Of a stretch of 64,000 nt of DNA, positions 1-64,000 are shown in pieces. A program made the position numbers and the translations under genes. How positions within the stretch are numbered: position 1 is the stretch's first letter; every line of letters starts with the position of its first letter. Under the pieces are notes generated by a model, which made no database searches, was not told the DNA's origin, and saw only the letters and a list, made by a program, of their open reading frames with translations. Origin of the DNA: Candidatus Aminicenantales bacterium (lineage in GTDB: Bacteria; Acidobacteriota; Aminicenantia; Aminicenantales; UBA4085); contig JBEKTZ010000016.1 of the NCBI GenBank assembly GCA_049515535.1, positions 1 through 64,000 on the forward strand, read 5' to 3'.

Positions 1-910
1 TCAGCCGATTGTATAAGACTCTCAACCCAAGGTCCTTTTTGATCGCCGGATAGACCGCTTCCAGGGCTGCCCACCTCAGCCAGGCGCTCCCCTGCTTGGT
101 GATTCGACCGTGATATGTCCGCTCTCCCGAGGCGTACGTCGAGGGGATTACCCCAGCATAGGAATGAAGATCCGCCGCTCGGGCAAACCGTTTGATGTCC
201 GCGATCTCGACCGCCACCAAAACCGACAACGTCGCGGCAAAGCCCGGCACCGTATCGATCCGCGCCGCTTCTTCGATCTCCCCATACAGGACGCGGACCA
301 GTCCGTCCGACCTCTTGATATGAGCCTGAGCTTCCCGATATCCCTCGACCAAGTCGTCCAAGACCATTTTGTCGGGGTCCACCAACGGCAACTTGGTCAG
401 GAACTCCACCCCTTTCCCACTGAACAGCCCGCTTTCCCGCTTTTCCACCTCCAACCGAATCTCTTCTCTCTGCTGAGCCAGAAGCGCCCGGATCTTGTTC
501 TTCACTTCCGTTTGCTTCGCCACCCAATAGGCCCGCATCCTCATCACCCGTTGCGCCCGCCGGTTCCACACCCCTCGCTGATAGATCTCCGGAATCAAGT
601 CCGCCCTTAAGAGGTGGGCCAGCGTTCGGGAATCTCGTTTGTCGGTCTTGATCCGGGCATGGGCGATCGCCTTTACTTGAAGCGCGTTCGCGATCTTCAC
701 CTCGCCACCCAGCTCCCGAAGGAGGTCTGCCATCACGTACGACGATCGCCCGGCTTCGAGAACGGCCGTGAACGGATGACACCCTTCCAAGAATCGTTCG
801 ACCTTCTCCCTCACGTTTAAGACTCGCCCGTTCTTCAACTCTCGACCATCCTCGTCCAAGACCGTCATGACCGACGCTTGCTTGTGATGGTCCACACCGA
901 TAAAATACAT
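1..910 (-). CDS. IS110-family (DEDD recombinase) transposase, 3' end outside the window
   Basis: Not in the ORF track; I translated it by hand from ATG at 910: MYFIGVDHHKQ..VLEAG..KTDKRDS..TVPGF..EIADIKRF..SYAGVIPSTYASG..GRITKQGSAWLRWAALEA. Open to base 1; SD AGGAGG upstream. Confidence 0.93.
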   Translation of the reverse strand, partial: MYFIGVDHHKQASVMTVLDEDGRELKNGRVLNVREKVERFLEGCHPFTAVLEAGRSSYVMADLLRELGGEVKIANALQVKAIAHARIKTDKRDSRTLAHLLRADLIPEIYQRGVWNRRAQRVMRMRAYWVAKQTEVKNKIRALLAQQREEIRLEVEKRESGLFSGKGVEFLTKLPLVDPDKMVLDDLVEGYREAQAHIKRSDGLVRVLYGEIEEAARIDTVPGFAATLSVLVAVEIADIKRFARAADLHSYAGVIPSTYASGERTYHGRITKQGSAWLRWAALEAVYPAIKKDLGLRVLYNRL

Positions 911-996
911 CCGCGCACCTCCTAGAAAGATTTTTGCTCGACGAGTAATCTATCATAGCTTACCCGTCTCGGAGGTGCGTTTCGCTATCATGCTAC
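1..996 (-). mobile_element. IS110/IS1111-like insertion sequence (partial), directly downstream of rph
   Basis: IS110 transposase with at most 86 bp of upstream non-coding DNA before the rph stop codon; exact end not defined. Confidence 0.75.
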
Positions 997-1746
997 CTAT
1001 TTGTAACCGTAAGCCATGAACAGCAGGCTTTTCTTTTTCAGGACGTCCTTTTGGATCTGGATGATCTCTTCGATGCCCTGGTCGGCCAGGCGGAGAAGCG
1101 TGCCGAGGAGGCTCCGCGAGAACGGCTCTCGCTCGGCCGTGGCCTGGACCTCGAGGAGTTGCCCCCGGTCGGTCTGGACGACGTTCATGTCCGTATCGGC
1201 GGTGGAATCCTCGGCATAATCGAGATCGAGAAGGGGCTCGCCATTGACGATGCCCACGCTCACGCCGGCCACGAGATGGCGGAGAGGCATCGTGTCGATG
1301 ATCTTCTGGTCGAGCATTTTCTTGAGGGCCAGGGCCAGGGCGACGCAAGCGGCGTTGATCGAAGCGACGCGCGTCCCGCCGTCCGCCTGGATCACGTCGC
1401 AGTCGAGGATGATCTGACGCTCGCCGATGATTCTGAGGTCGGTGACGGCCCGGAGCACCCTTCCGATCAGGCGCTGGATCTCCTGGCTGCGTCCGGACGG
1501 ATAGCCCTGGTTCCGTTCGCGGTTCGTCCGTTTTTCCGTGGACCGGGGGAGCATGGAATATTCGGCGGTGATCCAGCCCGTGCCCGTGTTCCTGAGAAAA
1601 GGAGGGACCTTCTCTTCGATGGTCGCGGCCGCCACGACGCGCGTCTTCCCGAATTCGATGAGGGCGGAGCCGTCGGCGAAGTCGAGATAGTCCGGATGGA
1701 TTTTGATCGGCCTCAGATCTTCGGCTTTACGGTTATGGGCTCTCAT
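997..1746 (-). CDS. rph: Ribonuclease PH
   Basis: GWITAEYSMLPRST, GRSQEIQRLIGR, DCDVIQADGGTR, LDLDYAEDS motifs. Confidence 0.97.
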   Translation of the reverse strand: MRAHNRKAEDLRPIKIHPDYLDFADGSALIEFGKTRVVAAATIEEKVPPFLRNTGTGWITAEYSMLPRSTEKRTNRERNQGYPSGRSQEIQRLIGRVLRAVTDLRIIGERQIILDCDVIQADGGTRVASINAACVALALALKKMLDQKIIDTMPLRHLVAGVSVGIVNGEPLLDLDYAEDSTADTDMNVVQTDRGQLLEVQATAEREPFSRSLLGTLLRLADQGIEEIIQIQKDVLKKKSLLFMAYGYK

Positions 1747-2647
1747 CGCTCGTCACTTCGTCGACGGGCCGGGTGTTCCACCGTTTGTGGACCCAGAACC
1801 ACAACTCCGGCCGGCGGCGGATTTCATGCTCGATTATCTTAGTGCATATTTGGGTGATTTTCAACACATCCTCTTCCATGGGCCCGCTCGGAGGGAAGAT
1901 GAGAGGCTCATGGATTTTCACGATGTAGCGGCCCCGGGGGGCGGGGTGGACGAAGACCGGAACGAGAGGGGCGCCCGTTTTGAGGTGAAACGCCGCCAAA
2001 CCGGGGGTCGTCCCGGCCGTTTTTCCGAAGAAATCGACGAAAACGGCCTGGCTCCGCAGGACGTTCTGATCGATGAGGATGGCCACGATTTCGTTGTGTC
2101 CGAGGGCCTTGAGGATGGGCTTGGCCGCGCCGATCTTATAGATGACGCCCGCCCCGAATTTCGCCCTTAGACGGGCCAGGTCTTTTTCGAGGAGCGGATT
2201 GTCCATGGCGCGCGCGATCACCCGGAGCGGCCCGATTTTCGCCAGGGGGGCCGTTCCGAATTCCCAATTGCCGAAATGGGCCGTGAAAAGAAGGACCCCC
2301 CGGCCTTGGGCCAGGGCGCTTTCCAAATGATGCCGGCCCTCCAGAGTCATGAGCCGCAGGAGTTTTTTCCGGGAATAATGCGCGGCCTTGAGGATATCGG
2401 CGAGCACCTGACCGATGTGCCGGAACGAGGCCATGGCGATGGCCCTCCGTTCTCGCTCCGTTCGTTCTTTGCCCAACGCGATGATCAGGTTGTCCAGGGC
2501 AATTTGGCGGTGCTTGCGATCCAGACGAAAAGCAAGAAGCCCGAGACTGCGGCCCGCGGCCAGGGCCAACGTCCGGGGAAGGATGAATAAAACGAGCGTC
2601 AGGGCTTTATAGGCAGCATATCCGGCGAAATCCCCGGGCTTAGACAT
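1733..2647 (-). CDS. lpxL: Lipid A late acyltransferase (HtrB/LpxL family)
   Basis: TAHFGNWE, ILIDQ, VDFFG, WFWVHKRW motifs; adjacent to lpxK; start set at MSKPG. Confidence 0.85.
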   Translation of the reverse strand: MSKPGDFAGYAAYKALTLVLFILPRTLALAAGRSLGLLAFRLDRKHRQIALDNLIIALGKERTERERRAIAMASFRHIGQVLADILKAAHYSRKKLLRLMTLEGRHHLESALAQGRGVLLFTAHFGNWEFGTAPLAKIGPLRVIARAMDNPLLEKDLARLRAKFGAGVIYKIGAAKPILKALGHNEIVAILIDQNVLRSQAVFVDFFGKTAGTTPGLAAFHLKTGAPLVPVFVHPAPRGRYIVKIHEPLIFPPSGPMEEDVLKITQICTKIIEHEIRRRPELWFWVHKRWNTRPVDEVTSDESP

Positions 2648-3632
2648 GGCCCAGGTACTCCAGGATCTTTTCAAAGAATGCCGGCGGGAGATCCAACCCG
2701 ATGTTCAACATATAGGTCGGCACCGGCGCCCAGACGCCCGTGCGCCCGGCGATCTTGATCGCGTCCTTCTCGGTCGTGATGAGGGCGCCGGGCTTGGTCG
2801 ATCCGCAGATTCTCGCGATGTTCGCCAGGGCCGAAGGAGGATAGGTATAATGGTCGGGAAAAATCATCCTTTTCCCCAGCCGGATTCCGCTCGCTTCCAG
2901 GAGCGAAAAAAATCTCTCCGGCCGGGCGATCCCGCAGAAGGCCAGGACGGTTTTCCCCTTCAGGCTTTCGGCCGCCGTGAATTCGCGGGTATCCAAAGCG
3001 CGGAGACCTTGGCTGACGACGGCGTATTCAAAAATAGAAAGCGCCGGAAATCGGGCGCGGATGTTCCGGGAGACGCGCTCATCCCCGCCCTTTTTCAACA
3101 AAAGGACGTCGGCCCTTTTCAGGGAGGAAAAACCTTCGCGGAGGACCTGCCGCGTCCCGAGATCATGAAGCACGATGTCCAAGCCGCGCGCGAGTCCGAT
3201 GTGCTGGAAACCGTCGTCGAGGACGGCGACGTCAAAGCCGGATTCCTTGGCCTTGAGACAGGATCGATATCTGCGCTTCCCGATGAAAACGCCGGCTCCG
3301 GGATAGCGGCGCGCCGCCATGTAAGGCTCGTCGCCGGCCTCCTCCCAGCCGCCGTAAAGCGTTTTTCCATCCGAGAGGACTCCGCCCTTATTTTCCCACT
3401 TTCCTTTGTAGCCCCGGGTCACGAGGGCGGGTCTGAAGCCGCGGTTTTGGAGGAATCCGAGAAGCTCCATCGCCAGCGGCGTCTTTTCCGATCCCCCGAG
3501 GGTCAGGTTTCCGATGCTGATGACGGGCAGGGGGGCCTTCCGCGGCTTGATGATTCCCATTCGCCTGACCGCCGCTTTGAATCGGCACGCGATTCTCGAG
3601 AAAAAGGAATAAATGCGGAGAAAAATAGCCAT
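2640..3632 (-). CDS. lpxK: Tetraacyldisaccharide 4'-kinase
   Basis: PVISIGNLTLGGSEKTP, TRGY, GDEP, LDDGFQH, FPDHY, TTEKDAIK motifs. Confidence 0.95.
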   Translation of the reverse strand: MAIFLRIYSFFSRIACRFKAAVRRMGIIKPRKAPLPVISIGNLTLGGSEKTPLAMELLGFLQNRGFRPALVTRGYKGKWENKGGVLSDGKTLYGGWEEAGDEPYMAARRYPGAGVFIGKRRYRSCLKAKESGFDVAVLDDGFQHIGLARGLDIVLHDLGTRQVLREGFSSLKRADVLLLKKGGDERVSRNIRARFPALSIFEYAVVSQGLRALDTREFTAAESLKGKTVLAFCGIARPERFFSLLEASGIRLGKRMIFPDHYTYPPSALANIARICGSTKPGALITTEKDAIKIAGRTGVWAPVPTYMLNIGLDLPPAFFEKILEYLGHV

Positions 3633-3816
3633 CTTTGACAAATATATAATAATCATATCGATCTTTCAATAAAGCGAGGCCCGGGGCCGAGGGCCATCGG
3701 CGCTCCGCGCTCAAGATCCGCGCGGTTGTGCGGCCGGCGGGTTGAGCTCTTCTTTACTTATCCTCTTCATTTCCTTATAATACGCTTTGTTTTCGAGGAT
3801 GAGAGGAGGAAAGAAA

Positions 3817-4683
3817 ATGAAACGAAATTTTAAGGTATGGATACTCATTCTCGCCGCCGGACTGTTGATGTCTGGTTGCCAGAAGAAAACCCAGGTCAAA
3901 GGCGTAGAGCTGACCGTATCGTTCAACGAGCCCACGCTGTCCGATAATCTGATCACGGACGTGGAATACAAGTGGAAAACGAACGCCGATTTCGTCAAAT
4001 TCGACAAGGATTTCAAGGTTTTCGTTCATTTCTGGCATAACGACAACAACATCCTCTCGGACGATTATGTCCCCGAAGTGGCCACCAGCAAGTGGGAAAA
4101 AGAGAAAGAATACACGGTGAAGCGCCGGATTTATATTCCGCCTTTCATCGAGGAATTCGATCCTCAGTTCAAGGGCGAGGAAACGCTCCGGCTCTCTGTC
4201 GGTTTCTTCAATCCCTACGACCGCAGCGGCCAGTCCGAGCGCGAGGTCTTGTCGAAAAAACTGAAGGTGCTTCCTCCGCCGCTCGGCACGCCGGACGTGA
4301 TTTACGAAAGCGGCTGGTTCGATCTCGAATCCGACCCGAATTCCGTCCTCAAACAGTGGCGCTGGACGTCCAAAACGGCCAAGTGCATCATCGATAATCC
4401 CAAAAAGGACGCGCTCCTGGTGATCAAAGGCGGCGTGAACCTGCAGGCCGTCAAAGACCAGAAAATCATCTTCAAGATCAATGACTTGATTTTGGACGAG
4501 TTCGTCGCGGGGAAAGAGCTCTTCGAGAAATCCTACAACTTGAAAAAAGAGCAGCTGGGCGATAAAAACGAATTCTCTCTGACCGTCGGCGTGGATAAAT
4601 CCTGGATTCCGGCCAAGGTCATCCCCAATAATAAAGACGAACGGGAACTCGGCTGTCAGATCTCGTTCATTTATTTCCGGTAA
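3817..4683 (+). CDS. Hypothetical lipoprotein
   Basis: SD GAGGAGG; signal peptide with lipobox LMSGC; beta-rich body. Confidence 0.8.
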   Translation: MKRNFKVWILILAAGLLMSGCQKKTQVKGVELTVSFNEPTLSDNLITDVEYKWKTNADFVKFDKDFKVFVHFWHNDNNILSDDYVPEVATSKWEKEKEYTVKRRIYIPPFIEEFDPQFKGEETLRLSVGFFNPYDRSGQSEREVLSKKLKVLPPPLGTPDVIYESGWFDLESDPNSVLKQWRWTSKTAKCIIDNPKKDALLVIKGGVNLQAVKDQKIIFKINDLILDEFVAGKELFEKSYNLKKEQLGDKNEFSLTVGVDKSWIPAKVIPNNKDERELGCQISFIYFR

Positions 4684-4697
4684 GGAGGGCGACGGCC

Positions 4698-5276
4698 CTA
4701 TTTGATCACGGCCGCGGGGAATTTATCCTGCGGTCCCAGCGCCGTGAGCTTATCCAGTTCGTCTTTGGCCTTTTTTTCCTCCGCCTGCGCGGCCTGAAGC
4801 TTCTGGTACGTTTCGCTGATCGACTTCTGGATCTGGTCCTTGGACGTCATGCTGTTGTGACTGTAGAACTGCAGCCAGAGCGCGTTCATTTTGAGATTCA
4901 ACAGCTCCACCATATCCTTGGCTTTGTTCCACGCGTCTTCGAGCTCGGCCTTTTTCTCGTCGCGCTTTTTCCGGGCTTCGGCCTGAAGGTCGGCTGCCGT
5001 CGTGTCTTTTCCGGTCGCGGGCTCTTTTGCCGACGCCGCCGTATCCTGCGCCGCCGCGTTCTCGCCTTCGGCCGGACGGGCGGGGTTGGCGGCGACGGCC
5101 GGTTTTTTCATGGTTTTGGACAAATCGGCGTTGGTTACGACGACGGTCGGTTTCCCCTTGAGAGCCTCTCTTCGTTCTTTTTCTTTTTTGGCCGCTTCGG
5201 AAACGCTCTGGGCGGGCAAGAACGCTGCCAGGGACAACAGAACAGCCAGCGCGGCGCCGATTTCTCGCTTGGTCAT
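4698..5276 (-). CDS. Hypothetical exported coiled-coil protein
   Basis: Signal peptide, AQSVSEAAKKE..VVTNADL motif, Ala/Lys/Glu helices; TTGACA-17-TAAGAT promoter at 5292-5320. Confidence 0.75.
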   Translation of the reverse strand: MTKREIGAALAVLLSLAAFLPAQSVSEAAKKEKERREALKGKPTVVVTNADLSKTMKKPAVAANPARPAEGENAAAQDTAASAKEPATGKDTTAADLQAEARKKRDEKKAELEDAWNKAKDMVELLNLKMNALWLQFYSHNSMTSKDQIQKSISETYQKLQAAQAEEKKAKDELDKLTALGPQDKFPAAVIK

Positions 5277-5320
5277 GATGCTTATTGTCCTATCTTAGCG
5301 CGGCGGTTTTCGCCTGTCAA

Positions 5321-7699
5321 TTAATGCGCGACCGCCGTACGGGCGGACAGGCGCCGTCCGTCCGAAGCGATCTCGACCGCGCCATCGAGGTCGGTCCTAT
5401 AGATGCGGGCGCCCGACTTTTTATAGCGGTCCAGGATCTCCGGTTGCGGAAAGCCGTAACGGTTGCCTCTGCCGACCGAAATGACGATCGTCTGGGGAGC
5501 GACGGCGCGGAGCAAGGCTTCCGAACTCGACGTGGAACTCCCATGATGGGGGGATTTCAAGACGCCGCTGCGCAGGTCCGCGCTTCCGTCCAGGATCTCC
5601 CGTTCCGCGTTGACGCCGATATCGGCCGTCAGGAGGACGGCCGTCGATCCGTACGTAATCTTCAGGACGAGCGACCTGTCGTTATCGGCGGGGGCCGTGA
5701 CGGTTGAGCCCTCGGGAGGGTATATGACCTCGAGCCGGACGTCCCCTTCCTTGCGTGAGAATCCCGTAAAAACGCGCCGATGGGGAGCCTCCCCCAGCGC
5801 TTTTTTGAGCTCGGTGTATTTTCCATCGTCCGCCGGGCTGAAGGCTTCCCAGAATTCGCCGATGAAGAAATTCCGGGCCACGGAAATCAACCCGTAGAAA
5901 TGGTCGGGATGGGCGTGCGTCAGCATCAGATAGTCGATCTTTTTTATGCCTTTGTTCCAGAGGAACCGCGAAACCACTGTTTCGCCGACGTCGAAGGTCC
6001 CTGTCGGGAAGCCTCCACCGTCGACCAGCATTTTCCGGCTCCCGGGAAATTCGACGAGAATGGAATCCCCCTGCCCGACGTCGATGAACGTGACTTTGAG
6101 ATTCTTCGAGGAAGAGGGGAAGGGATAGAAAACGAGAAGGGCCAGGAAGCCGATAAAAGCGGCCAGGGAGGCGAGCCTGAATTTTCTGAAACGGTCGGGA
6201 AGAAGGAGAAGCAGGAGAAAAAGAAAATAGCCCGCGACCACCGCGCCGGGCGGAGTCGGAATCCTGAAGGAGAGAAACGGCCATCCGTCGAAAAGATGCG
6301 TCGACCACATGAACGCCTTGATCAGGAACACGATCACGGCCGCGGCCGGCCGGACCAGCGCCGGCGCGAGAAAAGCTGCGGGGAGGAAGATATATCCCGC
6401 CGCCATGATCACTCCGACGAGAGGGATGCCGATCAGGTTCAACAGAAGGCCGGAGAAAATGATCCGGTTGAACGTCGTTGTGATCAAGGGGAAAACTCCC
6501 ATTTGGGCCGCAAGGGACAGCGTGAAGGTTTCGCTGATCTTCAGAGGCAGCTTGAGGGTGAGGGGCAGGATCTTGGGATAGAACAGGATGATGGACAACG
6601 TGGCCGCGTACGTCAACTGAAACCCGACATCGAAGATCTGGAAGGGGTTGAAAAGGAGGATGGCAAACGCGCTCAAACCGATGGTGTTGAGGAGATGGGT
6701 ATCCTTCCAGAAGAGTTTTCCGAGAAGATAAGCGATGCTCATGACGGCCGCTCGGACGACGGAAGCGCGGCCTTCGACGAGAAGGGTGTAGAAAACGAGG
6801 AAAACGATCAAAAAGACGTAGGAGGCTCGGGTCGGGGCGCGCAGGAATTTCAACAGGCCGAAGATCATGAATGAGATCATGCCGATATGGGCGCCGGAAA
6901 TGGCGAAGAGATGGAAGAGGCCGGTCTTTTGAAGCGCCTGCGTCGTCTCCGGCGTGAGCCGTCCCCTCCCGCCGAGGACGAGCGTTTCCAGGATGGCGCC
7001 TTCCGGCGTGAGCTGACGCGGATCCTGGCCGGAGGCGAAATCGGTTTCGATCTCCCGCTGGCAGTTTTGCCGCAGGACCGAAATCATCCGGAGGAGGGAG
7101 GCCGGATCGCCGCTCGCGATTTTCTGGATGAGCAAAGGGCTTTTCGTCGCGGCCTGGTTATGGAGAAGCTGCGTCTTGTTGTACATGCGGGAGAACGGCT
7201 CTTCGAAATTCCGGAATTCCTGCGGCGGGACGATCTGGGCCGAGACTTTCACCCGGTCGCCGGAAACGAGGTCCAAACGGGCGGGGAATTCGGTCGAATG
7301 AGGGACGGAGATCCGGAGGTTTCCCGAGACAGGTTCCTCCCTGTTTTGGTAAAAGATTTTTTCGACTCGGAGATAAAGGTAATCGCGGTCCAGGCCCGGC
7401 GACGGAGATCGGTAAAGGACGCCGGTGAAATCCGCGTAGCTCGTTTCCGCCAGGCGATGCAGGGCGTTCTTTTCGAATTGGCCGTCGAATAGCGTGAAGA
7501 CTCCCGCGCCCAAGAACATCGTCGCTGTCAGAACCAGAGCGAGGCAGGCCAGGTTCCTTTTGAGAAAATAGGCGATCCAGGCGAGGAAGAGGACAGCGGC
7601 CAGGCCGACGCTTGCCGGCGCGAGCGGAAGGGGAGCGAGATGGGAGTAAAGGATGCCGGCGGCGAAAGACAGGGCTAGGAAGAGAAAAGGGAAGGCCAT
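5321..7699 (-). CDS. comEC: Competence protein ComEC/Rec2
   Basis: HLFAISGAHIG, SVVRAAVM, GFQLTY, DVGQGDS, THAHPDH, PHHGS, NRYGFP motifs. Confidence 0.95.
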   Translation of the reverse strand: MAFPFLFLALSFAAGILYSHLAPLPLAPASVGLAAVLFLAWIAYFLKRNLACLALVLTATMFLGAGVFTLFDGQFEKNALHRLAETSYADFTGVLYRSPSPGLDRDYLYLRVEKIFYQNREEPVSGNLRISVPHSTEFPARLDLVSGDRVKVSAQIVPPQEFRNFEEPFSRMYNKTQLLHNQAATKSPLLIQKIASGDPASLLRMISVLRQNCQREIETDFASGQDPRQLTPEGAILETLVLGGRGRLTPETTQALQKTGLFHLFAISGAHIGMISFMIFGLLKFLRAPTRASYVFLIVFLVFYTLLVEGRASVVRAAVMSIAYLLGKLFWKDTHLLNTIGLSAFAILLFNPFQIFDVGFQLTYAATLSIILFYPKILPLTLKLPLKISETFTLSLAAQMGVFPLITTTFNRIIFSGLLLNLIGIPLVGVIMAAGYIFLPAAFLAPALVRPAAAVIVFLIKAFMWSTHLFDGWPFLSFRIPTPPGAVVAGYFLFLLLLLLPDRFRKFRLASLAAFIGFLALLVFYPFPSSSKNLKVTFIDVGQGDSILVEFPGSRKMLVDGGGFPTGTFDVGETVVSRFLWNKGIKKIDYLMLTHAHPDHFYGLISVARNFFIGEFWEAFSPADDGKYTELKKALGEAPHRRVFTGFSRKEGDVRLEVIYPPEGSTVTAPADNDRSLVLKITYGSTAVLLTADIGVNAEREILDGSADLRSGVLKSPHHGSSTSSSEALLRAVAPQTIVISVGRGNRYGFPQPEILDRYKKSGARIYRTDLDGAVEIASDGRRLSARTAVAH

Positions 7700-7717
7700 G
7701 AGCCCTTTATCATATGA

Positions 7718-9022
7718 TTATGACGCGCCCTTTTCAAGGCGGCTCTGCTGCTCCAGACTGTCCAATAGAAGATGGCAAAGGATTTTGATGCCGATGGCGA
7801 TGCTCCGCTCGTCCGGGTTGAAATTGGAGTTATAGAGGAGCGTCGAGTTCGCGAGCCGCGGGTTTTTTACGCCGAGCAAGAAATACAGGCCGGGAATCTT
7901 CTGCTCGTAGAGGGCGAAATCGTCGGACATCATCTGGGGCTTGATCGGGCTGACCTTGCCTTCGCCGAGCGCCCCGGTGAGCGACGGCATCATCAGATCG
8001 AAAAGCTCGGGATGGTTGAAGACCGCCGGCGTTTCCTCTTCGAAGGAGAACGCATAGTCCCCGCCGAATGAATGGACGATGCCTTTGACGGCGCTTTCCA
8101 TCTGGCGGGAAATTTTCTTCCGGTTCGCGTCGCTCAACGTCCGGACGATCCCTTCGAGATGGACCTTGTCGGCGATGAGGTCCGCTTTTGTTCCGCCTTC
8201 GATCTTGCCGATGGTCAGAAGGGCCGGATCGGTGGGGTCAATGTCGCGGCTGATGATCGATTGAAGGGCCATCACGACCTGGGAGGCCAGGACGACGGCA
8301 TCCACGCCTTCCTGCGGTTGCGCGCCCTGAGCGCTCTTCCCCTTGATCGTGATCTGGAACGCGTCCGAGTTGGCCAGCATCGGACCTGAGGCAATGTAGA
8401 CTTGACCCAGGGTTTCGGGCCAGGCATGGAAGCCGAAGATGGCGCCCACGGAAGGGTTATCGAGGACGCCTTCCTTGATCATGAGGGCGGCGCCGCCTTC
8501 TTCGCCGGCGGGCGCTCCTTCCCCCGCGGGCTGAAAGATGAACTTGATGTTTCCCTTGATCCGGTCTCTGAGCTCGTTCAGGACGAAGGCCGTTCCCAGG
8601 ACGATGGCCGTGTGCAGGTCATGGCCGGCGGCGTGCATAACGCCGGGGTTGAGGGATTTGAAAGGGACGTCGGCCGTCTCTTGGATGAGCACGGCGTCCA
8701 TATCGGCGCAGACCGCGACGGTGGGCCCGGGCGCGCTCCCCTTCAGCAAGCCGACCACGCCCGTTTTGGCGACCCCCGTTTTGACGTCAAGGCCCAGGGC
8801 AATGAGCCTGGGGCTTATGACGATCGCCGTTTCCTGCTCGCGGTTGGCGAGCTGGGGATCCATGTGAATGCGCCGCCGGACCTTGATCATTTCCGGCTTG
8901 ATTTTCTCGATTTCGCGGTCGATATCGGCCGCCGTTTTCTTGTCGACGGCCTGAGCCGCGAAAGCGCAGCAACAGATAGAAAATAAAATAGATAAAATTT
9001 TAAAAGTGCGTTTTAAAGCCAC
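7718..9022 (-). CDS. M20D amidohydrolase homolog, signal peptide, degenerate active site
   Basis: TGVVG, ADMDA, MHAAGHD, FIFQPAGEG, DDFA motifs, with many catalytic substitutions. Confidence 0.85.
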   Translation of the reverse strand: MALKRTFKILSILFSICCCAFAAQAVDKKTAADIDREIEKIKPEMIKVRRRIHMDPQLANREQETAIVISPRLIALGLDVKTGVAKTGVVGLLKGSAPGPTVAVCADMDAVLIQETADVPFKSLNPGVMHAAGHDLHTAIVLGTAFVLNELRDRIKGNIKFIFQPAGEGAPAGEEGGAALMIKEGVLDNPSVGAIFGFHAWPETLGQVYIASGPMLANSDAFQITIKGKSAQGAQPQEGVDAVVLASQVVMALQSIISRDIDPTDPALLTIGKIEGGTKADLIADKVHLEGIVRTLSDANRKKISRQMESAVKGIVHSFGGDYAFSFEEETPAVFNHPELFDLMMPSLTGALGEGKVSPIKPQMMSDDFALYEQKIPGLYFLLGVKNPRLANSTLLYNSNFNPDERSIAIGIKILCHLLLDSLEQQSRLEKGAS

Positions 9023-9027
9023 GCCTT

Positions 9028-9056
9028 ATCTTAGAATGGGAGGGGGCGAAAGTCAA
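9028..9056 (-). promoter_or_regulatory. Sigma70-type promoter of the M20D gene
   Basis: TTGACT-17-TAAGAT, 5 nt before the GTG start. Confidence 0.7.
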
Positions 9057-9370
9057 CTTGGAGGGGAAGACCCCTTCCAACGGGGGCCGGGAAGACCTGG
9101 CCGCCCTGCCTCCCCTTCTCGCCCTATGCTCCGCATAGGACTGCGACCAAGGGGGCGACTCTCCCTTGGATCCCTCTACGAGCGGTTCCCCGTGGCAAGC
9201 CACGGGGAACCGCTCGTCAAGAAAGGGGCTCGGGACTGAGGCCCGTCGGCACGCCGGTTTTCCCGGCGAGGAAACCGGCTCTGGCGTCGGCTCGCTCCCT
9301 GCTTCGTTAGGCGAAGCAGGTCCGTGCCCGCTCGCCTCCTTATGGCCTCCTCACCCTCTGCCCCTTCGCT
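9057..9370. repeat. Structured multi-hairpin intergenic element, locus 1
   Basis: About 7 hairpins, including a perfect 19-bp stem at 9178-9217; shares modules with 33173-33371 and 50800-51045. Confidence 0.65.
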
Positions 9371-9515
9371 ATAAGTAATAAAGCGGGACCGTGCCCGCTC
9401 ATTCAAAAAATGCCAATCTCCTGGAATTGTATAGGATCTATCGGCAATTTCGGATCGCGTCACGATGTTGTTTTCGTCGTGTAATTCTGATAAGTTGAAA
9501 TGAGGAGGGCGCGTC

Positions 9516-10004
9516 ATGGACAAAATGTATCGGACGTTTTATAAATCGCCGATCGGGGAGATCGAAATCACGGGAACGGAAAAGGAAATCTGCGGAGTCG
9601 ATTTCGTCAAGCGAAAAAAAGCGGGAAGCGGGACGGCGCTTTCTCCGGCCCTCAAGACATGCGTCAAACAACTCGATGAATATTTCCGGGGAAAACGGGA
9701 AATCTTCGAGGTCATGCTGCGGCTGGAGGGGACGAACTTTCAAAAGGCGGTCTGGCTGACGCTGTTGGGCATCGGCTACGGAGAGACGGCCTCCTATCAG
9801 GACATCGCCAGGTCCGCGGGGCGGCCGAAAGCCGCGCGGGCCGTGGGCCAGACGAACAGGCGCAACCCCATTGGAGTCATCATCCCCTGCCACCGCATCA
9901 TTGGCAGCACGGGCAAGCTCGTCGGCTACGGCGGAGGGCTCTGGCGGAAAGAGTGGCTGCTCGAGCACGAACGTAAACACGCGAAGAAGGCGAAGAAGAA
10001 ATAG
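9516..10004 (+). CDS. ogt: Methylated-DNA-protein-cysteine methyltransferase
   Basis: GTNFQKAVW, ARAVG, NPIGVIIPCHRII, GYGGGLWRKEWLLEHE. Confidence 0.95.
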   Translation: MDKMYRTFYKSPIGEIEITGTEKEICGVDFVKRKKAGSGTALSPALKTCVKQLDEYFRGKREIFEVMLRLEGTNFQKAVWLTLLGIGYGETASYQDIARSAGRPKAARAVGQTNRRNPIGVIIPCHRIIGSTGKLVGYGGGLWRKEWLLEHERKHAKKAKKK

Positions 10005-10040
10005 AGCGGGCTTGAATCTCGATCCGGCCCGGGCGCGCGT

Positions 10041-11399
<1,359 letters not shown>

Positions 11400-11723
11400 T
11401 CAGCTTTTGCGGCCCTCTTCGGGAAGGCTTTCCGGAGTTCGCTTGATGAACTCTTCCTTCTTCTTGTCGATGAATTCCTTAATCGCGTCGAGTCCTTCCT
11501 GCGTCTTTTCCTTGACGACGCGGATGCCTTTTTCAGCTTCCTTGGCGACCTTCTCGAAACCTTCCTTGGCTTTCTCGCCGGTCTTGCCGACCTCGTCCTG
11601 GATTTTCTTGCGCGTTTCCTTGCCGCTGGCGGGGGCGAGAAGGACGCCGAGGACGAATCCGGTGGCCGCGCCGATCAAGAATGAAACCGCGACTTCAAAG
11701 GCGGATCCTTTGTCGTTACTCAT
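11400..11723 (-). CDS. YtxH-domain protein
   Basis: FLIGAATGFVLGVLLAPASGKETRKKI signature. Confidence 0.88.
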   Translation of the reverse strand: MSNDKGSAFEVAVSFLIGAATGFVLGVLLAPASGKETRKKIQDEVGKTGEKAKEGFEKVAKEAEKGIRVVKEKTQEGLDAIKEFIDKKKEEFIKRTPESLPEEGRKS

Positions 11724-12084
11724 CTGCTTTCTCCTTTTGTTTTTTCAAGTGCCGCCAGACAAAACGGGCGATCGGAAGGGCCAGGGGGAGGAATTTGGAG
11801 GAGGGGCGGAGGATTTTCGAAGTGATCAGGAACGAAGCTTCGGAAATTTTGACCGCCGCCTTTTTCGAGGCGTCGATGGTTTTTCCCAGGTCTTCCACTT
11901 TCTCTTTGATGACGAGATCGAGTTCATTGAGGTTTTTGGCCAGGACGCCGAGTTCGGCGAGGGTTTTCTCCCCCTCGGCCGCCGTCTTACGGAGCTGAGC
12001 GAAAAGCCGGATAAGATAGACGGCGACGATCAGGGCGGCGATGGTGAGGACGAGAAAAAGAAACTGGTTGAGTGTCAGCGGCAT
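11716..12084 (-). CDS. DUF948/YoxC-like membrane protein
   Basis: N-terminal TM helix plus coiled coil, paired with YtxH; TTGACA-17-TATGTT promoter at 12094-12122. Confidence 0.75.
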   Translation of the reverse strand: MPLTLNQFLFLVLTIAALIVAVYLIRLFAQLRKTAAEGEKTLAELGVLAKNLNELDLVIKEKVEDLGKTIDASKKAAVKISEASFLITSKILRPSSKFLPLALPIARFVWRHLKKQKEKADE

Positions 12085-12118
12085 GGTAGCGTAAACATAA
12101 CGCAAAACAAGCGGTTTG

Positions 12119-12538
12119 TCAATTCGGCGGGGCCTCGAGAAGAGCGGGGATTTCTCTCAAGATGGCGCCCCGGACGGACCGGAAAGCGGCCAGAATTTCT
12201 TCCTCGCTGCCCGTGGCTCCGGCCGGATCGGGAAAGCCGACATGGACGCGCTTTCCCTGCCCAAGCCAGAGGGGACATTCCTCAGCGGCACTGTCGCAGA
12301 CCGTGATCACAAGGTCGAAAAGCCGGCCCGTGAATTCGTCCACGGACTTGGACCGGCCGGCGTGCTCGATGCCGATCTCTCTCAAAACTCGAACGGCCAT
12401 GGGGTGGACGAACCCGGCCGGACGCGTCCCGGCCGAGACGGCCTCCCAACGATCGCCCAGGCGATGATTGACGATCGCCTCGGCCATCTGGGATCGGGCC
12501 GAATTCCCCGTGCAGAGAAAAAGGACTTTCTTTTTCAT
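12119..12538 (-). CDS. arsC: Arsenate reductase (LMW-PTP family)
   Basis: LFLCTGNSARSQMAEA, ITVCD, CP, DPA motifs; next to acr3. Confidence 0.92.
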   Translation of the reverse strand: MKKKVLFLCTGNSARSQMAEAIVNHRLGDRWEAVSAGTRPAGFVHPMAVRVLREIGIEHAGRSKSVDEFTGRLFDLVITVCDSAAEECPLWLGQGKRVHVGFPDPAGATGSEEEILAAFRSVRGAILREIPALLEAPPN

Positions 12539-12661
12539 GATTCGTTCAGCATGAATCCCGGTTCATGTTACGCTCTCAAATTCGAACTATTTTTAACTCC
12601 CTTTAGTTTCAGGGTTTTGCCATGAGATCAAGACATTTCAATCACTCTAAACGGCTGCCCG

Positions 12662-13720
12662 CTAGGATTTTATCCTCTCTTGGAAGTACCGCCGCTGGAA
12701 ATAAAGGGCTACGTTGACCAGGCCGATCATGACCGGCACTTCAATCAGCGGGCCGATGACCGCGGCGAACGCCTCGCCGGAATTGATACCGAACACGGCC
12801 ACGGCCACGGCGATGGCCAGCTCGAAATTGTTGCTGGCGGCGGTGAATGACAGCGTCGCCGTTTTCGAATAATCCGCGCCGATCTTCCGCCCCATATAGA
12901 ACGAGACGAGGAACATGATGACGAAGTAAATGATGAGCGGCACGGCGATACGGAGGACGTCGAGCGGGATCTTGACGATGAATTCGCCCTTGAGCGAGAA
13001 CATGACGACGATCGTGAAGAGGAGGGCGATGAGCGTGATCGGGCTGATGCGCGGAATGAATTTCCGCTCGTACCAGTCTTTTCCCTTGAGCTTGAGCATG
13101 GAGAAGCGCGTGAGCACGCCGGCGATGAACGGGATGCCCAAGTAGAAAAACACACTCTTGGCGATCTGGCCGATGGTCACGTTCACCGCCGTCCCTTTGA
13201 GTCCGAGCCAGGTCGGGAGGACGGTGATGAAAACGTAAGCGTAAACCGAAAAGAAAAGAACCTGGAAGATGGAGTTGAACGCGACGAGGCCGGCCGCGTA
13301 TTCGGTGTCGCCCTTGGCCAGCTCGTTCCAGACGATGACCATGGCGATGCAGCGGGCCAGGCCGATCATGATCAAGCCGTACATATAATGCGGATAATCG
13401 CGGAGGAAGATGACGGCCAGGGCGAACATCAGGATCGGTCCGATGATCCAGTTCTGGACGAGCGACAGCGCCAACACTCTGACGTTGCGAAAAACGTCGC
13501 CGAGCTCCTCGTATTTCACTTTGGCTAGAGGCGGATACATCATCAGGATGAGGCCGATGGCGATGGGGATGTTGGTCGTACCGCTCTGGAATTTATTGAT
13601 GAACCCGACCACGGCGGGGACGAAGTATCCCAGTCCGACTCCGGCGGCCATGGCCGAGAAGATCCAGAGTGTCAGATAGCGGTCGAGAAATGAAAGTTTT
13701 TTGCCGGAATGTTCCGTCAA
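12662..13720 (-). CDS. acr3: ACR3 arsenite efflux transporter
   Basis: [49 protein letters not shown]. Confidence 0.96.
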
Positions 13721-13752
13721 GTCAGGCCTCCTCTCGTCCGATGCTTTGTTCG

Positions 13753-14442
13753 TTATCCTTGAACAAGAAAATAGATTCCGATCAGGATGATGATAATCCC
13801 CGCGGCTTTTTGAAGAATCCGGTTGGCCTTGTTAAGGCCTTTGGATTCGATCAATCGTTTGGCGGCGCCCATGGATGTCCCGGCGATCAAAATGAGTAGC
13901 GAATGTCCCAAAGCGTAGATGAATAGCAAGAAGCCGCCGTAAACGACATTCCCCTTGCTCGCAACGAAGGCCAGAAGGACCGCAAGGACAGGAACCGCGC
14001 ACGGGGTGGACACGATGCCGAACAATAAACCGAGAAGAAAGGCGCCGAGCCCTCCTTTACGGATTTTGCCGAAAGATTTTGGCATGGCGAAATTGAACTT
14101 GAAAGCCCCCAGCAAATGGACGCCCATGACCAGGCAGACAACGGTCACGGCATATTTCCAGAAACGGCCGATATCGCCGAACATACGGCCCATGAGGGCC
14201 GAGATCAAGCCCAGCCCCGTGAATGTCACGGCCAAGCCGAGGACGAAAAACAGGGAGAAGAAAAACATCTTCTTCAGGGACGACGCTCCCTTCCTGCCGG
14301 CGGCCAGGCCGATCATCAGCGGGATCATGGCTAAAACACACGGATTGGACGCGGTCATGACTCCGCCGAGAAAGACGGCGACGATCGCCAGCCAAGAGTT
14401 GTGCTGGATGAGCTGCTGAATATCTCCGAAGATGCGCTCCAC
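13753..14442 (-). CDS. ccdA: CcdA/DsbD-type transmembrane thiol transporter
   Basis: NPCVLAMIP and TPCAVPVL cysteine motifs, multiple TM helices. Confidence 0.88.
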
Positions 14443-14454
14443 AGCCTGCCTTCC

Positions 14455-14907
14455 TTATTTCACCCCGTGTTCCTTCAGAAATATTAAAATTTCTTCTTTA
14501 GGGAAAAGGCCGACGTGTCGGAAAAGCTCGTTTCCGCGCTCGTCGATGAATACCTGCGTCGGGATGAGCTGGATTTTGTAATATTCGCCGGGCGCCGGAT
14601 TCTTCCAGACATCGTAGAAGACGACAAGAACCTGATCGGGATATTGGGCGGCGATCTCTTTCATGATCGGCTGCATCTGCCGGCAGGGAATACAGTTCAC
14701 GGAGCCAAGCTCGATAAAAGTGATTTTGTGTTTGGAAAATTCAAGCCTGATCTCGTCCGTGACGAGGACGATCCCTTTGGCCGCCGTCTCTTTGGATGCC
14801 GGAGCGGGCGTCTTTTGGGCGGATTCCGAGCGGCAAGCGCCGATCCAGAACGCCAGGAACCCGAGGAGAACGAGGACGGCTATTTTCACAACCCGGCGTT
14901 TTTTCAT
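14455..14907 (-). CDS. Exported thioredoxin-family protein
   Basis: Signal/lipobox, ELGSVNCIPCRQM, IPTQVF; ATGA overlap with the upstream gene. Confidence 0.85.
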   Translation of the reverse strand: MKKRRVVKIAVLVLLGFLAFWIGACRSESAQKTPAPASKETAAKGIVLVTDEIRLEFSKHKITFIELGSVNCIPCRQMQPIMKEIAAQYPDQVLVVFYDVWKNPAPGEYYKIQLIPTQVFIDERGNELFRHVGLFPKEEILIFLKEHGVK

Positions 14908-15155
14908 GTCTTTGTCCCTTCGGCTTCGCGGATCCATGTTTTGATTTCATCGACGGACGGGATGCGGCCGGTGCATTTCACTTGGCCCTCGATGACGAGC
15001 CCCGGCGTGGCCATGATCCGGTAGGCGACGATCTTTTGGATGTCCGAGATCTTTTCCACGTTCGCCGCGATCCCAAGCTCGTCGACGGCGCGAAGCGTTT
15101 TCCGTTCGAGTTCAAAGCAGCGGGCGCACCCGGGCCCCAAAACTTTGATATCCAT
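14904..15155 (-). CDS. Small redox-active disulfide protein (thioredoxin-like)
   Basis: IKVLGPGCARC, MATPGLVIEG. Confidence 0.9.
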   Translation of the reverse strand: MDIKVLGPGCARCFELERKTLRAVDELGIAANVEKISDIQKIVAYRIMATPGLVIEGQVKCTGRIPSVDEIKTWIREAEGTKT

Positions 15156-15197
15156 GTCCTATCTCCTTCCGGGGTTTTGGGCGGGCTGGCCGGACAT

Positions 15198-15593
15198 TCA
15201 GGCCGGTCGCCGGCCTCGGGTCTCTTTCGGCCCGCGTGTTCGTCGTCCCCGCGTCCTTCGGATGTCGTCTTTCAGGCAGATCTGAAGATTTTTCAGGTCT
15301 TTGAGAAGCTCCGCCGATCCCATCCTTTCCTCTTTTCCGAAAAGATCCAATAAGGGACGAAGAGTGTCTCCTATGCCCGGGGGAATGCCGTAGATCATCC
15401 ACTTCCCGTCGCGTTTGTCCTCGACCAGCCCGGCGTCGCGGAGGATCCTGAGCTGGTGGGACACCCGGGACTGCGACATCTTCAAAATGAAGGTCAATTC
15501 ACAGACGCACAGATCTTTCCCGAGAAGAAGGAGAATGATCCGGAGACGGGTCGGGTCCGATAGCGTTTTGAAGAATTTTAGGATCTTTTTCAT
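15198..15593 (-). CDS. arsR: ArsR/SmtB transcriptional regulator
   Basis: FKTLSDPTRLRI, LCVCEL, SQSRVSHQLRILRDAGLV. Confidence 0.93.
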   Translation of the reverse strand: MKKILKFFKTLSDPTRLRIILLLLGKDLCVCELTFILKMSQSRVSHQLRILRDAGLVEDKRDGKWMIYGIPPGIGDTLRPLLDLFGKEERMGSAELLKDLKNLQICLKDDIRRTRGRRTRGPKETRGRRPA

Positions 15594-15604
15594 GGTCGTT
15601 TATA

Positions 15605-15690
15605 ATATGAACGTATTTTCATATATCGCCTGTGTGTTTGTCAAGGCCTTGACATCGCTCGTCTATAAATATATGATGATTTCTTCATAT
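15605..15690. promoter_or_regulatory. Divergent promoters with two putative ArsR operators (ATATGA-N8-TCATAT)
   Basis: Palindromes at 15605-15624 and 15671-15690; back-to-back -35 boxes TGTCAAggccTTGACA at 15639-15654. Confidence 0.7.
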
Positions 15691-15706
15691 GTAAAGACGG
15701 GCATTC

Positions 15707-16732
15707 ATGAAAACAGACGGCGCGGCTAAACACGCGGGACTCCTGGGATTGATCCCCTTGTGGGCGGTCGCTTATCTGAACTTGAAGACGGCGGCGGATT
15801 TCGTCGTTTTCTCTCTTTTGAAAATGCCCTCCGGCTCGCGTCTGACCGAAGCGATCCGGTTCTTCCTTTTCGAAGTTCCCAAAGTGCTCATGCTGCTGAC
15901 CCTGATCGTCTTCGTCGTGGGGATCATCCGGACCTATTTTTCCCCGGAGAGGACACGCAAAATCCTGGAGGGCAAGTCCCTCTTCATCGGCAACGTCATG
16001 GCCGGCCTGCTCGGGATCGTGACGCCATTCTGCTCCTGCTCGGCCATCCCCCTGTTTCTGGGCTTCGTCGAAGCCGGCATTCCCCTCGGGGTGACGTTTT
16101 CTTTCCTCATCGCCGCGCCCATGATCAACGAAGTCGCGATCGTGCTGTTATTGAGCCTTTTCGGCTGGAAAACGGCCTTGCTTTACGTGTCGACGGGTCT
16201 TGTCATCGCTATTTCTTCGGGCTGGATCATAGGGAAACTGAAACTCGAGCGGTTCGTCGAGGACTGGGTCTATCAAATCAAGAGCGAAGGCGCGATGGCT
16301 GAAGGCGAAAGGCTTTCCTTCAGGCGACGTGTCGAATCCGGCCTGACGGCCGTCAAGGACATTGTGGCCAGGGTCTGGGTTTATATCGTGATCGGGATCG
16401 GAATCGGGGCCGCGGTTCACGGCTACGTGCCGGAGAACTTCATGGCCTCCATCATGGGCAAATCGGCATGGTGGTCCGTGCCGCTGTCCGTTCTGATCGG
16501 CGTCCCCCTTTACTCGAACGCGGCGGGCATCATCCCCATCGTCCAGTCCCTGCTCGAAAAAGGAGCTTCGCTCGGGACCGCTCTCGCCTTCATGATGTCG
16601 GTCATCGCCCTCTCGCTTCCGGAGATGATCATCCTTCGCAAAGTCCTGAAGCTTCCCTTAATCCTGGCCTTCGTCGGTATCGTCGCGACCGGGATCATGA
16701 TCGTCGGGTTCCTGTTCAATCTCGTTTTTTAG
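15707..16732 (+). CDS. arsP: ArsP/DUF318 permease
   Basis: TPFCSCSAIP, GIPLGVTFSFLIAAPMINE, GVPLYSNAAG, ALSLPEMIIL. Confidence 0.85.
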   Translation: MKTDGAAKHAGLLGLIPLWAVAYLNLKTAADFVVFSLLKMPSGSRLTEAIRFFLFEVPKVLMLLTLIVFVVGIIRTYFSPERTRKILEGKSLFIGNVMAGLLGIVTPFCSCSAIPLFLGFVEAGIPLGVTFSFLIAAPMINEVAIVLLLSLFGWKTALLYVSTGLVIAISSGWIIGKLKLERFVEDWVYQIKSEGAMAEGERLSFRRRVESGLTAVKDIVARVWVYIVIGIGIGAAVHGYVPENFMASIMGKSAWWSVPLSVLIGVPLYSNAAGIIPIVQSLLEKGASLGTALAFMMSVIALSLPEMIILRKVLKLPLILAFVGIVATGIMIVGFLFNLVF

Positions 16733-16917
16733 CCGACGGGGATCCAAAGCGGACACGTGCTCGCTCGTCGCGGCGGTTTTCTTCTTCTTGACGGCGGGAG
16801 GGGCGGGCGCTACAATCCGGACGTTGTCGAACGGAGCGATTTCGAGAGCGGGGGACACTCGGCGTTTATCGGCGCGATCCTTTAAACTGCGATCGAGAAT
16901 CGGGCGAAGGAGATGAA

Positions 16918-17376
16918 ATGGCGGGAGCCAAAAAGGTCATCGAGCGAATTTTCATCGTTGCGATGGCGGGAGTCTTCATTTTCTTCCTGATCCAGGCCGC
17001 TTCTTCCTGGTGGAAAGACCGGAAGTTCCAGAAAGACGTGTTGGCTTCTTGCCGGGCTACGGTCGTGGAAGCGGATCCGGCCTTCCCGCCCGGTCTTCTC
17101 GTCGAGTTCGAGAACAAGGGAAGGATCGATCTCTCTCCGACCCATGTTCGCCTGGTTTTTTACCATGACGATCGGGAAATCTCGAGGTTGGACAGGGACC
17201 TTTCGATCAAACCGATGGAAAAAGGGACGGTCCGGTTGAAATCGGCCGCCAAAAACGGCTCAATCGGTTCGCCGCCTCCTCCCGGATCCAGGGTCCGTTA
17301 TTCGGTCATGATTTATCCGCTCTATAAAAAGCCGTTGCCTGAGATCACGGGGGACGTGATTCTCAAAAATCCATGA
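16918..17376 (+). CDS. Hypothetical membrane-anchored protein
   Basis: SD AAGGAG, N-terminal TM helix; TTGACG-17-TACAAT promoter at 16788-16816. Confidence 0.75.
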   Translation: MAGAKKVIERIFIVAMAGVFIFFLIQAASSWWKDRKFQKDVLASCRATVVEADPAFPPGLLVEFENKGRIDLSPTHVRLVFYHDDREISRLDRDLSIKPMEKGTVRLKSAAKNGSIGSPPPPGSRVRYSVMIYPLYKKPLPEITGDVILKNP

Positions 17377-17380
17377 GAGC

Positions 17381-17662
17381 ATGATGCCGAAGACAACGAG
17401 AGACATCCCGCGCGAAAAAATTCCCTGGTATCCTTCGATCGACGAGGAAAAGTGCGACGGCTGTCAGGCCTGCGTTCAATTCTGTCAACATGACGTCTAT
17501 CTATGGGACGAGAAGGACAATATCGCCAAGGTTATTCGGCCGTTCCATTGCGTCGTCGGCTGCAACGGATGCGAGAATTTATGCGCGAGGGAGGCCATTT
17601 CTTTTCCCGAGATCGACGCGATCCAGGAGATCATCAGGAAACTTCGGGAAGAGAAGGATTGA
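17381..17662 (+). CDS. 4Fe-4S dicluster ferredoxin-like protein
   Basis: CDGCQACVQFC and CVVGCNGCENLC motifs. Confidence 0.9.
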   Translation: MMPKTTRDIPREKIPWYPSIDEEKCDGCQACVQFCQHDVYLWDEKDNIAKVIRPFHCVVGCNGCENLCAREAISFPEIDAIQEIIRKLREEKD

Positions 17663-17665
17663 TCC

Positions 17666-18247
17666 CTATTTCCAGAGGATTTTGCTCAGGTTCACCAGGC
17701 CGAATGCCTTTTCGATGCGGCCGAGAATGTCCGGGAAGGCTGCCTCGTCGCGGGATTTGACGGCCGTCTCCCATTCGGCGAAAAGCGGGGCCGCGGCGAA
17801 GTCATGCTCTTTTTTCAAAATGCGCCGGATTCCCCGGAACGAAAACCAGTGCGTGATGAGGAGAAGGGCCACGGCATAGAACGCGACATTCGGGCCGGGG
17901 ATAGGCGTAAGCAGGCCGACGATGGGGACAACGAGCGCTTCGCCGATGAGATAAAAAATCCTTTTCGTCCGCTGCTTGTGCAGGAAAAAATGGAATTTAT
18001 GGCTGATCTTGTGCTCATCGGCGAGGCCGGAAAAAAAGATCCGGATGGACGCGTCCTCGAGCTTCAATGCCCGGGCGAAGGCCTGCTCCTGGCGCAGCAT
18101 CCGCTGGGGGAGGACCATCAGCTTTTTTTTGGCCAGCTCCCACGCCTCCTTGGCCTTGGAGCGCTTGAGCTCGATCGGCTTCGGCGGCTCGGACGAGAAG
18201 AACCGCATGTCGTGCCGGGCGTCCCTGATAAAAAAGAAGTTCAGCAT
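17666..18247 (-). CDS. Hypothetical membrane protein
   Basis: Hydrophobic hairpin containing LTPIPGPNVAFY; plausible composition. Confidence 0.7.
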   Translation of the reverse strand: MLNFFFIRDARHDMRFFSSEPPKPIELKRSKAKEAWELAKKKLMVLPQRMLRQEQAFARALKLEDASIRIFFSGLADEHKISHKFHFFLHKQRTKRIFYLIGEALVVPIVGLLTPIPGPNVAFYAVALLLITHWFSFRGIRRILKKEHDFAAAPLFAEWETAVKSRDEAAFPDILGRIEKAFGLVNLSKILWK

Positions 18248-18308
18248 TTCGGGTCTCTCGGACAGGCCTCCGCTTTCGCGGAGGCATCAGGATATACGGA
18301 TTCCCGCG

Positions 18309-19226
18309 TCATGGAGTTTTCTCGAAGAGCTCCGGGTGGATGAGGCGGGCCAGCTCGGCGAACGCGTCGTAAAGGCGGGGGCCGAACCGGCTGGCGATGT
18401 TCTCGTCGAGGAAACGGATGCGGTTCGTCCGAACGGCGGTGACGGAATCGAATCCGGCCTGAGCTTTGAACCAGTCCTTGGCCTTTTCGAAATCCCCCTC
18501 GGATTGGGCCAGGATGACGATGATCTCGGGATCGTCCTTGATGAACTGCTCGCGGCTGTAGTCCAGCCATTGCTTGGAAGCGCGGCCGGCGACATTGACG
18601 GCTTTGGCCCGCTCGATCATATCGTTGAAATAGCTCGGCCTGCCGCACGTCGCGAGGCCCATGGCATGGAGGCTGACGAAGACCCTGGGCCTGCCCGCGA
18701 CTCCGGACAGAGAATCCAGCGTTTTCCGATATTGGCCTTCGAGCCGACGGACGAGCGCCGTCGCTTCGTCTTCCTTCTGTGTGATCCGCCCGATCTTGGC
18801 GATGGTCTTGGGCACCGAATCCAGGCCGTTCCCGATGTCGAGGACGAAGACGCGTATGCGGAGGGTCTGGAGGCGGGTGATGACGTTCCAGGGATTGCCT
18901 CGGAAGGCGATGACCAGATCGGGCTTGAGGGCCCGGATCTTTTCGATGCCCGGATCGATCAGGCCGCCGACTTTTTCTTTTTGGATAGCGGCCGCCGGAT
19001 AATCGCAGTAGCGGGTGACGCCGACGACCCGATCCCCGAGGCCGAGGGCGAAGAGAATTTCGGTGATGTTCGGGGCGAGGGAAACGATGCGTTGCGGCGG
19101 GGGAGCCGGCGGAAAAACGTTTCCCGCGTCATCCTTGAGAACGGTTTCCTGGCTCGAGCCCAGGGAGGCAAGGAAGGCCGTCGTCAAGATGAAAACCGAC
19201 GCTTTCCCTCGAACGGAAAGGACCAT
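18309..19226 (-). CDS. BtuF-like helical-backbone ABC substrate-binding protein
   Basis: PQRIVSLAPNITEILFALG, VVGVTRYCDYP, EKIRALKPDLV, RFGPRL. Confidence 0.9.
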   Translation of the reverse strand: MVLSVRGKASVFILTTAFLASLGSSQETVLKDDAGNVFPPAPPPQRIVSLAPNITEILFALGLGDRVVGVTRYCDYPAAAIQKEKVGGLIDPGIEKIRALKPDLVIAFRGNPWNVITRLQTLRIRVFVLDIGNGLDSVPKTIAKIGRITQKEDEATALVRRLEGQYRKTLDSLSGVAGRPRVFVSLHAMGLATCGRPSYFNDMIERAKAVNVAGRASKQWLDYSREQFIKDDPEIIVILAQSEGDFEKAKDWFKAQAGFDSVTAVRTNRIRFLDENIASRFGPRLYDAFAELARLIHPELFEKTP

Positions 19227-19234
19227 GGGGTAGA

Positions 19235-19936
19235 TTATATAATCAGCAGCGTCTTCGGGTCCAGCTTGAGCGGAAGAAGACCGGGCGCCGGATAGTCATG
19301 GTCCTTGACGACATTCAAGGCGACATGATCGCCGTGGGAGTGGAGCGTGATCAGGACGTCGATGGCCGGGCATAACGGGTCGAGGACGACCGGGATCCCG
19401 TTTTCTCCGTAGAGAAGAGCTCCGGTTTCCTTGAGGGAAGCGCTGAACCAGACCTCGAGACCGAGTTTCCCGGCGAATTCCTTGAATTTGGCGATGTCTT
19501 CGCATGTCGCCCGGGCGAAGTCGTAGCCGTCGACGATGACCGCGTCCGCGGCGAATTTGCCGAACGTGATCATGGCCTCTACGCTCTTGAGGACCTGTTC
19601 GGTGCGCGTCCCGTCCTGCTTGAAGTTCATGATGACGCGGTTCTTGATGATCTCGTCGTGGACGTCCACGGCATCCTTGAGTTTCCGGTTCTTGGCGATT
19701 TCCTTGAAGATATCTTCATACCAGGTGATGATGTAGTCCACGCGGCTCGAATAGGAAACGTGGATGATGGGCTTGCCCTGGAACAGTTTGTCCGTGGCGA
19801 TATGGACCAGGCAGGCGGTCTTCCCCACGCCCTTGGGGGAGGCGAGGACGCCGATATTCCCATTCCCCAGACCGCCGTGGATGGACTTTTCGAGGACGCG
19901 CAGCGGGCTCCGTTTGATGAGTTCGGCTTTGACCAT
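19235..19936 (-). CDS. RecA/KaiC-like P-loop NTPase of unknown function
   Basis: GGLGNGNIGVL, Walker A SPKGVGKT, Walker B VIVDG. Confidence 0.8.
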   Translation of the reverse strand: MVKAELIKRSPLRVLEKSIHGGLGNGNIGVLASPKGVGKTACLVHIATDKLFQGKPIIHVSYSSRVDYIITWYEDIFKEIAKNRKLKDAVDVHDEIIKNRVIMNFKQDGTRTEQVLKSVEAMITFGKFAADAVIVDGYDFARATCEDIAKFKEFAGKLGLEVWFSASLKETGALLYGENGIPVVLDPLCPAIDVLITLHSHGDHVALNVVKDHDYPAPGLLPLKLDPKTLLII

Positions 19937-19954
19937 CTTTGGATACTCCTTGCT

Positions 19955-22045
19955 TTATCTGGCGCTGCCGCTTTGTTTCCGGATCTGGTGCGCGGCGATC
20001 AATTCCTCGGCGACGAACGAAGGCACGCGGCCGTATTTCAGGAATTCCATGGTGAACTCGGCCTTGCCCTGGGTGAGCGAGCGGAGGACCATCGAGTACC
20101 CGAACATCTCGCTCAGCGGCACTTCGGCGTCGACGCGGGAGAAGCTTCCGTCCTCCACCGAGCTGACGATGATGCCGCGGCGCTGGTTGATGCTGGCGAA
20201 AATATGGCCGGCGAATTCGGATGGCCCCTCGACGGAAACCTTCATGATCGGCTCGAGGATCTGAGGCTTGGCCTTGCGATAAGCCTGGCGGAAAGCGCCG
20301 ATCGCCGCGGCCTGGAAGGCGTGGTCCGAGGAATCGACTTCGTGATACGCGCCGTCGGCGAGGGTCACCCTGACGCCGGTGATCGGGAATCCGATCAGGT
20401 CGCCCTTCTTGACGGCCGCCTGGAAACCCTTGTCGCAGGCCGGGATGAATTCCCGCGGGATTCGGCCGCCCCTGACTTCGTTCACGAACTCGTACGTCCC
20501 TTCGGCGAGCGGCTCGATCGCGCCGATGACGCGGCCGAACTGCCCTGCGCCGCCGGTCTGCTTTTTGTGGGTGTAATCGAACTCGACGCGCTGGCTGATG
20601 GCCTCGCGGTAGGCGACCTGCGGCTTCCCCGTCGAGACTTCGGCGTTGTATTCGCGCTTCATCCGCTCGACATAGACGTCGAGGTGGAGTTCGCCCATCC
20701 CCTGGATGATGGTTTCGTGCGATTCGGGGTCGACGTGGGTCCGGAATGTCGGATCTTCCTTGGTGAATCTATTCAGGGCCTTGGCCATCCTGTCGAGCGC
20801 TTTCTTGTCCATGGGCTTGATGGCGAGCGATATGACCGGTTCGGGGACGAAGATCGAGGTCATCGCGAGTTTGAGGCCGGGGGAGACGAACGTGTCGCCT
20901 GAAGCGCAGTCGATTCCGAAAAGGGCGACGATGTCGCCGGAGACTGCGGAGGGAATGTCCTCCATGCTGTCGGCGTGCATCCGGACGAGACGGCCGATCT
21001 TGACTTTTTGCCCGGAACGCACGTTTTGGATTTCGTCGCCTTTCTTGAGGCTGCCCTGGTATATGCGGATGTAGGTCAGCTGCCCGTAGGCACCGTCCTC
21101 GAGCTTGAAGGCCAGGATAACTGCCGGCGCGTCGTTATCGGTCCTGAGCTTGATCTCCCGCCCGTCGTCTTCCAGATCGACGGCGACGTTCTCGACGTCT
21201 GCCGGATTCGGCAGATAGCGGACGACGCCGTCGAGGAGCGGCTGCACGCCCTTGTTCTTGTAGGCCGATCCGACGAAGACCGGCGTCAGCTTGCGGGCGA
21301 TCGTGCCCTTGCGCACGGCCTCGTAAACCAGGTCGTCCGTGACGCGGTTTTCGAGAATGGCCTCGGTCAGCTTGTCGGAGAACATCGAGGCCGCGTCGAG
21401 CATCTCTTCGCGTTTCGTCGCGGCTTCGTCGCCGAGCTCCGCGGGGATCTCTCCGGTCCGGACGATCTCGCCGTCGCGGCCGTCGAAGTACAGAGCCTTC
21501 ATGGTCACGAGGTCCACGAGGCCCAGGTGCTTGTCTTCCAGGCCGATCGGGATCTGCATGAGAACGGCGTTGTGGTGAAGCTTCTCTTCGAGCTGATCGC
21601 GGACCTTGTAAGGATTGGCGCCGACGCGGTCGCACTTATTGATGAAGGCGATCCGCGGGACGTTGTAGCGCTTGAGCTGCCGGTCCACGGTGATCGTCTG
21701 CGACTGGACGCCGCCGACCGCGCAGAGCACGAGGACGGCGCCGTCGAGGACGCGGAGCGACCGCTCGACCTCGATCGTGAAGTCCACGTGGCCGGGCGTG
21801 TCGATGATGTTGATCGACCGACCGGCCCACTCGACGTAGGTCGCGGCCGAAGTGATGGTGATCCCGCGCTCGCGCTCGAGCTCCATGTGGTCCATGGTCG
21901 CGCCCACGCCGTCCTTGCCTTTGACCTCGTGGATCTTGTGGATTTTCTTGCAATAAAAGAGGATCCGTTCGGTCAGCGTCGTTTTTCCCGAATCGATATG
22001 GGCGCTGATGCCGATATTGCGCATGGTCGAGACGTCTGTGTTCAT
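19955..22045 (-). CDS. fusA: Elongation factor G (mtEFG1/spdEFG1-like)
   Basis: [56 protein letters not shown]. Confidence 0.97.
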
Positions 22046-22071
22046 GGAAACCGATACCTTTTCACGTCGAG

Positions 22072-22136
22072 GTCAAGGGACGAGCCTTTGCGGCGGAACT
22101 TGACCCCCGGGTAAAGCCCGGGGCCCCGGCCGCTGT
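22072..22136. repeat. Palindromic repeat copy A (short form, 63 bp net), fusA 5' UTR
   Basis: GTCAAGGGACGAGCC..CCCCGGGTAAAGCCCGGGGCCCCGGCCGCTGT; 5 mismatches to copy B. Confidence 0.9.
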
Positions 22137-22221
22137 GGCTAACTCATGGGCTTAGAACCGGTTAGGGGATAATCGCGGCGGTGAAATCTAAGCGATCAAG
22201 AGGCCCTATAAACGAGAATCC

Positions 22222-22250
22222 ATTATACGGAAATGATCCCCCGAAATCAA
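22222..22250 (-). promoter_or_regulatory. Sigma70-type promoter of fusA
   Basis: TTGATT-17-TATAAT. Confidence 0.7.
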
Positions 22251-22256
22251 GCGCAG

Positions 22257-22355
22257 ATTGGGGTCGCGTCTACACTTTGCACTTTTAATGGAAAAAATAG
22301 ACGCGACCCCGATTACTTCCAAAGTGAAAGTGCAAAGTGTAGACGCGACCCCAAT
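22257..22355. repeat. 29-bp perfect inverted repeat (REPIN-like) with an internal third partial copy
   Basis: ATTGGGGTCGCGTCTACACTTTGCACTTT at 22257-22285, exact reverse complement at 22327-22355; TAGACGCGACCCC also at 22298-22310. Confidence 0.85.
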
Positions 22356-23584
22356 TATTCCCGGCTGCTTGGATCGGTCGCGGAAAGCCCCGCGACAAGG
22401 CCCGACGCCCAGGCCCAGGCCAGGTTGAAACCGCCGCGCTTGCCCTGGACGTCCAGAATCTCGCCGGCGAAGAATATGCCTTTGCAGAGTCTTGATTCGA
22501 GCGTTCGCGGATCGACTTCGCCGGCGTCCACGCCCCCGCTCGTGAATTCGGCCTCGTTCCAGCCGCGCGTCCCGTGCACGGTGAATCGCTTTTCTTTGAG
22601 GGCGACGGCCAGGGCGTGCGCTTTCTTGCTCTGATCCTGATGTCCCGTGGGGAGGATCTCAGGGATCAACGCCGCGAATTTGTACGGCAGGATTCCGGCG
22701 CCCAGCTCGCCGTCCACCCATCCCGCCTTCATTCGCCTTTCGAATTCAGCGGCCAGGGCTTCTTGGGTCATGAACGGGACAAGGTCCAGGACGATGGCGA
22801 CGTTCCGGTTCTTGTCCCGGTGGAGGGCGATGGAGAGGCTTTCGCTGACGTCGAGGACGACCGTGCCGGACAAGCCGTATTGCGTGAACAGGACGTCTCC
22901 CCCGGCTGTCCCGGCGGGCTTGCCGTCGATCATTGCCGCGGCGCGGGTCATCATTTTCTGGCCTTGGAGAACGTGGCACATTTTGTCATTGACCAGAAGC
23001 GGGACGGCGCTCGGTACTGGCGGGATAATGTGATGGCCGAGCTTTTGGGCCAGTCTGTGGCCGCTGCCGTCGGAGCCCAGCGCTGGGTAAGCCATGCCGC
23101 CGCCGGCCAGGATGACCGAATGGGCTTCGATTTTGCGGGTCGGGCCGGCCTCGATTCTGAATCCGAAGGCGGAAGGTTCGACGGCGGACGTTTCGAAACC
23201 CAGCTCGACGGCGATGCCGAGCCTCCGGATTTCCATCTCGAGAACATGCAACACCGAGGAGGCCTGGTTGGTGACCGGGAAAACGCGGCCCCCTTCGGAA
23301 TAGACTTCGAGCCCCAGGCCGCGAAAGAAATGTTGGATGTCGTCGTTCCCGATCCGGCCGAAAACGGATTCGACGGGGCTCTTGTCCGTGGCCGTATAAT
23401 ATCCCGGGGCGAGGTTTTCGTTCGTCAGGTTGCATCGGCCTCCCCCGGTCACCAGGATCTTTTTTCCGAGGCGCGACATCCTGTCGCAGATCACGGTGCT
23501 TAGGCCCTTCCGTGCGGCGCTGATCGCCGCGGCCAGGCCGGCCGCGCCCCCTCCCACCACGGCGACGTCGAAACAGCGCAGCAT
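22355..23584 (-). CDS. HI0933/BaiN-family flavoprotein
   Basis: VVGGGAAGLAAA, GKKILVTGGGRCNLTN, GRVFP, TSGGV, GEILDVQGKRGGFNL. Confidence 0.92.
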   Translation of the reverse strand: MLRCFDVAVVGGGAAGLAAAISAARKGLSTVICDRMSRLGKKILVTGGGRCNLTNENLAPGYYTATDKSPVESVFGRIGNDDIQHFFRGLGLEVYSEGGRVFPVTNQASSVLHVLEMEIRRLGIAVELGFETSAVEPSAFGFRIEAGPTRKIEAHSVILAGGGMAYPALGSDGSGHRLAQKLGHHIIPPVPSAVPLLVNDKMCHVLQGQKMMTRAAAMIDGKPAGTAGGDVLFTQYGLSGTVVLDVSESLSIALHRDKNRNVAIVLDLVPFMTQEALAAEFERRMKAGWVDGELGAGILPYKFAALIPEILPTGHQDQSKKAHALAVALKEKRFTVHGTRGWNEAEFTSGGVDAGEVDPRTLESRLCKGIFFAGEILDVQGKRGGFNLAWAWASGLVAGLSATDPSSRE

Positions 23585-23650
23585 GATTATACAGCTTACC
23601 CGAAGTGAGGGCGTTCGTAAAGCGCCTTGGGGCCGAGGGCGTTCAATCTG

Positions 23651-23679
23651 TTGACTTTTCTGCCGGTTGCCTCTAAACT
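23651..23679 (+). promoter_or_regulatory. Sigma70-type promoter of leuS
   Basis: TTGACT-17-TAAACT. Confidence 0.6.
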
Positions 23680-23747
23680 TTAGCCTGATTCCAGCCTGTC
23701 CGACGGCATCCCCATAGGGTCGCGGAACAACAAGGAACGATCGAGCC

Positions 23748-26221
<2,474 letters not shown>

Positions 26222-26225
<4 letters not shown>

Positions 26226-26746
26226 AACCGTATAAAGTTGGCCTTCTGATTCTGGCCGTCATCTCCCTGGCGGGGTGCGGCTACCGCCTTCGCGGCACGG
26301 GAAACCTGCGGGATGTCCTCCCGGCTTATGTCAAGAAGATCTGCGTCCCGCTTTTCAAGAACGATACGACGCGGTTCGAGCTCGATAAAAAACTCACCGA
26401 GGGCGTCATCGACGAGTTCGTATCCCGGGGAAAGGTCGAGATCACCTCGGATGCCGCATCCGCCGACGCGACGCTGACCGGCGAGATCCTGAGGTTCACG
26501 GCCGTCCCGTCCGGATTCTCGGCCCAGGGATCGGCCGACCATTACACCATTTACGTTGTCGCCAGCGTCGTCTTGACGGACATGAAAAACAAAAAGGTCA
26601 TTTATTCGAATCCCTCGTATGTCTACAACGAGGATTACGAGGTTCCCCAGGGAAAAGACTTCGAATCCGTCGAAACCGAAGCGCTCAAGAAGATCGCCGT
26701 AAAATTCGCCCGGAACCTCGTCCTCACCATCCTCGAGGGATTCTAG
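26222..26746 (+). CDS. lptE: LptE-family lipoprotein
   Basis: Lipobox LAGCGYRL; leuS-lptE-holA synteny. Confidence 0.85.
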
Positions 26747-26748
26747 GA

Positions 26749-27804
26749 ATGCGGAGCGCTCTGTTCAACCGGGAGATCCGGGAAGAGAACCTCGCGGCCG
26801 GATATTTCTTCCACGGCGAGGAGTTCTTTCAGGCGCATCAATTCATCCGCGACCTCCAGCGCGAGCTGGCTTCTCCGGACGACCAGGGCGTTGGCCTGGA
26901 GCGGTTCAGCTTATCCACGACGCCCTGGCGGGACATCCTGGACGTGGCCCGGACCATGCCTTTTTTCTTCTCTCCATGGCGGCTGCTCATCGTCGAGATC
27001 GAGGACGACGACGAAGGGGATCTGACCGCGCCCGAGATGAAGATCCTCAAGGAATATTTTGCCGCGCCCACGCCGAAAACGATCCTGATCGTCCTCTTCG
27101 CCGGCAAGATCCGGAAGACCAAGCCTCTCTTAAAGTTTTTTTCGTCGCTTCCGCCGACGGCCGTCGTCGTCAAGGAGCTCAAGGCCCTCAAGGACGGAGC
27201 GTTGTTCGCCTGGGTGGAGGCGAAAGTAACGGCGCTCGGAAAACGGGCAAGCTCGGAGACCATCGACCACCTGATCGAAGTGACGAGCAGCGACTTGTAT
27301 CGCCTCGACAACGAACTGGAGAAACTGGCGACATATGCCGGGGACAAGAAGCTCATCGAAGAGGCGGATGTCAATCGACTCTCGGCCGGGCTCAAGGATT
27401 TTGATCATTGGGAACTCACGAATTGCCTGGAGAAAGCCGATTTTGAGAAGAGCCTGACCGTTTTAAACAGTTTATTCGCGGAAAATTACGCCCCGCCGTA
27501 TATCCTGGGCATCCTCGCGAGCTTCCTCCGCGACATCCTGCTGGCGAAGACATGGCTGAGAGAAAAAAAGGACCGGCGGGAGATCTTCCGGGAGCTCAGG
27601 CCCCAGATTTCCGAAACATATGTCAGCCTTTATCGGGCGAAGTTCAAGGACCTCTTCGATCTGGTGGAACGGCTTTCCCTGAAAGAGATCAATTTTCTTA
27701 TCGCCCGGCTCGAGCAGGTCGATCTCAAGATCAAGACGACGGACGCGTCGGCCCAGGCGCTTTTCGAGGCGTTTATCTCTGAGTATTGCCGGCTTCGAAA
27801 ATAG
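26749..27804 (+). CDS. holA: DNA polymerase III delta subunit
   Basis: YFFHGEE, TMPFFF, LDNELEKLATY, DLKIKT; synteny. Confidence 0.88.
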   Translation: MRSALFNREIREENLAAGYFFHGEEFFQAHQFIRDLQRELASPDDQGVGLERFSLSTTPWRDILDVARTMPFFFSPWRLLIVEIEDDDEGDLTAPEMKILKEYFAAPTPKTILIVLFAGKIRKTKPLLKFFSSLPPTAVVVKELKALKDGALFAWVEAKVTALGKRASSETIDHLIEVTSSDLYRLDNELEKLATYAGDKKLIEEADVNRLSAGLKDFDHWELTNCLEKADFEKSLTVLNSLFAENYAPPYILGILASFLRDILLAKTWLREKKDRREIFRELRPQISETYVSLYRAKFKDLFDLVERLSLKEINFLIARLEQVDLKIKTTDASAQALFEAFISEYCRLRK

Positions 27805-27810
27805 GCGGGA

Positions 27811-28089
27811 TCAGTTCGCCGGAGCGGACTTGACCGATTCCACCTGCCGGCTGAGCCGCGATTTGTACCGCGACCCCTTGTTCTTGTGGATCGTTCCCTT
27901 TTTGACGCTGATATCTATGGTCGAATAGACTTGAGGAAGAATCTTCTTGGCGGTTTCCTTATCCTTGGACTGGATAAGCTCTTTGATCTTCTTGACATGA
28001 GAACGGAGGGCGGACTTGTTCTTCTTGTTGACGGCCTGCCTCCGGACGCTCCGGCGCTGTTGCTTGATCGCGGAATGATGATGAGCCAT
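27811..28089 (-). CDS. rpsT: 30S ribosomal protein S20
   Basis: SAIKQQRRS..N..KGTIHKNKGSRYKSRL; TTGACT-17-TATTAT promoter at 28116-28144. Confidence 0.95.
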   Translation of the reverse strand: MAHHHSAIKQQRRSVRRQAVNKKNKSALRSHVKKIKELIQSKDKETAKKILPQVYSTIDISVKKGTIHKNKGSRYKSRLSRQVESVKSAPAN

Positions 28090-28179
28090 ATTCAAATCTC
28101 CTCTAAAACCGAGATATAATAGAACATAAGGTCCCCAAAGTCAACAAGCGGGCGGAGGGAAGGAGACGAAAGGTCCGTC

Positions 28180-28665
28180 ATGATCATCGTGTTGCAGCGT
28201 GTGAAAAAAGCCCGGGTCGAGGTGGACGGCCGAATCGCCGGAGAAATCGGGAAAGGCATCTGCCTGCTCGTAGGCATCGAGAAAGGCGATACGCCCCGGG
28301 ACGTGGAATCATTGGCCGGGAAAGCGGTGGAACTTCGGATTTTTCCCGACGCCGAAGGGAAAATGAATCTATCGTCGGCCGATGTGGGGGCCGAGGTGCT
28401 TGCCGTCTCTCAATTCACCCTGGCCGCTTCCGTGAAGAAAGGCCGCCGGCCCAGCTTCGACAACGCCGAGAGCCCTGCTCGAGCGGCGGAGCTTTTCGAT
28501 CATTTCGTCGATCTTGTCCGCACGGCCGGTTTCAAGGTCGAGACCGGCGTCTTTCAGGCGGTCATGGACGTCCATATCCTCAACGACGGCCCCGTGACCT
28601 TCATCCTCGATTCGAAGTCCCGGAAAGTTGAATTCCGGGAGGGTTCAACCCCCGTTTCTAGATGA
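28180..28665 (+). CDS. dtd: D-aminoacyl-tRNA deacylase
   Basis: VLQRV, LRIF, VSQFTL, GRRPSF, NDGPVT. Confidence 0.96.
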   Translation: MIIVLQRVKKARVEVDGRIAGEIGKGICLLVGIEKGDTPRDVESLAGKAVELRIFPDAEGKMNLSSADVGAEVLAVSQFTLAASVKKGRRPSFDNAESPARAAELFDHFVDLVRTAGFKVETGVFQAVMDVHILNDGPVTFILDSKSRKVEFREGSTPVSR

Positions 28666-29257
28666 ATTTCAAATCGCAGATTTTTTCGAGCGCTTCGACC
28701 GCGGCCGTCCGGACATAAGGATTCGAGTCCTTCGAGAGGCGGACGAGAAGGGTTCGCGCCTCCTTCCCCCCGATTTCGCCGAGGGCCTGGGCCGCGTTAC
28801 GTTTGACCTCGACATTCGGGTCGTCGATGACGCCCTGGATATGCCTGACGGCTTCGGCGTTTTTCTTGAGGCTGAGGATCTTGAGGATAGCGCTTTTCAC
28901 GTACCAGGGCGGATGGGCCAGTCTCTCATAGATCTTGAAAATGGGACAATCGTCCCGGCGGGCGAGCTCCTGGACCGCTATGTCCCGGATTTCCTCGCTC
29001 GAGTCCGCCAGCAGTTCCATGAAAACGGCGCAGACCCATGGATGCGAAAGCCGGGCGATACCGTGCAACAGCTTGATCTTCTTGTCCCTGTTCTGGAGAA
29101 TGTCGATCCTGCGGAGGATGGCCTTGGTGATGGTTTCGGCGTCGGCCTCTTTGGCCTCCGCGGCTTTCATCTGTTCGAGGATATCCAGACCCGTCTCCTC
29201 GAATATCTCGGAATTGCCGTTGCGCGAGCGCCTGAGAAACTTGACCACTCTCGTCAT
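28658..29257 (-). CDS. HEAT-repeat protein
   Basis: [46 protein letters not shown] overlap with the ribBA stop. Confidence 0.85.
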
Positions 29258-30534
29258 ACCATTTCGAGGATATGGCCCATTTTTTCCTTTTTGGTCTTCA
29301 TGTATTGAAGATTGATCGTGTTCGGCGGGATCTCGATCGGGACGCGTTCGACGATTTCGAGGCCATAGCCGGTCAGCCCGAAGAATTTCCGCGGGTTGTT
29401 GGTCAACAGCCGGATTTTCTTGACCCCCAGCGAGACAAGGACCTGGGCGCCGATGCCGTAATCCCGCTGATCGGGCTTGAACCCCAGCAGCGTGTTGGCC
29501 TCGACCGTGTCCGCGCCCAGGTCCTGCATGGCGTAGGCTTTGATCTTGTTGGTCAGCCCGATGCCCCGCCCCTCGTGGTTGAGGATGTAGAGGATGACGC
29601 CTTTTCCGTCTTTTTCGATCTTTTCCATTGCCTGGTGGAGCTGGTCGCCGCAGTCGCAGCGGCAGGAGCCGAACGTGTCGCCGGTCATGCACTGGGAATG
29701 GGCCCGCACAAGCGTGGGTTCCTCGGCCCGGATCTCGCCCTTGACCAAGGCCAGATGGTTTTCGTGATGGATGATGTCTTCGAACACCGCGATCTTGAAA
29801 TCGCCGTATCGCGTCGGGAGTTCCGCTTCCTCGATCTTGACGACGAGGCATTCGTTTTTCATCCGGTAGTTGATCAGGTCGGCGATCGTCAGGATCGGGA
29901 TGCCGTGCTCCTCGCTGATCCGTTCGAGCTCGGGCATCCGGGCCATGGTCCCGTCCTCGTTCATGATCTCGCAGATCACGCCGGCCGGCGCCAGGCCGGC
30001 GAGCCGGGCCAGGTCCACGGCGGCTTCGGTTTGGCCGGCGCGAGCGAGGACGCCGCCCTCCTTGGCTTGAAGCGGGAAAATATGTCCGGGTCGGGCGAGG
30101 TCGGAAGGCTTCGTCTTCGGATCGACGGCCAGCCGCACGGTCCGCGCCCGGTCGTACGCGGAAATGCCCGTCGTGATTCCTTCGATCGCGTCGATGGAGA
30201 CGGTGAAGGCGGTCTGGAACCTGGCGGTGTTGTCCTGGACCATCAGCGGCAGATGGAGCTCCTCGAGCCTCGTTCTCGTCAAGGGCAGGCAGATGAGCCC
30301 TCGTCCGTGCTTGGACATAAAGTTGATGGCGTCGGGGGTGACTTTCTCAGCCGCGACCATCAGGTCGCCTTCGTTTTCACGGTCCTCGTCGTCGACGATG
30401 ATGATCAATTGTCCCCGACGGACGGCCCCGATCGCTTCTTCCACAGCGGCCGGGGCCCCGGGCTTTGCCCGGGGGTCCGCTTCCGCCGCGAAGGCTCGTC
30501 CCTTGACCGTGGCCGTCGCGCTTTTATTTTTCAT
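29254..30534 (-). CDS. ribBA: DHBP synthase / GTP cyclohydrolase II, with a 21-aa repeat-derived insert
   Basis: [50 protein letters not shown]. Confidence 0.97.
30443..30507. repeat. Palindromic repeat copy B (63 bp net), in frame in ribBA
   Basis: Encodes (V)[21 protein letters not shown]; 4 mismatches to copy C. Confidence 0.92.
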
Positions 30535-30553
30535 TCCGATCGATCCTCTAATC

Positions 30554-31144
30554 CTATTTTTTTGTTTGAGTTATCCAATTATACACATATTTGCCGATCA
30601 TGTCACACTCGACGTTGACCCGGTCTCCCGTCTTCAGGTCGCGGAGGTTGGAGTTTTCGAGGGTGATGGGGATGATCTCGACGTCGAAGGAGGACGGGGC
30701 CAGGGCCGCCACGGTCAGGCTGACCCCGTTCACGGCGACCGAACCCTTGGGGATGAAATAGGACCTGAATTCGCGGGGCAGGGACAAGCTCAGCCTTTTT
30801 CCCGGCTTTCGCGGGATCGCCCGGAGCAGGCGGGACGTGAAATCCACGTGGCCCATGACGAGATGCCCGCTGAGCGGCGAGGCCAAGGTCAAAGGGAGCT
30901 CCAGGTTCAACCGGAGCCCCGGTCGGAGCGTGCCGAGGCTCGAGCGTTCGATCGTTTCTTTGGAGAGGTTGAAAAAAAGAAGGCGGGCGTCCTTGCGGAT
31001 GACGCTCAGGCAGACGCCGTCGACCGCAACGCTCTCTCCGACCGCAAGGCGAGCCGTCACGTCCGGCGCTTCGACCGCCAGCTCTTTTTTGCCTTGGCGA
31101 TAGCCCCTGAAAAAGCCCGAATGCGTGATGATTCCCGTGAACAT
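30554..31144 (-). CDS. ribE: Riboflavin synthase
   Basis: [41 protein letters not shown]. Confidence 0.96.
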
Positions 31145-32244
31145 CAGAAATATCCTTCCAGGAGAGTGTCCTCTCCGATCCCGAATAAAGAAACCGTTCT
31201 CAGTCGAAGCGCGTCCTTGATTCCGGCGGCTCCCGCGCCGCCGAAAAATGACACAGCGTCTCTCCCGCCGATGAGGCGCGGAGAGAAAGAGAGCAGGACC
31301 TTATCCGCGAGCTTCCGTTCGAGAAACGCGGTCGCGGTTTGTCCCCCGCCTTCGACCAGGAGACTCGCGATCTCCTGCGTGCCGAGCTTGGCGAGAACCC
31401 GGCCGAGGTCGAGCCGCGGTCCGCGGGCGGGCAGGGATATGACTTCGACGCCGTTTCTCGTCAGCGCCTCTTTTTTCCGAAGGGGCGCGTTCGCGGCGGC
31501 GAAGACGATGATCTTTCCTTCCGGGAGCGTGGAGAGGATCCGCGCCTTTAGAGGAATCCGCAGGCCGGCGTCAAGGACAACGCGGGCGATCCTTTTCTTC
31601 GGCCAGTTGGGATGGCGGACGGTCAGACGCGGATCGTCGCGGAGGATGGTATTGATCCCGACCAGGAGTGCGTCGCATTCTCCGCGCAGGAGATGGGCGT
31701 ATTCGCGCGTCGCTTCCGCCGAGATCCACCGGGAATCGAACGTTTTCGTCGCCATTTTCCCGTCCAGGCTCAGGGCCGCTTTCAGCGTGACGAAGGGGAT
31801 CTTCCGGGTGATGTACTTGATGTAGCATTCGTTGAGGCGGCGGTTCCTCTCCGCGAGGAGGCCGACCGTGACGTCGAGTCCGGCCCGGCGCAGGGCGCGG
31901 ATGCCTTTGCGGAAAACGAGGGGATTGGGGTCGAGCGCGGAGACCACGACTTTCTTCAAGCCGGCGGTCAGGACGGCATCGACGCAGGGCGGCGTCCGGC
32001 CCCAGTGGACGCAGGGCTCGAGCGTCACGTACAGCGTCGCGCCATGGGCCCGCGCGCCCGCGCGCATCAGGGCCAGGGTCTCGGCGTGAGGATGGCCGGC
32101 GCCCAGATGATATCCATGCCCGACGATGACGTCGTTTTTTACGACCAGGGCTCCGACATAAGGATTGGGGCCGGCCCCGCCGATGGCCTTTTCCGCGAGG
32201 CCGTAGGCCATTTGCATGTACGCCGCGTCTTTAAGGTCGTTCAT
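31144..32244 (-). CDS. ribD: Riboflavin deaminase/reductase
   Basis: [34 protein letters not shown]. Confidence 0.96.
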
Positions 32245-33134
32245 GTGAGGAGCGCGTCCACGAATCGGTCGGCCGAGAACTCGAGGATTTCGTCCTCGCT
32301 TTCTCCGGTTCCGACGTACTTGATCGGCAGGGCGAGCTGATCGGCGATGCCGATGACGGACCCGCCTTTGGCCGTCCCGTCGAGCTTGGTCAGGAAGATC
32401 CCGGTGATGCCGGAAAACTTCATGAATTCCCGGGCCTGGGGCAGGGCGTTCTGACCGATGCTCGCGTCCAAAACAAGAAGAATTTCCTGCGGAGCGCCCT
32501 CGATCTCGCGGGCGATGACCCGCTTGATTTTATCGAGCTCGTTCATGAGGTTGGTGTTGGTGTGGATCCGGCCCGCCGTGTCCACGAGCATGTAATCGAA
32601 ACCCTGCGCCTTGAATCGGCGCGCGGCGTCGAAAACGACGGACGCCGGATCGGCCCCATAAGAACCCTTAACCACCGGAACGTTCAGCCGTTTTCCCCAG
32701 ACCGCGAGCTGTTCCTGGGCGGCGGCGCGGAACGTGTCCGCCGCGACGAAGAGGCATTTCTTGCCCTCATCCCCGAAGCGCCGGGCGAGCTTGGCCAGTG
32801 AGGTCGTCTTGCCTCCCCCGTTGACGCCGACCATCATGAGAACGCCGGGCGAAGGTCCGAGCGCGGGCCGGCCGGGATATTTCGACAGGATCCCGGCGAG
32901 CTCGGCTTTCAGGACGGCCTCGACGGTTTCGAACGGATCCGTTTTCTTGGTGTTTCGGGCGATGGCGGAGATGATCTTTTCCGTCGTGGCGACGCCGACA
33001 TCGGCGAGGATCAGGGTCTCGGCCAGCTCGTCGAGAATTTCTTCTTGCCGACGGCCGCTTTTCAGAATCGCGTCGAATTTTTGGATGAAGGCCTGCCGCG
33101 TTTTGGCCAGCTTGTCGCGTAAACTTCCTATCAC
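32241..33134 (-). CDS. ftsY: SRP receptor FtsY
   Basis: GVNGGGKTT, DTFRAAA, DTAGR, TKLDGTAKGG; GTG start chosen from promoter position. Confidence 0.95.
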   Translation of the reverse strand: MIGSLRDKLAKTRQAFIQKFDAILKSGRRQEEILDELAETLILADVGVATTEKIISAIARNTKKTDPFETVEAVLKAELAGILSKYPGRPALGPSPGVLMMVGVNGGGKTTSLAKLARRFGDEGKKCLFVAADTFRAAAQEQLAVWGKRLNVPVVKGSYGADPASVVFDAARRFKAQGFDYMLVDTAGRIHTNTNLMNELDKIKRVIAREIEGAPQEILLVLDASIGQNALPQAREFMKFSGITGIFLTKLDGTAKGGSVIGIADQLALPIKYVGTGESEDEILEFSADRFVDALLT

Positions 33135-33143
33135 GATGAAAAG

Positions 33144-33172
33144 ATTATAGATTCCCATGTCCCCAGTGTCAA
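33144..33172 (-). promoter_or_regulatory. Consensus sigma70 promoter of the ftsY-rib operon
   Basis: Perfect TTGACA-17-TATAAT. Confidence 0.85.
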
Positions 33173-33371
33173 CGAATGTCGGCCGCGCGGACACTCTTGG
33201 AGGGAAACCCTTTTTGGGGTTTCCCTCCAACGGGAGCTTCGCTCCCTGCCTCTCTTTCCTGGAGCATTTCGTGAGCGCAATTTTGCGGCCAGCCCCTATT
33301 TATAAAATGGGACGCCCCGGTCGGCGTCACCCGTTCTCCCTTTTTCCCCATATGACTCTTTTCGATGCTCC
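33173..33371. repeat. Structured multi-hairpin intergenic element, locus 2
   Basis: Hairpins TTGGAGGGAAACCC..GGGTTTCCCTCCAA and GGGAGCTTCGCTCCC; motifs shared with loci 1 and 3. Confidence 0.6.
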
Positions 33372-33446
33372 GTTTTAGAAACTGTTCGACGGTCAGGGGC
33401 TCCCCTCCGTGACAGGGCCGGTGAATTGTGTTAAATTTTAAAATCG

Positions 33447-35141
33447 ATGGATGGATGTATCTGGAAAATAGCGCCCGACAGCGAAGCGGCCGAACGGCTG
33501 GCCTCCGCGTTGGGCATTCCCCTGCCCATTTCCCGGATCCTCGTCAACCGGAAGATCAGGGAGCCGGAAGACGCGCATCGTTTTCTCTATGGCTCGCCCG
33601 ACCAGCTCCATGACCCTTATCTCATGCCGGGCATGAAAGCGGCCGTGGACCGTATTTTCCGGGCGATCGAAAGCGGCGAAAAGATCCTCATATTCGGCGA
33701 TTACGACGTGGACGGCGTGTTGTCCGTGGTGATGTTGCATAAGGCCCTTCAGTCGCTGGGGGCTGAGGTCGATTATTTCATCCCGGAGCGGCTCAAGGAA
33801 GGATACGGCATCAAGGACGAGCATATCGCGGTCGTTCTGGAACGCGGAGCGCGTCTGGTCATCAGCGTGGATTGCGGCGTCAAAGCCGTGGGGTTCGTCC
33901 GCTTGGCCAAGGAACAAGGCATCGATGTGATCATCACCGACCACCATCTTCCCGGAGATGAACTCCCGGAAGCCCTGGCCATTCTCGACCCCACGCTGGA
34001 AGCTTCGACCTATCCCGACCGGGGCCTGGCCGGCGTAGGCGTGGCTTTTAAGCTGATCCAGGCGCTGCTCGACCGCCAGGGCAAATCATCACGGCTCCGC
34101 CATTACATGAAGCTTGTCGCCATTGGAACGATCGCGGACGTGGCCAAGCTCACGGGCGAAAACAGGATCTTCGTCAAACAGGGGCTCAAGGAGCTCGAGA
34201 ACGTTTCCAATATCGGCCTGAAAAGCCTGATCGAGGTCGCCGGGCTGAAAGGCAAGAAGATTTCGGAGGGCGATATCGGGTTCCGCATCGGGCCGCGCAT
34301 CAACGCCGCCGGACGGATGGAGCACGCCGACCTGGCGGTCAAGCTGTTCTTCTCCGAATCCTCGGAGGATGCGCTTCCCCTTGCCCTCCTCCTGGACCGC
34401 AAGAATACCGACCGGCAGGCGACCGAGGAGAAGATTTACAAGCAGGCCTGCGAGCGCATCGAGAGCCGATCCCTGGACAAGAAACACAAGATCCTCATCC
34501 TGGGCTGCGATGAGTGGCACAAGGGCATCATCGGGATCGTGGCCTCGAAGCTTAAAAGCACTTACTGCCGTCCCGTCATCCTCTTCGTGTACGACGATGA
34601 AACGGCCTCCGGTTCGGGCCGAAGCATTCCGGAGTTCTCCCTGATCCAGTGCCTCGATGAGTGCCGGGAACATTTCCTGAGCTATGGAGGTCATGAATTG
34701 GCGGTCGGATGCACCCTCCGGACTGCTGATTTGCCGGCCTTCAAAAACGCGGCCAATGCCGTGGCCGCCTCCCGGATCAACGACGAAGATATCCGGAGAA
34801 AGATCGAAATCGATACGAGGCTTGATTTCGCCGAACTCGACGCGGCCTTCTTTACGCATCTCGGACTCCTCTCTCCGTTCGGCATGGGCAACCCCCGGCC
34901 CGTTTTCATGTCGGAGGACGTCGAGGTCGCCGGTCCGCCGAAGAGCTTGAAAAATGGCAAGCATGCGAAATTCCTGCTCCGCCAGAACGGCCGGCTGTTC
35001 GAGGCGGTCGGCTGGGGCAAAGGGGAATGGACGGAAGGCGTGCGCCAGGGCGACCGCGTCGCCGTGGCCTACGGCCTCCAATTTTCCTCTTATCTCGGCG
35101 AAGAGAAGCTGACGCTGGTCCTGGAAGGATTGAGGAAATGA
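33447..35141 (+). CDS. recJ: ssDNA exonuclease RecJ
   Basis: GDYDVDG, GYG, ITDHH, GTIADV, GPRINAAGR, GSGRS, PFGMGNP. Confidence 0.96.
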   Translation: MDGCIWKIAPDSEAAERLASALGIPLPISRILVNRKIREPEDAHRFLYGSPDQLHDPYLMPGMKAAVDRIFRAIESGEKILIFGDYDVDGVLSVVMLHKALQSLGAEVDYFIPERLKEGYGIKDEHIAVVLERGARLVISVDCGVKAVGFVRLAKEQGIDVIITDHHLPGDELPEALAILDPTLEASTYPDRGLAGVGVAFKLIQALLDRQGKSSRLRHYMKLVAIGTIADVAKLTGENRIFVKQGLKELENVSNIGLKSLIEVAGLKGKKISEGDIGFRIGPRINAAGRMEHADLAVKLFFSESSEDALPLALLLDRKNTDRQATEEKIYKQACERIESRSLDKKHKILILGCDEWHKGIIGIVASKLKSTYCRPVILFVYDDETASGSGRSIPEFSLIQCLDECREHFLSYGGHELAVGCTLRTADLPAFKNAANAVAASRINDEDIRRKIEIDTRLDFAELDAAFFTHLGLLSPFGMGNPRPVFMSEDVEVAGPPKSLKNGKHAKFLLRQNGRLFEAVGWGKGEWTEGVRQGDRVAVAYGLQFSSYLGEEKLTLVLEGLRK

Positions 35142-37171
35142 GCCTGAGGAAACGGCGGGGCGATTATAAGCTGAAAGCGGCCCGCTTGATCCGCCCCGTG
35201 CTCGTGATCCTCCTCGCGACGATCGTCCTTGTCATCCTGGGTTATCTCGTCCGCCAGATCCTTCAGTCGCGGCGCGCCGAACCCCCCCTAAAAAAAATCG
35301 GTCAAAAAAAAGTCGAACAGAGGGATCAGGTCCGGGTTTTCCAGTATCATAAAGATAAGGGATTGATCGAGGCCAAGGGCGATCGGAATTATCCCCAGGA
35401 CGAAAACACCATGCGCCTCGAAGGGCACGTCGAGGTTCTCGACCGCGGGCGGCAGGGCGGCCGCGAGATCAAGATGACAGGGGACCTCCTCGCGTATGAC
35501 AAGGAAATGGCCCATTTCTTTTTCAAGGGAAACGTCCGGGTTCAATTCAAGAATGTGACGATAGAAGGCCCGGAGTTCGAGTATAACCGGGCGGAAGACT
35601 TCATGAAGACATCGAGCGGCGTGAAAATCGCCTCTCCGACATTCAGCGGCTCTTCGAAAAAAGCCCTGTTTTTCGTGAAGGACGAGGGGCTGATCCTCGA
35701 AGAGGACCTCCAATTGACCGTCCGGCTGCGGCTCCCGACGGCGGACGGGGCCCCGGGCTTTGCCCGGAGGTCCACTTCCGCCGCGAAGGCTCGTCCCTTG
35801 ACTTCGGAGCCGTTCGTCCTGACCGGAAATAAGCTGACGTACGCTTTCCGGGATCGGCGGGGCAAGATGGAGGGGAATCTCGACATCGTCCACGGCCAGA
35901 GCCACGGCACGGCCGACAACGTCTATTTCGAGTTGTTCGATAAAACAGAGGAATTGAGGATCCTGAGGATTTCCGGCGGGGTCAAGCTCAACCTCGAGGA
36001 GCCCCGAAGGGCCGCCAAAAAGCCGCGCGCCGAAAAGACCCCCCCGCCGTCCCAGGTTCAGGAGCCGTCGATCAACCGGGAATTCCGTCTGGACTTGAGC
36101 GTGAGGCAGGCGATCGAGGCCGATGATATCAAACTGCAGGCTTATCTGAACAAGCCTCTCTTGCGCCTCATAGAATGCCGTGGGCACAGTTCCATTAAAT
36201 TTGACTTCGACTCGGGAGAAGCGACGCGGATCCAGGGCGATGACCTCGATCTGAATTTCAACACGGACGGAAGCTTCCGGGCCCTGAGCGTGGTCCGGGA
36301 GGCCCGCATCTCCGCCCTGGACAAGGACGGGAAGATTGTTCGCCTGATCGAAGGGACGGCCATGGCTTTGGACGTGGAAAACCGCATCCTGCGTGTCGGG
36401 GGAGAAGAAAGCCGGAGGGCGAGGATTTTTTCCTCCCAGAGCGACGTGTCCGGCGACGAGATTTCGATCCTGATCAGGCTGGACGACTTCGAAGCCAAAG
36501 GAAACGTCCAGATGAACTTCCGGCCGTCGCCGACGGAGGCTGAAGACCGGGGCTTTTTTTCCAGGGAAAAGCCCATCTTCGCGACCGCCCAGGGTCTGAG
36601 ATATTCTAGCCAGTCCAAGCGTTTCTTATTATGGGAGCGAGTGAGGACCTGGCAGGACAAGAGAATGCTCTCGGCCCAGGAGATCATCGTCGCTGAGGAC
36701 GCGGGCGACATCACCTGCCAGGGTGGCGTCCAATCCGTCTTTCCTCATACGCCCAAGGGCAAAGATAAGGAACAGCGCGTGGAGATCTCGGCCGGTAAAA
36801 TGCGCTTCGACCACGAGTCCAGCCAGGTGATCTACGAGGACAATTGTATTATGAAATCGGGAGCCGCCGTCCTGCAATGCGGGCTGATCACGGTCAATCC
36901 GGGGATCGGAGGCGGCGAAGTCCGCTCGATGCGCGCCGTCAAGGGGGGCGCCAAGGCCGTCACGATCGTGATGATCGAGAAAGAAGGGACCGGGGAGATC
37001 GCGGAATACGATGTCGAGAAGGATACGATCACGCTCACCGGCCGGCCCGAGCTGAAAGAGAAGGACAAAGGGACCGTTAAGGGGGATAAATTGACTTTCT
37101 ACCTGACCGATGGTAAAATCCTCGTCGAGACGAGGGATCAAGAACGGCCGGTGTCAGTCATCAAATCGTGA
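35138..37171 (+). CDS. Large LptC/LptA (OstA-like) multi-jellyroll protein, with a 21-aa repeat-derived insert
   Basis: N-terminal TM anchor, beta-rich body, LptA-like C-terminus (ITLTGRPEL..TVKGDKLTFY); directly upstream of lptB. Confidence 0.8.
   Translation: MSLRKRRGDYKLKAARLIRPVLVILLATIVLVILGYLVRQILQSRRAEPPLKKIGQKKVEQRDQVRVFQYHKDKGLIEAKGDRNYPQDENTMRLEGHVEVLDRGRQGGREIKMTGDLLAYDKEMAHFFFKGNVRVQFKNVTIEGPEFEYNRAEDFMKTSSGVKIASPTFSGSSKKALFFVKDEGLILEEDLQLTVRLRLPTADGAPGFARRSTSAAKARPLTSEPFVLTGNKLTYAFRDRRGKMEGNLDIVHGQSHGTADNVYFELFDKTEELRILRISGGVKLNLEEPRRAAKKPRAEKTPPPSQVQEPSINREFRLDLSVRQAIEADDIKLQAYLNKPLLRLIECRGHSSIKFDFDSGEATRIQGDDLDLNFNTDGSFRALSVVREARISALDKDGKIVRLIEGTAMALDVENRILRVGGEESRRARIFSSQSDVSGDEISILIRLDDFEAKGNVQMNFRPSPTEAEDRGFFSREKPIFATAQGLRYSSQSKRFLLWERVRTWQDKRMLSAQEIIVAEDAGDITCQGGVQSVFPHTPKGKDKEQRVEISAGKMRFDHESSQVIYEDNCIMKSGAAVLQCGLITVNPGIGGGEVRSMRAVKGGAKAVTIVMIEKEGTGEIAEYDVEKDTITLTGRPELKEKDKGTVKGDKLTFYLTDGKILVETRDQERPVSVIKS
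35738..35802. repeat. Palindromic repeat copy C (63 bp net), in frame in the lptC/A-like gene
   Basis: Encodes (T)[21 protein letters not shown]; opposite orientation relative to its host gene compared with copy B. Confidence 0.92.
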
Positions 37172-37174
37172 CCG

Positions 37175-37900
37175 ATGAAATCCTGTTTGAAGGCCGTCCA
37201 TCTGGCCAAAAGCTACCGCGGAAAGAAGGTCGTGGATGACGTTTCCGTAGAGATCCGCAGGGGGGAAATCGTCGGCCTTCTCGGGCCGAACGGAGCCGGC
37301 AAGACGACGACGTTTTTTTTGATGCTGGGCCTCGTCCCCCGCGATTCCGGACGGATCTTTGTGGACGAAGAAGAAATCACCGATTACCCAATGTATATCC
37401 GGGCGCAGCGAGGCATCTGCCTTCTTCCCCAGGATCCTTCCGCGTTCCGGAAGCTGACCGTCGAAGACAATCTCCTGGCGATCATGGAGACCATGCCGGG
37501 GGACCGGTTGCAGCGGTCCGAAACGGTGGAGAAAATGCTGCGGGAGTTCGGGCTGGCAAAGCTCGGCCGGGCCAAAGCCTATACCCTTTCGGGCGGCGAG
37601 CGGCGGCGGCTCGAAATCGCGCGGGCCATGATCTCCGGCCCGGAATTCATGCTTCTGGACGAGCCTTTTACCGGAATCGACCCGATCGCCGTCCAGGAAC
37701 TGCAGAAGATCATCCGGTCCATGAAAGAGAAAGGACTCGGCATCCTGATCACGGACCACAGCGTCCGCGAAACGCTGAAGATCGTTGATCGGGCCTATAT
37801 CATCGACAAAGGCCGAATCCTCAAGGAAGGCGAGCCGCGGGAAATCGTCGCCTCGGAGGACGTGAGACGGAGCTATCTCGGCGAGGGCTTCCGGCTGTGA
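37175..37900 (+). CDS. lptB: LPS export ABC ATPase
   Basis: GLLGPNGAGKTTTF, LSGGERRRLEIARA, LLDEPFTGIDP, ITDHSVRETL. Confidence 0.95.
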   Translation: MKSCLKAVHLAKSYRGKKVVDDVSVEIRRGEIVGLLGPNGAGKTTTFFLMLGLVPRDSGRIFVDEEEITDYPMYIRAQRGICLLPQDPSAFRKLTVEDNLLAIMETMPGDRLQRSETVEKMLREFGLAKLGRAKAYTLSGGERRRLEIARAMISGPEFMLLDEPFTGIDPIAVQELQKIIRSMKEKGLGILITDHSVRETLKIVDRAYIIDKGRILKEGEPREIVASEDVRRSYLGEGFRL

Positions 37901-37925
37901 TGACGGTCATGATAGGGCGCGAACG

Positions 37926-39437
37926 ATGATCATGAAACAGCGGCTTGACCAGCGGCAGGTCCAAAAATTGATCCTGGCTCCCGCCCTGCAGCAGGCCATC
38001 AAGCTTCTGCCCTTGACCAATCTGGAGCTGATCGAGGTCATCGACGAAGAGCTCTCCGAGAACCCTCTCCTCGAGCTCGAAGAAGAGACCGACGAAAAAA
38101 AAGCGGAGTCCGAACCGGAAGTCGCGGGGGCCGAAGCCGGCGAGGCGGAGCCGGAAACGGCCACAGCCGCATCTACGGACCGCGAGGCCGAACAAACGGC
38201 GCCGGACGAGGGCGCGGAGGAAGGCGGGGAGACCCGCGAAGATCTCGAATTCGAGTCGCACTTCCAGGAATATATCGATGACGGATTCCGCCCTTTTTCG
38301 CAGGAAATCAAAGACGTCCCCTCCCTCGAAAATACGCTGGCCAAAGCGACCTCGCTCTGGGACCATTTGAACTGGCAGGCGAATCTGACCTTCTTCGATC
38401 CCGCCGACCGGGAGATCGCGGAACGCATCATCGGCAACATCAACGAGGACGGCTACCTCATCTCTTCCATCGAGGAAATCGCCCAGGCCGCGGGCGTCCC
38501 GGCCGACAAGGTGAACGAGATCCGGGACAAAATCAAGATGTTCGATCCGGTCGGCGTGGGGAGTCTCAATCTCAAGGAGTGTCTGCTGGCCCAGATGAAC
38601 CATCTCCAGATCAAGGACGAGATCGTCCGGACGATCATCCAGGACCATCTGCCGCTTCTCGAGAGGTCCGATTTTTCCCAGCTGGCGAAACTTCTGGGCG
38701 TCCCCTTCGCTTCGGTCAAGTATCACATCGAGATCATCAGGCGGCTGGACCCGACGCCGGGCCGCAAATACAGCGAGGACCGGACGGTCTACGCCGTCCC
38801 CGACATCATCGTGGCCAAGGAAGACGATGAATTGAAGATCTCTCTCAACGACGAAGGTTTGCCCCGCCTTCGGATCAACGCCTATTACAAAACGCTGCTG
38901 GCCAAGGCCCTCAAGGAAAACCCCGAGGCCTACCGCTACATGAAGGACAAGTTGAAGAAGGCGCTCTGGTTCCTCCGCAGCCTGGACCAGCGCAACCAGA
39001 CGATCTACAAGGTGGCCCGCTATATCGTCGACAAACAGCGGGATTTCATCGAAAAAGGAATGGATTTCCTCAAGCCTCTGACGCTCATGGAGATCGCCCA
39101 GGAGATCGGCGTCCACGAATCGACGGTGGGCCGGGTCGTGGCCAACAAGTTCATCCTTACTCCGCGCGGCGTTTTTTCCATGAAATATTTCTTCCATAAG
39201 GCCCTCCACGGCGATTTCGGCGAGGACATCTCGTCGCTGCGGATCAAGGAGCGCCTCCGGAAGCTCGTCGAATCCGAAGACAAGAACAACCCGCTGAGCG
39301 ACGCGGAGATCGAGGATATCCTGGCCCGGGAAAATTTCAATATCGCCCGTCGGACGGTGGCCAAGTATCGCAAACAGCTGAAAATCCAGCCTTCTCATAT
39401 CCGCAAGAGAAAGTTTATAATGGAGGGGACTTCATGA
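37926..39437 (+). CDS. rpoN: RNA polymerase sigma-54
   Basis: LQQAIKLL, HESTVGR, RpoN box ARRTVAKYR. Confidence 0.97.
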   Translation: MIMKQRLDQRQVQKLILAPALQQAIKLLPLTNLELIEVIDEELSENPLLELEEETDEKKAESEPEVAGAEAGEAEPETATAASTDREAEQTAPDEGAEEGGETREDLEFESHFQEYIDDGFRPFSQEIKDVPSLENTLAKATSLWDHLNWQANLTFFDPADREIAERIIGNINEDGYLISSIEEIAQAAGVPADKVNEIRDKIKMFDPVGVGSLNLKECLLAQMNHLQIKDEIVRTIIQDHLPLLERSDFSQLAKLLGVPFASVKYHIEIIRRLDPTPGRKYSEDRTVYAVPDIIVAKEDDELKISLNDEGLPRLRINAYYKTLLAKALKENPEAYRYMKDKLKKALWFLRSLDQRNQTIYKVARYIVDKQRDFIEKGMDFLKPLTLMEIAQEIGVHESTVGRVVANKFILTPRGVFSMKYFFHKALHGDFGEDISSLRIKERLRKLVESEDKNNPLSDAEIEDILARENFNIARRTVAKYRKQLKIQPSHIRKRKFIMEGTS

Positions 39438-39961
39438 AGATCCATTACACGGCCCGCCAAACTCCGCTCGCGCCGGACGTCAAGGAATACTGCGCACGGC
39501 GGTTGGCCGCCCTCGATAAGCTGCTCGGCTTTGTGACCGAAGTGGACGTGATCCTCTCCCACGAAAAGGACCGTCAGAAGGCCGAGATCCATGTCAAGGC
39601 CAAAGGGGCCGGGCTGATGGTCATCGAGGAGAGTCGCGACATCCTGGATTCCCTCAACCTGGCCTTCGATGCTCTCGAGAAAAAAATCAAGAAGGAACGG
39701 GAAAAGTTCCGCGAGAAAAAGCGGAGAGGGGGCCGCGAACGGAAGGCCTTCGCCCTGCCGGCCGCCGAGCCGGAAGAAAGCGAGAAGAAAATATTTCGGG
39801 CCGATTTCTTTTCGGCCAAGCCGATGACGTTCGGAGAGGCCGTCATCCAATTCGAAATCAAAAATAAGGAAGTTTTCGTCTTCCGGACGGAAGGGACCGA
39901 AAAATGGGCCGTCCTCTTCCGCCGGAAGGACGGGCACTATGGACTCGTCCGGCCAGAATGA
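39434..39961 (+). CDS. hpf: Ribosome hibernation promoting factor (long HPF)
   Basis: HPF-like N-terminus, C-terminal KPMT..EA..FVF..RRKDGHYG; follows rpoN. Confidence 0.88.
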   Translation: MKIHYTARQTPLAPDVKEYCARRLAALDKLLGFVTEVDVILSHEKDRQKAEIHVKAKGAGLMVIEESRDILDSLNLAFDALEKKIKKEREKFREKKRRGGRERKAFALPAAEPEESEKKIFRADFFSAKPMTFGEAVIQFEIKNKEVFVFRTEGTEKWAVLFRRKDGHYGLVRPE

Positions 39962-40452
39962 GGAATCCCGCGCCGACCCCGCCCGTGAAGATCCATGAGC
40001 TCCTGCGCGAGCCCCTGATCCTCCCCGATCTTCCCGCGGACGACGGCGAAAGCGCGCTGAAGGAAATGTCCAGGCTCCTGGCCGGATATGATAAGACGTT
40101 CGACGAAAAGAGGATTTACGAGAATCTCCTCCAACGGGAAAGCCTGGGGAGCACCGCGATCGGGGAAGGATTCGCCCTGCCCCACTGCAAGGTCAGCGGC
40201 CTGGACGAGCCGGTGATCGTCCTTGCCGTGTCCCAAAAAGGCGTGCCTTTCAGGGCCATGGACGGGAAACCGGCCCGCGTCTTTTTTCTCGTGGTCAGCT
40301 CCGCCGAGAACCCCGGCCCGAATCTCCGGGTCCTGGCCGCCGCGGCGCGCCTCATCCGGGGCTCTCGTTCGCTCCTCAAAAAAATGCTGAAGGCCCGGAC
40401 CACCCGGACCCTTTTGGATATCGTCCGGGAGGAGGAAGAGAAAATCTCTTGA
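39958..40452 (+). CDS. ptsN: PTS IIA (Ntr/fructose type)
   Basis: RESLGSTAIGEGFALPH. Confidence 0.88.
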   Translation: MRNPAPTPPVKIHELLREPLILPDLPADDGESALKEMSRLLAGYDKTFDEKRIYENLLQRESLGSTAIGEGFALPHCKVSGLDEPVIVLAVSQKGVPFRAMDGKPARVFFLVVSSAENPGPNLRVLAAAARLIRGSRSLLKKMLKARTTRTLLDIVREEEEKIS

Positions 40453-41012
40453 AAACGACCCGCTTGCCCCAAGCCGTGGTTTCGGGAGGACTTCTGCAGA
40501 TGTTCGGACTGGGCGTTCTGATCGTCGGCGATAGCGGCGTCGGCAAGAGCGAGAGCGCCCTCGAGCTCATCGCCCGGGGGCACCGGTTCATTACGGATGA
40601 CGTCGCTCGTGTCCGGAAAACAATCGGCGGCCGGGTCATAGGCAAAGCCCCGGCCTTGAGCCGTTTTTTCATGGAGATCCGGGGGCTCGGGATCATCAAC
40701 ATCAAGGAAATCTTCGGGGCGAAATCCATCTGCCGCGAGACGCCGATCGACCTCGTCATCAGACTGAAAAAATGGCACCGGAAGAAAGAATACGACCGGC
40801 TCGGCCTCCGTTTCCCCGAGGATTACACAATCCTCGGCGAGCGGATTCCCCAGCTCAACATTCCGGTGGCGCCGGGCCGGAACATCGCCACTCTCATGGA
40901 GGTTGCCTGCAAGGTCCATATTCTAAGAAAGCGGGGCTACCAGGCTTCGCACGAGATCGTCAAGAAGCTCGAACGGGCGCTTTCCACGGGAAAAAGAGAG
41001 GGGGGACGATGA
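40449..41012 (+). CDS. hprK: HPr kinase/phosphorylase, catalytic domain only
   Basis: GVLIVGDSGVGKSESALELIARGHRFITDD, MEIRGLGIIN, PVAPGRN. Confidence 0.9.
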   Translation: MKTTRLPQAVVSGGLLQMFGLGVLIVGDSGVGKSESALELIARGHRFITDDVARVRKTIGGRVIGKAPALSRFFMEIRGLGIINIKEIFGAKSICRETPIDLVIRLKKWHRKKEYDRLGLRFPEDYTILGERIPQLNIPVAPGRNIATLMEVACKVHILRKRGYQASHEIVKKLERALSTGKREGGR

Positions 41013-41866
41013 CGAAAGACGACCGGTTCCTTATCATCACCGGGCTGTCGGGCTCCGGAAAGACCGTGGTCAGCCATTTTCTGGAGGACCTGGGCTATTA
41101 TTGTGTCGACAATTTGCCGGCCAAGCTGATCCCCACGTTCGTCGACCTTTGGATGCGGAAAGAGGTCGAGATCGACAAAGTGGCGCTCGTCGTGGACATC
41201 CGGGAGCACGGGTTCCTGACGACCTTCCCCGAGGTCTGGGAGGACATCCGGAAAAAAATCGCGCCGAAATTGATCTTTCTCGACGCCTCGGACGAGACGC
41301 TCGTCAAGCGCTTCAGCGAGACGCGGCGTCCGCATCCTTTGGCCAGCAAATCGATCCTGCAGGGGGTTCGCCTCGAGCGCCGGCGCATGGCCCCGATCAA
41401 GACTATGGCCGACGAGGTCATCGACACGTCGGCGACGAACATCTCGCAGCTCAGGGAAGCGTTCGCCCAGAAGTTCCTGAAGAGACCGAAGCCCCGTCTC
41501 CAGGCGTCGATCGTCAGCTTCGGCTATAAATACGGGATTCCCCTGGACTCCGACCTCATCTTCGATACGCGGTTCCTTCCGAATCCGTTCTATCTGGACC
41601 ATCTCCGGGAGAAAACCGGCCAGGATCAAGACGTCCGCGATTTCATCCTCGACGCCGCGGAGACCAAGGCTTTCCTGGCGGAGCTCTTCCGGTTCATCCT
41701 CTTCATGATGCCCCGGTTCATCGCCGAGGGCAAAAGCAACCTGGTGATCTCCATCGGCTGCACGGGCGGCCGGCACCGCTCCGTCGTCATCGCCGACGAG
41801 CTCAAGGATTACCTTCAGAAGCGGAAATATGATATAAAGATTTTTCACAGGGATCTTTTCAAATGA
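41009..41866 (+). CDS. rapZ: RNase adapter RapZ/YvcJ
   Basis: TGLSGSGKT, YCVDNLP, ETRRPHPL, RFLPNP, GCTGGRHRSV. Confidence 0.95.
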   Translation: MTKDDRFLIITGLSGSGKTVVSHFLEDLGYYCVDNLPAKLIPTFVDLWMRKEVEIDKVALVVDIREHGFLTTFPEVWEDIRKKIAPKLIFLDASDETLVKRFSETRRPHPLASKSILQGVRLERRRMAPIKTMADEVIDTSATNISQLREAFAQKFLKRPKPRLQASIVSFGYKYGIPLDSDLIFDTRFLPNPFYLDHLREKTGQDQDVRDFILDAAETKAFLAELFRFILFMMPRFIAEGKSNLVISIGCTGGRHRSVVIADELKDYLQKRKYDIKIFHRDLFK

Positions 41867-42270
41867 TCGGCGGCATCATCGTTTCGCACGGGAAACTGGG
41901 GGAGGAGCTCCTCAACGCTCTGACCATCATTCTCGGCGAAGCGCCCAATATCGAGGCCATCTCGATCGGCTGGTACGACGACGTTGAGGAATCGAAGCGC
42001 AAGATCAACTTGAGCCTGAAGCGCGTCGATCAGAAAAGCGGCGTGGTGATATTCACCGACATGTTCGGGGGCACGCCGTCCAACCTCAGCTTCGCCTTCC
42101 AGAAAGACGGGACCGTCGAGATCATCACCGGCGTCAATCTCCCCATGCTCATCAAGTTCGTCTCGCTGCAGCGGTCGAACAATCTCAAGGACGTCGCGAG
42201 GAAAGTCGTCGAACAGGGCAAAAAGAATATCCACCTGGCGAGTGCGCTGCTCGGGTCCAAGGCGTCGTAG
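41863..42270 (+). CDS. PTS IIA (mannose type)
   Basis: IVSHG, TDMFGGTPSN, ITGVNLPML. Confidence 0.92.
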   Translation: MIGGIIVSHGKLGEELLNALTIILGEAPNIEAISIGWYDDVEESKRKINLSLKRVDQKSGVVIFTDMFGGTPSNLSFAFQKDGTVEIITGVNLPMLIKFVSLQRSNNLKDVARKVVEQGKKNIHLASALLGSKAS

Positions 42271-42278
42271 GCGGGGGC

Positions 42279-42548
42279 ATGATCGAACGCACGATCACCA
42301 TTAGAAACAAGTTGGGGCTGCACGCCCGCGCCGCGGTGAAATTCGTCAACACGGCCAACCGTTTCAGCGCCGACGTCCAGGTCGAGAAGGACGGCAGCCG
42401 GATCGACGGCAAAAGCATCCTGGGCATCCTGACGCTGGCCGTGACCCAGGGCTCGGATATCACCTTGAAAATCGACGGCGAAGACGCCGAAGCGGCCTGG
42501 AAGGCCCTATTCGATCTGATCGAACAGCGCTTCGGCGAGAAAGAATAA
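42279..42548 (+). CDS. ptsH: Phosphocarrier HPr
   Basis: NKLGLHARAA (His15), DGKSILG (Ser46). Confidence 0.96.
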   Translation: MIERTITIRNKLGLHARAAVKFVNTANRFSADVQVEKDGSRIDGKSILGILTLAVTQGSDITLKIDGEDAEAAWKALFDLIEQRFGEKE

Positions 42549-42554
42549 GCGATC

Positions 42555-44315
42555 ATGGATTTCACGAGGCTTCGGGGCATCGGTGTTTCTCCCGGCATCG
42601 CCATGGGAGAAGCGGTTCTGACCGAGCGGATCATCTTCACGTCGCGGAAGGAATATATCCCTCCCCACCGGGTCGAGGAAGAAATGCAGCGGCTCAAGGC
42701 GGCGATCGCCAAGACCCGCGAAAATCTGGTCGCCCTCAAAGACATGATCCGGGAGAAGATCGGCGAAGAGTACACGTTTATTTTCGACGCCCATCTCCTG
42801 ATCCTCGACGATCAATCACTGGCCGCCGGATTGGAAAAGCTGATCCGCGAGGAGAACGTCAAATCCGAGAGCGCCCTCTCCGAGATCCACGGCCGCTACC
42901 AGAAAATATTCGACGCCATCAGCGACGAATATTTCAAACAGCGCAAATCCGATGTCGCGGACGTCCTGGCCAAGATCTACCGAAACCTCGCCTCTCCGGG
43001 CGAGGAAAACGTGGACGACACCAGGGAAAAGATCCTGGTCGCCCATGATCTCCTGCCCTCGGAAGCCGCGCTCCGGCTCAGCCATGGAAACGTTCTGGCC
43101 GTGGCCCTCGACATGGGCGGGGCGACTTCGCACGCGGCCATCCTGGCCCGCTCTCTCAACATCCCCACGGTGGTCGGGCTCCACGACATCACCCAGAAGA
43201 TCAAGAGCCGCGATGTCCTGATCGTCGACGGGACGGACGGCGAGGTCATCATCAATCCGCCGCTCACGATCCAGAAGGAATTCCAGAGCAAAAGGGAAAA
43301 GTACGACAACTACCGCAAAGATCTCAAGAAGGTCGCCAAATGGAAGGCCGTGACGCTCGACGATGTCCGGTTCGCCCTCATGGCCAACATCGAGTTACCG
43401 GAGGAGATCAAACACGCCATCTCCTACGGCGCCGAGGGCGTCGGGCTCTTTCGCTCGGAATTCATTTATCTCCAGCGGTCGACCCTGCCCAGCGAGGAAG
43501 ACCATTTCGAGGTCTACGCGCGCTTGGCCAAAGAGGTGCACCCTTATCCCGTCTATATCCGGACCATCGATATCGGCGGAGAAAAAAACCTGCCGCAGCT
43601 GTCGATCGAGAAAGAGCCCAACCCGGCCCTCGGTCTGCGGGCGATCCGTTTTTCTCTCCAGAACCGGGAGTTGTTCCGCATCCAGCTCCGGGCCATCCTC
43701 CGGGCGAGCGTCCACGGGAACGTCCGTATCCTGATCCCGATGATCACCGAGCTCGAGGAGATCGGAGAGGTGAAGATCATGCTCCGGGAGGTCCAACGGG
43801 AACTCGAGGACAAGAAGATCAAGTTCGACCGGAACGTTCCGTTGGGAATCATGATCGAGGTCCCCGCGGCGGCGGCCATCGCCGATATCCTCGTCAAGGA
43901 AGTGGATTATTTCAGCATCGGGACCAACGACCTCGTCCAGTATGATCTGGCCGTGGACCGGTCGAACGAGTTCGTTTCCTATCTCTACAAGCCCTTTCAT
44001 CCCTCCGTGCTGCGCCTGGTCAAATTCGTCATCGAGTCGGCTCTCAAAGAAGGCAAGGACGTCGCCGTCTGCGGCGAGATGGCCGCCAACCCGCTCGCGG
44101 CCATGATCCTGCTCGGTTTGGGGCTCAGGAAGTTCAGCATGAATCCGATCTTCATCCCGAGAATCAAGAAAGCGCTGCGCTCGGTGGAATTCCGGACCGT
44201 GCGGCGCGTGGTGCATCAGGCCCTGGCGCTCAGGACCGCGCAGGACGTCGAGGAGGTTCTCACGGAGAAACTGCTCCTCAAGTACCCCGACGCGTTTCTC
44301 ATGATGGGGCCGTAA
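42555..44315 (+). CDS. ptsI: PTS enzyme I
   Basis: GGATSHAAILARSL, GVGLFRSEF, EPNPALGLR, SIGTNDL, CGEMA. Confidence 0.97.
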   Translation: MDFTRLRGIGVSPGIAMGEAVLTERIIFTSRKEYIPPHRVEEEMQRLKAAIAKTRENLVALKDMIREKIGEEYTFIFDAHLLILDDQSLAAGLEKLIREENVKSESALSEIHGRYQKIFDAISDEYFKQRKSDVADVLAKIYRNLASPGEENVDDTREKILVAHDLLPSEAALRLSHGNVLAVALDMGGATSHAAILARSLNIPTVVGLHDITQKIKSRDVLIVDGTDGEVIINPPLTIQKEFQSKREKYDNYRKDLKKVAKWKAVTLDDVRFALMANIELPEEIKHAISYGAEGVGLFRSEFIYLQRSTLPSEEDHFEVYARLAKEVHPYPVYIRTIDIGGEKNLPQLSIEKEPNPALGLRAIRFSLQNRELFRIQLRAILRASVHGNVRILIPMITELEEIGEVKIMLREVQRELEDKKIKFDRNVPLGIMIEVPAAAAIADILVKEVDYFSIGTNDLVQYDLAVDRSNEFVSYLYKPFHPSVLRLVKFVIESALKEGKDVAVCGEMAANPLAAMILLGLGLRKFSMNPIFIPRIKKALRSVEFRTVRRVVHQALALRTAQDVEEVLTEKLLLKYPDAFLMMGP

Positions 44316-44421
44316 TCAGGACGGAACAAACAAGCCGGATTCATCGATCATATCGGAGGCGCAAATCGCGTCTCATCTGAATTCGGGACGTCTGCTTGAT
44401 TTTTAAGAAAAGGAGAATCCT

Positions 44422-44709
44422 ATGCCGCTCAGCTCCATCATCGTCGGGACCGTCATCATCCTGTGGTCCGTCATCGTCGGCCTGGCCGTCATCGCTTTTG
44501 GACAGCTGTTGCTGGCCATCCGAGAGATCGCCTTCAACACGCGCAAAGAGGAATCGAAAGTGCCCCATTATGAGATCCTGCTGATCATGGCCAAGATCAA
44601 CAATATTCTCGGATGGCTGTTTTTGATCCTGGGCGTGGCCGCCGGCATCTATTTTGCCGTGACGGGCGCGCAGCTTTTTGTCCCGAGCGCGGCGTCGATC
44701 AAGGCGTGA
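44422..44709 (+). CDS. Small membrane protein
   Basis: SD AAGGAG, two TM helices, GQLLLAIREIAFNTR. Confidence 0.75.
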   Translation: MPLSSIIVGTVIILWSVIVGLAVIAFGQLLLAIREIAFNTRKEESKVPHYEILLIMAKINNILGWLFLILGVAAGIYFAVTGAQLFVPSAASIKA

Positions 44710-44764
44710 GCCGCGGAAGGAACGCTTCGAGCCGAAGGCCCTAAGGCCGGACTTCGCCGTCCGG

Positions 44765-45148
44765 TCATTTCCGGCCGTATTTGTCTTCGACCCTGACGAT
44801 ATCGGCTTCGTCGGAGTCACCCAGCCAGATCTCCATCACCCGGGCGGGAGCCTTCCCCACGCCGCGCAGCCGATGGATCGCTTCCCGGGGGATATAGATC
44901 TCCTCGCCCTTTTTGGGGCGCCAAACTTTATTGCCGACCGTGATCTCCAGACCCCGGTCGAGAGCGACCCAGAATTCGCTTCGGCGATGATGGTATTGAA
45001 GAGAGAGGGACGCGCCGGGATTGACCGTGATGATCTTGATGCTGGCGGCGTATTGATGAGGATAAAGGCGGAACTTTCCCCAAGGACGGATGCCTTCGAC
45101 GATTCGGGCGCGAAAGCCTTTTTCCTCGTCAGAAGGGAACTTCGTCAT
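44765..45148 (-). CDS. Cupin, mannose-6-phosphate isomerase type II C-terminal-like
   Basis: RPWG, LSLQYHHRRSEFW, HRL, DIVRVEDKYGR. Confidence 0.88.
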   Translation of the reverse strand: MTKFPSDEEKGFRARIVEGIRPWGKFRLYPHQYAASIKIITVNPGASLSLQYHHRRSEFWVALDRGLEITVGNKVWRPKKGEEIYIPREAIHRLRGVGKAPARVMEIWLGDSDEADIVRVEDKYGRK

Positions 45149-45599
45149 CTCCTTCGCTCTCGCCGGGGGCCGCGGATTCATCTTCGCCCGGAAAATCCGC
45201 GGCCGCGCGGCTGTCCGGATGGGTAGGCTCAACCTCGCCCGCGCTTTCGCGGCGGCCGCCGCTCAGAAGGATGATGCTCTGGGCTTCGACCTCGGTCGTG
45301 GACCGTTTGTTTCCGTCCCGGTCCTGCCAGCCCCGCGTCCGCAGTTTTCCTTCGACGATGATCTGTTTTCCCTTGTCGAGGTATTTTTCGCAGAATTCGG
45401 CGAGCTTCCCCCAGACGACGATCTTGTGCCATTCCGTCCGGTCTTTGCTTTCGTTCGTGCTCGGATTGAACACGCGCTCGTTCGTCGCCAGCGAGAAATG
45501 GGCGACCGAGCGATCTCCCTGGGGGAGGACCCGGATCTCCGGCTTTTGACCGAGCCGGCCCATCAGGATGACCCTGTTCAGGCTGTTGAGGTCTCTCAT
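45129..45599 (-). CDS. ssb: Single-stranded DNA-binding protein
   Basis: LNRVILMGRLG, TEWHKIVVWG, VEGKLRTR, acidic DDEVPF tail. Confidence 0.97.
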   Translation of the reverse strand: MRDLNSLNRVILMGRLGQKPEIRVLPQGDRSVAHFSLATNERVFNPSTNESKDRTEWHKIVVWGKLAEFCEKYLDKGKQIIVEGKLRTRGWQDRDGNKRSTTEVEAQSIILLSGGRRESAGEVEPTHPDSRAAADFPGEDESAAPGESEGDDEVPF

Positions 45600-46480
45600 T
45601 TGATTTCCTTCAGTTCGCGGATCTTTTGCTGGGCTTTCTTGGCTTCCTCTTCGAGCGGGTGTTTGGATATGAGGAGTGTCAGCACGGCGATGGCCTCGTC
45701 ATTTTTCTTGAGCTCGGCCAGGGCCAGGCCTTTTTTATAGTAGGCGGTGGCGTGAGCGTCGCTCTTGGGATAGTTGACGATTAGGTCATCGTACTGCTCG
45801 ATGGCCCTCTCGAACTTCTTCTGGCTGAAAAAGCATTCGCCGATCATGTAGAGGGCGTTGTCGGCGAGGGGGTCCTCCGGGTCCGGGAACTGCTCCCGGT
45901 ACGTCGTGAAGCCGTCGATGGCCAGGTCGTAGTTGCCTCTCTGATAATCCGTGAACGCGGTGTTGTAGACTTCCTGGTGGAACAGCTTGGTCTGGGGGAG
46001 CTTCGCGGCCGGATCTTTTTTTTCAGGAACGGGCTCGACTTTCTTGCCGGCGTCCTTGGGCTTCTTTGAGATCGGGACTTTCTCGTCCTTTTTCGGCGTT
46101 TCCTGCGGCTGTTCGACGGCCGGCGCCGGCTTGGATTTGAGATCCAGGAGCTGCTCGGAGATCTTCAGCAGTTGGGACTCGATCTGCCCCAGCCTTTCGA
46201 GAAAGGCCTGATATTGTGTCGGCAGACTTCTGAGGTTTTCCTGATTGCGGGCCTGATCCGCTTGGAAGAGCTTGAACTGGCCGGCGAGATCACGGACCTG
46301 GTCGCGGAGGACTTTGATATCGTCGGCCGTATCGTCGGCTTTCTTCTCCAGTTTCTGGTATTGCTGCTTCAGAAGTTGGACGTCCTGGTAGATCAGCTCA
46401 TAGGTTTGCTTTTGTTTGTTCTGTCCGGCCGCCGTGAACGGCAGACAGGAGATCAGCAAAACCCCGAGAGCTCGCTTCAT
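45596..46480 (-). CDS. cpoB: Tol-Pal TPR protein CpoB/YbgF
   Basis: Signal peptide, coiled coil and TPRs; downstream of pal. Confidence 0.85.
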   Translation of the reverse strand: MKRALGVLLISCLPFTAAGQNKQKQTYELIYQDVQLLKQQYQKLEKKADDTADDIKVLRDQVRDLAGQFKLFQADQARNQENLRSLPTQYQAFLERLGQIESQLLKISEQLLDLKSKPAPAVEQPQETPKKDEKVPISKKPKDAGKKVEPVPEKKDPAAKLPQTKLFHQEVYNTAFTDYQRGNYDLAIDGFTTYREQFPDPEDPLADNALYMIGECFFSQKKFERAIEQYDDLIVNYPKSDAHATAYYKKGLALAELKKNDEAIAVLTLLISKHPLEEEAKKAQQKIRELKEIK

Positions 46481-46492
46481 CGTCCGGACCGG

Positions 46493-47047
46493 TTATTTTT
46501 CGATGACCAAAAATTGGCCGCGACGGTTTCTCTGCCAAGCGGCCTCGTCGTGGCCCATGTCCACGGGCTGGCTCTTGCCGTAGGAGATCGTCTTCATCCG
46601 CTCGGCCGGAATGCCGAGGGAAAGAAGATAGTCATAAGCGCTCTTGGCCCGTTTTTCGCCCAGGGCCAAGTTATAGTCTTCCGTGCCGCGCTCGTCGCAA
46701 TGGCCTTCGATGAGGAACTTGGCCGTCTTGAACTTCTTCAGCCATGCGGCGTTGCGTTCGAGAACGGGTTTCGCGTCTTCGCGGATGAAGAACTTGTCGT
46801 AATCGAAATAGATCGTCAAGAGGGGTTTGTCCCGGTTGATCTGCTCGAGCGATTTGGCCATGAAAAGATCCTCTTCGCCGAGTTCGGGCTTTTTCACGAC
46901 GGGCGGGGGAACGACTTTCTCGACCTTGGGCTGCTCGTTCACCTGCGGCGGCGGGGGCGGCGCGACCTGTTTCGGTTTCTGCTTGCAGGATACGGCGAAT
47001 GCGAAAGCCAAAACGCAGACGAGGGAAAAGATTAATAATTTTTTCAT
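46493..47047 (-). CDS. pal: Peptidoglycan-associated lipoprotein
   Basis: Lipobox AVSC, IYFDYD, IEGHCDERGT..YNLALGEKRA, NRR. Confidence 0.96.
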   Translation of the reverse strand: MKKLLIFSLVCVLAFAFAVSCKQKPKQVAPPPPPQVNEQPKVEKVVPPPVVKKPELGEEDLFMAKSLEQINRDKPLLTIYFDYDKFFIREDAKPVLERNAAWLKKFKTAKFLIEGHCDERGTEDYNLALGEKRAKSAYDYLLSLGIPAERMKTISYGKSQPVDMGHDEAAWQRNRRGQFLVIEK

Positions 47048-47155
47048 GAAACCTCCTCCTTAATAGGGATGTCCATATGAATATTGAACATAACCCTAAC
47101 CGCCAGATATATACAATGAAAAGAGGAGCGTGTCAATTGAATATTCTCCGTTTTC

Positions 47156-47323
47156 TTGGGGAAATTCAGGTCAATTCGGCGGATCCCGTCTTCGATCAGC
47201 CCAGCCGGTTTGCCCTCCTTCTGACCAGGGTTTCCCAGGCGTCGGCCGCCTGGACATTCTGCGAGGGTGTTCTCCGCTCTTAATAATAGACGGGGATTCC
47301 TATCCTGAATCTCATTTCGCCAA
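47156..47323. ncRNA. Candidate long irregular hairpin RNA, unidentified
   Basis: Nested complementary pairs ATTCAGG/CCTGAAT, CCCGTCT/AGACGGG, CCCTC/GAGGG, CCAGGCG/CGCCTGG. Confidence 0.35.
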
Positions 47324-47407
47324 TGATCAGGGGTTGGAAGGGAGAGGAGGAAACTCGGGGATCGCCGGCTTCTTCCTCATCGCCCGCGATGGATTCATGG
47401 ATTCCGG

Positions 47408-47511
47408 GTCAAGGGACGAGCCTTCGGCTCGCCACTCGCCCGTGGCTTATAGCCTCGGGCGAGTACCGCGGAAGTGGACCCCCGGGCAAAGCCCGGGGCC
47501 CCGTCCGCTGT
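47408..47511. repeat. Palindromic repeat copy D (long form, 102 bp net), 12 nt after the tolB stop
   Basis: Short-form sequence plus a 39-bp internal hairpin module. Confidence 0.9.
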
Positions 47512-47523
47512 CAAGGTTTCGTC

Positions 47524-48861
47524 TCAGATTCCGTTGGACCAATCGGGCCAGGTGTTCTGGCCCTTGAACGTGAGCTGGCGGACGTTGGCGCCGTCGTAAT
47601 CGACCGTAAAGATCTGGAGCCCGCCCTTCATGTTCGACTTGAAGACGATGTGGCGGCCGTCGGGCGACCAGGCCGGCGATTCGTTCATGGCGTTGCTTCC
47701 GGTCAGCTCGGTCAGCTTCGAGATCTGTTGTGTATGGAGGTCCAGGAGATAAAGGTCGAAGATATTTTCGACGCGCGCGACAAAGACGATCCGGTCGCCG
47801 ACGGGCGACCAGGCCGGCGAATCGCAGTGGGTCGAGCCGCCGAAGCTCGCCCGCTGGACATTCGAGCCCTCGGCGTCCATAGTGTAGATTTGCGGAGTCC
47901 CGCCCCTGTCGGAGACGAAGACGATTTGCCGTCCGGTCGGCGACCAGGACGGCGCCGTATCCGTTCCCTGATTGAAGGTCAATCGCTTGATGCGGAAACT
48001 GCCGCGTTTCAAGCTGTCTTCGTCGATGTCGGCGATATAGATTTCCATGTTTCCGTCTTGATCTCTCGTCGAGCTGAAGGCCAGCTTTTTGCCGTCGGGC
48101 GACCAGGCCGGAGCGGAACTGATCCCCTTCGTCGAGACCGCGATTCGCCGTCCTTCGTAGACCTGCAGAATGTACAGCCCGGCCGTAAGGCTCTGGTAAG
48201 ACGTGTAGGCGATCATTTTGCCGTCCGGCGAAAAGGCCGGACTGATGTCGTCCACTTTATTGAACGTCAGGCGCGTCTGGTTGGCACCGTCGTAATCCAT
48301 CATGTAGATTTCATGGTTGCCGTCGCGGTCTGAGACGAAGGCGATCTTCGTCTCGAAGACCGGTTTTTCGCCGTAGGCCTTCATGATCTCGTCCGCCATG
48401 CGGTGGGCCAGATACCGAAGGTCGGTCTTTTTGGCCTGGTAGCGCTTGGGCACGATGATCTGCCGCTTCGACTTGACGTCATAGAGGTTCCGCTCGAAAG
48501 CGATGTCCCCGCCCGCGATCTCGGCGACTTCGCCGGTGAAAAGGAGGTTGGCCTGGATGGATTCCCAGTCCTTGAACTGGATGTTTTTCGGGTCGAGCGG
48601 GCGGATGTAGTCGTAATAGCTCTTGGGCAGGAGCTGAAAGATGCGGCTGTATTTCAGATCGTCGGCGAGGACCTGAAAGATCTCGTCGGCCGCGGGCTGC
48701 GCCTCGGGCGTCGCGACGGTGAATTTGGGGAGGGCGAAACTGATCGCCGGAATCCCGTCTTTTATGATCAGGTGGAATTCCTGTTGGGAATGAAGAATCC
48801 GGCCGAAGGCCAGCAAGGCGAGAAAGATCAACGCGGAGGAGACGATTTTTGTCGTTTTCAT
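47524..48861 (-). CDS. tolB: TolB
   Basis: TolB N-domain and PD40 repeats (PAWSPDG). Confidence 0.92.
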
Positions 48862-49664
48862 TTGGAATGCTCGAAACGGAGATAAATGCCCAGATATTCC
48901 TCATCGTAACCGGGGGGGTGAGGAGGGAATTTCGCGGATTGCATGACCGCCCGCACGGCCGATTGGTCGAGCGTCTTCAAGCCGCTCGATTCTTTGATTT
49001 CGACCTTCGAGATGGACCCGTCTTTGAAGATGCGGAAATAGACGTCCACATGAAAGGTTCCGCCGGCGCCGGGATCGACGAGCGACTGGAACCAGTTCGA
49101 TTGGATCTTGGACTGAATCTCCACGATATAGTAATTATAAGGAAAATTCGAAAGGCCGAGGTCGCTGGGAAACCCGCCGCCTTCGCCCTCTCCCGTTCCG
49201 CCCAGGCCGATGGTCAAGCCCGCCCCGCCGCCACCAGCCGCTTCCCGGCCCTGGCCGGAAGCGGCCTCTTTGGCCGGCGCCGTCTTGGCCGAGGGATCGG
49301 GTTTGGTGATCACGGCTTTTTTACCGGGATTTTTAGCGGGCTCCTTTTTCGGTTTGTCCACGGGATAGCGCAGCTGGGATTGCGGCTCGTCCGGCTGGAG
49401 TTTCTGGAGGGTCGTCAGGTCCCGGAGCGTTTCTTTTTTGACCTCGGTCGCGCCCAACTCCGTTTGCCGAGCGGCCTTGATCCCGCTGCCTCCGCCGGAT
49501 AGGCCGAAATTACTCATCGAGATGTAATGAATCATGTCTTGCCGGGCCGGTTTCGGAAGGCTGGGATTGAGGATGATCGTAAGGACGAGGATGGAATGGG
49601 CCGCCGCGGAAATGACCATTGCCCGCTTGAAGGCCCGGCTGTTCGATCCCGTATGCGCGGTCAT
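48858..49664 (-). CDS. TolA/TonB-family protein
   Basis: TM helix with SxxxH, low-complexity linker, TonB C-domain ([12 protein letters not shown]). Confidence 0.85.
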
Positions 49665-50104
49665 CGGTCCTTGTTTTTGACTTCGATCGGCTCGGTTATC
49701 AAGGCGACGACTTCGACGCCGACTTTCTTGGCGATGTCCATGATTTCGATGACGTAGCCGTAGGGGAGCAACGTATCGGCTTGGAGATAAATGATCTTTT
49801 TCGGCTTGCCGTAAAAATATTGCTCCAGCCTGTTTTTCAGGAGGCTGATGTTGATCACGGAATTCTCGAAATAGATGTATTTGTTCACGTCGACCGTCAG
49901 CCGCAGCCCTTGTTCGGCCGGCGCGGTGTCGGTTTCGGCTTTCGGCAGGTTGACGCCGATGCCGGACTGCATCATCGGCGTCGTGACCATGAAGATCACG
50001 AGCAGCACGAGCATGACGTCCACGAACGGGGTGATGTTGATCTCGGAGAGGGACGTGCCCAGCTCTCTCTTCGAGCGGATGGAGGGCAATTTAGGGAGTA
50101 CCAT
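49661..50104 (-). CDS. tolR: TolR/ExbD
   Basis: SEINITPFVDVMLVLLVIFMVT. Confidence 0.9.
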   Translation of the reverse strand: MVLPKLPSIRSKRELGTSLSEINITPFVDVMLVLLVIFMVTTPMMQSGIGVNLPKAETDTAPAEQGLRLTVDVNKYIYFENSVINISLLKNRLEQYFYGKPKKIIYLQADTLLPYGYVIEIMDIAKKVGVEVVALITEPIEVKNKDR

Positions 50105-50756
50105 AGAGCCGCTCCGCGATGCTCAGAAGCTCGAGCGAAAAATCCTCCATGTCGGTGATGAAGTCCTTGATCCGGTGGATGAAGGTGTTGTAAGCGATGA
50201 CCGCCGGGATGGCGGCGAACAGGCCCACGGCCGTAGCCACCAGGGCCTCGGCGATGCCGGGGGCGACCGACAGCAGGCTGGCCGACCGCGTCACGTTGAT
50301 ATTGAGGAACGAATCCATGATGCCCCAGACCGTCCCCAGAAGGCCGATGAACGGCGAGACGCTGCCGGTCGTGGCCAGAAACGACATAAGTCTTTCCATC
50401 TTGGCGACTTCGGCGTTGGAGGCCTTCGTCAGGGCCCGGCTCAGGTTGTCAAGGCTCGCCCCGCTGGGCCCGCCCTGCGGGCTGGCTTTGGCCAGATAGG
50501 CCATTTCCTTGAATCCCGCCTGGAAAATGGAGGCCTGCGGGCTGGCTTGGAATGACTTGGCGGCCTCGCCCACCTCGGTCAGATTCCGGCTTTTTTTGAA
50601 GACGGCCAGGAATTTTTGCGACTGGGCGGCCGCCTTTCTCAGGGAGTTTCTTTTGAAAATGATGATCGTCCAGGAAAAAAGCGAAAAAAACAGAAGGATG
50701 AGAAGAATGACCTGGACGACCGGGCTCGCATCGGTGATCAGTTTAAAAATGTTCAT
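50091..50756 (-). CDS. tolQ: TolQ/ExbB
   Basis: SPFIGLLGTVWGIM, VAPGIAEALVATAVGLFAAIPAV. Confidence 0.92.
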   Translation of the reverse strand: MNIFKLITDASPVVQVILLILLFFSLFSWTIIIFKRNSLRKAAAQSQKFLAVFKKSRNLTEVGEAAKSFQASPQASIFQAGFKEMAYLAKASPQGGPSGASLDNLSRALTKASNAEVAKMERLMSFLATTGSVSPFIGLLGTVWGIMDSFLNINVTRSASLLSVAPGIAEALVATAVGLFAAIPAVIAYNTFIHRIKDFITDMEDFSLELLSIAERLYGTP

Positions 50757-50799
50757 TGTTTTCGGTATTAAGGTAGCATGGCGGACGCGCCAAAGTCAA

Positions 50800-51045
50800 T
50801 TTGAGCCGGCAGCGCTCAGGAAACGCTGCTCGTCACTACGCGGATTTTCCCCAGCGCGGAAAATCCGCTCGGCCTCGCTCTCGAGCTCTCGGAAAAACTG
50901 CGTTTTTCCGAACCATGCCCGCTCTCGCGCTCGGACGGGTTCCGAGCAGCATATCCTTCGCTTCGGTGACATAAGAAATAATGCTAGGAGAAAAGGATAT
51001 TCCTCCAAGAGTGCCCGACGTCACCCGTTCTCCCCAAAACAGCCG
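50800..51045. repeat. Structured multi-hairpin intergenic element, locus 3
   Basis: Hairpins GCGGATTTTCC..GGAAAATCCGC and TCGGAAAAA..TTTTTCCGA; motifs shared with loci 1 and 2. Confidence 0.6.
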
Positions 51046-51052
51046 GGAATCG

Positions 51053-53398
51053 TCATTCGAGGAGGCGGGACAGGATTTCGACCGCGACTTCCTTGGCCCG
51101 CTCGCCGCTCTCCTTCGTCGGCCCGACGCAGGAGGGACAGCCGTCCTGGCAGGGGCAGGCGGTGATCGTTTTGAGGCAGTAATCGAGCAGCTTTTTTTCG
51201 AGGTCGAACAGGGACGGGCTCAGGCCGATGCCGCCCGGGTAGTTGTCATAGATGAAGATGTTCGGCTCGAAATCGATGTCGGCGTAAACCGGACCCTGGA
51301 TCGGCTGGATCTTGGCCAGGAGGTCTCTGGGCGGGATGGATTCGCCCGTGGAATTGTCGCCGATCGAGACGCCGATGTCGTGGATATCGCACATGAGGAA
51401 GAGCGGGGCGACGTTATGCATGATGTACGACAGCCCGTAGAGGCCGTTGATCTTTTGCTCCGGCGTGAACGACAGGGACTGCAGGAGCGACGAGGGCACG
51501 GTCACCCAGGAGGCGGTCGTGTGCATCTCGTTCTGCGGCAGGCTCAAGTCGCCGGCGCCGACGTTCTCGTTCGTATGGAACTTGATCTTCTTGAAGCCCA
51601 CGACCTGCGTCGCGACATGGACTTCGCCGTGCGAGGCGTTGCACCCGTCGACCTTCCGCGTATCGAAGATGTCGAGGATCTTGATCTTCGTGTAATCGAT
51701 GGCGTCGGTGTAATAATCGGCGTCCGTCTTCTTGACGTAGGCTTTGCGCTCGGCGTAATCCAACTTCTCGACGAAATACTGTTCTCCTTCGCAGATGTAG
51801 ATGGCCTTCTCGTGGAGCGTCGTCAGGGCCGCCGTGAAGTCCACCTCGGCGATGATCCGGGCTTTGTCGGTCGTATCCACGACGACGAAATTATCCGAGC
51901 TGATGCTGCGCAGGCTCACGGCGTCGGCCGGATAGGCGTCCGACGTCCAGTACCACTTCTCCTTCGAGTGATGAACGAGCTTCTCCTCCTCCAGGAATTT
52001 CAGGATCTCGCCGATGTCCGCGCGGCCGAAAGTCTCGCCGTCCTGAAACGGCAGCTCGAACGCCGCGCATTCGATGTGGTTGATGAGGATGGAGAGGTTG
52101 TCCGGGTTGATCAGGGCCTTCTCCGGGTTCTTGGAGAAGAAGTAATCCGGGTGGTTGACGATGAACTGGTCGAGCGGAGCGCTCGAGGCGACGAGAACCG
52201 CGGCCGATGTGCCCGTCTTCCGGCCGGCGCGGCCGGTCCTCTGCCAGGTGCTGGCGATCGTTCCCGGATAGCCGGCCAGAACGGCGACGTCGAGCGTCCC
52301 GATATCGATCCCGAGCTCAAGCGCGTTCGTCGAGACGACGCCCAGAATCTTGCCTTCGCGCAGGCCCTTCTCGATTTCCCGGCGCTTGAGCGGGAGATAG
52401 CCGCCGCGATATCCCCGGATGAGGCCCTCGTCCTTGACCGTCTTTTCGATGTCCTCCTTGAGGTAGGTCACAAGGACTTCGGTGATCAGGCGGCTCTGGG
52501 CGAAGACGATGGTCTGGAGATGGTTTTTGAGAAAAAGCGCGGCGATCCGGCGCGACTCGTTGACGTAGGAGCGGCGGATGCCCAGAAATTTATTCACCAC
52601 GGGCGGCGTGTAAAAAACGATGTACTTGTCGCCGCGCGGGGCGCCGTTGTCGTCGACAAGCGTCACGGGCTCCTCGATCATCTTCTCGGCCATCTCGAGC
52701 GGATTGGCGATGGTCGCCGTGCAGAGGATGAATTGCGGCGAAGCGCCGTAAAACCGGGCGACGCGCTTGAGACGGCGCAGGACATTGGCCAGATGGCTGC
52801 CGAAGATGCCCCGGTAGTTGTGCAGCTCGTCGATGACGATATATTTGAGGTTCTCAAAAAGCTTGATCCACTTGGTGTGGTGCGGAAGGATGCCGGCGTG
52901 GAGCATGTCCGGGTTGGTCAGGACGATGTGGCCGCGGGCGCGGATGGCTTTGCGCGCGTCCTGCGGCGTGTCGCCGTCGTACGTGAAAATCCGGATTTCC
53001 TCGGGCAGTTGCTTGATCGTTTCGTCGAGCTCGGCGCGCTGGTCGTTGGCGAGCGCCTTCGTCGGGAAAAGATAAAGCGCCCGGGCCGACGGGTTCTTGA
53101 GCATGGCGTCCAAAACGGGAAGGTTGTAGCAGAGCGTCTTTCCGGACGCCGTGGGCGTGACGACGGCCGCGTTTTTTCCCTGTCGGACCGCTTCCCAGCA
53201 GGTGTGCTGATGCGTGTAGAGCCGCTCGAACCCTTTGTCCTTGAGCGCCTTCACCAGGGCCGGTTGGACTTCTTTCGGATAATCCACGTAGCTGCCCTCC
53301 TGGGCGGGGAGGTGTTTGATCGCCCGGAGGGAATCGCTCTCGACGCTGATTCTTTGGAGCATATCCAGCGCCTTGAGTAGGTTTTCCTGGCGTCCCAT
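51053..53398 (-). CDS. DEAD/DEAH helicase with DUF1998 (MrfA/YprA-like)
   Basis: TPTASGKTL, IDELH, STNALELGID, QRTGRAGR, C-terminal CPCQDGCPSC. Confidence 0.92.
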   Translation of the reverse strand: MGRQENLLKALDMLQRISVESDSLRAIKHLPAQEGSYVDYPKEVQPALVKALKDKGFERLYTHQHTCWEAVRQGKNAAVVTPTASGKTLCYNLPVLDAMLKNPSARALYLFPTKALANDQRAELDETIKQLPEEIRIFTYDGDTPQDARKAIRARGHIVLTNPDMLHAGILPHHTKWIKLFENLKYIVIDELHNYRGIFGSHLANVLRRLKRVARFYGASPQFILCTATIANPLEMAEKMIEEPVTLVDDNGAPRGDKYIVFYTPPVVNKFLGIRRSYVNESRRIAALFLKNHLQTIVFAQSRLITEVLVTYLKEDIEKTVKDEGLIRGYRGGYLPLKRREIEKGLREGKILGVVSTNALELGIDIGTLDVAVLAGYPGTIASTWQRTGRAGRKTGTSAAVLVASSAPLDQFIVNHPDYFFSKNPEKALINPDNLSILINHIECAAFELPFQDGETFGRADIGEILKFLEEEKLVHHSKEKWYWTSDAYPADAVSLRSISSDNFVVVDTTDKARIIAEVDFTAALTTLHEKAIYICEGEQYFVEKLDYAERKAYVKKTDADYYTDAIDYTKIKILDIFDTRKVDGCNASHGEVHVATQVVGFKKIKFHTNENVGAGDLSLPQNEMHTTASWVTVPSSLLQSLSFTPEQKINGLYGLSYIMHNVAPLFLMCDIHDIGVSIGDNSTGESIPPRDLLAKIQPIQGPVYADIDFEPNIFIYDNYPGGIGLSPSLFDLEKKLLDYCLKTITACPCQDGCPSCVGPTKESGERAKEVAVEILSRLLE

Positions 53399-53466
53399 GT
53401 CGTACTAATCCTATCAATAATTTCGGTGACAGACAACTCAACCATGAAATTTTTTAGTGACAGTCA

Positions 53467-53570
53467 ACGGCGGACGGGGCCCCGGGCTTTACCCGGGGGT
53501 CCACTTCCGCCGTACTCGCCCGTGGATATAAGCCACGGGCGAGTGGCGAGCCGAAGGCTCGTCCCTTGAC
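53467..53570. repeat. Palindromic repeat copy E (long form, 102 bp net), between the helicase and uvrA
   Basis: Near-identical to the reverse complement of copy D. Confidence 0.9.
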
Positions 53571-53618
53571 GCCTTACCGAAATTGTCACCGAAATTAATT
53601 GAAAATGTGTTAAAATAG

Positions 53619-56126
<2,508 letters not shown>

Positions 56127-56128
56127 CC

Positions 56129-57184
56129 ATGGCCTTTCAGGATATCGCCGGCAACGGCCGCGTCAAAAAAATTCTCAAGCTCGCCCTTGCCCGGGGGCGC
56201 GTCCCGAACTCCATGCTCTTTTGCGGGCCGGAGGGCGTCGGGAAAAAGGATACCGCGCTCGTCCTGGCCAAGGCCCTGAACTGCCTCCGAAAAACCGACG
56301 ACGCCTGCGACGAATGCGACCATTGCCGGGCGATCGACGGCGGCGTCATGCCGGACGTGCTCGACATCAGCGTCAAAGACCTCAAGGTCGAACGGGATTC
56401 CCGCGGAGACGAGGCCGGGCCGGACGAGGACGAGGCCGACGGCCGGGCGGCCCGGAACACGATCGGCATCAAGACCATGAAAGGCATCAAAGAGATCATC
56501 CATATGAAGCCCATGCTGGGCCGGAAGCGCGTCTTCATCATCGACGAGGCGGAGAAGATGACCGAAGACGCGGCCAACTCCCACTTGAAAATCCTCGAGG
56601 AGCCGCCGCTCTTCTCCCACATCATCTTGATCAGCGACAAGCCGAATTTGATCCTTTCCACGATCCGGTCGCGCTGCCAAACCCTGAATTTTCTCCCGGT
56701 CGGCCGGGAGGAGATCGAGCAGGCGCTTCGCGACCGGGGAATCGAGGACGGGAAGGCCAGGCTCATGGCCCTCCTCGTCCGCGGCAACCTGGAACAGGCT
56801 CTCGAGCTGGAGTGGGACGAAATCCAGCAGAGACGAAGTGAGGCGTTTTCCCTGTTTCTGGCGCTCGTCGGCAAGGATGAATCCTCCGCCTTCCTGAAAA
56901 AATACGCATACCAGCGACGGAACGCGGCCAAGGAGGATTTCGTCCAGACGCTCGAACTCTTCTCCTCGTTCTGTCGCGACGTCGTCTTGTTGAAGGAACG
57001 GGGCGATCCGCGGCTGCTCTTCAACCCGGATTACGAGCAGCCGATCCGGAAGGGAGGCGCGCTCATCGACTTCGAGCGGGCGCTCAGGTTTTTGGGGTTG
57101 ATCGATCTCGCCCTGGCCAACCTGGACCGCCACCTGAACATGAGCCTCCTCGTCAGTTCTCTCTATTCTCAAATCCTAGGATGA
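56129..57184 (+). CDS. holB: DNA polymerase III delta'
   Basis: GPEGVGK, CDECDHC, IIDEAEKMT, LKILEEPP, TIRSRCQ. Confidence 0.9.
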   Translation: MAFQDIAGNGRVKKILKLALARGRVPNSMLFCGPEGVGKKDTALVLAKALNCLRKTDDACDECDHCRAIDGGVMPDVLDISVKDLKVERDSRGDEAGPDEDEADGRAARNTIGIKTMKGIKEIIHMKPMLGRKRVFIIDEAEKMTEDAANSHLKILEEPPLFSHIILISDKPNLILSTIRSRCQTLNFLPVGREEIEQALRDRGIEDGKARLMALLVRGNLEQALELEWDEIQQRRSEAFSLFLALVGKDESSAFLKKYAYQRRNAAKEDFVQTLELFSSFCRDVVLLKERGDPRLLFNPDYEQPIRKGGALIDFERALRFLGLIDLALANLDRHLNMSLLVSSLYSQILG

Positions 57185-57188
57185 AACC

Positions 57189-57872
57189 ATGCCTGATTTA
57201 GTTTGTCTCATCTCCGAACGCTCAGCCAAGATCGTCCGCGCCCGGAAGGGCGACATCGACGTCGCGCTGGGCGACCTCTGCGTCATCGAATCGGAATTCG
57301 GCGGGGATCTGGCCACCGTGGTCGATACTTCGAGCGAGATCTGCAGGCATCCGAAAAACGCGCAGGACGCGCCGAGGATCGTCCGGCGGGCTTCGGAGGA
57401 CGACCAGCGTAAATTCACCTGGATCCTCGACAAGGAGAGGCAGGCCTTCGAGTTTTGTCAGCAGCGGATCAAGGCCCGGGACCTGCCCATGAAGATGACC
57501 GCGGTGCGCTATTTCTTCAACGAGAAAAAAAGCGTCTTTTTTTATACAGCGGACGGCCGGATCGATTTTCGTCAGCTCGTCAAGGACCTGGCCAAAGAGC
57601 TCAAGATGCGGATCGAAATGCACCAGGTCGGCGTGCGCGACGAAGCCAAGATCATCGGCGGGCTGGGCGTCTGCGGCCGGGCGCTCTGCTGCGTGAGCTT
57701 CATGAAATCGTTCGAGCCCGTGACCATCCAGAAAGCGCGCAAACAGCAGATCGTCATCAACCCAACCAAGATCTCGGGGCTCTGCGGGCGCTTGATGTGC
57801 TGCCTGGCTTTCGAGGAAGAAAGCCGCGGCCGGATCTATTACGAGGAAGAAAGCAACTTAATAGAAGATTAA
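57189..57872 (+). CDS. ricT: RicT/YaaT (PSP1 domain)
   Basis: ADGRIDFRQLVKDLA, GGLGVCGRALCC, ISGLCGRLMCCL. Confidence 0.92.
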   Translation: MPDLVCLISERSAKIVRARKGDIDVALGDLCVIESEFGGDLATVVDTSSEICRHPKNAQDAPRIVRRASEDDQRKFTWILDKERQAFEFCQQRIKARDLPMKMTAVRYFFNEKKSVFFYTADGRIDFRQLVKDLAKELKMRIEMHQVGVRDEAKIIGGLGVCGRALCCVSFMKSFEPVTIQKARKQQIVINPTKISGLCGRLMCCLAFEEESRGRIYYEEESNLIED

Positions 57873-58510
57873 TCCGTAATCTTGAATTCGACCTTCGGCG
57901 AGGAGGCCAACAGCGTGCCCTGGCCGGAGTAGGCTTTGACCTGCCAGGCGTAAATTCCGGCTTTGAGCGCGGCCTTGATGTCCGCGGGAAGAGCGACTTT
58001 CGTTTCCTTCGTTGTCGCCGTCCATTCCATTTTCGCGCCGGAGAGAGTGACTTGATATTCGGCGGCGGAGACGAACGGCCTCCATTCGAACGAGACGGGC
58101 GCGGCTTTCCCTTCTCCCCGGGGCGCGATGACGGACAACGACTCGCCGCGCACGGCCATGTCGCCGTCGAAAACGAGGCCGGGGCTCGCCCGCTTGAGCT
58201 TGGGGGCGATGAGCAGCACGGCCGCGAGCGCGAGAGCGGCCGTCGCGGCGACGGCCATCCAGCGCCGGGGCGTGAGATCTCCCGCGATCCTTTTCAGGCC
58301 CGCGCCGCGGCGCAGGACATCCCGTTCCGCGGGCGAGAAGATCTCTTCCTTCGCTTGTTTGATGAGCCCCAGCAGCTCGGATTTCTCTCGCGTCTTGTAA
58401 AAACAGGAGGGGCAATTGAAATAGTGCTCTTCGAACCGGGCGGTATCGTCCGGGGAGAGCTCGCCTTTCAGGTATTCGTCGATTTTTTCTTCGTGCTGAC
58501 AATCATTCAT
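57869..58510 (-). CDS. Zinc-finger (HxxxCxxC) transmembrane anti-sigma factor
   Basis: FEEHYFNCPSC, TM helix, beta-rich C-terminus; follows the ECF sigma. Confidence 0.82.
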   Translation of the reverse strand: MNDCQHEEKIDEYLKGELSPDDTARFEEHYFNCPSCFYKTREKSELLGLIKQAKEEIFSPAERDVLRRGAGLKRIAGDLTPRRWMAVAATAALALAAVLLIAPKLKRASPGLVFDGDMAVRGESLSVIAPRGEGKAAPVSFEWRPFVSAAEYQVTLSGAKMEWTATTKETKVALPADIKAALKAGIYAWQVKAYSGQGTLLASSPKVEFKITD

Positions 58511-58542
58511 TGAAATGCCTCGAATTTTTTCTTTCCCATCTT

Positions 58543-59100
58543 TTAGTCGCCGCTCCCGTCATTAAATGGAAAAGGACTCTTCTCGAGAGCCTTCTTCAGG
58601 AGCTTCTGCGCGTAGTTCACCCGTTCGCTGACCTTGGCCGGCGTGATGCCCAATGCTTGGGCCGTGGCCTCGCGGGAAAGTCCTTTATAATAATAAAGAT
58701 GGAGAACGTCCCGGAATCTCGGTTTGAGTCCCCTGACGGCCCGGGCCAAAACCTCCGCCCGCTCGTCCCGCTCGACTTTGTCCTGGGGATCCGGCGAGGG
58801 CAAAGCTTCGGGCGCCTCTTTGAGGACCCTGCTCTTCTGGCGGATGTAATCGACGATCCGGCGGACGGTGATGGTGTAGATGAAGGTCCCGATCGCGCAT
58901 TCCCCGCGGAACTCTCCGGATTTGATTTTCGCGACGGTCTGCATCAGAATTTCGTTCACCACGTCTTCCCAGTCCGGGTTGGCTCCGCCGAGGGACTTCC
59001 TGACCTTGAAGCCGACGACCGGTTTGAAGCGGACGACGATCTCATCCAGGCCCATCGCGGCCGGATCGCCCTCTGTTTTATTCTTGTCGGTTCGGTCCAT
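58543..59100 (-). CDS. ECF sigma factor
   Basis: Region 2 (EDVVNEI..FRGE..TFIYTITVRRIVDYIR) and region 4 HTH. Confidence 0.88.
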   Translation of the reverse strand: MDRTDKNKTEGDPAAMGLDEIVVRFKPVVGFKVRKSLGGANPDWEDVVNEILMQTVAKIKSGEFRGECAIGTFIYTITVRRIVDYIRQKSRVLKEAPEALPSPDPQDKVERDERAEVLARAVRGLKPRFRDVLHLYYYKGLSREATAQALGITPAKVSERVNYAQKLLKKALEKSPFPFNDGSGD

Positions 59101-61199
59101 TACCGAATTTTCTCGGCGCAGAGTTCAGCGGTGTGGACGACGGTGTATTTTTTCTCCAGATCCGCGAGGCCGGACTTGAGCTGGAGGATACAACCCGGAC
59201 AGTCCGTCGCGATCAGGGTCTGCCCGCTCTCCTCGATCTTCCGCTTTTTGTCGTCCCAGAACTTGGCGGCGATCTCCGGATTCTTCATGGAGAACACGCC
59301 GCAAAAGCCGCAGCAGGAATAAGGCTCGTTCTCGGTTTTGGGATCGTAGCCGAGATCCCTGAGGATCTTCAACGGCTCGTCCTTGAGCTTCAAATCATTA
59401 AGATAATGGCAGGGATAATGGTAGAGGATCTCGCCGCTCCCGCCGGCTTTCTCGCTCTTGGGGAGAAACCCGTTCTTCACCATGAACTCGGTGAAATCGT
59501 GGACTTTTTCGGCCCAGGGCGCGGCCGCCTCATCGAGCTCGGGATAGAGTTTTTTCAGGAAGGAATGGCCCGTCGGACAAACGGTCAGGATATGATCCGG
59601 CTTTTCCTTTTCGAACGAGCGGAGATTGGCCCGCATCAACCGCCGGACGTCATCCGTATCTCCGAGATGATAGCTGGGCGCGCCGCAGCAAGACTGGTCG
59701 GCCGGGCAGACGACGTCGAAGCCGGAGCGGGAGAGGACCTTGATGACGCTGTCGCGGATGTCCGGAAAGAAAAATTTCACCAGGCAGCCCTGGAAGAGAT
59801 AGATTTTCTCGCCGTGCCGCTCTCCGAGCGCCGGCGCGCTTTTTTTCGGGCGGAGGGAGGGGAAGCGCTTTCCCTTGGCCCAGGCGAACGGCAGTTTCCG
59901 CAAATGGCCGTCTTTTTGCCATATTTTTTGCAGGACGGCGAGCGCCCCGGCCCCGGCGTCGGCCAGGGCCTTTCTGCGGAAAACGCCCGAGAGGAGCCTC
60001 TCGAACGGCGTTGGTCCCTTCCAATTCTTCAGCTTGAGCAGGATGGCGCTCGTCGGGATCCCGACGGGACAAAACGCCTCGCATTTTTTGCAGTCCGCGC
60101 AGAGGTCGAGAAGCGCGTCGATTTCCGCGGGCGACCGCGTCGCGGCCGTGAGCAGGGCGCCGATGCCGCCGGGATAGACCTTGCCGCTGTAAACGTGGCC
60201 CCCCACGGCCTGGAAGACCGGGCACTGGAGCATGCATCCGCCGCATTTCAGGCAATAGAGGATCTCTTTGAAATCCCGGTCGAGCGAGATGTCCAGCCGG
60301 CCGTTGTCCAGGATGACGATATGCACGTCCCCGGGGCCGTGAACGCCGGTGACGAGCTCTTTTTCGATGTCCGTGGTCTTGCTCGGGCCGGTGATATAGG
60401 AAACGTAGGATGTCATCTTGAGGCCGGATGAGCCTATGATCAGCGCTTTGAGAAGCGCCGTGGCCTGTTCCAGGGTCGCGACGAACTTCTCGGTCGTGAC
60501 GATGGCGATATGGACGGGCGGCAGCGTCGTCACGAGCCGGGCGTTGCCCTCGTTGCTGACGATGACGAGGGTCCCGGACTCGGCGACGGCCAGGTTCGCG
60601 CCCGATATGCCCGCGTCCGCCTCGATGAAGACCTTGCGCAGCTCCCCGCGCGCGATCTTGACCATTTCCCGGATGTCCGGGGCGACGGGCCGGCCGAGGT
60701 GTTTAGAGAGAAGCTCGGCGACCTCCTCCTTGGTCTTGTGCATGGCCGGCGCCGTGATGTGGGACGGCCGCTCGCCGGCGAGCTGGACGATCCATTCGCC
60801 GAGGTCGGTCTCGACGACCCGGTAGCCTTTCCCTTCCAAAAAACGGTTCAGCCCGATCTCTTCGCTGACCATGGATTTGGATTTGGCGACGAGCTTCGCC
60901 CCCTTCTCGCGAAGGATCGCATCGATGACGGCGAGCGCCTCTTCCGGCGTCGCGGTCCGGTGAACTTGCGCGCCGGCCCGGGTCGCCTCCTCGCTGAATT
61001 CATCGATCAGGGCGGCGAGACGCGGGACGCATTCCTCGCGGACGGCGCGAGCCTTGGCTTTGATCTCGTCCCAGGGAACTTCTTCCCGCGTTTTGGCGAA
61101 CTTCGAAAAATGGCTCGCGGTCGCCCTGGCCAGCGCGACCTGGAGGTTCTTATTACGGAGCGCCCGCCGCGCCTCTTTTTTCTTCGTCCTCCCGAACAC
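59100..61199 (-). CDS. LUD/LutB + 4Fe-4S + CCG fusion (lactate-utilisation oxidoreductase-like)
   Basis: KSKSMVSEEI, ETDLGEWIVQL, CLKCGGCMLQCP, CADCKKCEAFCP, two CCG motifs. Confidence 0.88.
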   Translation of the reverse strand: MFGRTKKKEARRALRNKNLQVALARATASHFSKFAKTREEVPWDEIKAKARAVREECVPRLAALIDEFSEEATRAGAQVHRTATPEEALAVIDAILREKGAKLVAKSKSMVSEEIGLNRFLEGKGYRVVETDLGEWIVQLAGERPSHITAPAMHKTKEEVAELLSKHLGRPVAPDIREMVKIARGELRKVFIEADAGISGANLAVAESGTLVIVSNEGNARLVTTLPPVHIAIVTTEKFVATLEQATALLKALIIGSSGLKMTSYVSYITGPSKTTDIEKELVTGVHGPGDVHIVILDNGRLDISLDRDFKEILYCLKCGGCMLQCPVFQAVGGHVYSGKVYPGGIGALLTAATRSPAEIDALLDLCADCKKCEAFCPVGIPTSAILLKLKNWKGPTPFERLLSGVFRRKALADAGAGALAVLQKIWQKDGHLRKLPFAWAKGKRFPSLRPKKSAPALGERHGEKIYLFQGCLVKFFFPDIRDSVIKVLSRSGFDVVCPADQSCCGAPSYHLGDTDDVRRLMRANLRSFEKEKPDHILTVCPTGHSFLKKLYPELDEAAAPWAEKVHDFTEFMVKNGFLPKSEKAGGSGEILYHYPCHYLNDLKLKDEPLKILRDLGYDPKTENEPYSCCGFCGVFSMKNPEIAAKFWDDKKRKIEESGQTLIATDCPGCILQLKSGLADLEKKYTVVHTAELCAEKIR

Positions 61200-61202
61200 G
61201 GA

Positions 61203-63554
<2,352 letters not shown>

Positions 63555-63663
63555 CGCGGAAAATTATAGCATATTTGAAATATATTTTGACGGCCGGGAC
63601 GAAAAGGGGCGAAAAAGGCGGTTGACTTCGCCCCGGGCCAATGCTATAAAATAAAAAGAATCC

Positions 63664-64000
63664 ATGAACGTTCATGCGCGAAAACTGATCTTGGCTGGGG
63701 CCCTGGTCTTGGGACTCATGGCGCCTTCGTTCGGCCAGACCTCCGAGCCGCCCGTGAAACATCAGGGGACCTTCGAGTTCTACCTGGGCAGCTACCGGAT
63801 CTCGGATGAACGGTTCAAAGAGGTCTATAAGGAAGGCGGCTCGATCCAGGGCATCGCTCTTTCCTCGGCTCTTATTGCCGGTTTCGATTTCTACGCAGAG
63901 ATCAAAGCCTTTTATAAAACAGGCACGCTGACCTACACCCAGGAGCAGACGAAATTGTTGTTGATCCCGCTGTCCTTGGGCGTGCGCTATGTTCTGCCCG
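63664..64000 (+). CDS. Probable outer-membrane beta-barrel protein (partial)
   Basis: Hand translation MNVHARKLILAGALVLGLMAPSFG..FEFYLGSY..IPLSLGVRYVLP; TTGACT-17-TATAAA promoter at 63622-63650. Confidence 0.7.
   Translation, partial: MNVHARKLILAGALVLGLMAPSFGQTSEPPVKHQGTFEFYLGSYRISDERFKEVYKEGGSIQGIALSSALIAGFDFYAEIKAFYKTGTLTYTQEQTKLLLIPLSLGVRYVLP

Follow-up and report, generated by a model that had tools for sequence, protein, structure and literature searches.

Non-autonomous hairpin mini-elements in Aminicenantes genomes occur between genes and, in frame, within conserved genes

Introduction

The window analysed here, a 64-kb stretch (64,000 nucleotides) of an Aminicenantes genome, contains five copies of a short palindromic sequence, one of them in frame within a conserved gene. 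What this mini-element is, how it moves and whether its length is fitted to reading frames are the questions that the locus raises. An earlier note, made from the letters of the window, had proposed a recently active non-autonomous element whose net length, a multiple of 3, lets it survive inside conserved genes. Palindromic elements that lie in frame in conserved genes have been known mainly from Rickettsia, where the Rickettsia palindromic elements (RPEs) were reportedly described by Ogata et al. in 2000; no enzyme is known to mobilise them. A 2024 review of MITEs, in its accessible part, treats in-frame gene insertion in other prokaryotes as merely conceivable (PMC10969869).

Results

The five window copies

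All five copies were found where they had been placed, on strands +, -, -, + and - for A to E. When B, C and E are flipped, the copies align end to end and their flanks diverge at the ends. The positions and contexts, with neighbouring genes assigned by Pfam, are as follows.

22072-22136, + strand: copy A, short form, 65 bp, aligned end to end; intergenic, with an HI0933-like flavoprotein gene (22355-23821, - strand) ending on one side of it and an EF-G-family gene (19955-22045, - strand) starting on the other
30443-30507, - strand: copy B, short form, 65 bp, aligned end to end; between the end of the gene for riboflavin synthase (30554-31144, - strand) and the RibBA domains
35738-35802, - strand: copy C, short form; in frame within a conserved gene and translated from the copy's reverse strand
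35138-37171, + strand: host gene of copy C, encoding a 677-aa membrane-anchored LptC/LptA-like protein
47408-47511, + strand: copy D, the 104-bp long form with three hairpins; intergenic, with the stop of tolB (47524-48861, - strand) on one side and the start of a pal/OmpA-family gene (46493-47047, - strand) on the other
53467-53570, - strand: copy E, the 104-bp long form; intergenic, flanked by the starts of two divergent genes, one for a DEAD/MrfA-type helicase (51053-53398, - strand) and one UvrA-like (53619-56126, + strand)

Copy C is the only genic one; the other four are intergenic. Copy B is read through by an ORF at 29254-30534 (its longest version, with the ATG at 30534), and because the DHBP_synthase domain (residues 32-223) begins only at residue 32 of that ORF, the copy is most likely intercistronic. 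The protein that hosts copy C has a weak LptC match at residues 64-163 and an LptD_N/LptA match at residues 549-659, and its gene was matched in 25 of the 25 genomes searched, its own included. The differences previously counted between copies (5 of 65 bases between A and B, 4 of 65 between B and C) were reproduced, as was the absence of stop codons from 5 of the 6 frames of copy B; copy A is open in 3 of 6. Each window copy measures 65 or 104 bp and has GT at its start and end, as had been noticed. Rfam gave no match at gathering thresholds inside the window.

A large family with modular architecture

Blastn located the mini-element at 128 loci in the 3.45-Mb genome to which the window belongs (G000), and an end-anchored census gave 109 to 115 full units there; the family comprises about 115-128 copies in this genome. 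The number is far beyond chance, and the five-copy observation is confirmed as real. The search of the genome and its relatives that the earlier note had advised thus yielded copies genome-wide and in 12 of 40 relatives, that is, in 13 of 41 genomes overall. The hosts are uncultured Aminicenantes, which we take to be free-living; their source metagenomes come from peat, groundwater and sediment. Two size classes dominate in G000, one of 65 bp (52 copies) and one of 104 bp (46 copies), each with about 96% identity to its own consensus. Most copies are intergenic according to a gene model trained on Pfam-verified ORFs, a classification that is approximate, as the model misses the LptC/A-like gene. 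A literature search on Aminicenantes listed only apparently incidental papers for palindromic elements and none for IS200, and a broader search had nothing on Aminicenantes among the papers listed.

The short form consists of a 5' tail and one long imperfect hairpin, the long form of three hairpins, and nested or composite forms reach 131 and 143 bp; the net additions are 63, 102, 129 or 141 bp. As DNA, the long form (copy D) folds at -40.7 kcal/mol (z = -6.9), a value equalled by none of 200 shuffles, and the short form, with its one strong hairpin, folds near its shuffles (z = -1.4 and -2.4). Stop codons are few, the short form being open in 5 of 6 frames and the long form in 4 of 6. At 65-143 bp, all units are too short to encode a transposase, and matches to the left end that had no right end revealed no longer element with the same ends. 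The family is one of non-autonomous, modular hairpin repeats in Aminicenantes genomes.

Boundaries, target site and empty sites

GT is nearly constant at the termini: among 109 units, it is kept by 96-104 at the first two positions and by 94-108 at the last two. Terminal inverted repeats are absent, the first bases and the reverse-complemented last bases being identical at only 6 of 15 or 7-8 of 20 positions. On the strand opposite to the consensus of the earlier note, a copy reads as a TCSAC flank, then the element from GGCGG through its hairpin or hairpins to the terminal CCCTTGAC, and an empty site keeps a single AC (GT on the other strand). Copy D, for instance, follows a TTGAC flank on its reverse strand and ends in TCCCTTGAC.

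The flanks had been called largely unrelated. This holds upstream, where there is no signal, but the three bases beyond the right end are conserved as S-G-A (TCSAC on the other strand). In 103 copies of G000, position +1 is C in 58 and G in 35, position +2 is G in 94 and position +3 is A in 85; the same one-sided target recurs in 84 copies from other metagenome-assembled genomes (MAGs). Within the window, only copy B has the full consensus (GGA, which is TCCAC on the other strand), and the others have GGC, CGG, CAA and TGA.

Empty sites with a single GT, the check called for earlier, were obtained in two ways that agree. Long copies nest at AAGTGGA inside the short form, and the uninterrupted AAGTGGA, with one GT, is their empty site. 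At the GluRS (glutamyl-tRNA synthetase gene) junction, 5 of 5 orthologues have 2 nt where G000 has 65 bp; of four genes mapped by blastn-short, nucleotide-level junctions were usable for GluRS and in part for AOR (aldehyde oxidoreductase). Filled sites thus have GT at both ends and empty sites one GT, which fits either a target motif and an element end that each close with AC or a true 2-bp duplication.

The second possibility would make the mini-element a classical MITE whose DDE transposase duplicates a 2-bp target, GT. The GT at both ends of nearly all copies would then be explained, and the single GT of empty sites is formally such a duplication. We consider this improbable, since terminal inverted repeats are missing, the target is conserved on one side only where DDE targets are usually symmetric, and the left-end matches without a right end include no longer element with these ends. 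A miniature IS110-type element, whose bridge-RNA-guided recombinase would keep a GT core at both junctions, also predicts the repeated dinucleotide, and G000 has two IS110-family transposase genes, of which one lies in the window (473-901). IS110 targeting relies on more extended specific sequence to either side of the core. The target signal here spans only 5 nt, on one side, over more than 100 different sites; a bridge RNA cannot fit in a 63-bp unit; and IS110 genes do not co-occur with the family (they are present in 6 of the 13 element-positive genomes and in 9 of the 28 element-negative ones). We regard this origin as very improbable, and IS110, one of the leads named in the earlier note, was rejected as the mobiliser for its lack of association and the wrong kind of target. 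A one-sided target with S-G-A after the GT is better fitted by a motif of the IS200/IS605 type than by a 2-bp duplication or an IS110 core.

In-frame copies within conserved genes

According to orthologue alignments, at least 10 conserved genes carry an in-frame insertion of exactly 21 or 34 residues that is absent from the relatives. In the LptC/A-like gene (copy C), the exact 21-residue insertion occurs here only and is missing from all 8 orthologues aligned in the correct frame. The GluRS insert is absent from 5 of 5 orthologues and from 28 of 28 in a wider comparison. Absence from 5 of 5 orthologues was likewise found for AOR, an aconitase-family gene, an iPGM-like gene, BamA, a phosphodiesterase-family gene and a GT2 gene; a GT9 gene has an in-frame insert that its relatives lack, and a methyltransferase insert is absent from the single orthologue available (1/1). 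An M28 peptidase gene, for which no orthologue was found in five relatives, may also carry a copy. These ten genes bear out both the proposed likeness to the in-frame elements of Rickettsia and the view that a non-autonomous mobile element survives inside conserved genes.

The encoded stretches are rich in Gly, Ala, Pro, Ser and Arg. In a predicted model of GluRS, the sole protein modelled, the insert forms a loop without secondary structure between two helices; the model has an overall pLDDT of 90.1 and low confidence at residues 236-255, inside the insert, a drop that is to be expected anyway for a lineage-specific insert missing from the alignment and is no proof of disorder. Judging from their sequences, host proteins appear to tolerate the inserted 21- or 34-residue stretch.

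Length and reading frame

The net lengths of all five window copies had been described as multiples of 3. This is true of them, of 103 of the 115 full units in G000 (the other 12 have other lengths) and of all 10 verified genic copies, which are exact 63- or 102-bp additions. It fails elsewhere: a 103-bp subfamily (net 101), whose loop is one base shorter in at least 7 copies, has multiplied in other MAGs, where only 54 of 84 copies are multiples of 3 in net length. Frame-neutral length is not obligatory, because this net-101 subfamily has multiplied.

The lengths 63, 102, 129 and 141 may accordingly be a coincidence of a few founder forms combined with selection on single insertions. They reduce to about three independent increments (63, +39 and +78), all multiples of 3 by chance in roughly one case in 27, and the frame is irrelevant for the intergenic majority. 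The preponderance of multiples of 3 in G000, the exactness of all verified genic copies and the unusual poverty of the forms in stop codons weigh against coincidence, and we see this explanation as evenly poised between right and wrong. The stronger idea is that mini-elements derived from IS200/IS605 evolved whole-codon, stop-poor modules that colonise even essential genes (GluRS, BamA and the LptC/A-like gene) of free-living bacteria, seeding new surface loops. Tuning of this kind is weakened by the small number of independent length classes and by the multiplied net-101 subfamily; we hold it to be conceivable but rather doubtful.

Candidate mobilising enzymes

RAYT-like, IS110, TnpB and IS200-type tnpA genes were examined in G000 and its relatives, and none proved to be the cognate mobilising enzyme. 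TnpB, another lead from the earlier note, was dropped: 0 of 41 genomes had a match, and control genomes gave matches.

The RAYT lead suggests that the mini-element is a REP/REPIN moved by a single-copy RAYT-like Y1 protein of G000 (341 aa, contig C13:96204-97229). This protein has a Y1_Tnp domain (47 bits) and what we take to be HUH-like and Y-containing motifs, and the mini-element is, like REPs, a high-copy, mostly intergenic hairpin repeat. REP hairpins have a conserved GTAG at the foot, and neither GTAG nor CTAC occurs in either mini-element consensus. No mini-element copy flanks the gene in G000 or at 9 orthologous loci, the sole blast match being a chance one of 13 nt. In G014, G013, G027 and G007, the gene has long hairpins of its own on both sides, with GTAG/CTAC and unrelated to the mini-element. 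The distributions also disagree: 34 of 41 genomes have a match to the RAYT-like gene and 13 of 41 have the mini-element, the closest orthologue (68% identity) lies in G004, which has zero copies, and the element-rich G008 has only a 35% match. An origin as a RAYT-driven REP is thus unlikely, and RAYT was rejected as the mobiliser for the missing flanking copies, the different hairpins of its own and the distribution mismatch.

Resident IS200 elements of the same lineage (group 1) have a TTGAC, TTTAC or CTAAC flank, a hairpin, tnpA, and a second hairpin followed by N3 and a terminal TTGAC; both this terminal pentamer and the junction logic match the mini-element. Group 2 in relatives has a right-end hairpin with an identical stem, CCCCGGGC/GCCCGGGG. 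The ends of the mini-element show no extended similarity to either group, and the four genomes with group-2 elements of matching stem contain no mini-element copies. G000 has only one IS200-type tnpA, which is interrupted by a TAA stop, in addition to its one RAYT-like gene. Such tnpA genes do not co-occur with the family (3 of 13 element-positive versus 11 of 28 element-negative genomes).

Orientation of copies

The orientation of copies was compared with GC skew, the expectation for IS200/IS605-type elements being drawn from the accessible part of PMC5027513. In G000, 79 of 103 copies keep the rule, which holds for either strand of the neighbouring gene (35/48 and 23/29), and of 16 contigs in which one orientation predominates, 15 conform to it. 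The bias was not reproduced in five relatives, where 51 of 104 copies keep the rule (14/23 in G027 and G018 together, 14/22 in G024, 12/31 in G014 and 11/28 in G008) in windows of at most 20 kb, many of them on short contigs.

Discussion

We propose, giving the idea roughly even chances, that a Y1 HUH transposase of the IS200/IS605 type moves, or once moved, this modular hairpin family in trans. Such an enzyme would cut one strand at two places, behind the flanking target motif and behind the terminal TTGAC of the element, the mini-element would leave as a single-stranded circle, and the circle would be pasted after another TCSAC-like motif without duplication. Genic copies would persist because the common forms add whole codons and few stops, and selection would remove the rest. 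IS200/IS605 ends normally carry one hairpin each, whereas the short form has a single strong hairpin; this counts against the proposal, as do the failure to find a cognate enzyme in these genomes, the lack of co-occurrence with IS200-type tnpA, the absence of copies from the genomes with the matching hairpin stem and an orientation bias that did not recur in relatives. Elements of this group have TAM/TEM pentamers and make no duplication, according to the accessible part of PMC10055086.

The anatomy appears to fit a non-autonomous IS200/IS605 derivative resembling the PATEs (palindrome-associated transposable elements), which retain only the ends of such elements and are mentioned in PMC10055086 too. 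For these, the accessible part of PMC3119063 gives near-terminal palindromes, no inverted terminal repeats, no target duplication and a 5' targeting oligonucleotide of 4-6 nt, and 52-bp versions are thought to be mobile. The mini-element shares with them a size too short for a transposase, near-terminal palindromes, the lack of inverted terminal repeats and of an evident target duplication, a short targeting oligonucleotide on one side, and modular and nested forms. It differs in that no parent IS with the same ends was found and in having just one main hairpin in its short form. Haloarchaea are the hosts in which PATEs were described, and the same part of PMC3119063 does not mention in-frame residence in genes.

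With REP/REPIN sequences the mini-element has in common high copy number, GC-rich and mostly intergenic hairpins, and a related class of Y1 HUH enzyme that would act on it, but GTAG is absent and the RAYT-like gene is unflanked, having other hairpins in relatives. Like RPEs, it is a short palindromic repeat with intergenic copies as well as in-frame copies in unrelated conserved genes, to which it adds a peptide, apparently without destroying the protein. The hosts differ, GC-rich uncultured Aminicenantes as against AT-rich obligate intracellular Rickettsia, and the two kinds of element are set apart by composition, length and descriptions. The unit is 63 or 102 bp rather than about 150 bp, and the mini-element is distinguished by a defined one-sided target motif. 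The genic share is also lower, with 10 verified and perhaps 16 of 103 copies, compared with nearly half of 44 RPEs in the accessible part of PMC10969869.

As far as gene comparisons can show, in-frame palindromic insertion does occur in an unrelated, uncultured phylum, in central genes such as GluRS, BamA and an LPS-transport protein. Thanks to the clean boundaries, the one-sided target and the nested empty sites, the mechanism can be probed with oligonucleotides and a candidate Y1 transposase. In the annotation of Aminicenantes MAGs, gene calls become inflated or distorted where copies extend ORFs at the N-terminus or add lineage-specific inserts of 21 or 34 residues.

The mini-element also breaks short-read assemblies, because Logan contigs of four runs stop within the repeats, inside every window copy covered; among these contigs, none lacking the 63 or 102 nt appeared. 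A strain diverged by about 0.5%, X2, has Logan contigs that reach into copy C on either side, and in one of its minority contigs 33 other letters take the place of 225 nt around copy D.

Copies, forms and folds

The five copies in the window align from GTCAAGGGA to CCGCYGT once B, C and E are reverse-complemented, and their flanks diverge at both ends. Pfam searches on the flanking ORFs placed four of the five (A, B, D and E) between genes.

22072-22136 (+): copy A, short form, 65 bp; intergenic, between an HI0933-like gene and an EF-G-family gene
30443-30507 (-): copy B, short form, 65 bp; intergenic, after the riboflavin synthase stop and before the first RibBA domain
35738-35802 (-): copy C, short form, 65 bp; genic, inside a 714-codon open frame
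47408-47511 (+): copy D, long form, 104 bp; intergenic, between tolB and pal
53467-53570 (-): copy E, long form, 104 bp; intergenic, between divergent helicase and UvrA-like genes

A recount reproduced the figures of the earlier note exactly: 5 differences between A and B and 4 between B and C per 65 bases, five of six frames open in copy B, and GT at the start and end of every copy. Rfam gave no match anywhere in the window. A genome-wide BLASTN search with the five copies as query returned 128 loci in the host genome (G000; 3.45 Mb in 32 contigs, the window being contig C16). In an end-anchored census, both ends were present in 109 units (65 bp in 52, 104 bp in 46, 131 bp in 6, and one each at 64, 103, 105, 106 and 141 bp); 29 more left-end matches were without that right end, in part truncated copies and in part chance matches. 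A second census with a looser right end yielded 115 units. Mean identity to their own consensus was 95.8% for short copies (n=52) and 96.0% for long copies (n=46).

The predicted fold of the long form has three hairpins (z = -6.9; 0/200 shuffles as good). The short form is a single long imperfect hairpin, with an energy near that of GC-rich shuffles (z = -1.4 and -2.4). A third form, 143 bp long, is extended by a 33-nt hairpin module and by a repeat of the main hairpin within its 3' arm. The element has no terminal inverted repeats.

The target site is one-sided

The flanks had been described as largely unrelated. A logo of 103 copies bears this out on the left, where nothing ahead of the first G is conserved. 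It does not on the right, where exactly three conserved bases lie 3' of the proposed right end (+1 C58/G35, +2 G94, +3 A85). In other MAGs, 84 independent copies repeat the one-sided motif (+1 S 74/81, +2 G 62/81, +3 A 45/81), again with no signal on the left. Read on the opposite strand, each copy is TCSAC|GGCGG...CCCTTGAC|.

Empty sites contain a single GT, as proposed. The six 131-bp units are long copies nested in a short copy at an internal AAGTGGA, and in three of them the rest of the short form continues beyond the nested copy; the short-form consensus thus serves as the empty site, with one GT followed by GGA. At nucleotide level, the GluRS site has 2 nt in five orthologues versus 65 bp in G000, and the aldehyde:ferredoxin oxidoreductase (AOR) site reconstructs to CGG GTG GAA, which fits GT|GGA.

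Likeness to known elements and candidate mobilising enzymes

Palindrome-associated transposable elements (PATEs), in the passages of PMC3119063 that describe them, lack inverted terminal repeats, have palindromes near their termini, make no target duplication and carry a 4-6-nt 5' targeting oligonucleotide. The anatomy of our element agrees with that account; as to duplication, its sites, with one GT when empty and GT at both ends when filled, would fit either none or a true 2-bp duplication. Its one-sided target and pentamer end likewise agree with the part of PMC10055086 on IS200/IS605 elements, in which insertion takes place downstream of a target-adjacent motif and the element end carries a similar pentamer. 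In behaviour it resembles the Rickettsia palindromic elements (RPE) as portrayed in the relevant section of PMC10969869. The openly accessible literature on Aminicenantes palindromic repeats or IS200 that we covered held no description of it. The element is an addition to known kinds, with RPE-like behaviour and PATE-like anatomy.

The resident IS200 copies of the lineage are arranged as a TTGAC (or TTTAC, CTAAC)| flank, a hairpin, tnpA, and hairpin-N3-TTGAC|. In an IS200-like element AC would end both junctions, and this would give GT at both ends and one GT when empty, without duplication. In a second IS200 group, found in relatives, the stem of the right-end hairpin is that of the element's main hairpin. 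One IS200-type element, at about 1400-2030 of locus L001 (G000 C9:106483-109845), carries CCCCGCGGCTTGCCGCGGGG as a hairpin at either end, with TTGAC at each junction, and sits inside another transposase gene.

There were two Y1 matches in G000, the IS200-type tnpA of L001, which has one in-frame TAA, and a 341-aa RAYT-like gene. Co-occurrence did not tie IS200-type tnpA to the element (3/13 positive versus 11/28 negative genomes). MAGs are often without their insertion sequences. The element family may no longer be active in G000.

The earlier leads RAYT, IS110 and TnpB found no support as mobilising enzyme in locus or co-occurrence checks across 41 genomes. The RAYT-like gene was matched in 34/41 genomes, its closest orthologue lies in the element-free relative G004, and no element copy was present at any RAYT locus examined. 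In G014 (L072), G013 (L075), G027 (L076) and G007 (L077), this gene is bracketed by long GTAG/CTAC hairpins of its own (50-70 nt), which are missing at the G000 locus (L070); they are a separate REPIN-like family in those four genomes. IS110 occurred in 6/13 element-positive versus 9/28 element-negative genomes, and TnpB in 0/41. An IS110-family transposase gene lies at window 473-901 (-) (DEDD_Tnp_IS110, 61 bits, 316-codon frame) and a second copy at G000 C1:201969-202397; no link between these copies and the mini-element was found.

Copies inside conserved genes

With a codon model retrained on Pfam-verified ORFs (coding fraction 0.82), 33/103 copies fell inside called ORFs, many of them confined to an N-terminal extension or at most 20 nt from a stop; the others lay between co-directional (44), divergent (13) or convergent (12) genes or at a contig edge (1). 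Given that coding fraction, genic copies are strongly under-represented, much rarer than under random insertion and as expected under selection.

Residence in conserved genes, which the earlier note had suggested, was borne out by orthologue-checked, in-frame insertions in 10 G000 genes. Frames that stayed open over 30 or more codons to either side of a copy numbered 103, at 65 of 103 distinct copies; 40 of these 65 loci were taken and 68 frames scanned with Pfam, so that genic counts are lower bounds. Alignments compared G000 with G004, G008, G014, G010 and G003.

Table. Insertions in conserved G000 genes other than that hosting copy C (gene; insertion; orthologues)
GluRS; exact in-frame, only G000; missing in 5/5 relatives
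AOR; exact in-frame, only G000; missing in 5/5 relatives
Aconitase-family protein; exact in-frame, only G000; missing in 5/5 relatives
iPGM-like enzyme; exact in-frame, 34-residue long-form insert, only G000; missing in 5/5 relatives
BamA; exact in-frame, directly after the signal peptide, only G000; missing in 5/5 relatives
Phosphodiesterase-family enzyme; exact in-frame, only G000; missing in 5/5 relatives
GT2 glycosyltransferase; exact in-frame, only G000; missing in 5/5 relatives
SAM methyltransferase; exact in-frame, only G000; missing in its single orthologue
GT9 heptosyltransferase (G000 L026, C7:147647-148702); long-form insert; same linker position in G008 (L195)

Copy C lies in a 677-aa LptC/LptA-like protein (Pfam), matched in 25/25 genomes searched across the order, G000 included. 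It adds 21 residues, in G000 only, between LRLPT and (S/P)EP in the protein alignment; the insert is missing in 8/8 orthologues aligned in the correct frame, a ninth sequence being a wrong-frame ORF and not counted. The protein (window 35138-37171, +) is membrane-anchored, with a weak LptC-like region and an LptA/LptD_N domain, and looks like a bridge protein of LPS transport that is fused or extended.

The GluRS insert was missing in 28/28 orthologues across the order, a count that leaves out the cut or short ORFs L059, L254, L257 and L264. The AlphaFold model of G000 GluRS is confident (mean pLDDT 90.1, pTM 0.85), with its sole long weak stretch at 236-255, within the insert (234-255), a segment between two helices that lacks secondary structure. 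The model is compatible with a tolerated loop, as weak support, since the insert has no backing in the alignment.

For GT9, the two carriers of the linker copy, G000 and G008, belong to different genera. G014 (L196), of the same genus as G008, lacks this copy; a short one, in a third frame, lies about 40 residues upstream instead. Both copies are missing in G004, G010 and G003. Either two insertions struck one hot spot in the linker, or G014 precisely lost an old one.

Verified copies are read in frame fwd-0 (4 genes), rev-0 (5 genes) or rev-2 (1 gene), and in fwd-0 and rev-0 the degenerate target S is a third codon position. Six further candidates (a PIN protein, an M28 peptidase, a CBM9 protein, a secreted protein, a histidine kinase and a membrane protein) rest on family motifs or a signal peptide on both sides of the copy. 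At L045:190-1200 (-) (G000 C7:149408-150418), an AhpC/TSA-family domain spreads 124 profile positions across 180 residues (132-311), about 56 of them extra; the mini-element lies elsewhere, at residues 54-88 of the frame.

Length and reading frame

Net lengths, taken as unit length minus 2, in multiples of three, noted for all five window copies, extend to 103 of the 115 G000 units and fail for the other 12. The main G000 forms add 63, 102, 129 or 141 bp. There are about three independent increments (63, +39, +78), with a chance of about 1 in 27 that all are frame-neutral. In other MAGs, the net length is a multiple of three in just 54/84 copies, and a 103-bp subfamily with a loop one base shorter has multiplied there, the change being common to 7 or more copies. 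A frame-neutral length clearly permits residence in genes and is not needed for amplification.

Distribution and age

The element is patchily present, in 12/40 relatives that span three families and several genera. An exact-match scan with one genome per species listed at least 115 loci, nearly all of those listed from MAGs that bear the label Candidatus Aminicenantes or Acidobacteria and a few under other labels. Between genera, copies reach up to 97-100% identity to those of the window, versus 60-82% for conserved proteins, and 9/10 genic sites are not common to the relatives compared. By these comparisons, the insertions postdate the genera. Copy C was also present in a strain about 0.5% diverged, from an independent run. 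In run X2, a minority contig (depth 20 versus about 135) replaces window 47298-47523, a stretch of 225 nt that includes copy D, with 33 other letters; this contig may represent a related strain with an element-free tolB-pal spacer.

Orientation and GC skew

We chose the comparison of copy orientation with GC skew as a test able to fail. The strand reading TCSAC|...TTGAC| was the locally G-rich strand in 79/103 G000 copies (Fisher p = 4.5e-8, ±20 kb), with p < 1e-4 across windows from ±5 to ±40 kb. Neighbouring copies switched orientation 30 times versus 43.5 in shuffles (p = 0.002), and 15 of the 16 G000 contigs with an orientation majority followed the rule. It held independently of neighbour gene strand (35/48 and 23/29), and orientation relative to the gene was unbiased (36 same, 41 opposite). 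A G excess is usual on the leading strand, and our reading of the bias assumes so. In relatives, 51/104 copies kept the rule (G027 and G018 14/23, G024 14/22, G014 12/31, G008 11/28), in skew windows of at most 20 kb and on many short contigs; the same pipeline yields 94/123 in G000. Because replication failed in the relatives, the bias in G000 is suggestive only. On contig C5, the skew changes sign between about 65 kb and 171 kb (-0.022 to +0.038) and copy orientation flips along with it, perhaps at a replication origin, a terminus or an inversion.

Follow-up and report, generated by a model that had tools for sequence, protein, structure and literature searches.

Introduction

Rickettsia palindromic elements (RPEs; Ogata et al. 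2000) are described in PMC10969869 as short palindromic repeats that lie in frame inside unrelated genes. The same source names terminal inverted repeats and target-site duplications as the defining traits of the classical bacterial MITEs (Correia, ERIC, BOX and others). REP and REPIN sequences with their RAYT (TnpA-REP) are portrayed as extragenic units of 20-40 nt which cluster around the RAYT gene (PMC3333891, PMC3337134, PMC5581495), and palindrome-associated transposable elements (PATEs) as gene-less derivatives of IS200/IS605 (PMC10055086). According to the latter account, elements of the IS200/IS605 type excise scarlessly and follow a TAM/TEM logic, and a preference of IS608 and ISDra2 for the lagging-strand template is reported in PMC6006769. 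In-frame insertion of mobile repeats is already known; here one repeat has struck a single codon in two lineages that are distant from each other.

The locus described here is the ribBA gene in a stretch of 64,000 nucleotides (the window) from the genome of a Candidatus Aminicenantales bacterium (G000). Taken as a whole, the account that we favor, and hold to be quite probable, is that a mobile, non-autonomous element of 63 nt has inserted in ribBA, is read through and tolerated there, and is moved by Y1-type single-stranded DNA (ssDNA) transposition.

Results and Discussion

The ribBA gene and its 21-codon insert

The ribBA gene (DHBP synthase and GTP cyclohydrolase II) occupies positions 29254..30534 of the minus strand and appears in the list of open reading frames as a protein of 426 aa, including a 21-aa insert. 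The Pfam profile DHBP_synthase covers residues 32-223 (profile positions 1-191 of 191) and GTP_cyclohydro2 residues 235-399 (positions 4-165 of 165), such that RibBA is predicted to be bifunctional, with both domains complete. The match to the RibBA of PDB entry 4i14 has E = 1.6e-135, and 15 of the 17 PDB matches contain DHBP synthase, the other two being GTP cyclohydrolase II chains. Alignment to Pfam and to all 15 DHBP-synthase-containing homologues sets in between residues 26 and 32, where the insert ends or shortly before that. On the same strand lies ribE (riboflavin synthase, Lum_binding; 30554..31144), whose stop is found 19 nt before the ribBA ATG (30532-30534), and ribD carries RibD_C and deaminase domains by Pfam.

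Across positions 30400-30560 the coding strand reads ATG AAA AAT AAA AGC GCG ACG GCC ACG GTC, then the insert (AAG GGA ... GCC GCT GTG), then GAA GAA GCG. The insert thus follows codon 10, between those for Val10 and Glu11, and adds 63 nt in frame and without a stop. A first-pass annotation had claimed an exact insertion of 21 codons in the RibBA N-terminus, the deletion of which would restore the canonical sequence, and alignment of the orthologues bears out both statements: the insert lies inside the ancestral coding region, and taking out the 63 nt yields the orthologous N-terminus. RibBA is 405 aa long in 17 of 18 orthologues of the same order, which have this start and Shine-Dalgarno site in common, and 400 aa in the remaining one, while the window protein equals 405 + 21. 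From a conserved ATG the orthologues read M-x9-(E/D)(E/D/Q/T)A(I/L/V), with the consensus MExxxxTAxVEEAI, and their empty site is GTC GAA/GAG. Codons 1-10 upstream of the insert (30505..30534, minus strand) are ancestral, the orthologues having this ATG and a leader of equal length; the protein sequence of the leader is conserved among them, and the leaders of two close orthologues differ chiefly at third codon positions. The AGAGGA Shine-Dalgarno-like motif was likewise located as annotated, at 30544..30549 of the minus strand, 9 nt before the ATG and close to the end of ribE at 30554, and GGATTAGAGGA, upstream of the ATG, is conserved in several genera of the same family. The 63-nt string has a single occurrence in the window, whether matched exactly or with three mismatches, against none expected from 100 shuffles.

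Ribosomes most likely translate through the insert, since its length is a multiple of three, its frame is open and the ancestral ATG and Shine-Dalgarno motif are untouched; the product would be a RibBA with 21 extra residues in its N-terminal tail, tolerated just before the DHBP-synthase fold opens with its first helix. The AF2 model assigns residues 1-28 a pLDDT of less than 50 and starts a helix at residue 30; the model is mediocre (mean pLDDT 64, 19 sequences), and low confidence does not amount to proof of disorder. The added residues are probably floppy and lie ahead of the enzyme fold.

The copy in ribBA contains an imperfect hairpin (30446..30489, assigned to neither strand), composed of an outer stem GCGGC/GCCGC and an inner 8-bp stem CCCCGGGC/GCCCGGGG. 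Folded as DNA, its plus strand reaches -22.4 kcal/mol (z = -2.3) and its minus strand -19.4 (z = -0.65), and the element hairpin also forms in the mRNA fold of 30400-30575, with the same stem as in DNA. The pairing of the Shine-Dalgarno region in the mRNA fold varies with the cut points of the stretch folded.

The repeat family and its copies in other genes

The insert belongs to a repeat family with approximately 124 loci in the 3.45-Mb genome (nhmmer), comprising full copies of the short form (57) and of the long form (52) as well as composites. The net lengths in the family are 63, 102 and 165 nt, all multiples of three, and the short form is open in five of its six frames. Long copies are nested within short ones, where GT^GGA occurs internally. 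On average, full short copies deviate from their consensus at 2.8 of 65 positions, and the ribBA copy deviates from it at two. The fold of the long form has three hairpins (z = -5.9 / -6.3), that of the short form one large hairpin and a 4-bp stem. Five copies are present in the window (22071-22138, 30441-30508, 35737-35806, 47408-47511 and 53467-53570). Apart from that in ribBA, they include a short form outside called ORFs (22072..22136, plus strand) and another on the minus strand (35738..35802), which is antisense and in frame within a 714-aa ORF (35027-37171), with LptC-like and LptD_N matches on either side; the two long forms, at 47408..47511 (plus) and 53467..53570 (minus), each measure 104 nt, or 102 nt net. 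Rfam returned no family at the gathering score over the whole window, and no published description of this repeat family was found in the literature.

Reading frames called by a crude, purpose-made caller contain 42 of the 124 loci, and 38 of these 42 ORFs have Pfam matches. In-frame insertion with the conserved peptide is seen in unrelated genes, by comparison with orthologues in ribBA and GluRS and by Pfam in aconitase-family, AFOR, iPGM and other genes. Pfam domains flank or cross the element in the aconitase-family, AFOR, GluRS, iPGM and LptC/LptD_N-like genes, and the GluRS orthologues of three relatives (G008, G014 and G004) lack precisely residues 243-263. At least 12 unrelated proteins carry the same peptide as the ribBA insert. 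Called coding sequence holds 83% of the 19,285 GTSGA sites but only 34% of the repeat copies. Many copies lie a short way upstream of genes, in places where taking the longest ORF probably puts the start too early; in an EPSP synthase and an epimerase, for example, the Pfam domains begin 70-110 residues into the ORF. The frame use of 26 internal genic copies differs from the availability of the target motif (Monte Carlo p = 0.013), which is only a hint in view of the crude gene calls and small numbers.

Target motif, strand bias and the search for a transposase

The 3' flanks of 102 full copies give the logo (C/G)GA, in which +2 is G in 53 of 57 short copies and 42 of 45 long ones, and +3 is A in 46 and 40 of them, respectively. 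The copies are accordingly accompanied by a 5-nt motif, GT^(C/G)GA, or TC(C/G)AC abutting one end on the top strand. Next to the ribBA copy it reads TCCAC (30440..30444, plus strand), which is GTGGA on the coding strand and supplies the Val-Glu codons. The insert has GT at both ends, which leaves an ambiguity of 2 nt, and the first-pass annotation had placed the boundaries between these two GTs (30443..30507, minus strand; 65 nt, GT...GT; net 63 nt, codons 11-31). The net gain of 63 nt stands, whereas the GTs are more plausibly the end letters of two motifs, that of the target and that of the element, than a simple duplication, because of the conserved (C/G)GA that follows the 3' GT in the flanks of the 102 copies. 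As an element of the IS200/IS605 type, the copy would extend over 30445..30507 (63 nt, top strand on plus) and end in TTGAC (30503-30507). On the top strand all copies have the 3' end ...CCCTTGAC, in which TTGAC, the internal end motif, is similar to TCSAC. Compared by eye, the element ends GTCAAGGGACGAGCC and ACGGCGGNCGGGGCC agree in about 6 of 14 positions, and no convincing terminal inverted repeats were seen in this comparison; with regard to a target-site duplication, the only letters common to the ends are GT.

The top strand with the TAM coincides with the G-rich (positive-GC-skew) strand in 91 of 122 copies, for which the Fisher p = 8e-8 is overstated, as copies on common contigs are not independent. 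This bias matches the preference of IS608 and ISDra2 for the lagging-strand template, and the motif at the element flank together with the TTGAC end match the TAM/TEM logic as set out in PMC10055086. The motif, the lack of inverted ends and the strand bias fit an ssDNA element of the IS200/IS605 type (PATE). Such an element would most likely move as ssDNA by means of an IS200/IS605-type (Y1 HUH) transposase supplied in trans; with TTGAC at its own end, it would land directly 3' of TC(C/G)AC on the top strand, and hence at GT^(C/G)GA on the other, in the frame Val-Asp/Glu. In ribBA, a 63-nt copy would have entered in this manner between the Val10 and Glu11 codons. An earlier candidate, in which the flanking GT is the "core dinucleotide" of an IS110-type element, was dropped given the 5-nt flank motif and the strand bias.

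Two Y1_Tnp loci, one of them with an internal TAA, and two IS110 loci, one at 473-901 of the window, are present in G000. With filters off, nhmmer detected no element ends next to the two Y1 genes or the IS110 gene of the window, and the single strong match in the four regions is an ordinary full copy (C1:204915-204979), located about 1.9 kb downstream of the IS110 ORF. Nor does any copy occur within about 1.5 kb of nine Y1 loci (the two in G000 and seven in five element-bearing relatives). Among 121 genomes of the order, Y1 genes are found in 102 and the element in 13, with no association between them. The canonical IS200-type TnpA is a pseudogene in G000 and is seen in only two of the 13 element holders. 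The IS200-like block of the genome starts with TTGAC and ends with TTGACT, and shares with the element just the TTGAC motif and a similar hairpin style; the IS200-like element has at least 11 copies in G020. The Y1 proteins of element-rich genomes include a 150-aa IS200 type (G014) and a type of 230-360 aa. A cognate transposase or an autonomous IS with the same ends was not found in G000 (94% complete) or in the relatives searched.

Recurrence at the same codon and persistence

The junction between ribBA and the element occurs in three of 339 genomes of the class and is missing from the other 336. In addition to G000, it is present in G021 and G157, members of another GTDB family, in which RibBA also has 426 aa and the element sits at the identical codon. 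The first-pass annotation had raised the case of orthologues with the same extension and no repeat; the extension in G021 and G157 supports the insertion, because both carry the DNA repeat itself. Nineteen other relatives examined are devoid of the ribBA insert, including G189, which holds the repeat family. The nearest relatives without it are G014 and G008 for G000, and G189, G166, G192 and other species of the group g13 for G021 and G157. The g13 copies (G021/G157) are 5-6 steps from the consensus, their 5' GT broken and their stem mismatched, as compared to two steps for the window copy; they have five derived substitutions in common, none of which appears in the window copy. Since the relatives of G021 and G157 are without the insert, we read their copy as an older, independent hit at the same codon. 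Additional candidate carriers (G137, G136, G240, G005 and several g13 genomes) were discarded, their early RibBA match starts reflecting chance extension into upstream DNA.

The insert also persists in three metagenome DNA runs from three studies, where contigs from each ribBA flank reach 22-28 letters into the element, an element side below the 31 letters set as the minimum for calling a bridge. Their depths (125.7/126.8, 50.9/46.9 and ~7/6.7) are those of the flanks, and no contig join that skips the 63 nt is listed in the three runs. In the RNA run X23, two contigs over 30322-30404, of about 92% likeness, derive from a relative's conserved part of the gene and lie outside the insert.

Alternative explanations

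The first-pass annotation had itself pointed to a start at the GTG of VEEAI. The element would then lie in what is now the 5' UTR, the start having been reset to GTG (Val31), and the ATG-led 30 codons would be at most a short upstream frame fused by chance. This GTG comes directly after the insert with the whole fold downstream, so that a start there would still produce a complete enzyme and would sacrifice nothing conserved beyond the 10-residue leader, homology beginning at residues 26-32; other copies, moreover, sit just upstream of genes with probably overcalled starts (the EPSP synthase and the epimerase). We consider such a reset unlikely, nonetheless, as the ancestral ATG, the AGAGGA and the spacing from the ribE stop are intact, the insert is open in the ATG frame and the leader is protein-conserved in orthologues, whereas the GTG is preceded by no purine-rich Shine-Dalgarno run and stands at the base of a stable stem. 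The codon after the insert in G021 and G157 is GTC, which is not a start, and a protein begun at the following ATG would lack the first conserved helix. An assembly artefact, in which the assembler threaded a repeat copy into ribBA, could be suspected from the high repetition of the element and from the unitigs that break within it, but is extremely improbable: in the three runs both flanks continue into the two element ends at flank depth, with no skipping join listed, and the independent genome pair G021/G157 has the same structure.

The identity of the site to the base in both lineages might alternatively reflect a single ancient insertion in the ancestor of the two families, followed by precise excision everywhere except in G000 and G021/G157, and scarless excision would make repeated clean loss mechanistically possible. 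Such a history appears quite unlikely, for it needs very many independent losses; the junction is restricted to 3/339 genomes, the nearest relatives of each carrier are without the insert, and no derived change is common to the window and g13 copies. Selection could also be invoked for the recurrence, if the insert were useful, either as an mRNA hairpin that tunes translation from 49-92 nt into the coding region or as a peptide tail. The same codon was struck in two lineages, the insert was kept open and retained in two g13 species after the element ends had decayed, and it is present in three diverged populations; yet the 5-nt target motif at the site explains the recurrence, the same peptide is found in at least a dozen unrelated proteins, 336 of the 339 genomes do without the insert and the stem is degraded in g13, which renders usefulness very improbable. 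A broader proposal, that the repeat is an ssDNA transposon shaped for life in genes and that the ribBA insert was co-opted, through its mRNA hairpin or tail peptide, to tune riboflavin synthesis, is in our estimate improbable. The points behind a gene-adapted repeat are the 63/102/165 modules, the 5/6 open frames and the Val-Asp/Glu motif; the repeated capture at Val10/Glu11 of ribBA in two families, kept open after end decay, would then speak for co-option of the insert.

Comparison with described elements

A tolerated, translated insertion of a mobile repeat, the reading preferred here, can be compared with the systems outlined above. RPEs, as described, and the present family both consist of short palindromes in frame in unrelated metabolic genes, which add a conserved peptide and do not destroy the protein, and in both the share of copies that touch ORFs is about a third to a half; by analogy, the repeat appears to work like the Rickettsia elements. 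The likeness is one of description, the host phylum being another and the lengths being 63/102/165 nt, as opposed to approximately 100-150 bp in RPEs. In contrast to RPEs, a 5-nt target motif can be defined for this family and its copies show a replication-strand bias, and both features point to a Y1 ssDNA transposase.

Many features agree with those given for PATEs, namely the absence of inverted ends, the fixed adjacent 5-nt motif and similar other end (TCSAC / TTGAC), the hairpins, the strand bias relative to GC skew and the many copies. Unlike PATEs, however, no autonomous IS with the same ends or cognate TnpA was found here, and the short form has one dominant hairpin in place of clear ones at the two ends; the multiple-of-three modules, and the fifth to a third of loci within reading frames, are to our knowledge not described for PATEs. 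With REPs and REPINs, as characterized in the sources cited, the family has in common GC-rich imperfect palindromes, at least 100 copies per genome and the presence of weak, single-copy Y1-like genes. It departs from them in that 42/124 loci lie in called ORFs, no copy is within ~1.5 kb of the nine Y1 loci and no Y1 association emerges across 121 genomes. Like MITEs in their published description, the elements are small, non-autonomous and sometimes intragenic with in-frame fusions; unlike MITEs, they have no convincing inverted ends, and the GT pair is better explained by the ends of target and element motifs.

Conclusions

The ribBA locus offers a clean natural experiment, in which a selfish repeat lives in an essential single-copy gene: one can see where the element went in, how the site looks while empty in 300-odd relatives, and that the codon was also struck in an older event of another lineage. 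The exact element ends and the target motif are the data needed for a transposase search, and they also help to keep annotations of metagenome-assembled genomes from presenting such inserts as genuine features of a protein or as frameshifts. For riboflavin biology the insert probably makes no difference.

The 21-codon insert of ribBA

The ribBA ORF (window 29254-30534, minus strand; 426 aa) opens ATG AAA AAT AAA AGC GCG ACG GCC ACG GTC, and after this tenth codon it reads AAG GGA CGA ... GCC GCT GTG before continuing with GAA GAA GCG ATC. It follows ribE (Lum_binding; minus strand, end at 30554), with ribD upstream, and AGAGGA lies 9 nt ahead of its ATG; the ORF, the insert, AGAGGA and the ribE stop were all re-read, and the first-pass annotation had described them exactly. 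Opposite ribBA, ribE and ribD run two long antisense ORFs on the plus strand, 29272-30618 (448 aa) and 30164-31825 (553 aa). They were rejected as genes, being shadows typical of the GC content here, where ORF length on its own is misleading.

The ribBA gene was taken from 19 genomes of the same order, and the start of each of the 18 orthologues parsed was read. The product is exactly 405 aa long in 17 of the 18 and 400 aa in the other; the window protein, at 426 aa, equals 405 + 21. In genera of the same family the upstream GGATTAGAGGA is conserved along with the ATG, and ten residues stand ahead of an (E/D)(E/D)A(I/L) motif, as in MEKKRAAATVEEAIQ of the closest relative (87% identity). The leaders of the two closest orthologues differ at five positions, four of them synonymous third-position changes, which marks the leader as coding sequence. 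Without the insert, the site reads ACC GTC GAA GAG, against ACG GT[C AAG ... GCT GT]G GAA GAA in the window. Judged by these alignments, the 21 codons that follow codon 10 are an insertion of a copy of a dispersed hairpin repeat (30443-30507, minus strand; net 63 nt). The first-pass observation that removal of 21 codons restores a canonical RibBA is confirmed, and its interpretation is supported.

The insert is not an assembly artefact. Twenty-four sequencing runs shared words with window 30200-30800; of these, one RNA run and three DNA runs were examined, the latter each from a different study (two of peat, one of groundwater). In each DNA run a contig from within ribBA reaches 30464-30468 and another runs from ribE down to 30480-30481, each flank extending 22-28 letters into the proper element end, at depths that match the flanks (125.7/126.8, 50.9/46.9 and about 7/6.7). 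The contigs end inside the repeat, their element side being shorter than the 31 letters required for a bridge, and they show flank-to-element joints, not one molecule spanning the insert. No joint bypassing the 63 nt was listed in the DNA runs, where contigs drop rare variants. Several flank positions distinguish the groundwater population and one of the peat populations from the window; among these, by our reading, are two amino-acid changes and two silent ones within the ten leader codons. The insert has therefore outlived some divergence. Element depth is hundreds of times the flank depth because the element family is abundant in those communities.

We infer that the insert would be read through from the old ATG, the old start signals being intact and the insert open in that frame. 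The alternative that translation begins at the GTG of VEEAI, raised in the first-pass annotation, fares poorly: this GTG is preceded by no SD-like run, sits at the base of the stem, and is matched by GTC in the other two carriers, the related genomes G021 and G157. The product retains complete DHBP_synthase (residues 32-223) and GTP_cyclohydro2 (235-399) Pfam matches. Its 17 PDB matches comprise 15 with DHBP synthase and two GTP cyclohydrolase II chains; the best is 4i14, a bifunctional RibBA (E = 1.6e-135), and in all 15 DHBP-synthase-containing homologues the alignment begins at query residues 26-31. In an AlphaFold2 model built from a 19-sequence alignment, only fair at a mean pLDDT of 64, residues 1-28 score under 50, and residue 30 opens the first helix. 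Solved homologues carry from about 4 to 14 or more residues ahead of that helix, and tail length is thus naturally variable. The window's genome (G000) holds a single full-length RibBA match at E ≤ 1e-100, with no second match over the enzyme domains among those listed at E ≤ 0.001, and the gene must therefore function.

The repeat family and its target motif

Five copies of the element lie in the window, and profile searches found 124 loci in G000 (3.45 Mb, 32 contigs, 94% complete). The short form is present in 57 full copies (65 nt, both GTs included) and the long form, which has two additional hairpins, in 52 full copies (104 nt); partial copies also occur. Full short copies diverge from their consensus at a mean of 2.8 of 65 positions, the ribBA copy at 2, and no Rfam family matched the element. 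Composites of 167 nt (G000:C2:350854-351020, C7:175408-175574 and C14:50706-50869) carry a long copy nested in a short one at the internal GT^GGA of the short form; the junction is identical in all three, reflecting either an insertion hot spot or spread of the composite as a third form in its own right. Minus the shared GT, the net lengths are 63, 102 and 165 nt, every one divisible by three, and the short form is stop-free in five of six frames. About 120 nt from one of the window copies (22072-22136), two 29-nt arms separated by a 41-nt spacer form a perfect inverted repeat (window 22257-22355).

Aligned flanks of 102 full copies (57 short, 45 long) define the target motif. The 3' GT is followed by C or G, then by G in 53/57 short and 42/45 long copies, then by A in 46/57 and 40/45; the 5' flank shows no conservation. 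On the opposite strand the layout is TC(C/G)AC followed by 63 nt ending ...CCCTTGAC, such that one 5-nt motif adjoins the element and a similar one forms its far end; neither inverted ends nor a true target duplication was seen in the aligned copies. The IS200/IS605 family shares this layout of adjacent motif, end motif and no inverted ends: its cleavage sites are described as marked by a transposon-adjacent and a slightly different transposon-encoded motif, its insertion as free of duplication, and its gene-less versions are named palindrome-associated transposable elements, or PATEs (PMC10055086). The motif-bearing strand is the positive-GC-skew strand in 91 of 122 copies, consistently across contigs, same-contig copies not being independent. 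That strand corresponds in sequence to the lagging-strand template, the reported target of IS608 and ISDra2 (abstract of PMC6006769). By analogy, the insertion chemistry looks like that of a PATE of the IS200/IS605 family.

Search for a transposase

A cognate transposase with ends matching the element, a defining PATE trait, was sought in G000 and its relatives and not found. G000 encodes a single canonical tnpA of the IS200 type, which contains an internal TAA, one weaker match to the IS200/IS605-type transposase domain (Y1), and two IS110 genes, one at the contig start (DEDD_Tnp_IS110, E = 2e-16; window 473-901, minus strand) and a second copy at G000:C1:201969-202397. Searches next to both Y1 genes, the window's IS110 gene and seven Y1 loci of five element-bearing relatives found no element ends; near the C1 IS110 gene the sole strong match is a full copy of the ordinary kind, located about 1.9 kb downstream. 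Among 121 genomes of the order, Y1 genes occur in 102 and the element in 13. The tnpA with the internal TAA belongs to an IS200-like 613-nt block (G000:C9:107683-108682, L063), 95% identical to one in the related genome G014 (C51, L067), which begins TTGAC, ends TTGACT and bears a CCCCGCGG/CCGCGGGG hairpin (20 nt) near both ends. On sequence comparison, block and element have motif and hairpin style in common, and nothing further. The block's end hairpin also occurs on its own, as a perfect palindrome (G000:C13:38160-38196) separated by 35 nt from a copy of the element.

Copies inside genes

With a crude codon-usage caller of our own, 42 of the 124 loci fall inside ORFs, 12 across an ORF end and 70 between genes. 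Pfam matches occur in 38 of the 42 element-containing ORFs, with domains running through the element or lying on both sides of it in an aconitase-family protein, an aldehyde:ferredoxin oxidoreductase, GluRS, iPGM and a window LptC/LptD_N-like ORF, and with the element within or at the edge of single-domain matches in GT2, GT9, M28 and PIN proteins. The window ORF (35027-37171, plus strand; 714 aa) carries an antisense copy (35738-35802) in frame at residue 237, between a weak LptC match (101-200) and LptD_N (586-696). In GluRS (L060; G000:C8:65740-65804, antisense) the 21-residue in-frame insert occupies residues 243-263; matches in two relatives (G008, G014) cover 9/10-242/243 and 264-456 on adjoining DNA, and that in a third (G004) falls short of the query span by 21 residues. 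All three orthologues lack precisely the insert residues.

Many copies fall within a few dozen codons of where the longest ORF opens and probably lie upstream of the true start, as in EPSP synthase and an epimerase; ribBA therefore needed a separate test. Among 26 internal copies, 14 use the ribBA-type sense frame, ending (S/A)A-V, 7 the antisense frame beginning TA(A/D), 3 the other open antisense frame and none the stop-containing frame, a usage that departs from the availability of GT(C/G)GA sites per codon phase (Monte Carlo p = 0.013; n = 26, crude calls). Of 19,285 such sites in G000, 83% lie in called coding sequence, against only a third of the copies in ORFs, as expected if selection removed most genic insertions.

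Two further ORFs were observed. That of IspG (GcpE) takes its last 37 codons and stop context from an antisense long-form copy (L043; G000:C2:344880-344981); its Pfam domain ends at residue 400 of 440, and the element seems to have replaced or extended the C-terminus. The ORF at window 47290-48333, with no Pfam match, has a long-form copy at its 5' end and contains four 42-nt direct repeats spaced by 135-159 nt (47642-48118).

The ribBA site in other genomes

In G021, from another GTDB family of the order, RibBA is likewise 426 aa long, with a recognisable element copy in its DNA, then CGA, and the same ribBA insert occurs in G157, a second species of that genus. The extension in these orthologues is itself element DNA, and not, as the first-pass annotation had considered, an extension shared without the repeat. 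The two copies have five common changes from consensus, including a lost 5' GT and a stem mismatch, with one more in G157; none is found in the window copy. The insert is absent from 19 further fetched genomes, mostly of G021's genus, including the element-holding G189. A junction search with a 47-residue query across 339 species of the class, which scored only 20 candidates in element-rich genomes, returned only G000, G021 and G157; G014 and G008 were read directly. The element itself is patchy among the 121 sampled genomes of the order, occurring in G000 and 9 of 26 others in its family, in 3 of 29 from G021's family and in none of the remaining 65.

Excision of IS200/IS605 elements is described as scarless (PMC10055086), and one old ribBA insertion followed by many scarless losses could be envisaged; set beside the empty sites and the distinct changes of the copies, we consider it unlikely. 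The simplest history suggested by the sequences is that of two independent insertions at the same GT^(C/G)GA of the conserved Val-Glu codons.

Conclusions

In its consequences the element resembles the Rickettsia palindromic elements, which are described as lying in frame in many unrelated genes (PMC10969869). No published account joining Aminicenantes with miniature inverted-repeat, IS200 or palindromic repeats of this type was found in the literature covered, which lay outside subscription journals. The ribBA case adds an exact empty site in hundreds of relatives and a second hit at the same codon, together with a genome-wide census with target motif and strand bias, and evidence from metagenome runs.
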